Source: Candidatus Woesearchaeota archaeon
Lineage (GTDB): Archaea > Nanobdellota > Nanobdellia > SCGC-AAA011-G17 > GW2011-AR18
Direction: 5' to 3'
DNA length: 64,000 bases
Assembly: GCA_016179945.1 (NCBI GenBank)
Contig: JACPCE010000001.1
Location: 9,202-73,201 of the forward strand
Part shown: positions 1 through 64,000 of the stretch, piece after piece
Layout of the letters: every line of letters starts with the position of its first letter
Position numbering within the stretch: position 1 is the stretch's first letter
The notes under the pieces: model-generated
The model's database searches: none
Told to the model about the DNA's origin: nothing
What the model saw: only the letters and a program-made list of their open reading frames with translations
Translations under genes and position numbers: made by a program

Positions 1-2
1 TT

Positions 3-1133
3 AGAAGGTGTGGAAAATCTACTCTCATTTATATATTAAAAAAACATTTACAATTAAAAGAAAAGGAATGGTTATATCTAAATTTCAATGATGAAAGATT
101 ATCTCAGTTCTCAATAGAAGATTTCCAAAAAATTATAGATTATCTCAACGAAAAAGATTACGAAGAAAAATGCTTTTTATTTATTGATGAGATACAGGAA
201 GTCGGTAAATGGGAGAAATGGATAGACAGGATAAAAGAAAAATACCAAATCATTATAACAGGATCAAATTCCAAATTATTAAGCAAAGAAATTTCAACCA
301 TTTTGACTGGAAGATCAATAAATGTAAGTTTGTACCCTTTTAGTTTTATGGAATTTATAAATGCAAAAAATATCTTATTAAAAAACTGGGAAATAGATTT
401 AAAATTGCAAGCTAAAATAAGAAAAGAATTTTCTTTATTCATGTTATCTGGTGGGATACCAAAAAGAGTGACTGATAATGATGATAAAATATTACAGGAA
501 AATTATGAAAATATTCTTTATAGGGATATTATAAAAAGATTTAATGCAAATCTAGAAAAGACAATTAAAGAGATATCAGTATACATGCTATCAAATATAT
601 CTAAAGAACTGAGCTTAAGATCATTGTCAAAAACAGTTGAAGTAAAAAACCTATCAACATTAAAATCTATTTTAGATACATTTGAAAAAGCATTCGTAAT
701 ATTTTTTATAAACAAATTCGATTATTCAATAAGAAAACAAATAAAAAACCCAAAAAAAATATATTGCATTGATAATGGGTTTATTGCTCAAGGAGGTTTT
801 AGATTTTCAGATGATGATGGAAAGCTTTTGGAGAACTTGGTTTTTATAGAGCTAAAAAGAATTTACAATAACGAAATTTACTATTTTTCAGAAAAAAATG
901 AATGTGATTTTATTCTAAGAACTGGAAATAAAGTTATAAAAGCTATTCAGGTTTGCTATGATTTAAATAATGAAAATAAAGAAAGGGAAATAAATGGGTT
1001 GCTTGAAGCTATAAATAAATTTGGTTTGAACGAGGGTTTAATATTGACATTTGATAAAGAAGAAGAGATTAAAATAGGAAATAAAAAAATAAAAATTAAA
1101 CCTGCATGGAAATGGCTCTTATCTAATAATTAG
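3..1133 (+). CDS. AAA+ ATPase, DUF4143/COG1373 family (5' end outside the window)
   Basis: Frame 3 is open from position 3 and continuous with ORF 303..1133. The translation reads RRCGKSTLIYILKKH...FIDEIQEVGKWEKWID, a Walker-A remnant GKST and the typical DUF4143 C-terminal region. Confidence 0.6.
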   Translation, partial: RRCGKSTLIYILKKHLQLKEKEWLYLNFNDERLSQFSIEDFQKIIDYLNEKDYEEKCFLFIDEIQEVGKWEKWIDRIKEKYQIIITGSNSKLLSKEISTILTGRSINVSLYPFSFMEFINAKNILLKNWEIDLKLQAKIRKEFSLFMLSGGIPKRVTDNDDKILQENYENILYRDIIKRFNANLEKTIKEISVYMLSNISKELSLRSLSKTVEVKNLSTLKSILDTFEKAFVIFFINKFDYSIRKQIKNPKKIYCIDNGFIAQGGFRFSDDDGKLLENLVFIELKRIYNNEIYYFSEKNECDFILRTGNKVIKAIQVCYDLNNENKEREINGLLEAINKFGLNEGLILTFDKEEEIKIGNKKIKIKPAWKWLLSNN

Positions 1134-3502
1134 AATTCAACTTTTAATTTTTTTTCATATTTAATGTTCTGTGCTTGTGTAACAGCAGCTAGGTCTTTTT
1201 CTACATTATTCAAAATTAAGTTATCAACAACCAATAATTTCACAGGCTCTTTTAAAGATTTAGAATTTCTGGATTTTTCCTGTCTTACAAAACCCACTAC
1301 GTTAACAAACTCATCTCCAATTTCAATAGATTTCTCATTCAATTTCAATTTCACTTCGGGCCATTCACTAATATGTATGCTTTCTGTATCCTCAGACTTC
1401 TTAAAAATATCTTGGTACAACTCCTCTGTAATATAAGGCATTATAGGGGCAAACAATTTCAAAATATTTAATAAACATATATGTAAAGTATACAATGCAC
1501 TTTCTTTTCCTTTGTTTGAAACTTCAGAATAAACCCTGTGTTTTACAAACTCTAGATAATTATCACAAAAGTCTTTCCAGAAAAATAATTCTATTGCTGA
1601 TTTAGCCTTGCTATATTCATAAGATTCAAAACCAACAGTGCAAGCCTTTATTGTTTTATCCAATCTATAAAGTATCCACTGATCTAAAATTTCTAGATCA
1701 GCTTTTCTTAATTTATAATTCTCAAAATGCTTTTTAACAAAACTAGCAGCATTCCATAATTTTGTTATTGTCTTATATCCTGTAGCTAAATCCTTCTCTA
1801 AATATCTTAAATCATCTCCTAATTTAGAGCCAGCAGCCCAAAATCTTAATGCATCAGCTGGATATTTACTTAATACTTGAGCAGGTTCAACTACATTGCC
1901 CTTAGACTTATGCATTGCTTGTCCTTTAGGATCAAGAACATGGCCAGAAATAACTATGTCTTTCCAAGGAATTTCATTATGATGATAAATACTTTTAACT
2001 ATTGTATAAAAAGCCCAGGTTCGAATTATATCATGAGCCTGAGCTCTCAAACTACAAGGAAAAATTTTCTCAAAATCAAAATCATAAAAATTATCTCCAG
2101 TCCAATTTAATATTATTTGAGGAGTAACACTAGAAGTATTCCAAGTATCCATAACATCTTGTTCACCATCAAAATTATTAGAACCGCATTTGCATTTTTT
2201 CTTAGGCTTATCAACTAAAGGATCAACAGGTAGGTCTTTTTCATCTGCAACAACAAAGTTCCCGCATTTTTTACAATTCCAAACAGGAAATGGAACTCCA
2301 AAATGTCTCTGCCTTGATATACACCAGTCCCATTGTAATCCTTCAATCCAATGTTCATACCTAATCTTCATAAATTCAGGATACCATTTTATTTTATTGC
2401 CTGCTTCTAAAAACCTTTTCTTATTATCTAAAATTTTAATAAACCATTGTCTCGTACTCAAAAACTCTATCTCAGTACCGCACCTTTCATGAACATTAAC
2501 AACTTGTTTCAGTGGTTCTTGTTTGACTAAAGCTCCGGCACTTTTCCAGTCTTCCAAAACAGCATCTCTGGCCTCTTTAACAGTCATGCCTTTGTATTTG
2601 CCTGCTTTTTCATTTAATGTCCCGTCTTTATTCATAATATGTATTACTTTTAACTCTGGATGTTTTCTTACAAATTGTAAATCATGAATATCCCCATAAG
2701 GACACCAATAAACTGCTCCAGTTCCAAATTCCATTTTGGAAAAATCATCAGCAATTACAGGAACTTTAATATTACTAACAGGAATTATCGCCTTCTTTCC
2801 TACTAAACTTTTATACCTTTCATCATCAGGATGAACAGAAATAGCAATACAAGCCATCATAAGTTCAGGTCTTGTTGTAGCAAATATTACATTTCCCCCA
2901 CCCTCAACTTCAGTTTTAATATAATTAAGTTTAGATTCTCTTTCTTTGTCTTCTAAATCAGCTTGCGCAATTGCAGTTTGGCATTGAACACACCACATTG
3001 TAACGCCTTCACTATTATAAGTTAAACCCTTATTAAACAAATCAATAAAAGATTTTTGTGATGTTCTTATACAATGTTCATCTATTGTTGAATAAATATC
3101 AGAAAAATCACAGCTCATACCTATTATTTTCCAATCATTAACAAAATCATTTTTAATTTCTTTGATTGTTTTATCACAAAGCACTACAAATTCCTGTCTT
3201 GGCATTTTAACAGATCTAACATTTTTTAGCTTTTCAACAAGTTTCTCTGTAGGCAAACCATTGTCATCAGTTCCAAAAGGATAAAACACATTTTCTCCTT
3301 TCATTCTATGATATCTAGCAATAAAATCTTGTTGAGAATAACTAAATGCATGTCCTATATGCATCTTCCCGGAAACTGTAGGTGGTGGTGTATCAATAAT
3401 GTAATTTTTCGCTTTAGATTTTTTATTATAAATATAAATGCCCTTTCTATCCCAAAATTCTCTCCATTTCTTTTCCGCATCTTTAAAATTATAAACGTTC
3501 AT
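1130..3502 (-). CDS. valS: Valyl-tRNA synthetase (class I)
   Basis: 790 aa. N-terminal PPPTVSGKMHIGHAFSYSQQDFIARYHRMKG...GTDDNGLPTE is a ValRS-type HIGH region. A KMSKS-like element MHKSKGNVV is present. The size fits archaeal ValRS. Confidence 0.8.
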   Translation of the reverse strand: MNVYNFKDAEKKWREFWDRKGIYIYNKKSKAKNYIIDTPPPTVSGKMHIGHAFSYSQQDFIARYHRMKGENVFYPFGTDDNGLPTEKLVEKLKNVRSVKMPRQEFVVLCDKTIKEIKNDFVNDWKIIGMSCDFSDIYSTIDEHCIRTSQKSFIDLFNKGLTYNSEGVTMWCVQCQTAIAQADLEDKERESKLNYIKTEVEGGGNVIFATTRPELMMACIAISVHPDDERYKSLVGKKAIIPVSNIKVPVIADDFSKMEFGTGAVYWCPYGDIHDLQFVRKHPELKVIHIMNKDGTLNEKAGKYKGMTVKEARDAVLEDWKSAGALVKQEPLKQVVNVHERCGTEIEFLSTRQWFIKILDNKKRFLEAGNKIKWYPEFMKIRYEHWIEGLQWDWCISRQRHFGVPFPVWNCKKCGNFVVADEKDLPVDPLVDKPKKKCKCGSNNFDGEQDVMDTWNTSSVTPQIILNWTGDNFYDFDFEKIFPCSLRAQAHDIIRTWAFYTIVKSIYHHNEIPWKDIVISGHVLDPKGQAMHKSKGNVVEPAQVLSKYPADALRFWAAGSKLGDDLRYLEKDLATGYKTITKLWNAASFVKKHFENYKLRKADLEILDQWILYRLDKTIKACTVGFESYEYSKAKSAIELFFWKDFCDNYLEFVKHRVYSEVSNKGKESALYTLHICLLNILKLFAPIMPYITEELYQDIFKKSEDTESIHISEWPEVKLKLNEKSIEIGDEFVNVVGFVRQEKSRNSKSLKEPVKLLVVDNLILNNVEKDLAAVTQAQNIKYEKKLKVEF

Positions 3503-3702
3503 AGTTTACTCCTTCAATTTATTTATTAAAAACTTTGTGTTTATTAAAATTAACAATGTATTGCCTAAAAGGCTTAAACCACTACAACAAATGAAAAAAT
3601 ATTTACAAGAAATTGCTTATTAATAACAAAAAAACAATTTGTCATAAAAATTAGAGAGTAAGATTATATTAAAGGCTTTCTATCAAACCAAACTATACAA
3701 AA

Positions 3703-3714
3703 AGTTTAAGAATA
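3703..3714 (+). promoter_or_regulatory. TATA-box-like element (TTTAAGAATA) about 30 nt upstream of tRNA-Phe
   Basis: An A/T hexamer lies about 25-30 nt upstream of the tRNA 5' end, at the usual archaeal promoter distance. Confidence 0.3.
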
Positions 3715-3738
3715 TTGGTTTGATTCAAAATTAAATAA

Positions 3739-3850
3739 GGGGACGTAGCTCAATCTGTGGATAACACCGATTAAGGAGAGTACACAACTTATAAGTTGGC
3801 TTATACCGCTGAAGCCGGTGTTGTTATGGGTTCAAATCCCATCGTCCCCA
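3739..3850 (+). tRNA. tRNA-Phe (anticodon GAA at 3811-3813) with two putative introns, in the D-loop (~3756-3774) and at 26/27 (~3783-3803)
   Basis: Acceptor GGGGACG/CGTCCCC with A73. D-stem GCTC/GAGT. Anticodon arm TACCG-CTGAAGC-CGGTG. T-arm ATGGG-TTCAAAT-CCCAT. The gene is 112 nt against about 73 expected. The extra approximately 40 nt includes a palindrome CAACTTATAAGTTG at 26/27. Confidence 0.65.
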
Positions 3851-3894
3851 TATTCATCAAAACATTTAAATATAATACATAACAATTAAAACCC

Positions 3895-4410
3895 ATGCAA
3901 TCAAAAAAGGGTGCTATTGAGCTTTCTATAACAACAATAATAGTTGTTGTTATTGGTGTTACCCTCTTAATATTTGGCTTGGTCTTCGTAAGAGGTGTAT
4001 TTGAAAAAGTTACTACATTAACAGAAGATGCATTCAGAGCTGCAGAAAAAGAAGTTCAGCAAAGAATGGGTGCCAGTGATAAAATCTATGTATCTGGTGT
4101 TAATTTTGAAGTAGAATCTGGTAAATCAACAGTATTTACTGTGGGTGTACAAAACTTTGGAGAAGAAACAACAGTATCAAAATTTAAAATAGACATAGTT
4201 CCTGGAGATACTAAAATAAAGAAAGACGAATGGTTCACATTGCCACCAGAAGATAATCTAAAACCTGGAGACAAAAAAGGTTTTCCAGTTAAAGTTACAC
4301 TGCCTAAAGGTGCACCGCCAGGAAAAAGTTACACATTTACAATAAGAGTATTCAAAAACAATGAAGAATATGCCTCTCAAGCAATAATTGTTTCTGTAAA
4401 AGAAAGTTAA
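3895..4410 (+). CDS. Archaeal type IV pilin-like protein (class III signal peptide)
   Basis: N-terminus MQSKKGAIELSITTIIVVVIGVTLLIFGLVF has a basic residue, G/A, then a long hydrophobic helix. This is the prepilin-peptidase (FlaK/PibD) substrate pattern. Confidence 0.55.
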   Translation: MQSKKGAIELSITTIIVVVIGVTLLIFGLVFVRGVFEKVTTLTEDAFRAAEKEVQQRMGASDKIYVSGVNFEVESGKSTVFTVGVQNFGEETTVSKFKIDIVPGDTKIKKDEWFTLPPEDNLKPGDKKGFPVKVTLPKGAPPGKSYTFTIRVFKNNEEYASQAIIVSVKES

Positions 4411-4474
4411 AATAAACCCTTCAACTAGTTTGTAAATTATTTATTTGTATGATATTAAAAATGAAGAAAAAAAA

Positions 4475-4690
4475 TTAAACAGATTCTATTGAGCTTAGAT
4501 CTTCATCTACACCTTCAAGATCGTTGTCATTCAAGTCTGTATTCTCTTGGTCTATATTTTTAATATCATTATCTATTGGTGTGGTTACCTGTCCTGATGT
4601 TTGCTCAGCAACTTTCCTTTGCTGAGTGCAGGAAGTTAAAAAAACCAAAAATAATGAAAATAAAAACAAAAAAGTTAGTGCTTTTTTCAT
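4475..4690 (-). CDS. Small acidic secreted/lipoprotein-like protein
   Basis: Signal peptide MKKALTFLFLFSLFLVFLTSC (lipobox-like LTSC) followed by a D/E/N-rich tail. Confidence 0.35.
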   Translation of the reverse strand: MKKALTFLFLFSLFLVFLTSCTQQRKVAEQTSGQVTTPIDNDIKNIDQENTDLNDNDLEGVDEDLSSIESV

Positions 4691-4731
4691 ATTAACTCCA
4701 TGTTCTATTCCTATATTAAGCTTACGCTCAT

Positions 4732-5778
4732 TTATGAAGCACTTGCATTAGCACTAACTTCTACTTCAGTCTCTGCTTCATTCTCAGACAAGTCTTCTAA
4801 TTCACTCTCAGCTTCAGCACCAGCTTTGATCTTAATAGAAAATACTATCTTCTTAAGATCTTCATGTGCTAGTTTAAGTTCCTTATGAGCCTCAACCAAT
4901 AGTTTATGCCCTTCCTTAACTATCGCACTTGTATTGCCTTCAGCCTCAAATTTAACTCTTGCTTGTTCTACAAAATTCTTCGCATTGGCTATATGCATTC
5001 TGAAGCTTTCAAATTGTGGTTCTACACTTGAAACATCATAACCTTTTTGTTCTAATCTATCAAGTGTTTTTTCTAGTTTCTTTTCAAGGGATTCAGCTCT
5101 TTGAGTCGCAAATGAAAACTTATGAGACATTACAGTTCCTCTAGATTCCTCAAGATGTTCTTTAACGTCCTTCCACTCAGCTCTCAACTTTTTAGCTAAT
5201 TCCTTGACTTCTTCCTTTGTTGTTGCATTCTCTACTTCAACTTTATATTTAGCTAAAATCTCAAGTTTTGCGTTTACTGCTTCAAGCTTAGTTTCCAAGC
5301 TAGCTTTATTATCAGTCTGTGCCATTACTTCTTCAATCTTAGCCTTTCTTTTCTCCAAGACACGCTCCATTGTATTTATTGTTTTTAATAAATAACTCTT
5401 CGCATCTTCTTTCAAAAAGTTGTCCTTCCTTTTATTACACTCTTCGCTTGAATTATTATTACAAGCTTCTTTTACTTCTTTATGCTTTGCTCTAAAATCA
5501 ACTTTTGCTTTCACATAAGCTTCTTTTGATAGCATAAACTTTTCCTTTGTCTCTAGGAACTTAGTTCTTAATTCTACATGCTTTTTCATTGCAAGCTCTC
5601 TGTCCATCTTTACACTAACATTAGCTTTAACAATAGAACTAACTTCTTTGCCAAACTCGCTTAGTCCTTTCATTCTGTCTTGTTTCTCAGCCTTAACATC
5701 AGTATCTTCACTAGCTAATACAGGAAAGATACTAACTATAAATAAAGCCAAAACAACCAATGTCATTATTTTTTTCAT
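4732..5778 (-). CDS. Secreted Lys/Glu-rich coiled-coil protein
   Basis: N-terminal signal peptide MKKIMTLVVLALFIVSIFPVLAS. The rest is a heptad-like KE-rich sequence. Confidence 0.5.
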   Translation of the reverse strand: MKKIMTLVVLALFIVSIFPVLASEDTDVKAEKQDRMKGLSEFGKEVSSIVKANVSVKMDRELAMKKHVELRTKFLETKEKFMLSKEAYVKAKVDFRAKHKEVKEACNNNSSEECNKRKDNFLKEDAKSYLLKTINTMERVLEKRKAKIEEVMAQTDNKASLETKLEAVNAKLEILAKYKVEVENATTKEEVKELAKKLRAEWKDVKEHLEESRGTVMSHKFSFATQRAESLEKKLEKTLDRLEQKGYDVSSVEPQFESFRMHIANAKNFVEQARVKFEAEGNTSAIVKEGHKLLVEAHKELKLAHEDLKKIVFSIKIKAGAEAESELEDLSENEAETEVEVSANASAS

Positions 5779-5969
5779 TTTTTAACCTCCATTGTTAATT
5801 CAAATTTTTATTATGTTAAGATATAATACCTAACCTTCTTTATAAACATGCTTTCAAAATACTTAAATTAAAGCTTTATGAGAACAATTAAAACTTTACA
5901 AAGCTTTATTTTCCCTTTTTTTATTATTTAGAAAGATATTTAAGTCATTTTAGTTATAAAAAGATAAAA

Positions 5970-6641
5970 ATGAAGAAAACAATATTAATTTTGATTTTTA
6001 GTCTGTTTCTAGTACAAATAGTATCGGCAGCAACAATAAGCGGAACAGTCTATGATTTTTCATTAAAGAAAATAAATAATGTAATAATTGAAATTAATAC
6101 CCAGCCAATGCAAAGACAAATAGTAAAAGAAGGCTCTTATTCATTTGAAGTTCAAAAAGGTTCATATGCAATAGTCGCTAAAACAGCAGATAATATAATA
6201 ATTGCGAAGGAAAACATAATTGTAAGTGAAGAAGGTAAATATAATTTAGATCTAATTGGTTTTATTGACATAAGTGAAGAAGAAGAATTAGCAAACGATA
6301 CTAATATAGATATTAATGGTGACATTGATGTTGTAGAGCCAAATAATAATTATTGGTTAATAATATCTATTGTATTAATAATGGTTTTAATATTTGGCTT
6401 ATTTTACTATAAAAAAAGGAAAAAAGCTCCTGAAGTAAGTGAAGAAATAACTGATGATCTCACAGAAAAAATTCTAGATATAATGAAAAAAGAACAAGGA
6501 AGAATAACACAAAAAGAGCTTAGGAAAAAACTCCCTTATTCTGAAGCAAAAATAAGTTTAGTTCTTACTGAATTAGAAGCAATACAAAAGATAGAGAAAA
6601 TAAAAAAGGGTAGAAGTAATGTTATTATAATTAAAAAATAA
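5970..6641 (+). CDS. Membrane-anchored protein with a carboxypeptidase-regulatory-like beta domain outside and a C-terminal winged-helix domain inside
   Basis: Signal peptide; TISGTVYDF...GSYSFEV...GSYAIVAKT is CarboxypepD_reg-like. One TM helix LIISIVLIMVLIFGLFYY. C-terminal ITQKELRKKLPYSEAKISLVLTELEAIQKIEKIKKGRSNVIIIKK is HTH-like. Confidence 0.4.
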   Translation: MKKTILILIFSLFLVQIVSAATISGTVYDFSLKKINNVIIEINTQPMQRQIVKEGSYSFEVQKGSYAIVAKTADNIIIAKENIIVSEEGKYNLDLIGFIDISEEEELANDTNIDINGDIDVVEPNNNYWLIISIVLIMVLIFGLFYYKKRKKAPEVSEEITDDLTEKILDIMKKEQGRITQKELRKKLPYSEAKISLVLTELEAIQKIEKIKKGRSNVIIIKK

Positions 6642-6656
6642 TTATTGAATAAAAAC

Positions 6657-7253
6657 TTATGCAGCATTAGCCATACTGCTATAGGAAGAATAAGTATCAA
6701 TATTGCTCTTAGCGCTATTCAAATAATTAACTGCACTAACCAAATAGCCACAGACAGCATCCTTGCCCAATGAAGGCACAGGAAATCCTCTTTTTAATTT
6801 TTCTTCACCCCACATCTCAACTTGCAATATTTTTAAAATATCATAAACCTTATCATCATTTGCTTGAATATTTTTAGACCAAGCAATTATCATGTCTCTT
6901 AGCTGATCAGAATTTTTTATGCTATTTAAAGTATTTATTGTATTGTTCATTCTTTCATCAGCAAAAACAACACCGTTTCTTATTCCAGACCTCATATGAA
7001 TAAGTCTATTCTTAACTTCTTCATAATACAAAGGTTCATGCCTTCTGGCAGGCTGAAAATCTCTCATTGCCTCTAAAAATTTTCCTATATTCTCAGAAGC
7101 CAATTTTAAATTGTCTTTAGTAGATTTCAAATAACCATTAAGCTCTTCATCTGAAATCCTATTGCTGGAACTCATAAACCTGCTCTTTATAGTATCTAAA
7201 AATCCCATAACCATAGATACAGTTCTCTTGTTTAAATAAATTTCTCTACACAA
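6657..7253 (-). CDS. Hypothetical protein
   Basis: 198-aa ORF with a coding-like composition. The true start may be the internal MVMGFLD. Confidence 0.4.
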   Translation of the reverse strand: MCREIYLNKRTVSMVMGFLDTIKSRFMSSSNRISDEELNGYLKSTKDNLKLASENIGKFLEAMRDFQPARRHEPLYYEEVKNRLIHMRSGIRNGVVFADERMNNTINTLNSIKNSDQLRDMIIAWSKNIQANDDKVYDILKILQVEMWGEEKLKRGFPVPSLGKDAVCGYLVSAVNYLNSAKSNIDTYSSYSSMANAA

Positions 7254-7360
7254 AAATTAATTATACAAGATATAGAAAGCCTTTTAAATAATCCAAAATC
7301 ACCAATCTAAGAAAATCTAAAGGATTAACAAATCCACTTAACTCCGCGAGGAGCAAAAAT

Positions 7361-7786
7361 ATGGTAACTATATACGACGCAGATATACAAAAATCTATAG
7401 AAAAACTTAGCGATAGTTTAAAATCTCTTGTTAAAGCACCTGAATGGACAAAATTTGTTAAAACAGGGCAAAGCAAAGCAAGGCCTCCTGTTGATTCAGA
7501 CTGGTTCTACAAAAGAGCAGCTGCTATTTTAATCACAATATACAAAAGAGGGCCAATAGGTGTATCTAAACTAAGAGTTAAATATGGATCAAAGAAAAGA
7601 AGAGGACATAATCCAGAAAAATTTTACATAGCATCTGGTAAAATAATCAGAAATATACTTCAACAATTAGATAAGGCAAATCTTACATTGTATAAAAAAG
7701 AAGGGATAATAAAAGGCAGAATAATAACTGCTAAAGGAAAATCTCTAGTAAATAAAAACGCTGTAATAATGAAAAATGAGCAGTGA
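7361..7786 (+). CDS. rps19e: Ribosomal protein S19e
   Basis: MVTIYDADIQKSIEKL...PEWTKFVKTGQSKARPP...DWFYKRAAAILITIYKRGPIGVSKLR...GHNPEKFYIASGKIIRNILQQL matches the S19e consensus. Confidence 0.9.
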   Translation: MVTIYDADIQKSIEKLSDSLKSLVKAPEWTKFVKTGQSKARPPVDSDWFYKRAAAILITIYKRGPIGVSKLRVKYGSKKRRGHNPEKFYIASGKIIRNILQQLDKANLTLYKKEGIIKGRIITAKGKSLVNKNAVIMKNEQ

Positions 7787-8042
7787 GGATGAAGCAAGAA
7801 AAATTCAGGAAAAAATACTAGAGATTGAAACAATGGCAAAAAAATTCATGACACAAGAAGCAATATCACGCTATGGCACACTAAAAAGTGCACACATACA
7901 AAAAGCACTTCAGGCAATAGCATTAATTGCACAGCTCGCATCGCAAAATCAGATAAAAGAAAAAATAACAGATGAGCAGTTTAAGCAATTGCTTATGAGA
8001 TTAGAACCAGAGAAAAAAGAAACAAGGATAATAAGGAAATAA
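7776..8042 (+). CDS. PDCD5/TFAR19-like DNA-binding protein (COG2118)
   Basis: 88 aa. It sits in the conserved archaeal position between S19e and L39e. Helical, with [36 protein letters not shown]. Confidence 0.7.
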
Positions 8043-8043
8043 A

Positions 8044-8217
8044 ATGAGCCGTTATAAACCAAAAGCGAAAAAATTACGTTTGGCAAAGAAAGGAAAACAA
8101 ACTAGATGGGCTCCTCTTTGGTTAGTTCCAAAACTAAATAAAGGCCTTAGAAAAATTCATCCATCAAGATATACTACGAAGAAAAGAAGCTGGAGAAAAA
8201 CTAAAACTAAAGCATAA
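8044..8217 (+). CDS. rpl39e: Ribosomal protein L39e (absent from the ORF track, 57 aa)
   Basis: The translation [57 protein letters not shown] matches L39e. Confidence 0.85.
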
Positions 8218-8753
8218 TGGCAGAGGAAAAGATATTCACAATTGGTTTAAGAAAAGAATTTTTAAAGAAACCAAAATATAGAAGGGCTAAAAAAGCAGTT
8301 ACTGCTGTAAAGGAGTTTATTATACAACACTTAAAAGTAAAAGAAGTTAAAATAGGTCCGAACTTAAATTCAAAAATCTGGGAACGTGGAAAAAGAAATC
8401 CCCCTTCAAAAATAAAAGTTAAAGGTTTGGTAGAAGAAGGTATAGCCTATGTAGAGCTTCCTGAATTTGAATTTAAGCCAAAACCTAAAGAAGAAAAGAA
8501 GCTTGAAAAAACATCTAAAAAAGAGTCAGTTGAAGTAGCAAAAGAAGAGCAAAAGAAAGAACAGGAAAAAGAATCAATAAAAGAATTAGCACATGAAGAA
8601 AAAGTAAAAGAGAAGAAAGAACACCATCATGAACCTATAGAGGTTCCGCATGCTGAAATTAAGCAGCCTGAAAAAGACATAGAAAATAAATCTAAGAAAG
8701 GAAGAGTTGTTGGAAGTACAGGTAAAAAAGGCGCAAAACAAGCCAAGCCTTAA
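8217..8753 (+). CDS. rpl31e: Ribosomal protein L31e with a long Lys/Glu-rich C-terminal extension
   Basis: FTIGLRKEFLKKPKYRRAKKAVTAVKEFIIQHLKVKEVKIGPNLNSKIWERGKRNPPSKIKVKG is an L31e core of about 90 aa. About 85 further aa are KE-rich. Confidence 0.85.
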   Translation: MAEEKIFTIGLRKEFLKKPKYRRAKKAVTAVKEFIIQHLKVKEVKIGPNLNSKIWERGKRNPPSKIKVKGLVEEGIAYVELPEFEFKPKPKEEKKLEKTSKKESVEVAKEEQKKEQEKESIKELAHEEKVKEKKEHHHEPIEVPHAEIKQPEKDIENKSKKGRVVGSTGKKGAKQAKP

Positions 8754-8755
8754 AT

Positions 8756-9613
8756 TTATTTAACAGCTATATGCTGAACAAAGTCAAAATGTTCCGGTTT
8801 TTCTTTATTAAAATCATAATAAGTTTCAACTTTCTTAAAACCAACAGCCTTCAATAAAGAGAACATTTCTTCAGCCCTAAATGGATATAATTTAAGCCTG
8901 TAACTTTCATTCTTTTTATGATGCTTCCATTCCATAACAACATAATTATTATTAATTTCTATAGGATAACCAGAAACTAATTCCCCGCAATAATAATATT
9001 TTCTACTATACTTAAAATTAATTAAAGCTTCTTTTTTATTATTAAGCATGTAATCATAATTTCTATGGTCAATTATGAGAATGCCGCCTTTTCTTAAAAG
9101 AAAATACATTTCTTTAAGAGCTGTAATTTGGTCTTCTTTCTTGAGCATATAAGTAAAAGAATTGCCCAAACATATTAAAGCATCAAATTGAATATTATAG
9201 CACTTTGATAATTCTCTCCAATCACAATTTTTAATATTCAAAATAACATTATTTTTATTTGCATTAATTAAAGCTAAATTTTTAAAATCATTATCTATTT
9301 CATTACTATAGACTTGAAATTTATTTTTAATTAAATTTATAGATTCATAGCCGCCACCTAAAGCAGTATCTAAAATAACCTTACAGCCATTTTCTTTTAG
9401 TTTGTTAGTAAAGAAACTTTCCTCTCCTTTCTTTCTTTTTTCCCAATCTACAAAGTCTGTCCAAAGACCAACCATTCCTTTGGGTGTTAAATATGATTGT
9501 GTTTTTACCATAAACAACAAGAATTTATTAATATATATTAAGTGTTTTATATAAAAACTAGACAAAAAGATAATATTTATATATAATAAGTACATTTTGT
9601 CTATATGGAACAA
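8756..9613 (-). CDS. Class I SAM-dependent methyltransferase (likely start at MVKTQ, ~9508)
   Basis: VILDTALGGGYESI...NEIDNDF...FDALICLGNSFTYM are Rossmann MTase motifs I-III. The first 35 codons look like a hydrophobic translation of AT-rich DNA. Confidence 0.65.
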   Translation of the reverse strand: MFHIDKMYLLYINIIFLSSFYIKHLIYINKFLLFMVKTQSYLTPKGMVGLWTDFVDWEKRKKGEESFFTNKLKENGCKVILDTALGGGYESINLIKNKFQVYSNEIDNDFKNLALINANKNNVILNIKNCDWRELSKCYNIQFDALICLGNSFTYMLKKEDQITALKEMYFLLRKGGILIIDHRNYDYMLNNKKEALINFKYSRKYYYCGELVSGYPIEINNNYVVMEWKHHKKNESYRLKLYPFRAEEMFSLLKAVGFKKVETYYDFNKEKPEHFDFVQHIAVK

Positions 9614-10576
9614 ATAAAATTAGATTTAAAAGATAAAAAGTTATTATTTGAATTAGATTTTGATGCAAGAGTAAGCTATAGTCAATTGGCTAAAAAATTG
9701 GATTTAAGTAAACAGGGAGTAGAATATAAACTGAATAATTTAATGAAAAGGGGGATAATAAAAGGATTTTATACTGTTGTTAATGTTCCCAAATTAGGTT
9801 ATTTATATTGTAGAATAATAATAACCCTGCAAAATGTAAATCCTGAAAAAGAAAACGAGATTTTAGATTATGTAATTAAAAATCCAAGATTTTTCTGGGT
9901 ATTTACAACACAAGGAGTTTACGATCTTCTAATTGTTATGTGGGCCAAAAATATAACAGAACTAAAAAATGCTGTTGATGACTTAGTATCTAGATTCGGA
10001 CAATATATAAAATACAAAAATGAGACGCTAACTACAGATGTTATCCATTACCAACATAGATATTTGCTAGGAATAAAACCAACAAAAGAGATTCATATTA
10101 AAGAAACACAAGATAAATTAAAAATTGATGAAACAGATAAAAATATTCTAAGATTGATAGTAGACAATGCAAGAATACCTTTAGTTGAAATTAGTAGAGC
10201 ATTAAAAATAAATCCAAAAGTAATAGCCAATAGGATAAATAAAATGAAAAAATTAAACTTAATTGAAGGTTATAGGCCAATAATTAATCATAATATTTTA
10301 GGTTATTCATACTATAAATTATGGATTAATCTTAATAATATAACAAAAGACAAACTAGTGCAATTAAAAAATCATATAAAAAACAACCCAATAGTATTAT
10401 ATATAGTAGAAGGAATTAGTATGCCTGGAGATTTAGATATAGAAATAATGGTTAAGACAAGCCAAGAGTTATTTGATTTTGTTAAAGATTTAAGATCAAA
10501 ATTTCCAACAATGATAGGAGACTACAAAACTTTTATGTTTTATGAAACAAGGAAAGTAAGGTATTTGCCATTTTGA
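9605..10576 (+). CDS. Tandem (duplicated) Lrp/AsnC-family transcriptional regulator
   Basis: Two HTH_AsnC units, LLFELDFDARVSYSQLAKKLDLSKQGVEYKLNNLMKRGII and KNILRLIVDNARIPLVEISRALKINPKVIANRINKMKKLNLI. Each is followed by a RAM-like domain. Confidence 0.7.
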   Translation: MEQIKLDLKDKKLLFELDFDARVSYSQLAKKLDLSKQGVEYKLNNLMKRGIIKGFYTVVNVPKLGYLYCRIIITLQNVNPEKENEILDYVIKNPRFFWVFTTQGVYDLLIVMWAKNITELKNAVDDLVSRFGQYIKYKNETLTTDVIHYQHRYLLGIKPTKEIHIKETQDKLKIDETDKNILRLIVDNARIPLVEISRALKINPKVIANRINKMKKLNLIEGYRPIINHNILGYSYYKLWINLNNITKDKLVQLKNHIKNNPIVLYIVEGISMPGDLDIEIMVKTSQELFDFVKDLRSKFPTMIGDYKTFMFYETRKVRYLPF

Positions 10577-10579
10577 AAA

Positions 10580-11566
10580 ATGAACAAACTGCCATTTGAA
10601 GAAATAGAAAGAGAAATTTTGATAAAAAAAGAATCTTCTACAAATGAAAGTTACGGAAAAAGACCAGAAGAAAGAACAATTCAAGAATTACTAAACTATG
10701 GAGTAATTTGTTTAAATAAAATAGACGGTCCCAGCTCTCATCAAGTAGCAGATTATGTAAAAAAGATATTAAAGTTAGAAAAAGTAGGCCATGGTGGTAC
10801 ATTAGACCCGGGTGTTACCGGAGTCTTACCAATATCATTAGGCAAAGCTACAAAAATTATGGAAGCTTTATTAAAAGCAGGCAAAGAATATGTCTGCTTA
10901 ATGCACATTCATTCTCCAGTTTCACAATCAAAAATTCATAAAGCTTCAAAAGATTTCATAGGAAAGATAATTCAATTACCTCCTGTAAAATCTGCTGTAA
11001 AAAGAGAATTAAGAGAAAGAGAAATTTATTATCTAGAAATTCTAGAAATTAAAAATCAAGATGTATTGTTTAAAGTGGGGTGTCAGGCAGGAACTTACAT
11101 AAGAACGCTTTGCGTTGGGCTAGGAAAATCATTAGGAACAAATGCCCATATGCAGCAATTAGTTAGAACAAAAGCAGGGCCATTTAATGATAAAGAATGG
11201 TACTCTCTGCAAGATATTAAAGATGCATTCTCTTTATATGAAGAAGGAAGTGAAAAACAATTAATGAAAATAATAAAACCAGTTGAATTTGCAGTTCAGC
11301 ATTTGCCAAAAATATGGATAACAGATTCAGCAGTAGATACGCTATGCCATGGAGCTAATTTAAGTATTCCTGGAATTTCAAAATTACATTCAAAAATAGA
11401 AAAAAATAATATGGTGGCTATGATGACATTAAAAGATGAACTGATTGGTACGGGAATAGCTCAACTTACATCAGAAGAAATTATGAAAAATGAAAGGGGT
11501 CTGGCAGTGAAAATTAATAAAGTATTTATGGAACCAGAGATTTATCCTCATTTTAAAAAAATGTAA
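10580..11566 (+). CDS. cbf5: H/ACA RNP pseudouridine synthase Cbf5 (TruB family, PUA domain)
   Basis: The TruB catalytic motif GHGGTLDPGVTGVLPISLGKATK is present. A C-terminal PUA-like region follows. The size (328 aa) fits archaeal Cbf5. Confidence 0.85.
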   Translation: MNKLPFEEIEREILIKKESSTNESYGKRPEERTIQELLNYGVICLNKIDGPSSHQVADYVKKILKLEKVGHGGTLDPGVTGVLPISLGKATKIMEALLKAGKEYVCLMHIHSPVSQSKIHKASKDFIGKIIQLPPVKSAVKRELREREIYYLEILEIKNQDVLFKVGCQAGTYIRTLCVGLGKSLGTNAHMQQLVRTKAGPFNDKEWYSLQDIKDAFSLYEEGSEKQLMKIIKPVEFAVQHLPKIWITDSAVDTLCHGANLSIPGISKLHSKIEKNNMVAMMTLKDELIGTGIAQLTSEEIMKNERGLAVKINKVFMEPEIYPHFKKM

Positions 11567-11645
11567 AATAAGTATAATTTATAGGATTTTATATATTTTC
11601 AAATCATTTGTAAAAACTTATATAGTAATAAATATCTAAAAATTC

Positions 11646-12320
11646 ATGAGTATTTTAAATTTCATTGGTATTAATTTATTTAGAAGAAAAGAAAAAATAT
11701 TAACAACAGATATGATTATTGAAATATATATTAGAATGCTAAAAGTAATTGAATTAATAAAAGTACTTCCAGAAAATAGAAATAATAGATCAATTATATT
11801 TAATAAATTTGTACTTGAAGACAGAAAACTTAAGTTAAAAATTGATAAAGTTGTTATAAACCTAAATCTAATAAATAATTTTTTTATAAAGCCCTTCTCT
11901 AAAATATATGAAGAATTAAGTCATGAAAATTTGTTGTATACAAATTACACTGGAAAAACAATAACACTAGCTCATGAAAGAAATGAAAGTGAAATAGATG
12001 CAAAAATAAAAGATTTTCTAATTCAATCTTATAATGACCATATAGTTCTAATATTTGAAGTATTTCTAAAACTGGAGGAGGATATAAAAGAAATAATAGG
12101 TTATATCTTAAAAGTGGGTATAATGGGAAAAAAATATACAGAAACTTTATTAACAATTAAAGAAGCTAATCCAATAATTGTAGACTTTACTAATTTACTT
12201 GTTGATTTAATAGAAAAAGAACACTTATTTGCAGAGCAAGAAAGAACAATAGAATTATTCAAGGCAAGAACTGGTAGAAGAAAGGTTAAAACACCAGCAG
12301 GTTACAGAAAAGCTGCATAA
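11646..12320 (+). CDS. Hypothetical protein
   Basis: 224-aa ORF downstream of cbf5 with no motif I recognise. Confidence 0.4.
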   Translation: MSILNFIGINLFRRKEKILTTDMIIEIYIRMLKVIELIKVLPENRNNRSIIFNKFVLEDRKLKLKIDKVVINLNLINNFFIKPFSKIYEELSHENLLYTNYTGKTITLAHERNESEIDAKIKDFLIQSYNDHIVLIFEVFLKLEEDIKEIIGYILKVGIMGKKYTETLLTIKEANPIIVDFTNLLVDLIEKEHLFAEQERTIELFKARTGRRKVKTPAGYRKAA

Positions 12321-12357
12321 TAACACAATTTATAATTATTTCTAAATTAATTTATAT

Positions 12358-13377
12358 ATGAAACAACTACAAATAATAGAAGAAAAACCAAAACTAAAAG
12401 ATTTAATAAAAATAACAAGAGAATCAGGAATTCCTTTACTAGGTTTAATACATATAGGTATAATAGATAGGGGGTCTTCTTTACTTCAAGTTAGAGCATC
12501 AACTGCATGTAACATGAGATGCACATTTTGCAGTACTGCGGCAAATTCATATGAAATGCACCCATATAATTATGAAATAGAATTAGATTATTTAATGGAT
12601 TGGATTAAAGAAGTAATAAAACTAAAAAATAATGAAGTCAATCAAATTAATATAGATTCTGTAGGTGAACCAACCGCATATCAAAAAATTACAGAATTAA
12701 TAAAAGAATGCAAAAAAATTCCTGGAATAGAAATAATAACTATGCAGTCTAATGGAACTTTATTAACAAAAGAAAAAATAAAAGCAATGGAAGAAGCAGG
12801 ACTAAACAGAATTAACCTGTCTGTACATTCTTTAATTTCAGAACAAGCAAAAGAATTATTTGGAAATGAAAATTATAATTTAGAAAAAATAAAAGAAATT
12901 TGTAATATTATTAATGACTCAAAAATAGAATTAAATTTAACACCTGTATATCTTACAGGAGTAAATGACCATCAAATAGAAAAACTAATAGAATTTGCAA
13001 AAGAAATAAATTGTAAAATCAGCATACAAAAATACGAAGTCTACAAATACTCAAGAAAAGATAAGAGAGTGAAAGAGCAGAATTGGTTTAAATTTTACAG
13101 AAAATTAGAAGAATTAGAGAAAAAACACAACTATAAACTAAAATTAGGACCAATAGATTTCAAAATAAAAAAATCAAAGAGAGTGCCACTAATTTTGTCT
13201 CGTGGCGATGTAGCCATAGTAGAAATTATCATGCCTGGCTGGATGAAAAATGAAATGATATCTAAATCAAACAACAGAGCAATAACAATAGTCGATTGCA
13301 ATAACAAAATTGGAGATAAAGTAAGAGTAAAAATTCTAGAAACAAGAGATAGTATTTACATAGCAAAGAAAGTATGA
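12358..13377 (+). CDS. Radical SAM protein with a C-terminal TRAM-like domain (COG2100-like)
   Basis: The CxxxCxxC motif CNMRCTFC. The C-terminus ITIVDCNNKIGDKVRVKILETRDSIYIAKK is a TRAM-like beta barrel. Confidence 0.7.
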   Translation: MKQLQIIEEKPKLKDLIKITRESGIPLLGLIHIGIIDRGSSLLQVRASTACNMRCTFCSTAANSYEMHPYNYEIELDYLMDWIKEVIKLKNNEVNQINIDSVGEPTAYQKITELIKECKKIPGIEIITMQSNGTLLTKEKIKAMEEAGLNRINLSVHSLISEQAKELFGNENYNLEKIKEICNIINDSKIELNLTPVYLTGVNDHQIEKLIEFAKEINCKISIQKYEVYKYSRKDKRVKEQNWFKFYRKLEELEKKHNYKLKLGPIDFKIKKSKRVPLILSRGDVAIVEIIMPGWMKNEMISKSNNRAITIVDCNNKIGDKVRVKILETRDSIYIAKKV

Positions 13378-13459
13378 CTAATTGGTGATCCAAAAAACTT
13401 AAATATATTAATTTATGTTTATAAACAATAATACTCATCAATTCAAAGGAGGTGTAAAA

Positions 13460-13822
13460 ATGGCTAGAGATGGTTCAATAATGGAAAAAGTTGGTGCTTG
13501 GTCCTTTATCATAGGCGGCCTAATAGCAGTTATTCTAGGAGCTATTGCATCTACTGCAGGCACAACATGGGTAATAGGTCTTCTTCTTGTTTTAGGTCTA
13601 GTTGTTGGCCTATTAAACATTAGTGATAAAGAAATAGTGCCTTTCCTTGTTGCTTGTGTGGCATTTTTGGCAGCTGCGCCAGCTCTTGGATCAGCAGTAT
13701 CAAGCTTTGGAACAACATTTGCATGGCTAAGCAGAATATTAGTTCATTTAGCTGTATTCGTAGTTCCAGCTGCAATAATAGCTTCAGTAAAGGCAATCTT
13801 GGCTTTAGCAGGCACAAGATAA
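13460..13822 (+). CDS. Small Gly/Ala-rich multi-pass membrane protein (GC-rich gene)
   Basis: A strong SD (AGGAGGTG) lies 7 nt upstream of MARDGS. Three to four TM helices. Local GC is well above the genome average. Confidence 0.5.
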   Translation: MARDGSIMEKVGAWSFIIGGLIAVILGAIASTAGTTWVIGLLLVLGLVVGLLNISDKEIVPFLVACVAFLAAAPALGSAVSSFGTTFAWLSRILVHLAVFVVPAAIIASVKAILALAGTR

Positions 13823-13853
13823 GTTTTTAAATTCCTTTTTTTTATTTTTATTT

Positions 13854-14126
13854 ATGAAAAGAGTGAAAATAGCAGTTTCTGGTGATGTACAAGGAGTTTT
13901 CTACAGGGCATTTGTAAAGGACAGAGCAATAGAGTTAGGATTAACAGGTTATGTTAGAAATACAGAAGACAAAAAAGTAGAAGCAATTGTTGAAGGACAC
14001 GAACTAAAAATCAACAAATTAATTGAACACTGCAAACAAGGCCCAATTGGCGCCAAGATAGAAAAAGTAACAACTACAACACTGCCTCATACAGGAGAAT
14101 TCAAGCAGTTTAAAATAAAATATTAA
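13854..14126 (+). CDS. acyP: Acylphosphatase
   Basis: VKIAVSGDVQGVFYRAFVKDRAIELGLTGYVRNTEDKKVEAIVEG is the acylphosphatase signature. Confidence 0.85.
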   Translation: MKRVKIAVSGDVQGVFYRAFVKDRAIELGLTGYVRNTEDKKVEAIVEGHELKINKLIEHCKQGPIGAKIEKVTTTTLPHTGEFKQFKIKY

Positions 14127-14164
14127 ACCAAAACTTTGTTAAAGAATTCTATTTTACAAAAAGC

Positions 14165-15283
14165 ATGAAAGCAATTGCAACATGTATAAAAGGATTAGAA
14201 GAAATAACTCAATTAGAAATAAAAGAAATACTAAAGAAAAAATCAGAAATTATTATCCCGTCAAGAATAGCTTTTAATGTAAAAGAGGATAAAGAATTAG
14301 CTAATTTTGTATACAACACAAGAAGTTCTATAAAGGTTTACAAATTAATTAATCATGACAATTTCTCAGATTTAGATGAAATATTAAATAAAGTAAAGAA
14401 AATAAAATTTCCAAAAATTAAAAGTCCTTTTGTAGTAAGATGTGAAAGAATTGGAGAGCACAACTTTAATTCAATAGATGTAGAAAAAGAAATTGGTAAT
14501 ATTATAAACAAAGATAATAAACTAAAAGTAGATCTAAAAAATCCAACAACTATATTAATTATAGATATAGTAAGTAATAAATTTTTTTTAGGAATAGACT
14601 ACACAGGAATAAAACTAACTAAAAGAAACTACAGAATAAAATTGCTTCCTAATTCAATAAATTCCGCTCTAGCTTATTCAATGTTAAGAATATCAGAAAT
14701 AAAAGAAAAAGACACAATTTTAGATCCTATATGTAGATCTGGAGAAATAATGATAGAAGCAGCATTATACTTGCAAAAAATAGCAAATGGATTAAAACTA
14801 TTAGATCAACTAGCATTTAATAAATTATTAAAATTTAATCCAAAAAATATAATAAAAACAAAGAAGTTAAAAATATATTCAATAGACTCATCACAAAACA
14901 GCTTAAAAAGTGCAGAAATAAATGCAAAAATAGCAAATATATACAAAAATATTATTTTTAGTCGTTATGAATTAGAGTGGTTAGATACAAAATTAGATAA
15001 AAATTCAATAGATAAAATAATAACCTTCCCTCAATATCCTACAAATAACCTCCCTACGCAAGAAGTTGAAAAAATTTACAAAGAATTATTTTATCAAGCA
15101 GAATTTATAATTAAAAAAAATGGAATAATAACCATATTAACACCAGTTCCAGAATTAATAGAAAAATATGCGAACTTAAGAAACTTCAAAAAAGAAAAAG
15201 AATATAAAATAAATTATATGCATCAAAATTTCTCAATATTAAAATTGAAAAATGAAATTTGTAATAAACAAAAAAATATTTGA
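14165..15283 (+). CDS. THUMP-domain RNA methyltransferase (Trm14/TrmN-like, COG0116)
   Basis: N-terminal ferredoxin-like plus THUMP region. C-terminal Rossmann MTase (ILDPICRSGEIMIEAAL; ...ITFPQYP). Confidence 0.6.
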   Translation: MKAIATCIKGLEEITQLEIKEILKKKSEIIIPSRIAFNVKEDKELANFVYNTRSSIKVYKLINHDNFSDLDEILNKVKKIKFPKIKSPFVVRCERIGEHNFNSIDVEKEIGNIINKDNKLKVDLKNPTTILIIDIVSNKFFLGIDYTGIKLTKRNYRIKLLPNSINSALAYSMLRISEIKEKDTILDPICRSGEIMIEAALYLQKIANGLKLLDQLAFNKLLKFNPKNIIKTKKLKIYSIDSSQNSLKSAEINAKIANIYKNIIFSRYELEWLDTKLDKNSIDKIITFPQYPTNNLPTQEVEKIYKELFYQAEFIIKKNGIITILTPVPELIEKYANLRNFKKEKEYKINYMHQNFSILKLKNEICNKQKNI

Positions 15284-15956
15284 AAAATTCGAGGGTTTAA
15301 ACCTTGGAGTAATTATAGCTAAAAATATTAGCAACAAAGGAATAAATGAAGAAATATTAAACAAAATCAAAGAAAAAGAAGAATTCATAAGAAAAAACTA
15401 CAAAACTGAGACACTGTCAGAGCATCCAAAAATAAACTGTTGGAGAAAAGTTTACTCAATATTTGGGGGAGAACCAAAGAAAAATAAATCTTCAATAGAA
15501 TCATTATATAGAAGAATTTTAAGTGGAGAAAAAATAAGACATATAAATATTTTAGTAGATATTTATAACCTATTATCAATAAAATATATGCTTCCGATTG
15601 GAGGAGAAGATATTGATAAAATGCAAGGGGATATAGAACTAACTTTTGCAAATTCAAATGAAGCACCTACAATACTTTTAGGAGAAAAAGAGCCAAGACA
15701 ACCACATGAAGGAGAAGTTATTTACAAAGATAAAATTTCAGCAATATGCAGAAGATGGAACTGGCGTGAAGCCGAAAGAACAAAATTAACAGAAGAAACA
15801 AAAAATTGTATTTTAGTTATAGAAGGGTTACATCCAACTACAAAAGAAGGAATAGAAATTGTCACAAAAGAGTTGAAGGAATTAACAGAAATATTATGTG
15901 GTGAAAAAATAAGTTATTGTATTCTAGATAAAAACAAAACAGATATAGAATTTTAA
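15252..15956 (+). CDS. Stand-alone B3/4 domain protein (COG3382, PheT editing-domain-like)
   Basis: The B3_4-like core NILVDIYNLLSIKYMLPIGGEDIDKMQGDIELTFA...LTEETKNCILVIEG. It is paralogous to the C-terminal domain of the MetRS at 51723..53855. Confidence 0.6.
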   Translation: MKFVINKKIFEKFEGLNLGVIIAKNISNKGINEEILNKIKEKEEFIRKNYKTETLSEHPKINCWRKVYSIFGGEPKKNKSSIESLYRRILSGEKIRHINILVDIYNLLSIKYMLPIGGEDIDKMQGDIELTFANSNEAPTILLGEKEPRQPHEGEVIYKDKISAICRRWNWREAERTKLTEETKNCILVIEGLHPTTKEGIEIVTKELKELTEILCGEKISYCILDKNKTDIEF

Positions 15957-15996
15957 TTTAGGAAAGTTTTTTAAATTATATATATGTAAAGAAGTT

Positions 15997-16404
15997 ATGT
16001 CAAAAGAAGAAGAAATATTTAATCAAAGATTAAAGAAAATAGAAGAAATAAAAAACATGGGAATAAATCCATATCCTTACAAATTTGACCAGAAAAATCA
16101 TGCTAATGAAATTCTTGAAAAATACAAAAACCTGGAAAAAGAAGAGAAAACTAAAGATAGCGCCTCATTAGCTGGAAGAATAATGAGTTTAAGGGAAATG
16201 GGAAAAGCTTCTTTTGGTCACATTCAGGATGTATCTGGAAAAATCCAATTTTATATTAGGGAAGATCAAGTTGGAGAAAAAACATACAGTTTATTCAAAA
16301 AATTAGACTTAGGCGATCTTATAGGAATAGAAATTCTTAATGCTTCAAAAAATCTGGGAAATTTTTTTTCTTCTGGTAAACTTCAAGTCGTAAAAACTTC
16401 TTAA
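15997..16404 (+). CDS. lysS: Lysyl-tRNA synthetase class II, N-terminal anticodon-binding (OB) fragment of a disrupted gene
   Basis: RIMSLREMGKASFGHIQDVSGKIQFYIREDQVGEKTYSLFKKLDLGDLIGIEI aligns with the E. coli LysS N-domain. The ORF ends at a TAA just after a poly-T(8) run. Confidence 0.75.
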   Translation: MSKEEEIFNQRLKKIEEIKNMGINPYPYKFDQKNHANEILEKYKNLEKEEKTKDSASLAGRIMSLREMGKASFGHIQDVSGKIQFYIREDQVGEKTYSLFKKLDLGDLIGIEILNASKNLGNFFSSGKLQVVKTS

Positions 16405-16599
16405 AAGCGCCAAAAAGATCAAATTTACAAATTTCCTGCATAGACGCCCATCGAGTGTACTGAACCAGCAGCTGTTGTTGAGGTAAGAATGTCGAAGCGT
16501 ACAAGTTGGCAGAGTTGTTTTAGATCTGAATAGTCGAGCATATCTAAAGTTTATCACAGAGAATTTATTGAATTTATTACAAAAATTAATGCATGGAAT
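16405..16599 (+). other. GC-rich 195-nt segment interrupting lysS, with three in-frame stops (TAA, TAG, TAG). Either a degraded core region or an inserted structured RNA.
   Basis: Same reading frame as both lysS pieces. Local GC is about 45-50% against about 28% in the flanks. The last approximately 25 codons (FIEFITKINAWNMQMYLRIA) still resemble LysRS ([20 protein letters not shown]). Confidence 0.5.
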
Positions 16600-17865
16600 A
16601 TGCAAATGTATTTAAGAATAGCTTATGAACTTGATCTAAAAAGATTAATAACTGGTGGTTTTGAAAAAATTTATGATCTAAGCTCTTGTTTCAGAAATGA
16701 AGATGCAGATAGAACCCATAATCCAGAATTCGCAATGATGGAAATACAATGGGCTTACGCAGATTATAACGATGCTATGAAATTAACAGAAGAATTGTGG
16801 GAATACGTAGCCAAAGAGGTTTTAAGAACAACAATTATTGAATATGCAGGAAATAAAATTAACTTAAAAGCACCATGGAATAGACTTACTATTAAAGATG
16901 CACTAAAAGAATTAGGTAATATTGATACTGACAAATTAAAAGATAAAGAATTAGTAGAATTAATAGAAAAAAACAAAATAGAATATGAAGGAAATCCAAC
17001 AAGAGGAGAAATGATTATGTTATTATTTGAAAAATTATGTGAACATAAATTAATTCAACCAACACATATAACAGACCATCCAAAAGAATCTTGTCCACTA
17101 GCAAAAGCACATAGAAAAGATCCAAAATTAATAGAAAGAATTGAACCATTTATTAATGGATTTGAAGTGGGTAATTGTTACACAGAACTTAATGATCCAA
17201 TTATACAAAGAAAACTTCTTGAAGAACAAGCTAAAAAAGGCAGGGGTGGTGATGAAGAAGCACACCCAATGGACGAGGATTTTATACAATCAATGGAATT
17301 TGGATTACCTCCAAACACAGGAATTGGTGTTGGTGTAGACAGAATGGTTATGTTGCTAACAGGTGCTGAATCAATTAGAGATATAATATTGTTTCCAACA
17401 ATGAAACCAGAACAATTACTTGAAGACCAAACAGGAAAGGCAAAAGAAACAAAATTAGCAGTTGCAGTTCTTAACAAAGGGATTAAAATGAAAAAATGGG
17501 AAGAAATGAATACTATAGCGCATCTAAATGCAGCATTTGGTGCAAGAATAGGAAAGCAATTATTCTTGCAAGATAAAATAAAAACTAAAGATAATAAAGA
17601 AATTAATCTTAATATACAGCATGCAATCTTGATAAAAGAAGCAATATCAAACAAAGATATAATTAATTTAATTAAGCAGGCAGAAGAAAAAGAATTAGAA
17701 GTAGCTGAATTTACAAGAGAAATGATAATTACTACAGATGATAAAAAAGTAATTTCTCTTACACAAAATAAAAATTTAAATGATGTTGAATATCTTGGGG
17801 CTTTAATTTTCGGAGAAAAAGCAGATGTTGAAAAAATTACTAAAAATTTTAAATTGTATGAATAA
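16600..17865 (+). CDS. lysS: Lysyl-tRNA synthetase class II catalytic-core fragment (motifs 2 and 3) fused to a C-terminal Pth2-like domain
   Basis: MYLRIAYELDLKRLITGGFEKIYDLSSCFRNEDAD is motif 2. GIGVGVDRMVMLLTGAESIRDIILFP is motif 3. The C-terminal approximately 160 aa (KLAVAVLNKGIKMKK...KITKNFKLYE) resemble the peptidyl-tRNA hydrolase 2 fold. Confidence 0.75.
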   Translation: MQMYLRIAYELDLKRLITGGFEKIYDLSSCFRNEDADRTHNPEFAMMEIQWAYADYNDAMKLTEELWEYVAKEVLRTTIIEYAGNKINLKAPWNRLTIKDALKELGNIDTDKLKDKELVELIEKNKIEYEGNPTRGEMIMLLFEKLCEHKLIQPTHITDHPKESCPLAKAHRKDPKLIERIEPFINGFEVGNCYTELNDPIIQRKLLEEQAKKGRGGDEEAHPMDEDFIQSMEFGLPPNTGIGVGVDRMVMLLTGAESIRDIILFPTMKPEQLLEDQTGKAKETKLAVAVLNKGIKMKKWEEMNTIAHLNAAFGARIGKQLFLQDKIKTKDNKEINLNIQHAILIKEAISNKDIINLIKQAEEKELEVAEFTREMIITTDDKKVISLTQNKNLNDVEYLGALIFGEKADVEKITKNFKLYE

Positions 17866-18001
17866 AAATTAATAAGTTCTAAGAAATAAAGAAACATTTA
17901 TAAACGGCTAAAATTGCTAAATTGATAAGAAAACGAGTCTAAAGCCTTAAAAAGCCTATTCTCGTTTTATGATAAACAATAAAAACTGGAGGTATGTAAA
18001 A

Positions 18002-18172
18002 ATGAGTGAGTTATTGGTTGTAAGAAGTAAAATAAAAGACGTAGCAAAAGGAATGAATGTTTCTGGTGATTTTGCAGATGCTTTAAGTGCAAAAGTAGAA
18101 ATGCTTATTAAAGAGGCTTGCAGAAGATCTAAAGAAAATAAAAGATCAACTATTCAACCTAGAGACCTATAA
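18002..18172 (+). CDS. Histone-fold-like small protein (DUF1931-like)
   Basis: GGAGGT SD 7 nt upstream. MSELLVVRSKIKDVAKGMNVSGDFADALSAKVEMLIKEACRRSKEN is a helix-strand-helix histone-fold pattern. Confidence 0.45.
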   Translation: MSELLVVRSKIKDVAKGMNVSGDFADALSAKVEMLIKEACRRSKENKRSTIQPRDL

Positions 18173-18190
18173 GTCTCTGGTTTTCTTTTT
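18161..18190 (+). terminator. Hairpin AGAGAC-N6-GTCTCT followed by a T-tract
   Basis: An inverted repeat lies immediately after the stop codon and is followed by GGTTTTCTTTTT. Confidence 0.3.
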
Positions 18191-18237
18191 ATATTTAATT
18201 AAGAAAGTTATTTATAGAACAGAATTATAATTTCTTT

Positions 18238-18663
18238 ATGGCATCCAAAGGCAAGGGTTCTAGGACAGAAAGAGAACTTGTGCATTTATTCAATCAAACA
18301 GGAACTTGGTCTGCAATAAGGGTAGCAGGATCTGGTTTAACAAAAGACCCAAACCCAGACGTACTGGCAGGAAACAAAAAAAGACACCTTGCAATAGAAT
18401 GCAAATCTATTAAAGGCATCTCAAAATATTTATATCCGGAAGAAATAGAACAAATAATCAACTTTGCAAATAAATTTGGAGCTGAGCCTTGGATAGCGAT
18501 AAGATTTAATCACAAGGGATGGTATTTCCTAAAAACAGAAGACTTAGAAAAAACAAAAAGTTCAAATTTAGTAATTAATTTAAAATTAGCAGAAGAAAAA
18601 GGTTTAAAATTTGAGGATATAGTAAAAGAAGGTGATGAAAATGCAAGAACTAATAAAATATAG
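18238..18663 (+). CDS. hjc: Holliday junction resolvase Hjc
   Basis: KGSRTERELVHLFNQTGTWSAIRVAGSG...DVLAGNKKRHLAIECKSIKG...PWIAIRFNHKGWYF matches the Hjc nuclease motifs. Confidence 0.85.
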   Translation: MASKGKGSRTERELVHLFNQTGTWSAIRVAGSGLTKDPNPDVLAGNKKRHLAIECKSIKGISKYLYPEEIEQIINFANKFGAEPWIAIRFNHKGWYFLKTEDLEKTKSSNLVINLKLAEEKGLKFEDIVKEGDENARTNKI

Positions 18664-19018
18664 TGGATTAAAAGACTTAAATGAAGATGAACAAGTAAGA
18701 TTAAAAAATCTTGTAGAAAAAGAATTCCCGAAAATACAAAGACTTGCAAAGGAAATTTCAAGTTTTAACATAAACATAAAAGTAATGAAAAAAGAGACTA
18801 AAAAAAGATATATGATAAATATGAAATTACAATCTAATGGAAAAATATTTGTTACAAAAAATAAAGATACTGAAAGGGGTGGTGATTGGGATCTTAATAA
18901 AGAAGTGCATAAAGAATTAAAAGCCTTAATTGGAGAACTCAAACACCATTATAAAAATAATGTTGGAAGATGGAAATTAGGTGGAATTAAAGGTTTGTTA
19001 AAGAAATTTGAATCTTAG
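18632..19018 (+). CDS. Hypothetical protein, possibly a ribosome-hibernation-factor (HPF/RaiA)-like fold
   Basis: It overlaps the hjc 3' end by 32 nt. MQELIKYSGLKDLNEDEQVRLKNLVEKEF...INIKVMKK...MINMKLQSNGKIFVTKNKD...ELKALIGELKHH suggests a beta-alpha-beta-beta-beta-alpha layout. Confidence 0.35.
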   Translation: MMKMQELIKYSGLKDLNEDEQVRLKNLVEKEFPKIQRLAKEISSFNINIKVMKKETKKRYMINMKLQSNGKIFVTKNKDTERGGDWDLNKEVHKELKALIGELKHHYKNNVGRWKLGGIKGLLKKFES

Positions 19019-19052
19019 TTAAATTTATGAATTATAGAAATAAACTAAAGAA

Positions 19053-19778
19053 ATGTTAATAGTAAAAAACCTTAGAAAAAAGTACAAAGATTTTCTAGCA
19101 TTAAAAGGAATAAGTTATGAAATAAAAGAAGGTGAAATATTTGGAATTCTTGGGCCAAACGGCGCTGGCAAATCCACAATGATAAAAATCCTCACTTGTT
19201 TCCATAAGCCTACTTCAGGAACTGTAGAAATAAATAAAATATCAATTAAAGAAAAGGATAAAATTAAACAATTGATCGGCTGGGTTCCTCAGGAGGAGAC
19301 ATTTTATACAAATTTAACTGTAAAAGAAAACATAGAATATTTCGGATCATTATATAACATTTCAAGAAAAGAAATAAAATCAAGATCTGAAGAAATATTA
19401 AAATTATTGCAAATAGAAAACAAAACAAACTCTCTCGCAGGATCTTTATCAGGAGGTATGAAAAGAAGGCTTAGCTTAGCTATAGCATTGATACATAATC
19501 CAAAAATTATTTACTTAGACGAACCAACAGCAGGAGTAGATCCAGTTTCAAGAAGAGCATTATGGGAAATAATAAAAAAAATAAAACAAAAAAATATCAC
19601 AATATTATTCTGTACTCATTACTTGGATGAAGCTGAATTATTATGTGATAGAATTGCAATATTAAGATCTGGTGAAATTATAGCAATAGATACGCCGGCA
19701 AAATTGAAGAAAAAATATAAAACACTTGAAGAAGCATTCATAAAGTTGGTTAAATATGAAAATAGAAAAACTAGTTAA
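19053..19778 (+). CDS. ABC transporter ATP-binding protein
   Basis: Walker A GPNGAGKST, signature LSGGMKRRLSLA, Walker B IIYLDEPTAGVD. Confidence 0.9.
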   Translation: MLIVKNLRKKYKDFLALKGISYEIKEGEIFGILGPNGAGKSTMIKILTCFHKPTSGTVEINKISIKEKDKIKQLIGWVPQEETFYTNLTVKENIEYFGSLYNISRKEIKSRSEEILKLLQIENKTNSLAGSLSGGMKRRLSLAIALIHNPKIIYLDEPTAGVDPVSRRALWEIIKKIKQKNITILFCTHYLDEAELLCDRIAILRSGEIIAIDTPAKLKKKYKTLEEAFIKLVKYENRKTS

Positions 19779-21417
19779 AAAAGATTTGAAATTATTCAGT
19801 AGAGATACAAAAACTCTTACTCTTATAATAATTGCTCCAGTAATTATTCTTGTTATTTTAGGAAATGTATTTGGACAAACAACAAGTGCAAAATCATTAG
19901 CAGGTTTAAAACTAGGCCTGTGCAATCTAGATGAAGAATACAAAGAAATAAGCATACCATTGTTTACAATTGAGGATTTAGGCAAAGAGTGCCAAGAAAA
20001 AGCAGAAGACTTGGTAAATGAAGGAAAAATAAGGGCTTCATTATTTATTCCAAAGAATTTTACAAAAAACATCAGAGAAGGATATGGTAGTGAAATAATT
20101 TTGTATGTAGATAATTCTAAGACCCAGACAGCAGTTATGGCCAGTGAATCTATAAAAGCATTGGTTCAAAAATTAAATGAAGATATTGGAACAGACTTTA
20201 TAAGGGGCGCATGGGATAAATTAAGCGATCTTAATAAAAAACTAAAATTTGTAGTAAAAGAAGCAGAATATACAAAAAACCAGACCATCGATATACAAGA
20301 GAAAGTTGCAAATTTACAAAATAATCTAAAAAATATAAGCACTGAAGGTATTGAAAAACAGGTAATAGAAATAAATAAATCTTTAGGTGAATTATCAAAT
20401 ACACAAATAAACATAACTCCTGAAATAAATAACATTACAAAATCGCTGAAAGAAATACACAATACAAACTGCCAGGGAAACATATCTCAAGATCAGTGTT
20501 TAACAATAAACAGCACAATAAACAAGCTAGATATAATAAATGAGAATATTGCAGACAAGGAAAATAAAATCAATCTGGTTCTAAAAAAAATAGATTCAAC
20601 ACAGTTAAATGCAACAGCAGTAAAAATAAATGAGACAAAAACAACAATAAATAAAGAACTAAAAAACATAAATGAAACTTTTTTTAATTATACAAATAAT
20701 TTGATTGAAATTGTTGATGAATTAAATGCAACAACCCAGCTTCTAGATACGTACACATCCAGAGATCCAAAAAACATAGTAAGGGCAGTAACACTAAATG
20801 AAGAAAAAGTATTTGGGGAAAGAACTTACTTTGAGTTTTTGGCTCCTGGAATAATATTGGTTCTTTTATTATTCACAATAATTCTAGTTTCATCATCAAA
20901 TATCGTAAATGAAAGAAAAACAGGTACTTTGGCAAGAACATTGTTAAGCCCAACATCAATACCAACATTTCTTTTGTCAAAAATAATATTCTTTACAATT
21001 ATATGTTTCATAGAAATTATAGTAATGATTATAGTAACAAGGTTATTTGGAGTAAAAATACCGATTAATCTGCAAATTATATTAATTTTCCTTGTATCAA
21101 GTATAAACTTTATAGTTATAGGTTTAATTTTAGGATCTTTATCAAATTCAGAAAATGCTGCATTATTAAGTTCATTAGTAATAGCACTTCCAATGTTTTT
21201 CTTAAGCAATTTGTTTTTCCCATTTGAGATAATGCCAAAATTCATGAAATCAGTAGGTTCTAATCTTCCACTAACATTGAGTATAAATAACATAGATAAA
21301 ATAATCACATACTCAACAAGCATAGAACTATCAGAAGTATTAAAATTAATAATTATTTTCATAGTATTAAGTATATTAACACACCTAATAATTAAAAGAA
21401 AACCAACAGCAGATTGA
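19756..21417 (+). CDS. ABC-2 family transporter permease with a large extracytoplasmic coiled domain
   Basis: N-terminal TM helix, a long N/K-rich extracellular region, then C-terminal ABC-2 TM helices (FLAPGIILVLLLFTIILVSS...). Confidence 0.75.
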   Translation: MKIEKLVKKDLKLFSRDTKTLTLIIIAPVIILVILGNVFGQTTSAKSLAGLKLGLCNLDEEYKEISIPLFTIEDLGKECQEKAEDLVNEGKIRASLFIPKNFTKNIREGYGSEIILYVDNSKTQTAVMASESIKALVQKLNEDIGTDFIRGAWDKLSDLNKKLKFVVKEAEYTKNQTIDIQEKVANLQNNLKNISTEGIEKQVIEINKSLGELSNTQINITPEINNITKSLKEIHNTNCQGNISQDQCLTINSTINKLDIINENIADKENKINLVLKKIDSTQLNATAVKINETKTTINKELKNINETFFNYTNNLIEIVDELNATTQLLDTYTSRDPKNIVRAVTLNEEKVFGERTYFEFLAPGIILVLLLFTIILVSSSNIVNERKTGTLARTLLSPTSIPTFLLSKIIFFTIICFIEIIVMIIVTRLFGVKIPINLQIILIFLVSSINFIVIGLILGSLSNSENAALLSSLVIALPMFFLSNLFFPFEIMPKFMKSVGSNLPLTLSINNIDKIITYSTSIELSEVLKLIIIFIVLSILTHLIIKRKPTAD

Positions 21418-21473
21418 AAATTTTTCAGAAATTCTTGATAAACCTTTTTTAATGTAGTAAACAAAAAATATTT

Positions 21474-22466
21474 ATGAAAAAAATAATCGTTTTATTTTTG
21501 ATCTTAAGTATATTGCCCATAGTATATGCGCATGAAACATGCAACCAGACAAATTCTTCAATTGAAACACTTCCAGAAGGCTATTGTAATGTAGAACTTA
21601 AACTAGAAACAGATAAAGATGAATACAAAAACGGAGAAAAAATAATAATATACAATCAATTAACAAACAAAAGCTATAATTTTACAATAGATTATTGGAT
21701 TGAAGATGATAAGGGAATTGTAATAAAGGAAAAAGTATCAACAGCAAATACAAATAACAAGCAATACACAATAAAACTAAATGAAAGCACAAATATAACA
21801 ATAAAAAACAACTTAAGTTATATTGATTGTATAAATATTAATAACAAAACAAAAAATGAATTAAATTTAAAAGTTTTTGTAGAAAAAGACCCGCAGCCAC
21901 AGTTAACTATAGAAAAAATTTATATTAACAGAACGAAAACAATAAACATAGGAGATAATTTAACTGCAACAATTAAAGTTTACTCAGGCAATAACACAAA
22001 TTACACAATAAAAATATATATAGAAAACTTAACAGAAACCAAAGAATACAAGATATTAGAAAATTTTAGCTATAATATAACAAATACAACAACAGAAATA
22101 CCTTATGATTGCAATATAAAAACAGGAAATTATAATTTCGTAGTTGAATCTAATGATATTTCACTAATGCAAAATTTTACAATCATCAATATATGTGAAA
22201 GCAACTTAACTATTAGAGAAATAAATGAGTCAAGTAACAGCACTTATGAATCAAATTCATCCGAAAGCATTATAAATGTTGTTGGAAACACATTAACTGG
22301 TAGAACAATTTATGAATCTGCAAATGTAAAAGCAAAAGACATAGCAGTTTATTTATTCATGGTTGTTCTTGCTGCAATTACAATACTTATAATTATATCA
22401 AATAAAAACACAGATAAATCACTAAAAAAATCAACAGAAAAATGGTCTTCACAATTAGAGCAATAA
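21474..22466 (+). CDS. Asn-rich secreted surface protein with many N-glycosylation sequons and a C-terminal TM anchor
   Basis: Signal peptide MKKIIVLFLILSILPIVYA. About 30 N-x-S/T sequons. A C-terminal hydrophobic helix VYLFMVVLAAITILIII. Confidence 0.6.
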   Translation: MKKIIVLFLILSILPIVYAHETCNQTNSSIETLPEGYCNVELKLETDKDEYKNGEKIIIYNQLTNKSYNFTIDYWIEDDKGIVIKEKVSTANTNNKQYTIKLNESTNITIKNNLSYIDCININNKTKNELNLKVFVEKDPQPQLTIEKIYINRTKTINIGDNLTATIKVYSGNNTNYTIKIYIENLTETKEYKILENFSYNITNTTTEIPYDCNIKTGNYNFVVESNDISLMQNFTIINICESNLTIREINESSNSTYESNSSESIINVVGNTLTGRTIYESANVKAKDIAVYLFMVVLAAITILIIISNKNTDKSLKKSTEKWSSQLEQ

Positions 22467-22852
22467 TAGAAGTTTTGGGTTTCCCAGAAGAGCATGTAAA
22501 AGAAGTAACCCAAAAAGTTGTAGAAAAAATTAAATCAGAAGACAGAATAAATTTAATAAACAGCAAAATTAGCGAGCCAGAAAAAGTCAAGGAAAAGTTC
22601 TTTTCTTGTTTTGCAGAATTAGAAATGAAAATTCATGACTTCAGTAAACTACTTGGATTTTGTTTTGATTACCTGCCTTCATCATTGGAAATATTAGACA
22701 CAGAGAAAATAACAATTCCAGCAAGAGAATTTCACTTGGCAATAAGCGAAATACTTGATATTCTTCACAATTATAATATTACAGTAAACAATCTATCGGC
22801 CAGATTAAAACATTTAGAAAAAAATGAAGTAACTAAGACTGACGCTTCCTGA
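22442..22852 (+). CDS. Hypothetical protein
   Basis: 136-aa ORF with no motif I recognise. Confidence 0.35.
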   Translation: MVFTIRAIIEVLGFPEEHVKEVTQKVVEKIKSEDRINLINSKISEPEKVKEKFFSCFAELEMKIHDFSKLLGFCFDYLPSSLEILDTEKITIPAREFHLAISEILDILHNYNITVNNLSARLKHLEKNEVTKTDAS

Positions 22853-24164
22853 CGCTTTCAACAAAAGTTTCAAATTGTTCTTTCTTTCCTCTAGTTTTCT
22901 TGTACACAAAATAAATTACAAACAAAAAAACAAAAATAATGACTGAAAAAATAATCCAAATAGTAAAATTAGTTTCTTCTTCAGCCTTAATTAGATGAGA
23001 AACATTAGTAACAGGAACATTACTCACATTTGTAATATTAGAAATAATCTTCTTAATAGCAGAACCACTGACTATAACATTTATCTGTATAGAAATATTT
23101 AGCCCTTCTACACTTTTTATATTTAAAAAACCGCTATAGTCGCCTGGAACAAATTCATAACTGTCATTCAGGCCTAATAAAATAAAACTACTAGCATTAT
23201 CGCTTAAAGAACCAATAGCAACAGGCTCTAAATTAAACATACTTATAATATTTCCAGTGAAGGAAGATCTTAACCCATGCAAATCAACTCCAGCATTATT
23301 GTTAACAACTATCTGTCCTGGTGGATAATATTCGCCCACCATCACATCCACGTCTAAATTATTGATTGGTTTGCCTGACAAAGTCGTCAAATACAAACCG
23401 CTGTAATTAACTTCATAAAAAGATTTGTTAGTTTGTATTATGTTTGCCTCTGGTTTCTTTTGTTCAATAAAACCACTCCTGAAAACGAAAAAAGGAATAA
23501 CATAATTATTAGAAAAATAATCTACTTTAATGCTTCCATTAAAACTAGCTTCATCTTTATTAAATAAAGAAGTTATAATATTGACATTTCTAGTTGAACC
23601 TGGAGCTAAAACAAATTTATTTATATCAAAATCAAAAAACTCTCCTTCCTTAAATAAATTAATATTAACAACATCCATGCCTTTGTTTGTAATAACTAAA
23701 GTGAAAGGCGCTTCTTGCTTTCCAAAAGTATTAAACAAAACATAAGCAGGACGAATGCTGATTATCTGTGTATTTCCATCCGCAACAACTAAACTAGTAA
23801 AAAATTTTCCAATTTTAAAACTACCTTCTTTTATATAATTAACATTAATCAATCCCAAATTGTATTGTCCGGAACTCAAATTAGGTAAATCAAAATAATA
23901 AACATAAAAATTGTCGTTTACTTTTACAATATTTCTTGCAATTGAAATTGAATTATTATTCTGATCAAGCAAAGCAAGATTTGAAGCATCTAAAGGTTTG
24001 TTCAAAGAAATATTAGTTAAAGTAACATCAATTCTAACAGTTTCAAAAGGATTGTAGTTATTACGATGTAAATTAAAAGCTACTTCATCTGAATAAGCAA
24101 AATTTGCAATTAGAAAAACAAACAAAAAAATTACAACAATCCTTGAAATAATTTTATAAAACAT
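22833..24164 (-). CDS. Surface protein (signal peptide, beta-rich, C-terminal TM anchor)
   Basis: N-terminal hydrophobic helix, many N-x-T/S sites, C-terminal TM IWIIFSVIIFVFLFVIYFVY followed by a basic tail. Confidence 0.55.
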   Translation of the reverse strand: MFYKIISRIVVIFLFVFLIANFAYSDEVAFNLHRNNYNPFETVRIDVTLTNISLNKPLDASNLALLDQNNNSISIARNIVKVNDNFYVYYFDLPNLSSGQYNLGLINVNYIKEGSFKIGKFFTSLVVADGNTQIISIRPAYVLFNTFGKQEAPFTLVITNKGMDVVNINLFKEGEFFDFDINKFVLAPGSTRNVNIITSLFNKDEASFNGSIKVDYFSNNYVIPFFVFRSGFIEQKKPEANIIQTNKSFYEVNYSGLYLTTLSGKPINNLDVDVMVGEYYPPGQIVVNNNAGVDLHGLRSSFTGNIISMFNLEPVAIGSLSDNASSFILLGLNDSYEFVPGDYSGFLNIKSVEGLNISIQINVIVSGSAIKKIISNITNVSNVPVTNVSHLIKAEEETNFTIWIIFSVIIFVFLFVIYFVYKKTRGKKEQFETFVESVRKRQS

Positions 24165-24171
24165 ACCATAA

Positions 24172-25968
24172 CTAACCTTTAAGTAATTTTTCAGCCTCTC
24201 TCATAGATTTTTCTAGTTCTTCCTCTTCTTTTGATTTTGCTTTTGCCATTGGCTTTGCTGGCTGAGTAGATTTTTGGACAGGTCTAGCTTGTGTAAGAGG
24301 TCTTTGTGGCTGAATAGGTTTAAACTCAGCCTGTCTCCTAAAATCCTCAAAAGAAGGCCCTTTTGGTTTTTTCTTAAATAAATTCTTTAAATCTATTTTT
24401 CCAGTTTTAACATATTTAACATAGAAGAAATAACCTCCGCCTATTAAAACCAAAATTATAATCAACCATAGCCACCACAAACTTCCTTCTTCTTCCTCAG
24501 TTACTTCAGGTTCTGTTTTTTCTTGAGGTTCTTCCTTTGCTGGCTCAGTAATATCATCTTCCTTAATTTCTTCTTCGCATGCTTGTGGACAGCTTCCTCC
24601 GCAATCTATTCCATTTTCATCTCCATCCTTGATATTATTAACGCACTGGCAGACAGGATCGCTCAAACATTCTTTCTCAGCACAATCATCAGCACCATCA
24701 TGATCATCATCAACACCATTTCCACAAACCTCAACGTCACTGATAGGAACAGTGCCTCCACTTACTACAAATCTAGATAACTCACCGCCATGTAAAGCAA
24801 TCAAAGCCCAAGATGTGGACTCAACATTACTATTCCAGCTTCCATCTTTTCCCACTTTAGTAACTAAATAAGAAATGCCTTTAGCCACAGAATCAGACTT
24901 GTCACTTCCTGTTAAACCAAAACTAGCAATCGAAGTTGTAGTTATATCTCCTCCCCAGCTTCCATCAGTCAATCTTTGTAATTTAACTAAGCCAGAAATA
25001 AAAGAAGGGCCAGAACTTCCTGATTTTATTAAAATACGATTCAATAAACCTAAAGCGATAGGATCATTACTTTTAGTTATTGCCTGATTCTCAAGGTATA
25101 TGTGTGTTCCTATATTCTCCAAAGATAAATCTTGACTTCCAGTAATAGAAGCAATCTCAAGCAAAGCCCAAGTAGCATAAGCAGTACTGTCATAACTGCA
25201 AGAACTGGCAGGAACTTGATTTCCATAACATGCATTAGCAACTTTTAATTGTAAATTAGCTGCAGGATCACTTCTTTGAATAAAAAAAGTATTTGGATTT
25301 GGCTTGTAAATTAATGTTATTATAGAATTTAAACCAGGATCACAACCAACAGTAATCTCAGGCTGTACTGCTGTCTTAAGTGTAGGACTTAATTCATTCA
25401 AGTTTATATAATATTGTCCAGAAGTAAATCCTCCTTTCGCTAATTTAATTTTATCATCTTGTAAGTCAAAAGTTTTGCTTCCTCCTTTGTAAGAAAACTG
25501 GCATGAACCGTTTGCATTAGCTCCTGATTTAACTACAACCCACCATTCACCAGTACTTAATGCAGGTATTTTAGCATTTTTTAACCAAGCAACTTCTTTA
25601 GTAACGTCCTGTCCTGCTAAAGCTAAAGCTAAAGCTGCCAAGGCAGTATCTTTAACCTTGCAAGCACCATTTGGCCAGCAGTTATTAATACGATCCTCAG
25701 AGTCCTTCAAGGCTTCAATTAAACCAGCCATTTCACCTTGTGAATTTTGCAGTAAAGAAATTGTAGAAAGTGCTCTTTGATCAACAGAAAAAGTAGCATT
25801 CTTTACTTTAGTATACAACCACCCGTAAGATTTAGCCTGATCATATCCTAATTGAGTAGTTTGAGTAACTGAAGTGTCAGTAGTTGTATCATTTTGGCTA
25901 TAAACAAAAGAAGCAAGAATTAACAAAAGTAGAATTATAAATATAAAGAACCTTTCACCTCTTGCCAT
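24172..25968 (-). CDS. Secreted membrane-anchored protein with prenyltransferase/terpene-cyclase-like alpha/alpha-toroid repeats and a Cys-rich stalk
   Basis: Signal peptide. Repeats of the Q-x-x-DGSW type (QRLTDGSWGG, KDGSWNSN). Cys-rich CGNGVDDDHDGADDCAEKECLSDPVCQC. A TM helix WWLWLIIILVLIGGGYFFYV. A Lys-rich cytoplasmic tail. Confidence 0.55.
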   Translation of the reverse strand: MARGERFFIFIILLLLILASFVYSQNDTTTDTSVTQTTQLGYDQAKSYGWLYTKVKNATFSVDQRALSTISLLQNSQGEMAGLIEALKDSEDRINNCWPNGACKVKDTALAALALALAGQDVTKEVAWLKNAKIPALSTGEWWVVVKSGANANGSCQFSYKGGSKTFDLQDDKIKLAKGGFTSGQYYINLNELSPTLKTAVQPEITVGCDPGLNSIITLIYKPNPNTFFIQRSDPAANLQLKVANACYGNQVPASSCSYDSTAYATWALLEIASITGSQDLSLENIGTHIYLENQAITKSNDPIALGLLNRILIKSGSSGPSFISGLVKLQRLTDGSWGGDITTTSIASFGLTGSDKSDSVAKGISYLVTKVGKDGSWNSNVESTSWALIALHGGELSRFVVSGGTVPISDVEVCGNGVDDDHDGADDCAEKECLSDPVCQCVNNIKDGDENGIDCGGSCPQACEEEIKEDDITEPAKEEPQEKTEPEVTEEEEGSLWWLWLIIILVLIGGGYFFYVKYVKTGKIDLKNLFKKKPKGPSFEDFRRQAEFKPIQPQRPLTQARPVQKSTQPAKPMAKAKSKEEEELEKSMREAEKLLKG

Positions 25969-25985
25969 GAATTTATTCAGAACAA

Positions 25986-26516
25986 TTGGTTTATAAATAT
26001 TTCTATCAACTTATGCTTATGCTGCCTAAAAAGCTCTTAAAATACAATCCACAAATATTTGCAAAAGGAAAAAGGGGTTTAATTTACACTTTTAAGAAAA
26101 ATAACAAATTATATGCAGTAAAAATTAAAAATCCGGAATCAAAAGCAGAAAACAGAATACAAAACGAAATTAATTTTTTAAAAATCTTAAATAAATATAA
26201 AATTGGACCAAAAATAATAGAGTTTAATGAAGGTTATTTTTATTATGAATTTATTGAAGGAAAAACATTAAAAGAATTTCTTAAAGTAAATAAAAATCCT
26301 GAAAAAATTTTTGGAGAAATAATAAGGCAGTGTAAAATTCTTGATAATTTAAAAATAAACAAAGAAGAAATGCACAAACCGCTAAAAAATATTATAATAA
26401 AAAATAATAAAGTTATAATGTTAGACTTTGAAAGATGTCATTTTACAGCAAGGCCAAAAAACTTTAACCAATTCAAGCAGTTTTTAAGAAGAACAGATAC
26501 TAATCTCTTACAGTAG
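25986..26516 (+). CDS. Small atypical protein kinase (Bud32/RIO-like minimal kinase)
   Basis: IFAKGKRGLIY is Gly-loop-like. LYAVKIK carries the VAIK lysine. HKPLKNIIIKNNKVIMLDFERCHF resembles the Bud32 catalytic and DFG region. Confidence 0.45.
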   Translation: MVYKYFYQLMLMLPKKLLKYNPQIFAKGKRGLIYTFKKNNKLYAVKIKNPESKAENRIQNEINFLKILNKYKIGPKIIEFNEGYFYYEFIEGKTLKEFLKVNKNPEKIFGEIIRQCKILDNLKINKEEMHKPLKNIIIKNNKVIMLDFERCHFTARPKNFNQFKQFLRRTDTNLLQ

Positions 26517-27468
26517 TAATTTCATAGTTAAAATCATATTTCACACTAGATCTTTTAATTAGTCCCAAAAGAGAAGCCCTACTCAAATCACCTTCAACTT
26601 CCAATAAATATTGGATCCTTTTAGATTTTAAAGGATTAAAAACTTTAACTTTTATACCACAGCCATTACTCCTACCGTAAGTTCTTAGAATGTTTGCAAC
26701 ACAACGCACTACACCAAAACCATCTAAATTTTTAAGGGTTATTTGATAAAATCTATGTGTTTTCAGGTCTTCTTCAAGCCTAAGTGCAGATCCTAAAATT
26801 TTTGATTCTAAAAATTTGCGAAAAAGAACCTCATTATCTGAAGGTCTTTCAAAAGAAGTTTCTAAATTATAACGTCCATTCAATGTTCTTTCTAACAACC
26901 CTATATATAATTCCCTTTCAGAAGGCAAAATAAGGGCCGGAGGATAACTGTGTTCTTCTAGAAAATAAGACTGTAATAATCTAGCAGCTCTGCCATTTCC
27001 ATCAATATAAGGATGAATTCTTACTAATTCTATATGTGCTTCAATAGAACGAGATACAGGATGTAATTGCTCTTTATTGAGAAAAGCAACAAGATCAAGA
27101 ACAAGTCTAGCAATATTTTCATAACCAACAGGAGGAGAAAACGGTCCAAATTGAACAGCAGTATTTCTAAATTGTGGTACTTTATTTATTTCTGGTTCTA
27201 CTAAATTTCCTAGCCTTGCAATTGAAGATAAACTAATGCCTTTACCACAAAGATAATCCCAAGCTGCTTTTAAATTCCGTAGATCTGCCCTCAACTTATT
27301 TTTTGTTCCCTTGCTATTACTAAGATCCAATTCCATAGAAACAGAGTGTCTAGATGCCTCACATAACAAAGTATTATAACCCTTATATCTAAGTTTTCTA
27401 GAATATTCTGGATGTGAATTTATTCTTTCTACGGTTTCATCTATCCTGCTTATCATATCTCTTGTCAT
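26500..27468 (-). CDS. Fic/Fido-domain protein (putative AMPylase or related NMP-transferase)
   Basis: The canonical Fic motif HPYIDGNGRAARLL (HxFx[D/E]GNGR). Confidence 0.85.
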   Translation of the reverse strand: MTRDMISRIDETVERINSHPEYSRKLRYKGYNTLLCEASRHSVSMELDLSNSKGTKNKLRADLRNLKAAWDYLCGKGISLSSIARLGNLVEPEINKVPQFRNTAVQFGPFSPPVGYENIARLVLDLVAFLNKEQLHPVSRSIEAHIELVRIHPYIDGNGRAARLLQSYFLEEHSYPPALILPSERELYIGLLERTLNGRYNLETSFERPSDNEVLFRKFLESKILGSALRLEEDLKTHRFYQITLKNLDGFGVVRCVANILRTYGRSNGCGIKVKVFNPLKSKRIQYLLEVEGDLSRASLLGLIKRSSVKYDFNYEITTVRD

Positions 27469-27604
27469 ATTTAATCTATTTTTATGCTAAATAATTATAA
27501 TTACTAATAAGTAGTACCTATTTAAGATTTTTGTAAATATTATAACAGTAATTTCACCCCTATTTAATAACAACATTTATATAGTTTTAAATGTATTTAT
27601 TCTT

Positions 27605-29083
27605 ATGAACCAATTACAAGACAAGTTAAAAGGAATGTATATTGGAGCAATATTAGGTGATGCTCTTGGCAGACCTATAGAATTTCTAGATAGGTGTACT
27701 ATAAGAAGAAAATTTGGTTCTGCTAAAAGTTATATTAGAAGATTTAGGGATATAGATAAAAATAAAACAAGTGATGAAACATCACTTTTAGTTAATAGTA
27801 TAGGTTATTTTAACAATCCAGAAGAAAGTTACCAAGCACATTTAGGAAGATTAGCAGAAAGGGGTGAAGATTATTTAAGAGAAAGAGGGTTTTCAGCAAA
27901 AATGAGGGCATTAATACATCATTATAGAGAACACCCAAGAGAACAAAACCCCCACACAGATAATACTGGAAGTGGGTTTGTTCCAATGTGTTTGCCACTA
28001 ATAGCACAAACAAACTCGATAATAGCACAAACAAACTCGATAGAAAATTTAACTGCAGATTTATATACAATAATGGATTTAACCCATAGAGAAGCTGATA
28101 AATTATGGGCTTCTCACTACTTTAGAGCTTTATTTGCAACACTTAAAGAAGAATCTATATTTACAGCCATGGGTAAGCCAGGTTTAGAAGAATTATCTCG
28201 TCAGAAAGAACTAAGACTTGTTTTATCAGGAAACATCGAAGCAACGCCAAAAAAAATAGATGGATCAGCAAATAATATATTACCTACAGCACTAAGTCTA
28301 TATGTTGCTTCTGGTTGTGATTTTTACAAAATGTTAGATTTGTCTTTCTCTCAATTTGATACTGCAGATTATGATACATTATTTTTCTGTGTTGGCGCCT
28401 TAATAGGGGCAAGCAGAGGATACAAAGGTTTACCAAGAGATTTATTAGACAAAATTGAAGGTGAAATTGATGTTAATGGAATTGATGTTTATGTAAGGAA
28501 AAGTAGTTTAACTAAAGAAAATATAATTACATCAGAGAGAACAAAAAAACTTCAAATGTTACTTTCTAATGAAGATATTCTTGAAGAAGAACCAACAGAA
28601 TTAATCGAAGTCATTCCAGAATTGAGCCTAGAAAGAAGTTATAATTCAAGACAGCCAAGACATTGCTACGATTTATTAGAACATACATTAAGAACAGTTC
28701 AAGCAATACCAAAAGAAGATTATGTTTTAAGATTAGCTGCACTACTTCATGATGTCGCTAAACCATTCGTACGTGGAGAAAAAGAAGGTCGTGTTCATTA
28801 TCATAATCATGCAAAATGTGGCGCCAGAATGAGTTACAACATACTAAGTCGCTTAGGTTTCCCAGAAGAAGAAAAAGAAGTTGTCTGCAAACTAATAGAA
28901 GAACATATAATTAATTATAATAAAAACTGGTCTGATGCTGCAGTTAGGCGTTTTGTAAAAAGAAATTGTGATATTTTAGAAAAACTTTTTAGATTAGTAA
29001 AAGCTGATAACTCAGCCCAATTAAAAGACCCAAGAAGAGGGTATGACGAACTCACAGAAAGAATTGCAAGTTTAAGTAGTTGA
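27605..29083 (+). CDS. ADP-ribosylglycohydrolase (ARH/DraG-like) fused to a C-terminal HD-domain phosphohydrolase
   Basis: N-terminal MYIGAILGDALGRPIEF is the ARH signature. C-terminal HD motifs ...LAALLHDVAKPF...HYHNHAKCGA...LIEEH resemble the HD domain of the CCA-adding enzyme. An in-frame 21-bp tandem duplication lies at 28001-28042. Confidence 0.75.
   Translation: MNQLQDKLKGMYIGAILGDALGRPIEFLDRCTIRRKFGSAKSYIRRFRDIDKNKTSDETSLLVNSIGYFNNPEESYQAHLGRLAERGEDYLRERGFSAKMRALIHHYREHPREQNPHTDNTGSGFVPMCLPLIAQTNSIIAQTNSIENLTADLYTIMDLTHREADKLWASHYFRALFATLKEESIFTAMGKPGLEELSRQKELRLVLSGNIEATPKKIDGSANNILPTALSLYVASGCDFYKMLDLSFSQFDTADYDTLFFCVGALIGASRGYKGLPRDLLDKIEGEIDVNGIDVYVRKSSLTKENIITSERTKKLQMLLSNEDILEEEPTELIEVIPELSLERSYNSRQPRHCYDLLEHTLRTVQAIPKEDYVLRLAALLHDVAKPFVRGEKEGRVHYHNHAKCGARMSYNILSRLGFPEEEKEVVCKLIEEHIINYNKNWSDAAVRRFVKRNCDILEKLFRLVKADNSAQLKDPRRGYDELTERIASLSS
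28001..28042 (+). repeat. Perfect 21-bp tandem duplication (atagcacaaacaaactcgata x2) encoding IAQTNSI x2 inside the ARH domain
   Basis: Read directly from the sequence. Confidence 0.9.
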
Positions 29084-29086
29084 TTG

Positions 29087-38182: not shown

Positions 38183-38699
38183 TTTTATCCTCTGGTTTCA
38201 ATTCCTTACTTTTTTCTTTAGATTTTTCAGCTTCCTCTACTTTCCTTTTCTTAGATTCTTTCTTGCTTTCAGATTCTTTTTTCCTTGAATTTATATTTTC
38301 AGCAGCTTTAGATAAATAATTATCAATGTCTTTCACACCCAAAACATGTAGTTTTTTATTTTTAATTTCATTAATTATTTGTATTCTTTTTTTCATACCG
38401 ACACTATGTGAAATAATAACAGCATTTTTATCGTCTAAATTCTTCAAATCATTAATATTATAAACAACAACAGCTAACAAACCTTTTCTAGTTAAACCTT
38501 TGACAGCATTAGGGCCGCTATACCCTATAGAAGGAATTCCACCGTGTCCTTTAAATCCTCTTCTCAACTTGCTGTGTATTCCTTTTGGTTTTCTCCATTC
38601 TCCTTTAAACTGCTTGAAAATATTAGAGTCTTGTCTTTGAAACAAAGGCTTCTTGCTCTTTGCCTTATTTCTAAACTGTAAAAGTTCTTTCTTATTCAT
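38166..38699 (-). CDS. rpl32e: Ribosomal protein L32e with a KE-rich C-terminal extension
   Basis: WRKPKGIHSKLRRGFKGHGGIPSIGYSGP. Confidence 0.85.
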   Translation of the reverse strand: MNKKELLQFRNKAKSKKPLFQRQDSNIFKQFKGEWRKPKGIHSKLRRGFKGHGGIPSIGYSGPNAVKGLTRKGLLAVVVYNINDLKNLDDKNAVIISHSVGMKKRIQIINEIKNKKLHVLGVKDIDNYLSKAAENINSRKKESESKKESKKRKVEEAEKSKEKSKELKPEDKNELKK

Positions 38700-39249
38700 C
38701 TTCTTCTCCAGGTTTTGAAATTATAAAACAACCATCTTGGAATATTCTCCTATCTTTATCTGTAATTCTTGTAGTTTGTTCAATAGTCGCTGCAGTCTGT
38801 CCTACTTTTTCTTTATCTAAACCTTTAACTATAATAATATCTCCTTGAACTTGAACATTAACACCATCTAAAATCTTTGCTTTTCTAGGAACTTTCTCTC
38901 CTAGAAAATTTTTAATAACAACATTGCTTCCATCAACATTTATATTCATTGGAAAATGCCCTGAACATATTTTTAATTTTGCAGTATATCCCTTGACAGC
39001 ACCAAAAAACATGTTTTTAATATGCGCCTTATAAGTATTCATTATCATCTTATCGTTTTGAGAAAATTTCATTCCTTGCTTACACTTGAAAATTATTTTA
39101 TTTTCTTCCTTGCTAATTTTAATCCTTGGATTTAAAAAGTTACGCTGTAATTGGCCTTTTGGACCTTTGACTATAACAAGACTATTAGCTACATCAACAT
39201 TAATTCCCTGAGAAATATCCAACTCAGTGCTATAGGATTTACTAGCCAT
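38692..39249 (-). CDS. rpl6: Ribosomal protein L6 (uL6)
   Basis: Two-domain L6 with VIVKGPKGQLQRNF. Confidence 0.9.
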   Translation of the reverse strand: MASKSYSTELDISQGINVDVANSLVIVKGPKGQLQRNFLNPRIKISKEENKIIFKCKQGMKFSQNDKMIMNTYKAHIKNMFFGAVKGYTAKLKICSGHFPMNINVDGSNVVIKNFLGEKVPRKAKILDGVNVQVQGDIIIVKGLDKEKVGQTAATIEQTTRITDKDRRIFQDGCFIISKPGEEDE

Positions 39250-39250
39250 T

Positions 39251-39643
39251 TTAATAACAATAAGCTACAAGCTTACCTCCTATTCCTTTTTCTAAAGCCT
39301 TTTTGTATTCCACGACTCCGCTTGATGTTGTAACTATAAATAATCCAAAGCCTTTGGCAGGCAAATATCTTTTTTCAAACATCTCATAATTATCTTTTGT
39401 TATAGAAAATCTAGGCTTAACAACACCACAACCATTAATATTTCCTATGAGATTAACTTTAATAACTCCGCCACCATTCTTATCAACAACAGAATAATCT
39501 CCTATGTATTTATTGTCCTTCATAATATCAAGTACAGCCAATAAGATCTTTGAAATAGGTCTAATTAAGCAATCACTTTTCCCCTTTTTCTCACTATTAA
39601 AAATGTGAGACAAACAATTTGCTAATGGATCATTCAAGCTCAT
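39251..39643 (-). CDS. rps8: Ribosomal protein S8 (uS8)
   Basis: MSLNDPLANCLSHIFNSEKKGK...VTTSSGVVEYKKA. Confidence 0.9.
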   Translation of the reverse strand: MSLNDPLANCLSHIFNSEKKGKSDCLIRPISKILLAVLDIMKDNKYIGDYSVVDKNGGGVIKVNLIGNINGCGVVKPRFSITKDNYEMFEKRYLPAKGFGLFIVTTSSGVVEYKKALEKGIGGKLVAYCY

Positions 39644-39651
39644 TTCTCCTC

Positions 39652-39882
39652 CTAACTAAATTTCTTAAATCCTATGTTCTGTGCATCCTCTCTAAAACAC
39701 ATCCTACATAAATGAATACCATAACTTCTAATGTGTGCACCAAACCTTCCGCACCTTCTACATTTTCTAAGACCTATGCCTGTAGTCCTGGATTTTGGTG
39801 AATTATGTTTCAAAAATTTTTTTAGTTTTACAGGACTAGATTCAAGTTGTCTAAATGCTTTCTTAAAATCTTTTGTTGTCAT
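39652..39882 (-). CDS. rps14: Ribosomal protein S14 (uS14, zinc-binding type)
   Basis: CRRCGRFGAHIRSYGIHLCRMCFRE. Confidence 0.85.
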   Translation of the reverse strand: MTTKDFKKAFRQLESSPVKLKKFLKHNSPKSRTTGIGLRKCRRCGRFGAHIRSYGIHLCRMCFREDAQNIGFKKFS

Positions 39883-40394
39883 TCTTCATCACCCACTGAT
39901 ATGTTAAACTTGGATTTCATGAAATTTATGGCTTCGTCTTTATTTATTGCATGTTCAGAAGTAATTTTTTTCTTGGCTATAGCTCTCCTCTTTATTCTAA
40001 ACCCTGGTCTCATTAAAGTAACAGCAACTTCAAGCCCTATAACACCTATACTTGGATCATATTTAACAGAAGGAATATCAATATATTCTGGAATACCAAA
40101 GGAAAAATTCCCAAATTTGTCAAATTTTCTTTTTAATACTTTACCATCAACTGCTTGTAATAAATTAATTAAAAGTTGTTCAGCTTTTTCTCCCCTGACA
40201 GTAACTTTACAAGCTATTTGTAAATTTGGTCTTACACCCCATGTAGGAATTCTTTTATTGCTTGTAGTAGCAACTGGCTTTGCATCTGTAATATTCTTCA
40301 AAAGCTTCATTGCTTTATCAAGTTTATCACCAGGACTACCAACCCCTATGTTTAACGTAACTTTTTCTATCCTAATTTCTCTCATAATACTCAT
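39879..40394 (-). CDS. rpl5: Ribosomal protein L5 (uL5)
   Basis: Conserved L5 core. Position in the operon. Confidence 0.9.
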   Translation of the reverse strand: MSIMREIRIEKVTLNIGVGSPGDKLDKAMKLLKNITDAKPVATTSNKRIPTWGVRPNLQIACKVTVRGEKAEQLLINLLQAVDGKVLKRKFDKFGNFSFGIPEYIDIPSVKYDPSIGVIGLEVAVTLMRPGFRIKRRAIAKKKITSEHAINKDEAINFMKSKFNISVGDEE

Positions 40395-41107
40395 TTCTTA
40401 GCCTCCAAATTTATCTCGGGCTTGTCCTTACCTAAAACAAAAATATATTCAGCAAGAGTAATATATTCATTGCCATCAATATCAACAGTCACTTTTGGTT
40501 TTTGTAAGTCCTTTGATTTAATTACATTCTTGATTTTCCCCAATTTTCCAATATGCGAACCACCGCTTAGATAAACTAAAGAACCTTTTTCCAAGTTTAA
40601 TATTTTATTTATATTTTTCTTATCAAAATCAAATAATACACTATCTCCAATCTTACCGTTAAATTTATCTAGCAAAATATTTCTTCCGTCATGGAATGTC
40701 AACTGTAATTTTCCTCCCTTTACTGCACTTTTTCTTATAATTTTTAATAATTTCAACTTGGCTTCATCTTTCTTAATTGAAATCAAAGAAAATTTTCCTT
40801 TATTATTATAAGTAATCCTATAAAATTCTTTAAGTTTGGGAATCTCAATTACATCCATCAGACCAACAGGGAACTTGCTTTCCTTTCTGACAATATTGTC
40901 AATTAAAACATCACCATCATTTAAAATCTTTCTAACTTCCTTGGCAGTTTTAGCATACTCTAAAATATTATTCAATAAAAAAGACAAAGTAAAACTATGA
41001 TTTAATGAATGTGGTCCAGGCATAGGTCTTGCTATCCATTTATTTGTTTTTCTCTTCAAAGACCAGCTGTTTGGTGCTGCAATTCTTGACAAGTGATTTT
41101 GTACCAT
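40391..41107 (-). CDS. rps4e: Ribosomal protein S4e
   Basis: HLSRIAAPNSW..., S4 and KOW domains. Confidence 0.9.
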   Translation of the reverse strand: MVQNHLSRIAAPNSWSLKRKTNKWIARPMPGPHSLNHSFTLSFLLNNILEYAKTAKEVRKILNDGDVLIDNIVRKESKFPVGLMDVIEIPKLKEFYRITYNNKGKFSLISIKKDEAKLKLLKIIRKSAVKGGKLQLTFHDGRNILLDKFNGKIGDSVLFDFDKKNINKILNLEKGSLVYLSGGSHIGKLGKIKNVIKSKDLQKPKVTVDIDGNEYITLAEYIFVLGKDKPEINLEAKK

Positions 41108-41109
41108 TT

Positions 41110-41496
41110 TTATTTCCTCTCCAGTGCTTTCTTCCTCAATTTATCATCCAAATTTAATTCCATAATCATAAGATTAGATGGGTGTATTTTAACAGGAATT
41201 TTATTGCCATCTTTTTTTACAATAAAAACATCTTCCAAATAAACGCTTTTATTTTTTAAATTTACTTCACTAATTTTTACAAGTTTGCCCTTAAATTGTC
41301 CAGTCATAACTTTAATTCTATCACCTGTTCTAATTGGAAAATTTCTCTTACCATATTTTTGCTTTAAATCCTTGTTCAATCTTACACTCATTAGTTTTCT
41401 AGCTATATGTAAAGGTGCATTGATTGCATACTTTCTCTGCTTTCTGGGATTTTTACTTTTGATCCAGTGTTTAGTCCATTCTTTCATTTTTCTCAA
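41110..41496 (-). CDS. rpl24: Ribosomal protein L24 (uL24)
   Basis: KOW motif GDRIKVMTGQFKGK. Confidence 0.9.
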   Translation of the reverse strand: MRKMKEWTKHWIKSKNPRKQRKYAINAPLHIARKLMSVRLNKDLKQKYGKRNFPIRTGDRIKVMTGQFKGKLVKISEVNLKNKSVYLEDVFIVKKDGNKIPVKIHPSNLMIMELNLDDKLRKKALERK

Positions 41497-41894
41497 ACAA
41501 CCATTTTAGCTATCTTTGCTACTGCAGGCCACCTGCCAACTACTTCCCTAGCAATAGGGCCTTTAATCAAAGTACCTTTTGGATTTCCTTTATCATCTTT
41601 AAGTACAACTGCGGCATTATCTTGAAACTTTATTCTCATTCCATCAGATCTTCTATATTCTTTTTTCTGCCTGACAATAACAGCATTAACAACTTTTTTT
41701 CTCATTTCAGGATTTCCATCTCTTACTGAAGCAGTTATAAAATCACCAACACCGCCTCTTGGGTTTCTTCCTTTAACGCCTTTCCCGCCTCTAAAAGAAA
41801 TTATAAATAAACTCTTAGCGCCAGAGTTATCACAAGCAATAAGATAACTTCCTCTTTGCAGGCCTTTGGTAATCTTTGCTTTTACTGCTTTCAT
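41493..41894 (-). CDS. rpl14: Ribosomal protein L14 (uL14)
   Basis: LIACDNSGAKSLFIISFRGGKG. Confidence 0.9.
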   Translation of the reverse strand: MKAVKAKITKGLQRGSYLIACDNSGAKSLFIISFRGGKGVKGRNPRGGVGDFITASVRDGNPEMRKKVVNAVIVRQKKEYRRSDGMRIKFQDNAAVVLKDDKGNPKGTLIKGPIAREVVGRWPAVAKIAKMVV

Positions 41895-42220
41895 CCTAAC
41901 CTCTCAACAATCACAAAATTCTTTGTTTTGCTTATTGGTCTTGTTTCAACAATTCTAACTTTATCTCCAACTTTTATATTCATGCACAAAGGATTATGAA
42001 CTTGAAGCTTACTGTACCTTTTTTCATATCTTTGATACTTAGGCAAGTAATGCAACTTTTCCCATTCAATAACAGCTGTTTTCTGAGAATTTGTTCTAGT
42101 AACTACTCCAACAAACTCTCTTCCTCTAATTTTCAATCCCCCATGAAAAGCGCAATGCCTGTCACTACATTCAGATTTCGGATTTTCAACTTGTATTCCT
42201 ATATCTATAACTTTACTCAT
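41891..42220 (-). CDS. rps17: Ribosomal protein S17 (uS17)
   Basis: GREFVGVVTRTNSQKTAVIEWEKLHYLPKYQRYEKR. Confidence 0.9.
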   Translation of the reverse strand: MSKVIDIGIQVENPKSECSDRHCAFHGGLKIRGREFVGVVTRTNSQKTAVIEWEKLHYLPKYQRYEKRYSKLQVHNPLCMNIKVGDKVRIVETRPISKTKNFVIVERLG

Positions 42221-42468
42221 TTTTACTTGCCACCTTATTCAATCTATCTTCAGGTCTTCCAACCAAAAGTTTTCCATCTATAGTAAATGATTTATTTTCT
42301 CTTCCAATCGTAATTGCAATTTGTTTTTTTTCTACCATTTTACCATTATCAAGCACAATCATATCTTTAGTTTCATCCACCACTTCTCCCTCTAATGCCT
42401 ATCAAAGTCCTGTTACAAGAGTCAACAACTCTTACAACACTTCCTATAAGCTCACCCTTATACATCAT
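42213..42468 (-). pseudogene. rnp1: RNase P protein subunit Rpp29 (rnp1) disrupted by a +1 frameshift near 42383-42388 (authentic or a sequencing indel)
   Basis: Hand translation of the minus strand gives MMYKGELIGSVVRVVDSCNRTLIGIRGR, then an extra A in GAGAAG, then EVVDETKDMIVLDNGKMVEKKQIAITIGRENKSFTIDGKLLVGRPEDRLNK. This is the Rpp29 consensus split over two frames. It sits at the conserved SUI1-rnp1-S17 position. Confidence 0.65.
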
Positions 42469-42806
42469 TAGCGTATACCTATTTTGATAATTATTGAATT
42501 TTCATTAAATCCAAGTTTGACAAGTTCTGATTTGACTTTTTCAACATGACTTCCTTGCAATTCAATAATGTTATTTTTTGAAGTACCGCCACAAGCAAGT
42601 TTGGTTTTCAACTTTTTGGTAAGGTCTTTTATATCTATTGATTTTTCATCAAGCCCCTCAACTGTTGTCGCCAACTTGCCAAACCTACGCTTAACAACAC
42701 TTATTGTTATTTTCTGTTCTTCTCTTGCAAGCGTTTGGCAGACGCAAAGGTCTTTAGGCAAACCACATACATTGCATACTTCCATGCCTTTAACTTTCAC
42801 CTCCAA
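42468..42806 (-). CDS. Translation initiation factor SUI1 (aSUI1/eIF1 homolog)
   Basis: Zn-ribbon CNVCGLPKDLCVC plus the SUI1 fold, ...TTVEGLD...LKTKLACGGT. Confidence 0.85.
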   Translation of the reverse strand: MEVKVKGMEVCNVCGLPKDLCVCQTLAREEQKITISVVKRRFGKLATTVEGLDEKSIDIKDLTKKLKTKLACGGTSKNNIIELQGSHVEKVKSELVKLGFNENSIIIKIGIR

Positions 42807-43035
42807 CTTCTAATTTTTTATTTAACATTGTTAAAATTCTAGCGATATTTCTTTTCAAAGACCTTATTTTTCCAGGATTTTCAGGAGGAGTGCCTCTAGC
42901 AACTTGTGATTGAAGTTTCATTAGTTCTTTATTTAACTCTTCAATTTTAGTTTTCAAATTTTCTTTACTCATTCCTTTCAACTCACTTTTCCTCAGTACT
43001 GGCATCTTCCTTCTTCTCCTGCTTTGCTTCAACAA
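42790..43035 (-). CDS. rpl29: Ribosomal protein L29 (uL29), likely start MPVLRK at ~43011
   Basis: LKTKIEELNKELMKLQSQVARG. Confidence 0.85.
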   Translation of the reverse strand: MLKQSRRRRKMPVLRKSELKGMSKENLKTKIEELNKELMKLQSQVARGTPPENPGKIRSLKRNIARILTMLNKKLEVGGES

Positions 43036-43645
43036 CGTTTTCCTTATTATCTTTAATTTTTACATCGTCAGGCAAAACAACCTCTGGATGTAATATACTT
43101 ACTTTAATACCTATAGTTCCGCTCCTTAAATTGCATGATTCATAAGATCTGTCAATAAAATTAGCAGAAATATCTCCGGATTTTTTCAAATATCCTGCAG
43201 AAAATCTCCAACTCTTAGCTCTCTCGCTTGGAACGCCCCTTCCACCAATAACTATTTCTATACCTCTAGCTCCAGCTTTCAAAGCATCTTCCAAAGCCCT
43301 GTAAGCCATTGCTTTAAATCTCTTAGGACCAAACCTTTCAAATCCACTTATCAAAGACCTAGCAACAGAGGCTGCATCAATATAAGGGTTAGTAATCTCA
43401 ACAACCTCAAGTTGTGGATTTTCCATATTGAATTTAGACTTTAATAAATCAGTAAGTCTTTTTATATTTGTACCTTTTTTTCCAACAATCATTCCAGGCC
43501 TAGAGGTATAAACACTTATTTTTTCTCCTAATGGTGTTCTCTGCATAACTATGTGACTGCAACTAACTTTTCCTAAATAACTAAAAACAAAAGATTCTAT
43601 TTCTTTCTCCTTAACCTTTTGTGCAACTATTTGTCTTTCAATCAT
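42983..43645 (-). CDS. rps3: Ribosomal protein S3 (uS3)
   Basis: KH domain GMIVGKKGTNIKRL plus the S3 C-domain. Confidence 0.9.
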   Translation of the reverse strand: MIERQIVAQKVKEKEIESFVFSYLGKVSCSHIVMQRTPLGEKISVYTSRPGMIVGKKGTNIKRLTDLLKSKFNMENPQLEVVEITNPYIDAASVARSLISGFERFGPKRFKAMAYRALEDALKAGARGIEIVIGGRGVPSERAKSWRFSAGYLKKSGDISANFIDRSYESCNLRSGTIGIKVSILHPEVVLPDDVKIKDNKENVVEAKQEKKEDASTEEK

Positions 43646-44079
43646 TTTTTAACCTCTTTAATTTCAGTACTTTTCTCTTCAACAGTTATTTCAACATGTG
43701 TATTCTTCATCTTTGCTTTTCCTTTTCTACCGTAATGCCACCTTGCTTCTCCCTTGTCAGCCTTGGCGTGAGTCACAAATAAATTATTAACATTCAAACC
43801 TTTATTCTCAGCATTAGCCTCTACAGAATCAAACAATTTCAAAAACATCTTGCTGGCATTAATAGGATATCTTCCAGAAGCCATTCCAGGTTTGTGTCCC
43901 AAATCTGCATTAAATCTTGTAATTGGTATTGCTCTCTTCATACTAACAACATCATTCAACATTCTTCTTGCTTTAGACAATTCCTTGTTTCTTATTAATC
44001 TACAAATTTCTATAGACATCTTTGTAGATATGGGCAAAGATTTTCCATTAACCACTGCTGTATTAATTTTATTATTCAT
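43642..44079 (-). CDS. rpl22: Ribosomal protein L22 (uL22)
   Basis: Conserved L22 core. Operon position. Confidence 0.85.
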
Positions 44080-44474
44080 TTTACACTCATAGCAGCACTT
44101 GATTTTGTTGCACCTATACCAGGAGCACTGTGCTCTACTTTCTTTCTAGTTGTTGTAAACTCTCCCAAATATTTTCCCAATTTTTCATAAGTAATTTCTA
44201 CTGGAATAAATTCTTTCCCATTATAAACATGAATATTGGTACCAAGTAATTGTGGAATTACAATCATATTTCTGCAATGTGTTTTTATTGGTTTCTTAAA
44301 TTTACCAGCTTGTGCATTTTTTACTTTTAGTAATAACTTTTTTTGAGCATCTGTAAATCCTCTCTTCAAAGTTCTTCTAGCTCTTGAAGGAACAAGTTTT
44401 ATAAAATCATTAAGGTCCATATTCTTTAGTTCATCTAAACTCTTTCCTCTGTATGTTGATTCTTTCTTAGCCAT
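44076..44474 (-). CDS. rps19: Ribosomal protein S19 (uS19)
   Basis: [27 protein letters not shown]. Confidence 0.9.
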
Positions 44475-44475
44475 T

Positions 44476-45189
44476 TTATCTTATCCTACCTGTTCTTCTA
44501 GGTCTAACTAAACCTACCTTCCTTCCTGGAGGTGCATTTCTAGGAGCAATGTTTGGTTTTCCCATATGCCTACCTCTGCCAGATCCAAAAGGATGTTCAA
44601 CAGCATTCATAGCAACAGCTGAGACAATAGGATATAATCTTCCTTTGGCTCTCATTGCATGCCATCTGTTTCCAGCTTTAATAAATGGTTTATCAGTTCT
44701 GCCTCCACCGCTTACAACACCAATAGTAGCTCTGCAATTAATATGAAATTCTTTCTCTTTCTTGCTCGGCATTAAAATCTTAACTTTATCACCTGTTTTT
44801 GCAAGAACTCTGGCAAAAGTTCCTGATGATCTTACAAATTTTCCACCATCACCAAGCTTGCTCTCAATATTGTAAACTAATGTACCTTCTGGAATTTCAG
44901 ATAATTGCATTGTGTTTCCAACTTTTATTTCTGCTTTCTTTCCTGTAGCAACAATATCACCAACAGCAATTCCCTCTGGTGCAATAATATAAGAGTAATT
45001 ACCATCTTCATACTGTATTAAAGCTAAAGGAGCAGTATGGCTTGTACTATGAAGTATCTCAACAACCTTGCCAAAGTAAGATTTATCATCAAGGGTTTTA
45101 TGTTTTGCTTCTGCAAAATATCTATGACTAGGTGCAATAAACCTTCTTGTTGCTCTTCCTCTTCTCTGTGAAATTATTCTTTTTCCCAT
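44476..45189 (-). CDS. rpl2: Ribosomal protein L2 (uL2)
   Basis: [30 protein letters not shown]. Confidence 0.9.
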
Positions 45190-45441
45190 TTACATCAATC
45201 CCAACCTAGTCATTACATCAATAGCTGGATAAGCAGCAGTTAATTTAACATACGCTCTCTTCTCTCCTTTATTTGTAACAAAAGTATTAACTTTATCAAC
45301 TTTAACATCAAAAGCAGCTTCAACAGCTTTTTTTACATCTTCCTTTTTAGCTTTCATATCTACGACAAACAAAAGTTTGTTATCTTTGTCCATTAACCTA
45401 ACTACTTTTTCAGTTGCCAGAGGATATTTTAGAACTTTCAT
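45190..45441 (-). CDS. rpl23: Ribosomal protein L23 (uL23)
   Basis: LKYPLATEKVVRLMDKDNKLLFVVD. Confidence 0.9.
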   Translation of the reverse strand: MKVLKYPLATEKVVRLMDKDNKLLFVVDMKAKKEDVKKAVEAAFDVKVDKVNTFVTNKGEKRAYVKLTAAYPAIDVMTRLGLM

Positions 45442-46208
45442 TTTTTAGCACCTAAAAACAATTTCTCGTTAGTTAATAAATTAATTGCACCCTCAGTAAA
45501 TATACAAGGTCTTGGCAAACCATAACCTAAAGATAGCAATGACGCATTCAAGCTTTTTACATCAATAGTATCATACCCAGCTAAATTAGATATTGCTTTA
45601 ATAACATCACAATTCTTTGTAACAACAACTAAAGGATTTTTCTTGTATCTTATTGCTCTTCCTCTTGATTTTGCTTTTCCAGAATTCTTCCTTTTTACAG
45701 CTTGTGTATCAAAACCTAAAATAGTCAAAACATTTTTCACATCTTTAGCCTTCTTCAAATTCTCAAATTTATCTTCAACAACTAATAATTTACTTTTTTG
45801 AACAACTCCAGACATTGCACTTCTTATTGCTTTTTTTCTCTCTTTATTATTTATTTTTTGATCCCAAATTTTGGTGGATTTTGGCGGATGTGCTCTTCTT
45901 CCACCAACAGTGCCTGGAGAAATTGCTCCTACCCATCCAAACTGCATTCCTCTTCTCCACATAGTCTTTCTAGAAACTCTAGAAATACCTTTACCATAAG
46001 CACCTTTGTAGTCTCTTCTTCTCCTTGATAATTTAGCAGAATAACCCTGTCCTGCCTTAGGCATTGTTCCATATGGTTGCCTTTTATGACTAAATATTAC
46101 CAAAACAGCCCTATTAACTAGGTCAGGTTCATAATCATCATTAAATTGTACTGGTAATTCAATAGGCTTCAACTTTTTTCCATCTAAAGATAAAACATCT
46201 ACTTTCAT
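45438..46208 (-). CDS. rpl4: Ribosomal protein L4 (uL4/L1e)
   Basis: Conserved L4 core. Operon position. Confidence 0.9.
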   Translation of the reverse strand: MKVDVLSLDGKKLKPIELPVQFNDDYEPDLVNRAVLVIFSHKRQPYGTMPKAGQGYSAKLSRRRRDYKGAYGKGISRVSRKTMWRRGMQFGWVGAISPGTVGGRRAHPPKSTKIWDQKINNKERKKAIRSAMSGVVQKSKLLVVEDKFENLKKAKDVKNVLTILGFDTQAVKRKNSGKAKSRGRAIRYKKNPLVVVTKNCDVIKAISNLAGYDTIDVKSLNASLLSLGYGLPRPCIFTEGAINLLTNEKLFLGAKK

Positions 46209-47191
46209 TGTTTGCTCTCCAAGCTTACATTTTGTAATTCAACACCATGCCCAAAACCTTTAGTCCCTCTAATAGATTCTGTCATAGTAATAAGCCTTCT
46301 AACATGTCCAGGAACGCTACCTTTTATTAATACATAATCATTTTTAACTAAACCATAATGTAAAAAACCACCTTTAGGATTTACTTTTTCAGGCTTATCA
46401 CCTACAAATACAACATCTTTATTATATTCTGTTCTTAAATTAAAACCCATTCTACCAGGCATAATCATTCCCCAAAGTATTTTGCTAGGAATAGTTGGAC
46501 CATAAATATTTGTTCTTCTTTTTTTCTCTGTTTTATGCCCCATTAAATGTACTCCAAATCTTTTGACTACACCTTGAAAACCCTTACCTCTTGTAACTGC
46601 ATGTATATCTATCTTGTTTCCCTGCTTCAAAACATCAGAAACTCTTACTTCCTTTCCCAACAAGCCAACAACATAATCAAACTTTTCCTTAACATTATTA
46701 CCTCCAACACCAAGTTCAAAAATTTCAGGCTTTTTCTTCCCAATGCCTGTCTTATTTGGCTGGGTATAAACACAAACCCTCAAATCATCAAACTGATCTA
46801 ATTTGGAGGAAACGTCTTTTAACTTTGGTTCTATATCCTTCTTGGATAACTTGACTTTTCTAGAAAGTTCTTTATCTAATCTACCATTAATAATTTCAAA
46901 TACAACTTTTAAACCATACTGTGTTTTCTTATAAAACCTTAAAGAAAAAATCTTAATAGTTGGGCACTCAATAACTGTAACAGGCCAGACAATATTATCT
47001 CCTTTTGTTAATGAACTTGGCCTGCTATCTTTGACAGCAACATGAGTCATTCCTGCCTTATAACCAACAAATCCTAACAAACCTATATTTTTTGACTTAA
47101 CCCAGGATTTTACTTTAGCATATGGTTTTTTAGCTTTCTTTCTAGGCCAAAACTGCAAACTTCCATGCCTGGGTCTTCTTATTTTTGCCAT
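46205..47191 (-). CDS. rpl3: Ribosomal protein L3 (uL3)
   Basis: RRPRHGSLQFWPRKKAK...GKGFQGVVKRFG. Confidence 0.9.
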   Translation of the reverse strand: MAKIRRPRHGSLQFWPRKKAKKPYAKVKSWVKSKNIGLLGFVGYKAGMTHVAVKDSRPSSLTKGDNIVWPVTVIECPTIKIFSLRFYKKTQYGLKVVFEIINGRLDKELSRKVKLSKKDIEPKLKDVSSKLDQFDDLRVCVYTQPNKTGIGKKKPEIFELGVGGNNVKEKFDYVVGLLGKEVRVSDVLKQGNKIDIHAVTRGKGFQGVVKRFGVHLMGHKTEKKRRTNIYGPTIPSKILWGMIMPGRMGFNLRTEYNKDVVFVGDKPEKVNPKGGFLHYGLVKNDYVLIKGSVPGHVRRLITMTESIRGTKGFGHGVELQNVSLESKQ

Positions 47192-47213
47192 TTGTTAGAT
47201 TGCAACCTTTATT

Positions 47214-47225
47214 GCTTTTATAAAG
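47214..47225 (-). promoter_or_regulatory. TATA box (TTTATAAAAG on the minus strand) about 28 nt upstream of the rpl3 start codon. Candidate promoter of the r-protein operon, leaderless.
   Basis: An A/T-rich TATA-like element at the usual archaeal distance from the first gene of the operon. Confidence 0.35.
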
Positions 47226-47393
47226 TTTTCTTCCAAAACACATCTTCTACAAATTAATTGCTAGAATCAGCGGCTTCTTATTATGCATCAGTAGGGTAGA
47301 AAAAGAATTTTAGGTTAATTTATAAATATTTGTATAAGCTAAAAACAATTACCAAAAGCTTTATAAAATAGTTACTACTAAATAATAACTACA

Positions 47394-47951
47394 ATGTCTA
47401 AAATAACTGACTGGTTAAGGTATGGAGCATTTGTCTTAGGGTCAACTATAGGTTTCACAGGTGCAAATGACTTCTGGGCTGCAAAGGGGGACTTACAGGT
47501 CTTAGATTGGTTGCCAAGTAGAAGTACATATCAAGAAGCAAGAAAAACTGATGCAAGAAAAATGCTTGGAAATCATGTAATTTTAGGTGTTTTAGAACTG
47601 GGAGCAGCAGCAGGCTTGCTTTACGCATCAAGAAAGAAAAATGGTAATGTACCTCAAATATCATTTCAAGGTTATTGTCTTGGTGTTGGAGGTCTAGCAT
47701 TATTAAGTGTTGGTGGAAATGAATTTTGGTATGCAAGAGAAAGAGGACAAGCAGCAGAAGCCATTGTAGGACCAAACTTAAGATTTACAAAACAAGAAAG
47801 AAAACAACTTATGGATGAAATGTTGACAAACTTAACATATGGGGCACTAGAAGTTGCTTTAGGTGGTGCATTTCTATATGGTGCAAGTAAATCAAACAAC
47901 AATCAAGGCAATCAAATAAATTCTCAACAAGGAAGACCTACAAGAATTTAA
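47394..47951 (+). CDS. Gly/Ala-rich membrane protein with an internal duplication (GC-rich gene)
   Basis: Two similar halves (GANDFWAAKGD... / GGNEFWYARERGQ...). Local GC is about 40%+. Confidence 0.45.
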   Translation: MSKITDWLRYGAFVLGSTIGFTGANDFWAAKGDLQVLDWLPSRSTYQEARKTDARKMLGNHVILGVLELGAAAGLLYASRKKNGNVPQISFQGYCLGVGGLALLSVGGNEFWYARERGQAAEAIVGPNLRFTKQERKQLMDEMLTNLTYGALEVALGGAFLYGASKSNNNQGNQINSQQGRPTRI

Positions 47952-48365
47952 TCACTTCATCTTCTTTGTGACGTCAATACTTTTTCCGCATTTAGAACAT
48001 TGAAATCTAACAGATTCAGCTGTTACTTGCTTCTGGGTTTCCTCATCAAAAACTTTTACTTTTTTTCTCTTAAATGGAATTTGAACTTCTCCAGTAAATT
48101 CGCAATGAGGACAAACATACTTGCTTTCAAATGTTAAAGTATCTTCATATTCTTCTTTTTGTGCAGTATATTTGCAATTAGGACAAACATATTCTGTTGC
48201 TCTGATTTTTATTTTCCCTTTGTCTCGTGGTTTTCCCATTAAGGCCTTATTACATTTAGGACAGTTTTGCCTGTAAACCCAGGCTCTTATTTTTCCCTTT
48301 TCTCCAAGATTCCTATTTGTAAAATAAACACATTCATCCATTGATGCTGGTTCTTTTAATGCCAT
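47952..48365 (-). CDS. Multi zinc-ribbon protein
   Basis: Four CxxC pairs (CPKCNK, CPNCKY, CPHCEF, CSKCGK). Confidence 0.5.
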   Translation of the reverse strand: MALKEPASMDECVYFTNRNLGEKGKIRAWVYRQNCPKCNKALMGKPRDKGKIKIRATEYVCPNCKYTAQKEEYEDTLTFESKYVCPHCEFTGEVQIPFKRKKVKVFDEETQKQVTAESVRFQCSKCGKSIDVTKKMK

Positions 48366-48533
48366 TTTATATTTAGAATAATCCTTATTTATATTACTTA
48401 CTCATCATTTCTTTGTATTTCTTTTCACCAAATAAAACCCAGTATATTACAAACAAGAATATTATTATCAATATTAAAATTAACCAAGGGCTTAACATAA
48501 AAGAATAAAAATTTTCTTTTTTAAAAAGCTTTC

Positions 48534-48941
48534 CTAGTCAGACCAAACTAAAATAAACATAAGTATTGTAGATAATGGCAATAAATTTGTTATGAAAGCA
48601 AATTGTGGGAAAAGCCACACACCAACTAAAGCTTCTGCTGCTGCCAAAATTGCAAAAAGCTTAGACATATGATGTCCCCTCTTAGCAAACACCCAGAATA
48701 ATACAAATGCACCTATTGCAGATGCAATATCTAAGTAAGGATTATTATAAGCTAGTAAATCTAAGGCATCTATAATAATCGCCAAAGGAATTTTCCACAT
48801 ATCAACTGCTATGTCTAAAAAATGTTTAATGGAAAATAAAATAACCAACAATAATAAAACACCAAAAACAACCCATCCTAAAGTAACAGGTTCACTAACA
48901 GCTTGAACGACAAAACCAGTTATATCACCAAAACTAACCAT
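48534..48941 (-). CDS. Hypothetical multi-pass membrane protein
   Basis: Four predicted TM helices. Confidence 0.45.
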   Translation of the reverse strand: MVSFGDITGFVVQAVSEPVTLGWVVFGVLLLLVILFSIKHFLDIAVDMWKIPLAIIIDALDLLAYNNPYLDIASAIGAFVLFWVFAKRGHHMSKLFAILAAAEALVGVWLFPQFAFITNLLPLSTILMFILVWSD

Positions 48942-49014
48942 AGTTCTAAAGATATATAGTTATTTTAATAGTTTTCTAATTATAATTTTTATATCAAAAG
49001 ACAAGAATCCACAA

Positions 49015-49347
49015 TTATTTAGGATCTTCAACTTTAATTGCATAAGTATGGCCTTGATAACAAAAACCTAAATATCTTCCTTCTGGACTTATGAAATATG
49101 AAGCATTTAGATATTCTGGTGGATCAACTCTGAGTATATTTTTTGTATCCCTCGGCATTAATACTAAACCCAAGGAATTATCACCATAAAAACCTAAATC
49201 GTCTGGTTGATCTTTGGCTATTGCTATCTCTAACAATGAATCAGGAAGAACTTCTAATGCTTTTTCCAAAATAGGCACAGGGGTTCTGCTCCCAACAAGC
49301 AACACTTTTGCGCCAAACTTTCTTACTAACTTCGTTTCTACTGTCAT
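49015..49347 (-). CDS. Hypothetical protein
   Basis: 110-aa ORF. Confidence 0.4.
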   Translation of the reverse strand: MTVETKLVRKFGAKVLLVGSRTPVPILEKALEVLPDSLLEIAIAKDQPDDLGFYGDNSLGLVLMPRDTKNILRVDPPEYLNASYFISPEGRYLGFCYQGHTYAIKVEDPK

Positions 49348-49475
49348 ATAAATTTAAAACAAAGATAAAAATTTAAAAGGTTAACTATCTTTTATTAATT
49401 TTATTTTGATAATATAGCAATAGAATTTGACATTAAAATCAAACAGTTTATAAAATATAAATTTATTAATTTATT

Positions 49476-50087
49476 ATGAAACTAGAAGTCCCTTTTTATA
49501 TTCAAGGAATAAATGAATGTGGTCCTGCAGCATTACAAATGGCTTTAGAATTTCTAGGAGAAAAACACGAAAAGGAAGAAATAAAGAAACTAATTGAAAG
49601 TGAAAGTACTGGTGCAACATGGACTATAGGTCTAGCAAAAGCTTCTGCACAATTAGGATTCAAAACAGAATTTTATAGTAAATCTCTAGGATTCAATCCG
49701 GAAAACTTTGATTTGGAATATTACCAAAGGGAAACAGATGGAGCAGAAAATGTAGAAATAAAAATCAAAAAATTACAAGCAGAATGTATAAAATATAAAG
49801 TAGAAATGGAAGAGAGAGAAATTCCTCTAGATGAAATAATATCGAAAATAAATGAAAATTGCACTGCAATTGTTTTAATAGATTGGGGTAAAATAAAAAA
49901 CGTTGATAGATACATTGGACATTTCTTACCAATAGTGGGATTTGATGAAGAAAATATATACTTGCACCAGCCAGGTCCAAAAGATCCTGAAGCAAATTTC
50001 AAAATAAATAAATTTTTATTTGACACTGCAAGAAAATCAAAAGGAACAGATGAAGATATTATTTTTATTCATAGGAAAATGCACTAA
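49476..50087 (+). CDS. Peptidase C39-like (papain-fold) domain protein
   Basis: VPFYIQGINECGPAALQMALEFLG has the Cys in a C39 / Peptidase_C39_2-like context. Confidence 0.45.
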   Translation: MKLEVPFYIQGINECGPAALQMALEFLGEKHEKEEIKKLIESESTGATWTIGLAKASAQLGFKTEFYSKSLGFNPENFDLEYYQRETDGAENVEIKIKKLQAECIKYKVEMEEREIPLDEIISKINENCTAIVLIDWGKIKNVDRYIGHFLPIVGFDEENIYLHQPGPKDPEANFKINKFLFDTARKSKGTDEDIIFIHRKMH

Positions 50088-50190
50088 CTGGGATTTGAAC
50101 CCAGATCAAAACCTTTTTCCTTAAATTTATTCAAACTTTTTATAAAAAGTTTGTTGGGAAGGTTTCATGCTGCCGTTACACTATTAGTGC
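50080..50190 (-). tRNA. tRNA-Gly (anticodon CCC) with a 40-nt canonical-position (37/38) intron at ~50115-50154
   Basis: Minus-strand RNA reads GCACTAA-TA-GTGT-AACGGCA-GCAT-G-AAACC-TTCCCA-[intron with an 11-bp perfect palindrome CAAACTTTTTA/TAAAAAGTTTG]-A-GGTTT-TGAT-CTGGG-TTCAAAT-CCCAG-TTAGTGC-A. The 3' end overlaps the stop of the 49476..50087 CDS. Confidence 0.6.
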
Positions 50191-50246
50191 ACAATACTTT
50201 AAATAATAATTAACTATTTAAACTTTTAATAAATTTTTCAAAATAT

Positions 50247-50356
50247 AGCCCGTTCGTCTAGCGGCCAAGGATAAAGTTAATTTAAAACTTCCTTTGAGGG
50301 GACTCTGGATGAATAAGAGAAATCCTCTGACGGAGGTTCAAATCCTCCACGGGCTA
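50247..50356 (+). tRNA. tRNA-Gln (anticodon CUG) with two putative introns, at 26/27 (~50274-50297) and 37/38 (~50309-50321). CCA is encoded (to 50359).
   Basis: Acceptor AGCCCGT/ACGGGCT (A1-U72, Gln-like) with A73 and CCA. D-arm GTCT-AGCGGCCAA-GGAT. Anticodon stem GGGGA/TCCTC with loop CTCTGG|A. T-arm GGAGG-TTCAAAT-CCTCC. 110 nt against about 73 expected. A palindrome AAGTTAATTTAAAACTT lies in the first insert. Confidence 0.55.
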
Positions 50357-50487
50357 CCATAATATTTATATAAAACAACAAATTAATAAAATCATGGCAA
50401 ACATAGCAAAAATAAAAATAAATAATTTCTTACTAGCTATGTCTATGATGTTTTAATAGCCTTAATATTTTTTAGGAGGCAACTACA

Positions 50488-51726
50488 ATGAACAAACAAC
50501 AAATAGAAGAAGGAACTTTTATATATTCACAAGAACCAAAAGATTTTCAAAATTTTCGTAAACTTTCTGGACACGACACAAGGGAGCTACGCCAGATTTA
50601 TAAAGAAGAAAATAAATTAAATTATATGCAAAAAAAAGAAATACCAAAAGATAAATTAATAAAACTATATAAAAATAAAAATTTATCAAGCCGTGAAATT
50701 GGAAAGAGGTTAAATTGTGATCATAGTGTAATTTTAAAAAGACTTAAAGAGAATAATATAAAAATAAAAAATCGCAAGGAAAAAATAAATATCAAAAAAA
50801 CAAAATTATATAATCTTTATAATAAAGAAAAATTATCAATATATAAAATAGCAAAATTATGCTCTTGTAGTAGTACATGCATATTATGCAAATTAAGAGA
50901 GTTTAAAATAAAGACTAGAAAAAAGAAAGAAGTAAAGATAAGTAAAAAACAACTAAAAGATTATTATATAAAAGATAAAAAATCCCTGTCTGAAATAGCT
51001 AAAATAAAAAAATGTAGTGTTTCAACAATTCTTAAATTAATGAAAAAATTCAATATCAAAAGAAGAACTTTAAGTGAATCCATTATGAAATATAAAAAAA
51101 GAAATTTCGATGGTAAGAAAAATCTTAAAGCTTATATGACTGGCTTTAGAATAGGAGATTTAAACGTTACAAAGGAAAGCCATCAAATAAAATTAAAAAC
51201 AAACACAACAAAATTAGACCAAGTTCATTTGGTAAAAGAAAATTTCGGAAATTACGGACATTTCTATTTAAAAGAAAGAGGGGGTGAATATGAAATGTCT
51301 TGTTTATTAGACAAATCATTTAAATTTTTAATTAAAAAACATAAAAATATTCCGAAATGGATAATAAAAAACAATGAGTGTTTTATAAATTTTCTAGCAG
51401 GTTATACAGATGCTGAAGGAAATATTGGCATATATGATAAAAGAGCAAGATATAGGGTTGGATCTTACGATAAAGAAATATTATATGAAATTCATGAAAA
51501 ACTTCAAAGTATGAAAATAAATGGAACATTTATATTAGAAACACAAGCTGGAATTTATAAATATGGAAAATTGAATGGAGATTTCTGGAGAATAAATATA
51601 AGTAAAAAGGAAGAACTTTTAGCCTTAGTTAGAACTTTAAAACCGCATATTAAACATAGAAAAAGATATAATGATTTAATAGCAGCAGAAAATAATATTA
51701 TAGAGAGAATTGGAGCAATAGCATGA
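50488..51726 (+). mobile_element. Free-standing LAGLIDADG-family endonuclease with four N-terminal HTH-like repeats
   Basis: Two LAGLIDADG-like motifs (YMTGFRIGDLN and FLAGYTDAEGNIGIYD). Four repeats of about 40 aa of the form ...LY.K..LS..EIAK...CS.STILK.LKE.NIK.... GGAGG SD. The end overlaps the metG start (ATGA). Confidence 0.7.
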
Positions 51727-53855
51727 AAAAAAAGAAGAAATTTTACATAACAACCCCGATATATTATGTTAATGATAAACCTTCTGTTGGAACAGCTTAT
51801 ACAACAGTAACTGCAGACATAATAGCAAGATGGCATAGATTAAAAGATGAAGATGTTTTCTATCTTACAGGATTAGATGAAAATGCACAAAAAACAGTAC
51901 AAGCTTCAATTAAATTAGGTTTTAAAGATATAAAAAAATTTACAGATTTTATGGCAGAAGAATATCTAAAAACTTGGAAAGCTTTAAACATAAGCAATGA
52001 TGATTTCATAAGAACAACAGAAGAAAGACATCATAAATTGGTAACTGAATTTGTAGAAAAAATAAAGAAAAAAGGAGATATTTACAAAGGAACTTATTCT
52101 GGTTTATATTGTGAAGGATGTGAAGCTTTTAAAACTGAAGATGATTTAGTAAATGGATTGTGTCTAGATCATTTAAAGGAACCAAAATACATAGAAGAAC
52201 AAAACTATTTCTTTAAGTTAAGTAAATACCAAGATAAAATTTCAAAACACATAAAAGAAAATCCAGATTTTATCCAACCAAATTCTAGAAGAAATGAAAT
52301 AATTAATTTCCTAAATAAAGGTTTAAAAGATCTCAGTATAACAAGACAAAGTATGAACTGGGGAATTCCATTCCCAGGAGATGAAAAAACGCACTTATAT
52401 GTCTGGTTTGATGCTTTGACAAATTACTTACATCCTAAAGAATATTGGCCTGCAAATATCCATTTAATGGGAAAAGATATAGTGAGGTTTCATGCCCTAA
52501 CTTGGATTGGTATGCTTCTATCTGCTAATTACAAATTACCAAAGAAAGTTTTTGCACATGGTTTCTTCACAGTAAATGGTCAAAAAATGAGTAAAACTTT
52601 AGGTAATATAATTGATCCAGTTTACCTAGTAAATAAATATGGAGTGGATGCTTTAAGATATTTCTACGCAAGAGAAATTCCATTTGGCAATGATGGAGAT
52701 TTCTCAGAAGAATCTTTAAAGACAAGACTAAACAATGAATTAGCAAATGAATTAGGAAATTTAGTATCAAGAACATTAGCAATAATAGAGAAAAAATTAA
52801 ATTCGGAAATAAGAAAAGATTCAACAGATAAAACATTATTTAAAAATTTAGATGTTAAAAAAATAGATAAGTTTATGGAAACTCTAGAGATACATAATGC
52901 TATAGCAGCAATTATGGGTTTTGTGCAAGATTGCAATTCTTATATAAATGATAATGCACCATGGCAGATAGAAGAAAAATCAAAACTAAATAAAATATTA
53001 TATAATTTAACAGATGCAATCAGAATAATTTCAATTTTAATATATCCGTTTATGCCTTCAACATCTGAAAAAATAAACAAGCAATTACAAATAGAAAAAA
53101 ATCAGACTTTAGAATACTGCAAGCCAGGATTGCTAAAAAACCTATTCATAAAAAAAGGAGATATATTATTTACAAAAGTTCTTACAAAAGAAGAAGAGCA
53201 ATATGAAGCAAAGTTTAATAACACAAAGTGTTATGTTGACCAAGATGTTGTAAAACTAGGAATTAAAGTTAAGTTTGCTGAGTTAATAGGATTAAATATA
53301 AAAAGAAAGCATATGGGCCTAGAAAAATTGAAAGATGAAATAGAACATAATTTCAAAGTAAATGAAAAAGTTCTAGAAGGTTATAATAGTTATTATAAAA
53401 AATTAGACATAAAAAATGGAAAATGTTCTGTTTATAATTTAATAGAACTAGTCCAAAAAGGCGGGAAACTTCCAACAATAAATACAGCAGTAGATTCTTA
53501 CAATTTAGTTTCACTTAAAAAATCTTTAGTTGTTGGTGCACATGACAGAGAAAAAATAAAAGGCAGTGTAAGGTTCAAGATTTTAAATGGAACAGAATTT
53601 TACATTCCATTATTCAAAACAGAAAGAGAAGAAGTAATTACAGGAGAATTTGGTTGTGTAGATGATGAAAAAGTTCTTTGCAGACTAGATATTAAACAAG
53701 GAGACCAGACCAAAGTAACTGAAGAAACTAAAAATCTAATTCTTTATGTACAAGGTAATGAATTTACTTCAGATCAATATTTAAATGAAGCATTGGAAGA
53801 AATATGTAATTTAATAATAAAATTCTGTGGTGGAGAATATAGAATGATAGAATGA
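51723..53855 (+). CDS. metG: Methionyl-tRNA synthetase fused to a C-terminal B3/4 (PheT-editing-like) domain
   Basis: The class I core (PIYYVNDKPSVGTAY; KMSKS = QKMSKTLGN). The C-terminal approximately 200 aa (TINTAVDSYNLVSLKKSLVVGAHDREKIKG...VTEETKNLILYVQGNE) are paralogous to the stand-alone B3/4 protein at 15252..15956. Confidence 0.8.
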   Translation: MKKKKKFYITTPIYYVNDKPSVGTAYTTVTADIIARWHRLKDEDVFYLTGLDENAQKTVQASIKLGFKDIKKFTDFMAEEYLKTWKALNISNDDFIRTTEERHHKLVTEFVEKIKKKGDIYKGTYSGLYCEGCEAFKTEDDLVNGLCLDHLKEPKYIEEQNYFFKLSKYQDKISKHIKENPDFIQPNSRRNEIINFLNKGLKDLSITRQSMNWGIPFPGDEKTHLYVWFDALTNYLHPKEYWPANIHLMGKDIVRFHALTWIGMLLSANYKLPKKVFAHGFFTVNGQKMSKTLGNIIDPVYLVNKYGVDALRYFYAREIPFGNDGDFSEESLKTRLNNELANELGNLVSRTLAIIEKKLNSEIRKDSTDKTLFKNLDVKKIDKFMETLEIHNAIAAIMGFVQDCNSYINDNAPWQIEEKSKLNKILYNLTDAIRIISILIYPFMPSTSEKINKQLQIEKNQTLEYCKPGLLKNLFIKKGDILFTKVLTKEEEQYEAKFNNTKCYVDQDVVKLGIKVKFAELIGLNIKRKHMGLEKLKDEIEHNFKVNEKVLEGYNSYYKKLDIKNGKCSVYNLIELVQKGGKLPTINTAVDSYNLVSLKKSLVVGAHDREKIKGSVRFKILNGTEFYIPLFKTEREEVITGEFGCVDDEKVLCRLDIKQGDQTKVTEETKNLILYVQGNEFTSDQYLNEALEEICNLIIKFCGGEYRMIE

Positions 53856-54037
53856 AAGATGAATTAAAAATTATAATTAATATTTCTAAAGAAGCTGGAA
53901 AAATTCTAATGAAATATTATAAAAAGGAGCACACTAAAGAAATAAAAAATGATGATAAATATGACTTTGTTACAAATGTAGATAGAGAAGCAGATATTTA
54001 TATTGTAGAAAAAATAAATACTCTGCCTTTTATATAA
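53852..54037 (+). pseudogene. N-terminal remnant (61 codons) of an inositol monophosphatase / SuhB-family gene
   Basis: ISKEAGKILMKYYKKEHTKEIKNDDKYDFVTNVDREADIYIVEKI matches the IMPase N-terminus (...AG..I...F......K....D.VT..D...E..I...I) and then stops. Confidence 0.55.
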
Positions 54038-54055
54038 AAATAAAAAAGAAGGGAC

Positions 54056-54283
54056 TTATTTCATCCCTTTAAATCCCCACCATAGCATTTTTAATGCACA
54101 TAAAAATACTAGCAAACCAAATGAATGCTCAAATGTAAACCATCCCTTTGGCCAGATCATCAATAGACCTAGAACCGCAGCAACTACACCCCATAATGCG
54201 CATACCCATCCAGAACCCATACACTTGCAAGGGTCAGAATGACACATAGGGCACATTCCCATTCCCATATCTTTTTTTGCCAT
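54056..54283 (-). CDS. Small Cys-motif membrane protein
   Basis: MCPMCHSDPCKCMGSGW followed by two TM helices. Confidence 0.45.
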   Translation of the reverse strand: MAKKDMGMGMCPMCHSDPCKCMGSGWVCALWGVVAAVLGLLMIWPKGWFTFEHSFGLLVFLCALKMLWWGFKGMK

Positions 54284-54389
54284 ATTAATAGCACCTCCAA
54301 TTTTATGAATAAATCCTGGAATTACTGGTTTAAAAGCCTTTCCATTAGGTTTAACATAAAATAAAATAATACACTAATTTATATAAAAA

Positions 54390-55022
54390 TTAATCTATAA
54401 ATTTTAAAATATCAACCAAATTATCAGTATCAACTACAAAATCAGCTGCCTTTTTTAAATTATCACTAAAGGCATTAAAAGCAATAGACCTTCCAACAAT
54501 TTTAAATGCTTCAATATCAGCATCACTGTCTCCTATATACACGACATCTTTCAAATTTACACCTAAGTCGCTAGCCAAATGTCTAACGATTTCAGCCTTC
54601 TTCTCTTTGCCAGCGCCTATTGGCCAGATAAATTCTCCACTAACTTTACCATTAGCAATAATTAGTTCATTGGCATAAATATGATCAATGCCATAGTCTC
54701 TCTGAACCCTTCTAGCCACATCAATACTAGAAGCGCTTATTATAGCAGTAATGACATCTTTCTTCTTGAGCTCTCTAAATACAGTGTCAACTCCATGGAT
54801 ATATTCTAGGCTATTAACTAATTCATAATAAGGTTTAGCATCCCTGCCTTTCCATAGCTTAACAACAACCTCTTCAACCAATTTATTATAATCTGAATGC
54901 AAATATTTCTCAGTTAATTTTTTACCTTCTTCTAAAGTTCCAAAAACTTTATGTAGTTCCATCCAGAAATTAATGTCTTTAAAAATTACACCATCCATAT
55001 CAAAACAAATTAATTTATACAT
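54390..55022 (-). CDS. HAD-superfamily hydrolase (phosphoserine-phosphatase-like)
   Basis: Motif I FDMDGVIF. Motif IV GDSDADIEA. Confidence 0.8.
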   Translation of the reverse strand: MYKLICFDMDGVIFKDINFWMELHKVFGTLEEGKKLTEKYLHSDYNKLVEEVVVKLWKGRDAKPYYELVNSLEYIHGVDTVFRELKKKDVITAIISASSIDVARRVQRDYGIDHIYANELIIANGKVSGEFIWPIGAGKEKKAEIVRHLASDLGVNLKDVVYIGDSDADIEAFKIVGRSIAFNAFSDNLKKAADFVVDTDNLVDILKFID

Positions 55023-55103
55023 AAAATAAAAGAATTAATATTGCTTAAATTAGTTTCTAAAGAAATATATTTTATAAAATTAAATAAAAAAAGAAAACTA
55101 AAC

Positions 55104-55280
55104 CTAATGTTTAGCTCCGCCTACAGAGAATAATCCCCATAACAAAACATAAACTCCAACTACAGTCCAACCATTATACCAAGTTGGCGCAGATTTCCAT
55201 AATGCTGCTACCAAGAATAATACACCAAATACCAAATTCATAACAGCACACTTCTTACAAACGCTCATTCCGCATTCCAT
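55104..55280 (-). CDS. Small Cys-motif membrane protein (58 aa, absent from the ORF track), paralog of 54056..54283
   Basis: Hand translation gives MECGMSVCKKCAVMNLVFGVLFLVAALWKSAPTWYNGWTVVGVYVLLWGLFSVGGAKH. Confidence 0.4.
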   Translation of the reverse strand: MECGMSVCKKCAVMNLVFGVLFLVAALWKSAPTWYNGWTVVGVYVLLWGLFSVGGAKH

Positions 55281-55351
55281 TATTTCATCACCTCATTTTT
55301 TATAAAACTTATATAGAATTCTATGTTTATAGAGATATATAAAATTAATGG

Positions 55352-55531
55352 TGGGCCTGGCCTGATTTGAACAGGCGACCTTTATCGGAAACAATTAGTT
55401 TCTCTCGATTTCGAAACCCTATTAAGAGAGTTAGACTCTCAGTTCTCACCTCCGAAGAGAGAGAATAGGATATCAGTCGAATGAGCAAATCATAATGATT
55501 TTGTGCTCCAGCCAAGCTAAGCTACAGGCCC
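55352..55531 (-). tRNA. Intron-containing tRNA (~180 nt, CCA encoded to 55349) with about 105 nt of intronic insert. The isotype is unresolved; the arms look Ile/Met-like.
   Basis: Minus-strand RNA reads GGGCCTG-TA-GCTT-AGCTTGGCTG-GAGC-A...[insert with palindrome AAATCATTATGATTT and CUGA / AUGAUU-like motifs]...CCGATAA-AGGTC-GCCTG-TTCAAAT-CAGGC-CAGGCCC-A-CCA. The acceptor stem pairs perfectly over 7 bp. Confidence 0.55.
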
Positions 55532-55885
55532 ATAAATTAAAGAGCTTAAAAGAATCTTTATAAAGATTTTGGGAGTGATTTATAGAAAGAATAAGGATCT
55601 AATTCTCCTTTAAGAATTAATTCTCTCTGTGGTAAATTAGTATAATGTGGACAAAAACCAAACTTTTTCCAAACTAAATATTTAGTTAAATGTTTTCTAG
55701 AATTGAAGCCTGTTAATTTCATCCATAATTCCAATTGTTCTTTACCTAAAATTTCCAATTGATTTGAAATATAATATTTATCATAACGCTTTTTGGAAAT
55801 TCATACAAAAAATTAACAGCAAAATTAAATTTTGCTGATAGATTTTCAGTTTGTATATAAAATATTTAAAAAAGAAAAATAAAAA

Positions 55886-56016
55886 CGCCTCAGGGCAGAC
55901 TCGAACTGCCGACCCCATGATCTCTGCTCAGAAAGTAACAGTTTCACAGGTCTTAAATAGAACACATGTGCTCTACCTGTTGCTCGCATTTTCAAAACGC
56001 TCTGAGCTACTGAGGC
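55886..56016 (-). tRNA. tRNA-Arg (anticodon UCU, tentative) with two putative introns, in the D-loop (~55978-56001) and at 37/38 (~55922-55957)
   Basis: RNA reads GCCTCAG-TA-GCTC-AG[AGCGTTTTGAAAATGCGAGCAACA]GGTA-GAGC-A-CATGT-GTTCTA[36 nt]A-TCATG-GGGTC-GGCAG-TTCGAGT-CTGCC-CTGAGGC-G. A poly-U follows the 3' end. Confidence 0.5.
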
Positions 56017-56543
56017 GCCTAAGAACACTATTAAGTTCTTCAAAATCTGAAATTATAATCTCATCAAACATATTATAAAACTTTCTAAATTTCTTCGGAA
56101 TAAATAAAATCACACAATAGCCATTTTTTCTGTAATTTTCGACTTTGTTTTTTAAATTATTAAGTTTAATTGAAGATGGATTTTTCCATTCAGTAGATTC
56201 AATTATATTGTTTCCAATCTTAAAATCTGGAAAGTATATCTTTCCATCTATATTTAAATAAGGTTCATAATTAATTGTTGCAACTCACCTTTCTTTAATT
56301 TAATAAACATATAAATAACAGAAATTTAGTATTTAAAAGCATTACTAAGCTAACGAGGCAATATATTTAATTTTTATAAAAACTTTCTAAAAAAATGTCG
56401 CCCTGCTGATTCACTTGTATTCATATTTAGTTTAACACTAAAATCTACAAGCTTAACTACAGGGCTTAATCTATTAATACTAATTCTAGTTAAAAAGATT
56501 TCTAAATACAAAACAATTTATACTAATTAATATCAAAAATTAA

Positions 56544-57293
56544 ATGAAATTTCCATTTACAATAACATTTAAAACTTATATAGGTATAATTTTATTTATT
56601 CTAACAATAATTGGAATAATAAAAAATGGAGTTTTGCAAACTATTCCTCAATTAATAATAACAATAGCAACAACAATAATACTGGATGTTTCTATAAATT
56701 ACATAAAAGAAAAAGAATTCATTCTTCCAGATTCAGCAACAATATCTGCTTTATTTATAGCAACAGCATTATCAATAAATCAAGTATGGTACATTCCAAT
56801 TACAGCAGGAGCAATAGGAATATTATCAAAGCACATAATAAAAATAAAAGAAAAACATATTTTCAACCCAGCAGTATTTGGTTTATTTGTAGTAATTTTA
56901 TTATTTGACGTAAAGATAGAATGGTGGGCTTCTCAAATTACTTGGTTAGTAATAATTTTAGGTTTATTTATTTCATACAAAGTTAAAAGATTTCATATCA
57001 CAATACCTTATTTCTTAACAAGTATTATAATTTCATTAATATATAATTTAATAGCAAAAAATCCAATCACAATTGGTAATTTATTATTTAGTACAAACTT
57101 ATTTTTCATGTTTTTTATATTGGTAGAACCTATGACTGCTCCAACAAACAATAAAGGAAAAATTATTTATGGAATATTAGCAGCAATATTTTCTTTTTTA
57201 ATATTAATATTTATTCCAAGATTTGAACCTTCAATATTTGCTCTAGTAATAACTGACCTATCTGTTCCATTATTAAATAAACTAGAAAGTTAA
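56544..57293 (+). CDS. Hypothetical polytopic membrane protein
   Basis: About 7 TM helices. Confidence 0.45.
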   Translation: MKFPFTITFKTYIGIILFILTIIGIIKNGVLQTIPQLIITIATTIILDVSINYIKEKEFILPDSATISALFIATALSINQVWYIPITAGAIGILSKHIIKIKEKHIFNPAVFGLFVVILLFDVKIEWWASQITWLVIILGLFISYKVKRFHITIPYFLTSIIISLIYNLIAKNPITIGNLLFSTNLFFMFFILVEPMTAPTNNKGKIIYGILAAIFSFLILIFIPRFEPSIFALVITDLSVPLLNKLES

Positions 57294-57304
57294 TCTTAGT
57301 AAAT

Positions 57305-64000: not shown

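Follow-up and report, generated by a model that had tools for sequence, protein, structure and literature searches.

Eleven predicted bulge-helix-bulge introns in five tRNA genes of a Woesearchaeota archaeon

Background

In archaea, a tRNA gene may hold as many as three introns of the bulge-helix-bulge (BHB) type (PMC8450103, PMC4033280). Multi-intron tRNA genes were described in the Thermoproteales (Pyrobaculum, Thermofilum, Caldivirga) by Sugahara 2007/2008 and Fujishima 2010 (summarised in PMC4033280, PMC8450103), where the non-canonical intron positions include the D-loop, anticodon stem, variable region and T-loop (PMC4033280, PMC8450103). The genome record is held by P. calidifontis, with 71 introns in 46 genes, and the Thermoproteales mean is 0.84 introns per gene (PMC8450103). 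The EndA splicing endonuclease of the Thermoproteales is heterotetrameric, (alpha-beta)2, with a Crenarchaea-specific loop.

Kaneta et al. 2018 reported a marked rise in tRNA disruption for the DPANN archaea (among them Woesearchaeota RBG_13_36_6 and Pacearchaeota), found the DPANN tRNA set incomplete with tRNAscan-SE 2.0 and called for manual curation (PMC5829648). For DPANN, published work points to an EndA of the alpha4 type with an extra L3 loop (PMC5829648). Non-canonical tRNA introns together with an epsilon2 EndA are known from ARMAN-2/Micrarchaeum, and the relaxed BHB introns (hBH, BHL) of these organisms are cut by a broad-specificity endonuclease (PMC3239211, PMC3488258, PMC12397907).

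Here we describe five loci in a 64,000-nucleotide stretch of DNA, referred to below as the window. They very probably represent colinear genes for tRNA-Phe(GAA), Gly(CCC), Gln(CUG), Ile(GAU) and Asn(GUU) that are interrupted by 11 short archaeal protein-spliced (BHB) introns in a Woesearchaeota host. As in the Thermoproteales, no gene has more than three introns, which are short, of BHB or relaxed-BHB type, and located at the canonical site as well as at many non-canonical ones; closely spaced introns may require sequential removal, and introns are gained and lost rapidly between relatives. Unlike the Thermoproteales, which are hyperthermophilic crenarchaea, the host is a tiny DPANN Woesearchaeon with a low G + C content (29%), and its nearest relatives are Candidatus Woesearchaeota MAGs; the likeness is one of way of working, not of lineage. 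The genomes of Kaneta et al. 2018 belong to the same superphylum and phylum-level group, but that study gave per-genome proportions rather than the structures of individual genes; the present analysis defines each intron with its position and BHB class and describes the polymorphism among orthologues. ARMAN-2/Micrarchaeum likewise combines a DPANN host with relaxed BHB introns at non-canonical positions; it belongs, however, to another DPANN phylum, and its epsilon2 enzyme has been reported from Micrarchaeota only.

Results

Five interrupted tRNA loci

A scan of the window for acceptor stem plus T arm returned five loci only, each of 110-180 nt (112, 111, 110, 180 and 131 nt); 19 of 20 shuffled sequences gave no hits. 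All five have a 7-bp acceptor stem without mismatch and an intact T arm. An earlier note on this DNA had placed the loci at these same coordinates and lengths and had regarded all of them as intron-containing, and every one is indeed interrupted. The genes are:

3739..3850, plus strand: tRNA-Phe(GAA), 112 nt, mature form 74 nt after removal of 2 introns; Rfam tRNA score 40.1 bits; spliced form called Phe(GAA) by default ARAGORN
50080..50190, minus strand: tRNA-Gly(CCC), 111 nt, mature form 71 nt; Rfam tRNA score 50.7 bits; ARAGORN -i gives Gly(CCC) with a single 40-nt intron
50247..50356, plus strand: tRNA-Gln(CUG), 110 nt, mature form 73 nt; CCA encoded at 50357-50359; no Rfam tRNA match even at E<=10; spliced form called Gln(CUG) by ARAGORN
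55352..55531, minus strand: tRNA-Ile(GAU), 180 nt, mature form 75 nt; CCA encoded at 55349-55351; sole joint cloverleaf and BHB solution; spliced form called Ile(GAU) by ARAGORN
55886..56016, minus strand: tRNA-Asn(GUU), 131 nt, mature form 73 nt; spliced form called Asn(GUU) by ARAGORN

A tRNA-like remnant lies near the loci, at 56399-56465.

Default ARAGORN found none of the five genes in the unspliced window, and Rfam found two (Phe and Gly). After in-silico splicing, canonical tRNAs of 71-75 nt were obtained in all five cases. Each was called as a full-length tRNA by default ARAGORN, and each obeyed strict rules for stem pairing, U8, A14, GG, U33 and R37.

Position and geometry of the introns

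The introns were located by an exhaustive search per gene, in which strict cloverleaf rules were combined with a BHB test at every junction. The test required a 4-bp central helix (H), 3-nt bulges and a flanking helix on one or both sides (HBh', hBH or hBHBh'); its background pass rate was 0.6-1.5% (strict 0.6-0.9%, relaxed 0.8-1.5%). Between 237 and 5486 deletion sets per gene were compatible with a cloverleaf. A single set passed the BHB test at all junctions for Phe, Gln and Ile (for Ile under the relaxed criterion only), and two sets passed for Gly and for Asn, the alternative having the weaker BHB. For these two genes the choice was based on the stronger BHB score and on the orthologue in the related locus L004. 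Both Asn solutions have a GUU anticodon and differ solely by a 1-nt shift of the D-loop intron.

The search gave 11 introns of 13-61 nt (2.2 per gene), distributed as follows:

3758..3774, plus strand: Phe intron 1, 17 nt, separating G18 from G19 of the D-loop; strict hBHBh' (H=4, h=3, h'=2)
3784..3804, plus strand: Phe intron 2, 21 nt, at 27/28 (the product is unchanged with 28/29); HBh' (H=4, h=0, h'=6), helix h' being the palindrome CAACTTATAAGTTG
50115..50154, minus strand: Gly intron, 40 nt, at the canonical 37/38; hBH (H=4, h=7, h'=0)
50273..50296, plus strand: Gln intron 1, 24 nt, at 25/26 (the product is unchanged with 26/27); strict BHB (H=4, h=2, h'=5), helix h' being the palindrome AAGTTAATTTAAAACTT
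50309..50321, plus strand: Gln intron 2, 13 nt, at the canonical 37/38; strict BHB (H=4, h=6, h'=2)
55481..55502, minus strand: Ile intron 1, 22 nt, at 27/28; strict BHB (H=4, h=2, h'=6), helix h' being the palindrome AAATCATTATGATTT
55410..55470, minus strand: Ile intron 2, 61 nt, at 37/38; canonical AAA bulge at the 3' site, relaxed internal loop at the 5' site (H=3/4, h=5, h'=0)
55382..55403, minus strand: Ile intron 3, 22 nt, at 43/44, where the anticodon stem meets the variable region; HBh' (H=4, h=0, h'=5)
55980..56001, minus strand: Asn intron 1, 22 nt, at 15/16 of the D-loop; HBh' (H=4, h=0, h'=6)
55943..55964, minus strand: Asn intron 2, 22 nt, at 30/31 within the anticodon stem; BHB (H=4, h=2, h'=1)
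55922..55935, minus strand: Asn intron 3, 14 nt, at the canonical 37/38; BHB (primary transcript: H=4, h=1, h'=2; after removal of intron 2: H=4, h=5, h'=2)

A helix H of 4 bp, max(h,h')>=2 and a 3-nt bulge at each splice site are shared by ten of the 11 introns. The exception is Ile intron 2, for which the rigid BHB test failed at the 5' site. The predicted fold of this intron is a three-way junction, in which the 3' AAA bulge adjoins the anticodon stem; the internal loop predicted by RNAfold is BHL-like. The relaxed HBh' or hBH class, which lacks a closing helix on one side, accounts for four introns. The non-canonical positions used are 15/16, 18/19, 25/26, 27/28, 30/31 and 43/44, and a 1-nt shift is possible at several boundaries with no effect on the spliced product.

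Most non-canonical introns follow a common design of 1 nt, the hairpin h', 4 nt and finally 2 nt (usually AA), where the 4 nt form helix H by pairing with exon bases that precede the 5' splice site by 2 nt. This minimal design places both splice sites in 3-nt bulges, 4 bp apart, in the primary transcript. Thermoproteales-type sets are also marked by intron transposition, which leaves like intron sequences in more than one tRNA species. On visual inspection, Phe intron 2 resembles Ile intron 1 in its location (27/28), its exon context (GAGY-A-C) and its 3' end (GCTYAT).

The earlier note had read the loci as multi-intron tRNAs with non-canonical BHB positions, a hallmark of the Thermoproteales and some DPANN lineages. 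This reading is supported: the host is a DPANN archaeon, and the motif is present at 10 of 11 introns, the 61-nt Ile intron combining a canonical 3' bulge with a relaxed 5' site. The D-loop inserts in Phe and in the 131-nt gene were correctly recognised, as were the three palindromes, each of which is the intron-internal helix h' of a BHB motif. The inserts thought to follow position 26 are at 27/28 in Phe and Ile and at 25/26 in Gln. Multi-intron genes are present as claimed (four of five); however, instead of three genes with two introns there are one with one (Gly), two with two (Phe, Gln) and two with three (Ile, Asn), and the total of eight had to be raised to 11.

Those eight introns came from a parse in which the 131-nt gene was tRNA-Arg(UCU) with a D-loop and one 37/38 intron, and the 180-nt gene, left without an identity, had a single identifiable insert after position 26. 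An Arg gene is suggested by the motifs TTCTA and TTTCTGA in the 131-nt gene and by ARAGORN -i, which calls the L004 orthologue Arg(TCT) with one 36-nt intron. Such a parse, however, works only with a 7-nt 'intron' or with G32, a mismatch of U31 and U39 and no BHB motif, and the second TCT is changed to ACT in L003. Moreover, the joint search of the 131-nt gene yields GUU solutions only, and its syntenic counterpart in L001, an Asn(GUU) gene, shares the CTGTTAA loop but has no 30/31 intron. The parse is thus already contradicted by the joint search and the L003 and L001 orthologues, and we regard it as extremely unlikely. Under the preferred assignment to tRNA-Asn(GUU), with introns at 15/16, 30/31 and 37/38, the TTCTA loop is a decoy within intron 2 and the source of the Arg reading. 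The 180-nt gene resolves fully to tRNA-Ile(GAU) with introns at 27/28, 37/38 and 43/44, matching the intron-less Ile gene of L003.

Comparison with related loci

The window was compared to related Woesearchaeota loci, including L001, L003, L004, L005, L041, L042, L046 and L047. Its MetRS is 68-85% identical to that of Woesearchaeota MAGs and the tRNA genes are syntenic, which places the host among the Woesearchaeota (DPANN). Orthologues without an intron, or interrupted differently, were found at exactly the predicted boundaries, and spliced window tRNAs aligned to intron-less orthologues with 0-1 gaps. The L046 Phe orthologue is intron-less (57/74 identical to the spliced form, no gaps, Rfam 66.4 bits), as are the L047 Gln orthologue (67/73, no gaps, Rfam 55.4 bits) and the syntenic L003 Ile(GAU) gene (59/75, 63.8 bits). 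The L004 Gly orthologue has the same architecture as Gly in the window.

At the site of Phe intron 1, L041 and L042 contain unrelated introns of 24 and 18 nt; Phe intron 2 is missing in L041, L042 and L046. Gln intron 1 is present in L004 and absent from L001 and L047, and introns occur instead at 15/16 in L003 and at about 21/22 in L005. Ile intron 1 is kept in L004 with an altered hairpin, and Ile intron 3 is conserved in L004 and missing in L001 and L003. Exactly the 22 nt of Asn intron 1 are missing in L004, which reads GCTC AGCAGGTA GAGC, and L003 and L001 have unrelated hairpins at this site. Asn intron 2 is found in L004 and L003, not in L001, and Asn intron 3 is conserved in all three. 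Same-site introns of different relatives are unrelated in sequence, with a hairpin always formed. Judged from these loci, intron turnover among relatives is fast.

It was considered whether some or all loci are decaying pseudo-tRNAs or insertion-riddled relics that give no functional tRNA and whose inserts are junk. The poor recovery by default ARAGORN and Rfam, the lack of a clean 5' bulge in the 61-nt Ile insert and the nearby remnant would fit such decay. On the other hand, removal of every insert gives a perfect cloverleaf, with a BHB at 10 of 11 sites where chance predicts less than 1.5% per site. The exons are conserved while the introns diverge, and compensatory changes preserve both tRNA and BHB helices: AATC/GATT to AACC/GGTT in helix H of Phe intron 1, two base pairs of Ile intron 2 relative to L004, and CATGA/TCATG to CTTGA/TCAAG in the anticodon stem of the L003 Asn orthologue. 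In addition, the same interrupted genes recur in independent assemblies at 68-85% protein identity, and an A/T box upstream is conserved in the Phe orthologues. Decay is therefore very unlikely, and functional genes with BHB introns remain the preferred reading.

The variation in presence and position between close relatives might suggest mobility, as of self-splicing group I/II introns or mobile-element footprints that are tolerated, or are removed without EndA by some other mechanism. The ribozyme core of group I/II introns comprises hundreds of nucleotides, and the inserts (13-61 nt) are far too short for it. No intron family was matched in Rfam at E<=10, terminal repeats are absent and the geometry is that of an EndA substrate, which leaves this explanation a negligible probability. 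Split or permuted tRNA genes of the Nanoarchaeum, Caldivirga or Cyanidioschyzon type were rejected, since all exons are colinear within 110-180 nt in all five genes. Three ectopic BHB-like introns in one tRNA gene are also found in a eukaryotic red alga, in which, unlike here, some genes are permuted.

Proposed splicing of the BHB introns

By the established archaeal tRNA-splicing pathway, EndA would cut after the second bulge nucleotide on both sides, and an RtcB-type ligase would join the exons into canonical tRNAs of 71-75 nt. For close introns, such as those at 30/31 and 37/38 of Asn, the first would be excised before the full motif of the second forms. That this motif is complete only after removal of the first intron suggests ordered splicing of closely spaced introns.

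The relaxed HBh' and hBH introns would need a broad-specificity enzyme, and a splicing endonuclease of relaxed specificity, as put forward in the earlier note, is a reasonable prediction. Besides the heterotetrameric and epsilon types named in that note, the DPANN literature points to the alpha4 type with the L3 loop (PMC5829648). A Pfam scan of about 60 window ORFs revealed neither EndA nor RtcB, and tBLASTn with an approximate M. jannaschii EndA query found no match in the window or the related loci; an RtcB gene was likewise absent from those loci.

Discussion

The gene structure is of a known kind, as multi-intron tRNAs are known in the Thermoproteales and tRNA disruption in DPANN (2018). 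What stands out is the unusually high intron density of 2.2 per gene, together with the fast intron turnover. With 11 introns in 5 genes here and 8 in 4 genes in L004, the density exceeds both the P. calidifontis record and the Thermoproteales mean, in a sample that is tiny. Standard tRNA finders largely miss genes interrupted in this way, and there may be a link to the 'missing' tRNAs of DPANN genomes.

Genomic setting of the tRNA genes

The G + C content of the window was 29%. Archaeal genes in it comprised a ribosomal-protein operon and the genes for topoisomerase VI A and B, Hjc, Cbf5, primase and S19e/L31e. Contigs of Candidatus Woesearchaeota MAGs encode proteins that match the methionyl-tRNA synthetase (MetRS, 51723-53855 (+)) at 68-85% identity, with RIFCSPHIGHO2_02_FULL_30_43 (locus L004) as the nearest, and the tRNA genes were placed identically on these contigs. 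Because of this MetRS identity and the syntenic tRNA genes, the source organism is assigned to the DPANN archaea, within the Woesearchaeota.

MetRS carries a B3_4 domain at its C-terminus, and a separate stand-alone B3_4 protein is encoded at 15252-15956 (+). The nearest relatives of MetRS outside the Woesearchaeota were bacterial (Latescibacterota and Saccharibacteria, 42-46% identity, versus 27% to a Nitrososphaeraceae archaeon); the sequence suggests a bacterial-type enzyme that would have been gained horizontally. A class-II aminoacyl-tRNA synthetase at 15997-17865 (+) was apparently disrupted. One ORF covers the OB fold (15997-16404) and another, in the same frame, the catalytic core with a fused DUF2000 (16600-17865); between them lie about 195 nt that hold three in-frame stops (TAA, TAG, TAG) and a shortened motif region. 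Possible readings are a pseudogene, a split gene and an assembly error. A bulge-helix-bulge (BHB) intron at about 16.4 kb was ruled out: the gap contains in-frame stops and is as long as the missing coding region, so its excision would remove essential motifs.

Detection of five tRNA loci

The five tRNA loci of the earlier note were all present at the lengths it had reported, each with a perfect 7-bp acceptor stem and a canonical T arm, and its claim that every one of them is interrupted was confirmed, with 11 introns in total:

Resolved tRNA genes of the window
3739-3850 (+), 112 nt: tRNA-Phe(GAA), introns of 17 nt at 18/19 (D-loop) and 21 nt at 27/28, mature 74 nt
50080-50190 (-), 111 nt: tRNA-Gly(CCC), intron of 40 nt at 37/38, mature 71 nt
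50247-50356 (+), 110 nt: tRNA-Gln(CUG), introns of 24 nt at 25/26 and 13 nt at 37/38, mature 73 nt
55352-55531 (-), 180 nt: tRNA-Ile(GAU), introns of 22 nt at 27/28, 61 nt at 37/38 and 22 nt at 43/44, mature 75 nt
55886-56016 (-), 131 nt: tRNA-Asn(GUU), introns of 22 nt at 15/16 (D-loop), 22 nt at 30/31 and 14 nt at 37/38, mature 73 nt

A scan of the window for a 7-bp acceptor stem plus T arm returned these five loci only, and shuffled sequence gave no match in 19 of 20 trials. When the T arm was left out of the search pattern and acceptor pairing was combined with U8, G10 and A14, the window yielded no convincing further candidate. GC-rich intergenic patches considered as tRNA candidates were accounted for by small ORFs encoding L34e, a lipoprotein and a Cys-rich membrane peptide. 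Cys-rich membrane peptides of 75 and 58 aa, encoded at 54056-54283 (-) and 55104-55280 (-) on either side of the HAD hydrolase/tRNA region, explain such patches there.

Default ARAGORN recognised none of the five genes in the window. The Rfam tRNA model placed two above threshold (Gly, 50.7 bits; Phe, 40.1 bits) and missed those for Gln, Ile and Asn even at E<=10. The intron search of ARAGORN (-i), a check proposed in the earlier note, located all five loci; it also forced a single anticodon-loop intron on each, and the isotypes of four were wrong (Ile-TAT, Leu-GAG, Met-CAT and Gln-CTG).

A 3' CCA is encoded in the genome for tRNA-Gln (50357-50359 (+)) and tRNA-Ile (55349-55351 (-)), and is absent for Phe, Gly and Asn. 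The divergent tRNA-Gly (-) and tRNA-Gln (+) genes are separated by 56 bp (50191-50246) around a AAAGTTTAAATAG box, and AAAAGNTTTAAGAATA is common to the Phe orthologues at about -40 to -27 (3690-3738 in the window, and the upstream regions of the related loci L041 and L042). Both are probably BRE/TATA promoter elements. Near tRNA-Asn, a 67-nt element (56399-56465 (-)) has tRNA-like acceptor ends (GCCCTGT...GCAGGGC-G) and lacks a D or T arm; a start-less ORF (55973-56280 (-)) with a PD-(D/E)XK-like motif (YFPDF...IESTEWK) extends into the 5' end of tRNA-Asn. The two may be the remnant of a decayed tRNA copy or of an integrated element.

Resolution of the introns

Introns were resolved by two procedures. 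BHB motifs were scored over every pair of positions, with a central 4-bp helix H, 3-nt bulges cut after the second nucleotide, an exon-exon helix h and an intron-internal helix h'. Independently of BHB motifs, all deletions of up to three segments, each of >=10 nt, were enumerated and tested for a strict cloverleaf, i.e. all D-stem and anticodon-stem pairs, U8, A14, D-loop GG, Y32, U33, R37 and a variable region of 4-5 nt. Cloverleaf rules were rejected as the sole criterion, since they left 237 to 5486 deletion sets per gene, and ARAGORN as a filter on the enumerated BHB deletions was too permissive (hundreds of junk cloverleaves). By chance, only 0.6-1.5% of site pairs satisfy the BHB test. 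When a BHB at every junction was required together with the cloverleaf, one solution remained for each of Phe, Gln and Ile (the latter under the relaxed BHB criterion only) and two each for Gly and Asn, of which the preferred one had the stronger BHB and agreed with the L004 orthologue. All five sequences, spliced in silico, were accepted by default ARAGORN as full-length canonical tRNAs.

The 180-nt gene, whose identity had been left unassigned, is thereby fully resolved as tRNA-Ile(GAU). Inserts that had been placed immediately after position 26 lie at 27/28 or 25/26; the palindromes quoted for them are present and correspond to helix h' of the BHB motif.

The 131-nt gene had been read as tRNA-Arg, which was not borne out: it reads Asn(GUU), with a perfect anticodon arm CATGA-CTGTTAA-TCATG. 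Its anticodon region contains the decoy loops TTCTA, CTGTGAA and TTTCTGA. Three other parses were considered and ruled out: Arg(UCU) read at the first TTCTA, Arg(UCU) read at TTTCTGA (introns of 29 and 7 nt) and His(GUG) read at CTGTGAA. Each Arg(UCU) reading requires either a U-U mismatch together with G32 and the lack of a BHB, or an intron of 7 nt, or an anticodon altered to ACT in the related locus L003; as a set, the Arg and His parses suffer from mismatched stems, a missing BHB, an intron of implausible length (7 nt) or the TCT>ACT change in L003. The Asn(GUU) parse has a BHB motif at both junctions, its anticodon stem shows a compensatory change to CTTGA/TCAAG in L003, and the syntenic Asn gene of L001 has an identical loop and no 30/31 intron.

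Intron turnover among relatives

Orthologues lacking introns agreed with the parses. In the Asn gene of L004, precisely those 22 nt are missing that had been assigned to the D-loop intron, and the syntenic Ile(GAU) gene of L003 is uninterrupted (Rfam 63.8 bits). Further relatives were gathered via the class-I aminoacyl-tRNA synthetase adjoining tRNA-Phe; among them, the Phe gene of L046 (66.4 bits) and the Gln gene of L047 (55.4 bits) are free of introns. The spliced tRNAs of the window aligned to the intron-less orthologues with 0 or 1 gap (identities 57/74 for Phe, 59/75 for Ile and 67/73 for Gln).

Intron positions in the window and related Woesearchaeota loci
tRNA-Ile: 27/28, 37/38 and 43/44 in the window and L004; 30/31 and 37/38 in L001; none in L003
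tRNA-Gln: 25/26 and 37/38 in the window and L004; 15/16 and 37/38 in L003; about 21/22 and 37/38 in L005; 37/38 only in L001; none in L047
tRNA-Phe: up to three introns among relatives, including the variable region and T-loop (L047)

The tRNA-Phe(GAA) of L047, on the minus strand upstream of the synthetase match, is 145 nt long and interrupted three times: at 25/26, within the variable region and at 59/60 in the T-loop, the last intron having a strict BHB of 4,5,4; the intron-less tRNA-Gln (7272-7344) lies in the same locus. At the Phe D-loop site, L041 and L042 have introns with unrelated hairpins, and helix H covaries (exon AATC and intron GATT to AACC and GGTT). The Asn 15/16 introns of the window, L003 and L001 share a common design only. 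Because intron content and positions differ among these relatives, the comparison points to frequent gain and loss of tRNA introns; presence, absence and shifting positions at 68-85% protein identity would be snapshots of this process.

Splicing

Most non-canonical introns have a minimal design of 1 nt, a hairpin, 4 nt and 2 nt (usually AA), in which the 4 nt pair with exon bases 2 nt upstream of the 5' splice site, therefore forming strict hBHBh' or relaxed HBh'/hBH motifs. In archaeal tRNA splicing, both bulges are cut by the endonuclease EndA and the exons are joined by the ligase RtcB. Here too, EndA would cut both bulges and RtcB would ligate the exons. For the Asn 37/38 intron, the exon helix h rises from 1 to 5 once the 30/31 intron is removed. 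Since helix h is complete only then, the predicted folds suggest ordered splicing, 30/31 before 37/38, as has been reported for crenarchaeal introns that lie near one another (PMC8450103).

An exception among the introns is that of 61 nt in tRNA-Ile (55410-55470 (-)), which has its 3' site in a canonical AAA bulge and its 5' site in a relaxed internal loop. It folds into a three-way junction with one UUCG-capped hairpin and a second hairpin, and two compensatory pairs keep this fold in the L004 orthologue. Inspection by eye for a C/D-box sRNA gave no proper C/D/C'/D' arrangement, and Rfam no match. This intron may be a functional intron-derived RNA.

Pfam searches revealed neither EndA nor RtcB among about 60 ORFs of the window, nor any weak EndA match up to E=1 in its ten family-less ORFs. 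tBLASTn with an M. jannaschii EndA sequence found no EndA in the window or in 117 related loci. According to Kaneta et al. 2018 (PMC5829648), DPANN lineages, a Woesearchaeon among them, have an EndA of the alpha4 type with an extra L3 loop. The intron load limits what the splicing endonuclease of this lineage, for which the earlier note proposed a relaxed specificity, must be capable of cutting.

Discussion

The genes described here are of a known kind: the Thermoproteales are well known for tRNA genes that hold several BHB introns, as many as three per gene (PMC4033280, PMC8450103), and tRNA disruption has already been noted in DPANN. Worth recording are the exactly resolved gene structures, positions such as 30/31 and 43/44, and the quick intron turnover between close relatives. 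The sampled density was 2.2 introns per gene in the window (11 in five genes) and 2.0 in L004, higher than the Thermoproteales mean of 0.84, five genes being too few for a claim to a genome-wide record; the highest published load stands at 71 introns for 46 genes (PMC8450103).

Multi-intron tRNA genes escape routine annotation. DPANN genomes have repeatedly been reported without some tRNAs, and a preprint (10.64898/2026.05.13.725050) lists tRNAs as missing, by tRNAscan-SE in the Woesearchaeales, from many complete genomes of the Woesearchaeales and Pacearchaeales. In a 2026 survey of 208 complete Nanobdellota genomes, all 20 specificities were found in 96 only, the choice between loss, split genes and detection failure being left undecided. 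We consider it conceivable, if rather unlikely, that the lineage of the window and L004 combines the densest known tRNA-intron load (about two per gene genome-wide versus the record of 1.54) with short-timescale turnover, an EndA of DPANN type, distinct from the heterotetrameric and epsilon2 forms, and hidden multi-intron genes, rather than loss or split tRNAs, behind the 'missing' Woesearchaeales and Pacearchaeales tRNAs. Were such a dense load real, hidden multi-intron genes would account for the tRNAs listed as missing in that preprint. The resolved genes can serve as training examples for intron-aware tRNA models outside the Crenarchaeota and Thaumarchaeota, and the three-intron genes of this Woesearchaeon offer a concrete, testable explanation for tRNAs reported missing in DPANN.

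Follow-up and report, generated by a model that had tools for sequence, protein, structure and literature searches.

Organization of the lysS locus

The window analysed here is a 64-kb stretch of a Woesearchaeota scaffold. It contains a class II LysRS gene, lysS, that is deposited as two ORFs in the same frame and is directly preceded by the gene of a B3/4-domain protein:

15252..15956, + strand: free-standing B3/4-domain protein, directly upstream of lysS (PF03483, E 5e-28)
15997-16404, + strand: OB-fold ORF of the split lysS, 135 aa
15997..16329, + strand: authentic lysS 5' part, codons 1-111, i.e. the N-terminal helix and most of the OB-fold anticodon-binding domain
16572..17438, + strand: authentic lysS catalytic core, from FITKINAW... 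after GGANARP, through motif 2 (FRNE) and motif 3, to ..ILFPTMKP
16600-17865, + strand: catalytic ORF of the split lysS, 421 aa, in the frame of the 135-aa ORF
17461..17859, + strand: DUF2000 domain with a predicted Pth2-like fold, fused to LysRS (PF09391, residues 288-420 of the 421-aa ORF)

The two ORFs are present as described in the first-pass annotation of this DNA, which had also reported three in-frame stops between them and a T8 homopolymer ahead of the first one; the stops are located at 16402 (TAA), 16441 (TAG) and 16531 (TAG), and the homopolymer is found at 16362-16369. Both ORFs are annotated as proteins in NCBI entries.

The locus clearly agrees with class II LysS (TIGR00499/NF001756; PF01336 plus PF00152) in its overall sequence, its N-terminal OB-fold and motifs 2 and 3. 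Pfam recognizes the OB-fold in the 135-aa ORF (PF01336, E 3.7e-9) at model positions 2-54 of 75, and this match is only partial as the end of the lysS OB-fold is replaced by the patch described below. The 421-aa ORF matches PF00152 from position 72 to 307 of 308 (E 6e-63) and, in its catalytic part, NF001756 at model positions 217-488. Its first residue is an internal Met of the class II core, and it contains motifs 2 and 3 (FRNEDADRTHNPEF and GIGVGVDRMVMLL). Motif 1 and the ATP-binding GGAxARPF, i.e. the ...GFIEVRTPILQTQYGGANARP of the homologues, have no counterpart on either strand of the locus, as judged from the start of the PF00152 match, tblastn and DNA alignments. Compared to class II LysS, ~97 residues are missing, from the last part of the OB-fold across the linker and motif 1 to GGANARP. 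The 421-aa ORF scores below the NCBIfam cut-offs (371 bits vs 468 for NF001756 and 327 vs 427.6 for TIGR00499), which are cleared by the intact orthologues P0002 (678 and 607) and P0015.

The lysS parts on either side of the interruption (333 nt and 1294 nt) are free of stops and frameshifts, though the genome has ~29% GC. They can be aligned over their whole length to intact homologues and exhibit 81-90% protein identity to the closest relatives, with the 5' part (15997-16329) being 90% identical to P0125/P0015 at the amino acid level. A pseudogene, which had been among the explanations initially proposed, is disfavoured, both flanks being intact ORFs with this degree of identity to intact homologues.

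Extent and composition of the replaced stretch

We compared the window with eight homologous loci (L001-L007 and L011), most of which have the same neighbouring genes. In all eight the alignment breaks off exactly at 16329 and starts again at 16572, leaving a non-lysS stretch of 242 nt or 80 codons (16330-16571) that has no DNA homology to lysS in alignments with L001 and L002. The lysS sequence that is lost amounts to 293 nt (in L002), corresponding to ~97 codons that include motif 1 and GGANARPF, and the difference of 51 nt preserves the reading frame. Except for L011, lysS is intact in these loci. L011, a related scaffold that the same laboratory obtained in a different project, carries junk sequence and a 10-N gap in the same part of lysS. 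Protein searches revealed no homologue with the same two-ORF split: the only 100% matches were this record's own entries, and the split in L011 is the N-gap.

These borders modify the initial description of the segment. The interruption is real, and the non-lysS stretch is wider than the 195 nt between the ORFs. About 100 aa with motif 1 and the ATP-binding loop are indeed gone (~97 codons), not by reduction to 65 poorly matching codons but by replacement with 80 unrelated ones, for which tblastn finds zero match to LysRS on either strand. The middle part, 16405-16540, has a GC content of 42.6% instead of the 45-50% first estimated, which is unusual as compared to the window mean of 29.6%, albeit not unique, with 1.8% of all 140-nt windows in the 64 kb being at least as GC-rich. 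Overall, the patch has 35.1% GC and the lysS flanks have 28.8%.

A heavily mutated lysS remnant was rejected as an origin of 16330-16571, as the stretch lacks homology to L001 and L002; the likeness of 'SKVYHREFIE' to 'AKIYKTIREFLD' is due to chance, the stretch being 100% bacterial-contig sequence (see below). An inverted or scrambled lysS segment was rejected as well, tblastn of four intact homologues against the six frames of 15901-17900 yielding only noise on the minus strand. The same holds for an internal repeat or MITE, with only short and weak direct or inverted repeats and no second copy in the window. Pfam searches (E<=10) with six ORFs and frame fragments taken from the patch detect no known domains.

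Identity of the patch to a Roizmanbacteria contig

Window positions 16310-16571 (262 nt) are 100% identical to positions 7371-7632 of L008 (JACQRR010000153.1), a 7.7-kb contig of a Candidatus Roizmanbacteria MAG from site Ag of the groundwater project PRJNA640378. Outside this block L008 and the 64-kb window have no further matches. The block contains the following features:

16310..16332, + strand: left junction TAGGCGATCTTATAGGAATAGAA, a 20-23-nt string that fits both lysS (LGDLIGIE) and the DUF2283 gene of L008 (KIGDLIGIE)
16310-16404, + strand: 3' end of a DUF2283-type ORF (..GDLIGIEILNASKNLGN.. up to the stop), the rest of the block being without recognisable gene
16330..16571, + strand: foreign patch, replacing 293 nt of lysS
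16402..16404, + strand: first in-frame stop, TAA, the natural stop of the DUF2283 ORF in L008
16441..16443, + strand: second in-frame stop, TAG, within the foreign patch
16531..16533, + strand: third in-frame stop, TAG, within the foreign patch

The identity to L008 starts at 16310 while the homology to lysS relatives runs to 16329, i.e. the two overlap at the left junction. The right junction, 16571/16572, is blunt and has no shared k-mer.

Translation of the block's first 95 nt gives the C-terminus (GIEILNAS) of a small DUF2283 (PF10049) protein, a domain recognised in the context of L008 (E 4e-8 and 5e-5). The window holds the tail only, whereas the Roizmanbacteria contig also has the N-terminal part, the ORF continuing there in frame beyond the block. 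Reading through the DUF2283 gene of this contig is possible only with two frameshifts. As DUF2283 extends outside the block, and as the GC content of the block (35%, core 42.6%) fits that of L008 (38.5%) and not that of the window (29.6%), the block is native to the bacterial context.

The NCBI accessions of the window (MBI2148067-MBI2148071 / HYU23) probably belong to the same project, PRJNA640378, as judged from the accession series. In runs SRR12113431 and SRR12113422, Logan contigs match window positions 17675-19573 at 100% identity; these contigs of the organism, L009 and L010, end at 17675 and 18166, short of the lesion. Neither the patch nor the right flank of lysS was found in JGI metagenome contigs, and the patch was not found in viral contigs. 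Exact look-ups of the 135-aa ORF, P0001 and a 55-aa minus-strand ORF gave nothing on record, and protein searches with the N-terminal 112 aa or the 130 aa past the junction retrieved no fragments of the same organism.

Origin of the interruption

Based on these findings we consider it likely that lysS is interrupted in the deposited scaffold by a chimeric stretch that the organism's own gene lacks. Among the options offered in the first-pass annotation, an assembly chimera or foreign DNA fits best, given a patch that is 100% identical over 262 nt to the contig of a CPR bacterium. The assembly path would have left the Woesearchaeota lysS at the 20-23-nt string TAGGCGATCTTATAGGAATAGAA, which encodes GDLIGIE and is also found in the DUF2283 gene of Roizmanbacteria, a co-occurring population of higher GC content, and would then have run along the bacterial sequence for ~240 nt. 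Finally, its end would have been butt-joined, without shared sequence, to the next lysS contig at approximately the distance expected from read pairs (242 for 293 nt). We infer that this join was made by software. The smallest default k of MEGAHIT is 21, and at an estimated gap of zero or below the IDBA-UD scaffolder concatenates contigs without checking for an overlap. The assembly of the project was carried out with MEGAHIT v1.2.9 at default settings, followed by the scaffolding function of IDBA-UD (PMC7906910). Local errors of this type do occur, as seen from the junk and the N-gap in the corresponding part of L011 lysS. For the true gene we expect an uninterrupted LysRS-DUF2000 product of ~637-640 aa, like P0002.

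Chimeras in MAGs result from shared short k-mers and unverified scaffold joins. Similarly, the patch is identical to another organism's contig, apparently from the same project, one breakpoint is located in an exact shared string of about the length of the smallest assembler k, the replaced length approximates the true length, and an otherwise intact essential gene is disrupted. Typical MAG chimeras, however, join two genomes once, whereas here the path re-enters the same gene after 242 nt, for which a second, blunt join is needed. A pure de Bruijn-graph error leaves the right junction unexplained, so that a further step, either a scaffold join or patching, must be postulated, and the frame is kept across the patch, for which the chance is 1 in 3; both points speak against a chimera.

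Alternatively, the deposited sequence, which shows exactly such an arrangement, may reflect a real and very recent replacement, in which 242 nt of Roizmanbacteria DNA, or of a shared DUF2283 locus, recombined into lysS by microhomology. This would have created a fresh pseudogene, with LysRS activity coming from a host or from a different gene, either a class I lysK or another lysS copy. The 20-23-nt string at the left junction could serve as microhomology, and site Ag of PRJNA640378 harbours both CPR bacteria and DPANN archaea. However, 262 nt at 100% identity next to undecayed flanks would imply an event of about zero age that dominates the population consensus; since the flanks have not decayed, extreme recency would be required, yet motif 1 and the ATP loop with GGANARPF are destroyed in the one LysRS gene found in the window. 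A further lysS is absent from these 64 kb, and among ten close NCBI homologues there is no MBI2148xxx accession, i.e. none of this MAG, which is a weak test, most of them having no listed accession. Moreover, the gene is intact at every homologous locus save for the scaffold gap of L011. We regard a real replacement as unlikely, and quite improbable is its specific version, in which the DPANN archaeon recently took up 242 nt from a co-resident CPR bacterium into its only class II lysS by microhomology-mediated recombination, needs another source of Lys-tRNA and expresses the truncated catalytic-core-DUF2000 (Pth2-like) protein. If true, this would be inter-domain DNA exchange and essential-gene loss caught in the act in an episymbiont.

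Split genes are known in Nanoarchaeota and DPANN, and with both ORFs being annotated as proteins by NCBI one might envisage a naturally split enzyme, with the 135-aa OB-fold protein and the 421-aa catalytic-DUF2000 protein as subunits, or a new, repurposed truncated aaRS-Pth2-like protein. Nevertheless, motif 1, i.e. the dimer interface, and the ATP-binding loop are found in neither piece, the NF001756 score is far below that of the intact P0002 (371 bits against 678, at a cut-off of 468), the tail of the 135-aa ORF is bacterial DUF2283 sequence, and protein searches yielded no homologue with the same split. We find such an enzyme very improbable, and the repurposed aaRS-Pth2 suggested earlier gains no support from an ORF that starts at an internal Met within the class II core and lacks motif 1. 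An inserted RNA element or intron had also been proposed. Such an insertion, whether an RNA gene with a defined structure, an intron of group I/II or one of the archaeal bulge-helix-bulge type, would be removed or bypassed so that a working LysRS is made, and it would agree with the locally raised GC content (42.6% vs 29.6%) and with the intron-containing tRNA genes of the genome, due to which a splicing endonuclease is presumably present. Against this, Rfam gives no match for the segment at the gathering threshold and only noise (E>2) at E<=10, and the MFE of the segment is no better than that of dinucleotide shuffles on either strand (z +1.31 and +0.57). Furthermore, the segment is part of a bacterial DUF2283 locus, and 293 nt of lysS are replaced and not merely interrupted, i.e. 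excision restores no full reading frame and cannot give back the ~97 codons. A functional inserted element or intron is effectively refuted and retains hardly any probability.

If the interruption is a chimera, an essential archaeal gene of the deposited MAG contains bacterial sequence, and two NCBI protein entries, HYU23_00150 (a 135-aa 'hypothetical protein') and MBI2148069 (a 'DUF2000 family protein'), are artefacts. Inferences on completeness or metabolism, e.g. that LysRS is missing or pseudogenised in this DPANN, would then be wrong. When a conserved MAG gene exhibits a GC island and in-frame stops, it should first be compared with the co-assembled organisms. The biology that is left once the split is set aside is a class II LysRS fused to a DUF2000 domain with a predicted Pth2-like fold.

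The C-terminal DUF2000 domain

The C-terminal 133 residues of the 421-aa ORF match PF09391 almost completely (model positions 4-132 of 133; E 4e-18; 66 bits vs a cut-off of 25), and bacterial LysS lacks such a domain. A profile of 21 domains matches 2GAX in a search of the PDB at E 1e-4. An alignment-based AlphaFold model of the domain reaches a pLDDT of 87.7 (43.7 for the single-sequence prediction), and a Foldseek search with this model finds 2GAX as the first structural match (E 2e-11, TM 0.75-0.80). All significant matches following 2GAX are Pth2 structures (1Q7S, 2ZV3, 3ERJ, 1WN2, 1XTY, 1RLK; probability 1.00, E 3e-6 to 1e-4), the predicted similarity corresponding to TM values of 0.66-0.75, normalised on the target. 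The fused domain thus appears to have the fold common to DUF2000 (PF09391; 2GAX, Atu0240) and Pth2/Bit1 (1Q7S, 1XTY, 2ZV3, 3ERJ). In contrast, there is no sequence-level match to the PTH2 family, as Pfam finds no PF01981 at E<=0.01 and sequence and profile searches of the PDB find no Pth2 chains at E<=10. The Pth2-like nature of the C-terminal domain, as noticed in the first-pass annotation, is borne out at the level of the fold, but the sequence family is DUF2000 and not PTH2.

Polar residues of the fused domain are conserved at positions N17, N29, T30, H33, R41, D56, N63, D106 and K116. DUF2000 has no known activity, and no mention of it was found in the literature searched. The so far unstudied fusion suggests a cis-acting hydrolase or tRNA-handling function on LysRS.

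The LysRS-DUF2000 fusion is intact in P0002-P0014 and others; it is genuine and common in Woesearchaeota and often adjoins a free B3/4 (editing-type) domain gene. The order B3/4 gene followed by lysS is common to L002-L006 and L011, L001 has no B3/4 gene, and P0093 is a B3_4-LysRS fusion.

The lysS locus as deposited

The split of lysS, the gene for a class II lysyl-tRNA synthetase (LysRS), is confirmed in the sequence as deposited. The gene lies on an archaeal contig of low GC content (29.6% in the window) in the order THUMP methyltransferase, B3/4-domain protein, lysS, small histone-fold protein and Hjc resolvase, and the encoded proteins appear at NCBI as MBI2148067-MBI2148071, from a Candidatus Woesearchaeota MAG (86,986-bp contig). 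The two lysS ORFs share one frame, and they, the three stop codons between them and a T8 run are all as the first-pass annotation had described them. Features of the locus:

15252-15956 (+), free-standing B3/4-domain protein (PF03483), directly upstream of lysS
15997-16404, lysS 5' ORF, 135 aa, OB-fold (PF01336)
16362-16369, T8 run
16402 (TAA), 16441 (TAG) and 16531 (TAG), in-frame stops between the lysS ORFs
16600-17865, lysS 3' ORF, 421 aa, class II core (PF00152) only from model position 72/308, C-terminal DUF2000 (PF09391, E 4e-18)

The GC content of the middle is raised, as had been claimed, although the 42.6% measured for 16405-16540 (top 1.8% among 140-nt windows) is lower than estimated then.

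A bacterial patch replaces part of lysS

The closest intact LysRS (P0002, 639 aa) contains DUF2000 and is 81% identical, and the closest one without this domain (P0015, 498 aa) is 86% identical across the shared part; P0015 loci share the THUMP-B3/4-lysS-histone-Hjc context of the window. In blastn comparisons each of eight related loci aligns to 16329 and then again from 16572, i.e. a patch of 242 nt or 80 codons (16330-16571) stands in place of about 97 codons for the end of the OB-fold, the linker, motif 1 and GGANARP. The corresponding 293 nt of the related locus L002 (6334-6626) have no counterpart in the window, and no LysRS similarity was found in any of the six frames of the patch.

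A 22-nt exact query from the patch core gave a single match in a database holding one genome per GTDB species, namely the Candidatus Roizmanbacteria contig JACQRR010000153.1. Window 16310-16571 equals positions 7371-7632 of this contig over 262 nt with zero mismatches, and no other window sequence matches it. The GC content is 38.5% for the bacterial contig, 35.1% for the shared block and 42.6% for its core. In the bacterial contig, a DUF2283 (PF10049) ORF begins outside the block, and its end, ...VDIFIELDKIGDLIGIEILNASKNLGNFFSSGKLQVVKTS*, takes up the first 95 nt of the block; thus, the block is at home there and foreign in lysS, and the first stop of the supposed N-terminal lysS fragment is the DUF2283 stop. 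The bacterial DUF2283 gene (7233-7466) itself requires two frameshifts to be read from ATG to stop, and the contig ends just 65 nt past the block, a region that may be error-prone or strain-variable in the Roizmanbacteria population, too.

Artefact or real replacement

As the foreign patch is the best explanation of the split, the split gene is most likely not a real feature: probably lysS is interrupted by a bacterial patch added during assembly or scaffolding, and the assembly chimera, one of several options considered initially, is now favored by the 262-nt identity. An RNA element or intron, also proposed, is rejected since Rfam gives no hit on the patch at gathering thresholds (only noise with E>2 at permissive settings), folding is not better than that of dinucleotide shuffles on either strand (z +1.31 and +0.57), and excision of the patch, whatever the intron type, would leave 293 nt of lysS still missing. 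No Pfam match was obtained with those patch ORFs and reading-frame fragments that were tested, the window contains no further copy of it and it has no meaningful terminal repeats. The suggested repurposing as a truncated aaRS-Pth2 protein is likewise rejected.

A real recent replacement or a pseudogene is unlikely and survives only as an event of practically zero age, i.e. as one so young that the bacterial contig is still matched without a difference over 262 nt, and that dominates the population consensus all the same. The lysS flanks (333 nt and 1294 nt) would have to stay open, and they do, which is notable at 29% GC; the flank proteins remain 81-90% identical to their closest relatives. 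Moreover, such an event would destroy the sole LysRS gene seen in the window, where no second lysS was found, and lysS is intact in every homologous locus save for a scaffold gap in the related ENA scaffold ANAN16-1 scaffold_7141 (Rifle site; L011), which the same laboratory produced in an earlier project. There, about 34 nt of non-lysS sequence and a 10-N gap (1280-1325) lie in the same part of lysS as the patch, so that the gene is called as two pieces of 134 aa and 278 aa; this local and independent assembly defect shows that such errors do occur. All remaining readings are very improbable. Two Logan contigs of the same organism are 100% identical to the window and begin at 17675 and 18166, short of the lesion; queries spanning the junction, whether exact or nearly so, gave zero matches.

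The junctions are in line with a chimeric scaffold. On the left, the block identical to the bacterial contig starts at 16310, with homology to lysS extending as far as 16329; the string TAGGCGATCTTATAGGAATA(GAA) reads L-G-D-L-I-G-I-(E) in LysRS and I-G-D-L-I-G-I-E in DUF2283 and fits both genes, therefore an exact 20-23-mer is common to both genomes at the break. At the right junction, position 16571 is the last of the block and 16572 the first of lysS again; apart from TTTATT, nothing is shared. The smallest k of MEGAHIT is 21 by default, so that a shared string of at least 21 nt makes a graph junction, and the IDBA scaffolder, at an estimated distance of zero or less, adds the next contig after trimming with the overlap unchecked. 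The project of the Roizmanbacteria MAG (PRJNA640378, site Ag) used MEGAHIT v1.2.9 with default settings, followed by contig scaffolding with the scaffolding function of IDBA-UD (PMC7906910). This combination would produce one k-mer-mediated join (left) and one blunt join (right), and would predict a replaced length (242 nt) near the true one (293 nt).

The C-terminal DUF2000 domain

The C-terminal domain of lysS is a real feature that does not depend on the break. In sequence searches of the PDB, a profile built from 21 such domains matches only 2GAX (Atu0240; E 1e-4). The AlphaFold model computed from an alignment (pLDDT 87.7) matches 2GAX (E 2e-11, TM 0.75-0.80) and after it exclusively peptidyl-tRNA hydrolase 2 structures (E 3e-6 to 1e-4, target-normalised TM 0.66-0.75), i.e. 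human Bit1 (1Q7S) and those of M. jannaschii (2ZV3), A. fulgidus (3ERJ), P. horikoshii (1WN2), S. solfataricus (1XTY) and T. acidophilum (1RLK). Thus, the earlier designation as Pth2-like stands at the level of the predicted fold, but not as membership in the PTH2 family by sequence.

The LysRS-DUF2000 architecture is widespread, with dozens of proteins of 630-660 aa in Woesearchaeota and Nanoarchaeota. The window and the P0002 locus have DUF2000, which the L002-type lysS genes lack; there, window 17439-17881 is unmatched (vs L002 7492-7511). As both kinds of loci have about 78-82% DNA identity to the window, the domain was acquired or lost between Woesearchaeota that are fairly closely related; L002-type neighbor genes match those of the window. 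No paper in the literature searched mentions DUF2000.

Neighboring genes

The B3/4 domain, an editing-type domain of PheRS beta, is also encoded directly upstream of lysS in the L002-type relatives (L002-L006 and L011), whereas the P0002 locus lacks the gene. Since B3/4 adjoins lysS and is fused to LysRS (B3_4-LysRS) in one database homologue (P0093, 725 aa), a functional link among B3/4, LysRS and DUF2000 is suggested. The fusion of LysRS to DUF2000 with its Pth2 fold, together with the B3/4 neighbor, is a modest but genuine lead.

With first start codons used, the THUMP/UPF0020 methyltransferase ORF (14165-15283, +) overlaps the B3/4 ORF by 32 nt, which suggests that tRNA-related genes are packed tightly here, as in an operon, or that the true B3/4 start lies further on. 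Downstream of lysS, a 67-aa ORF (17969-18172, +) matches the histone fold weakly (PF00125, E 5e-4, under the Pfam cut-off) and is followed by the Hjc Holliday-junction resolvase (18238-18663, +), an order also kept in L002-type relatives. ARAGORN reports no tRNA in the window, and Rfam identifies two tRNA genes of 111-112 nt (3739-3850, +; 50080-50190, -), both presumably intron-containing archaeal tRNAs.
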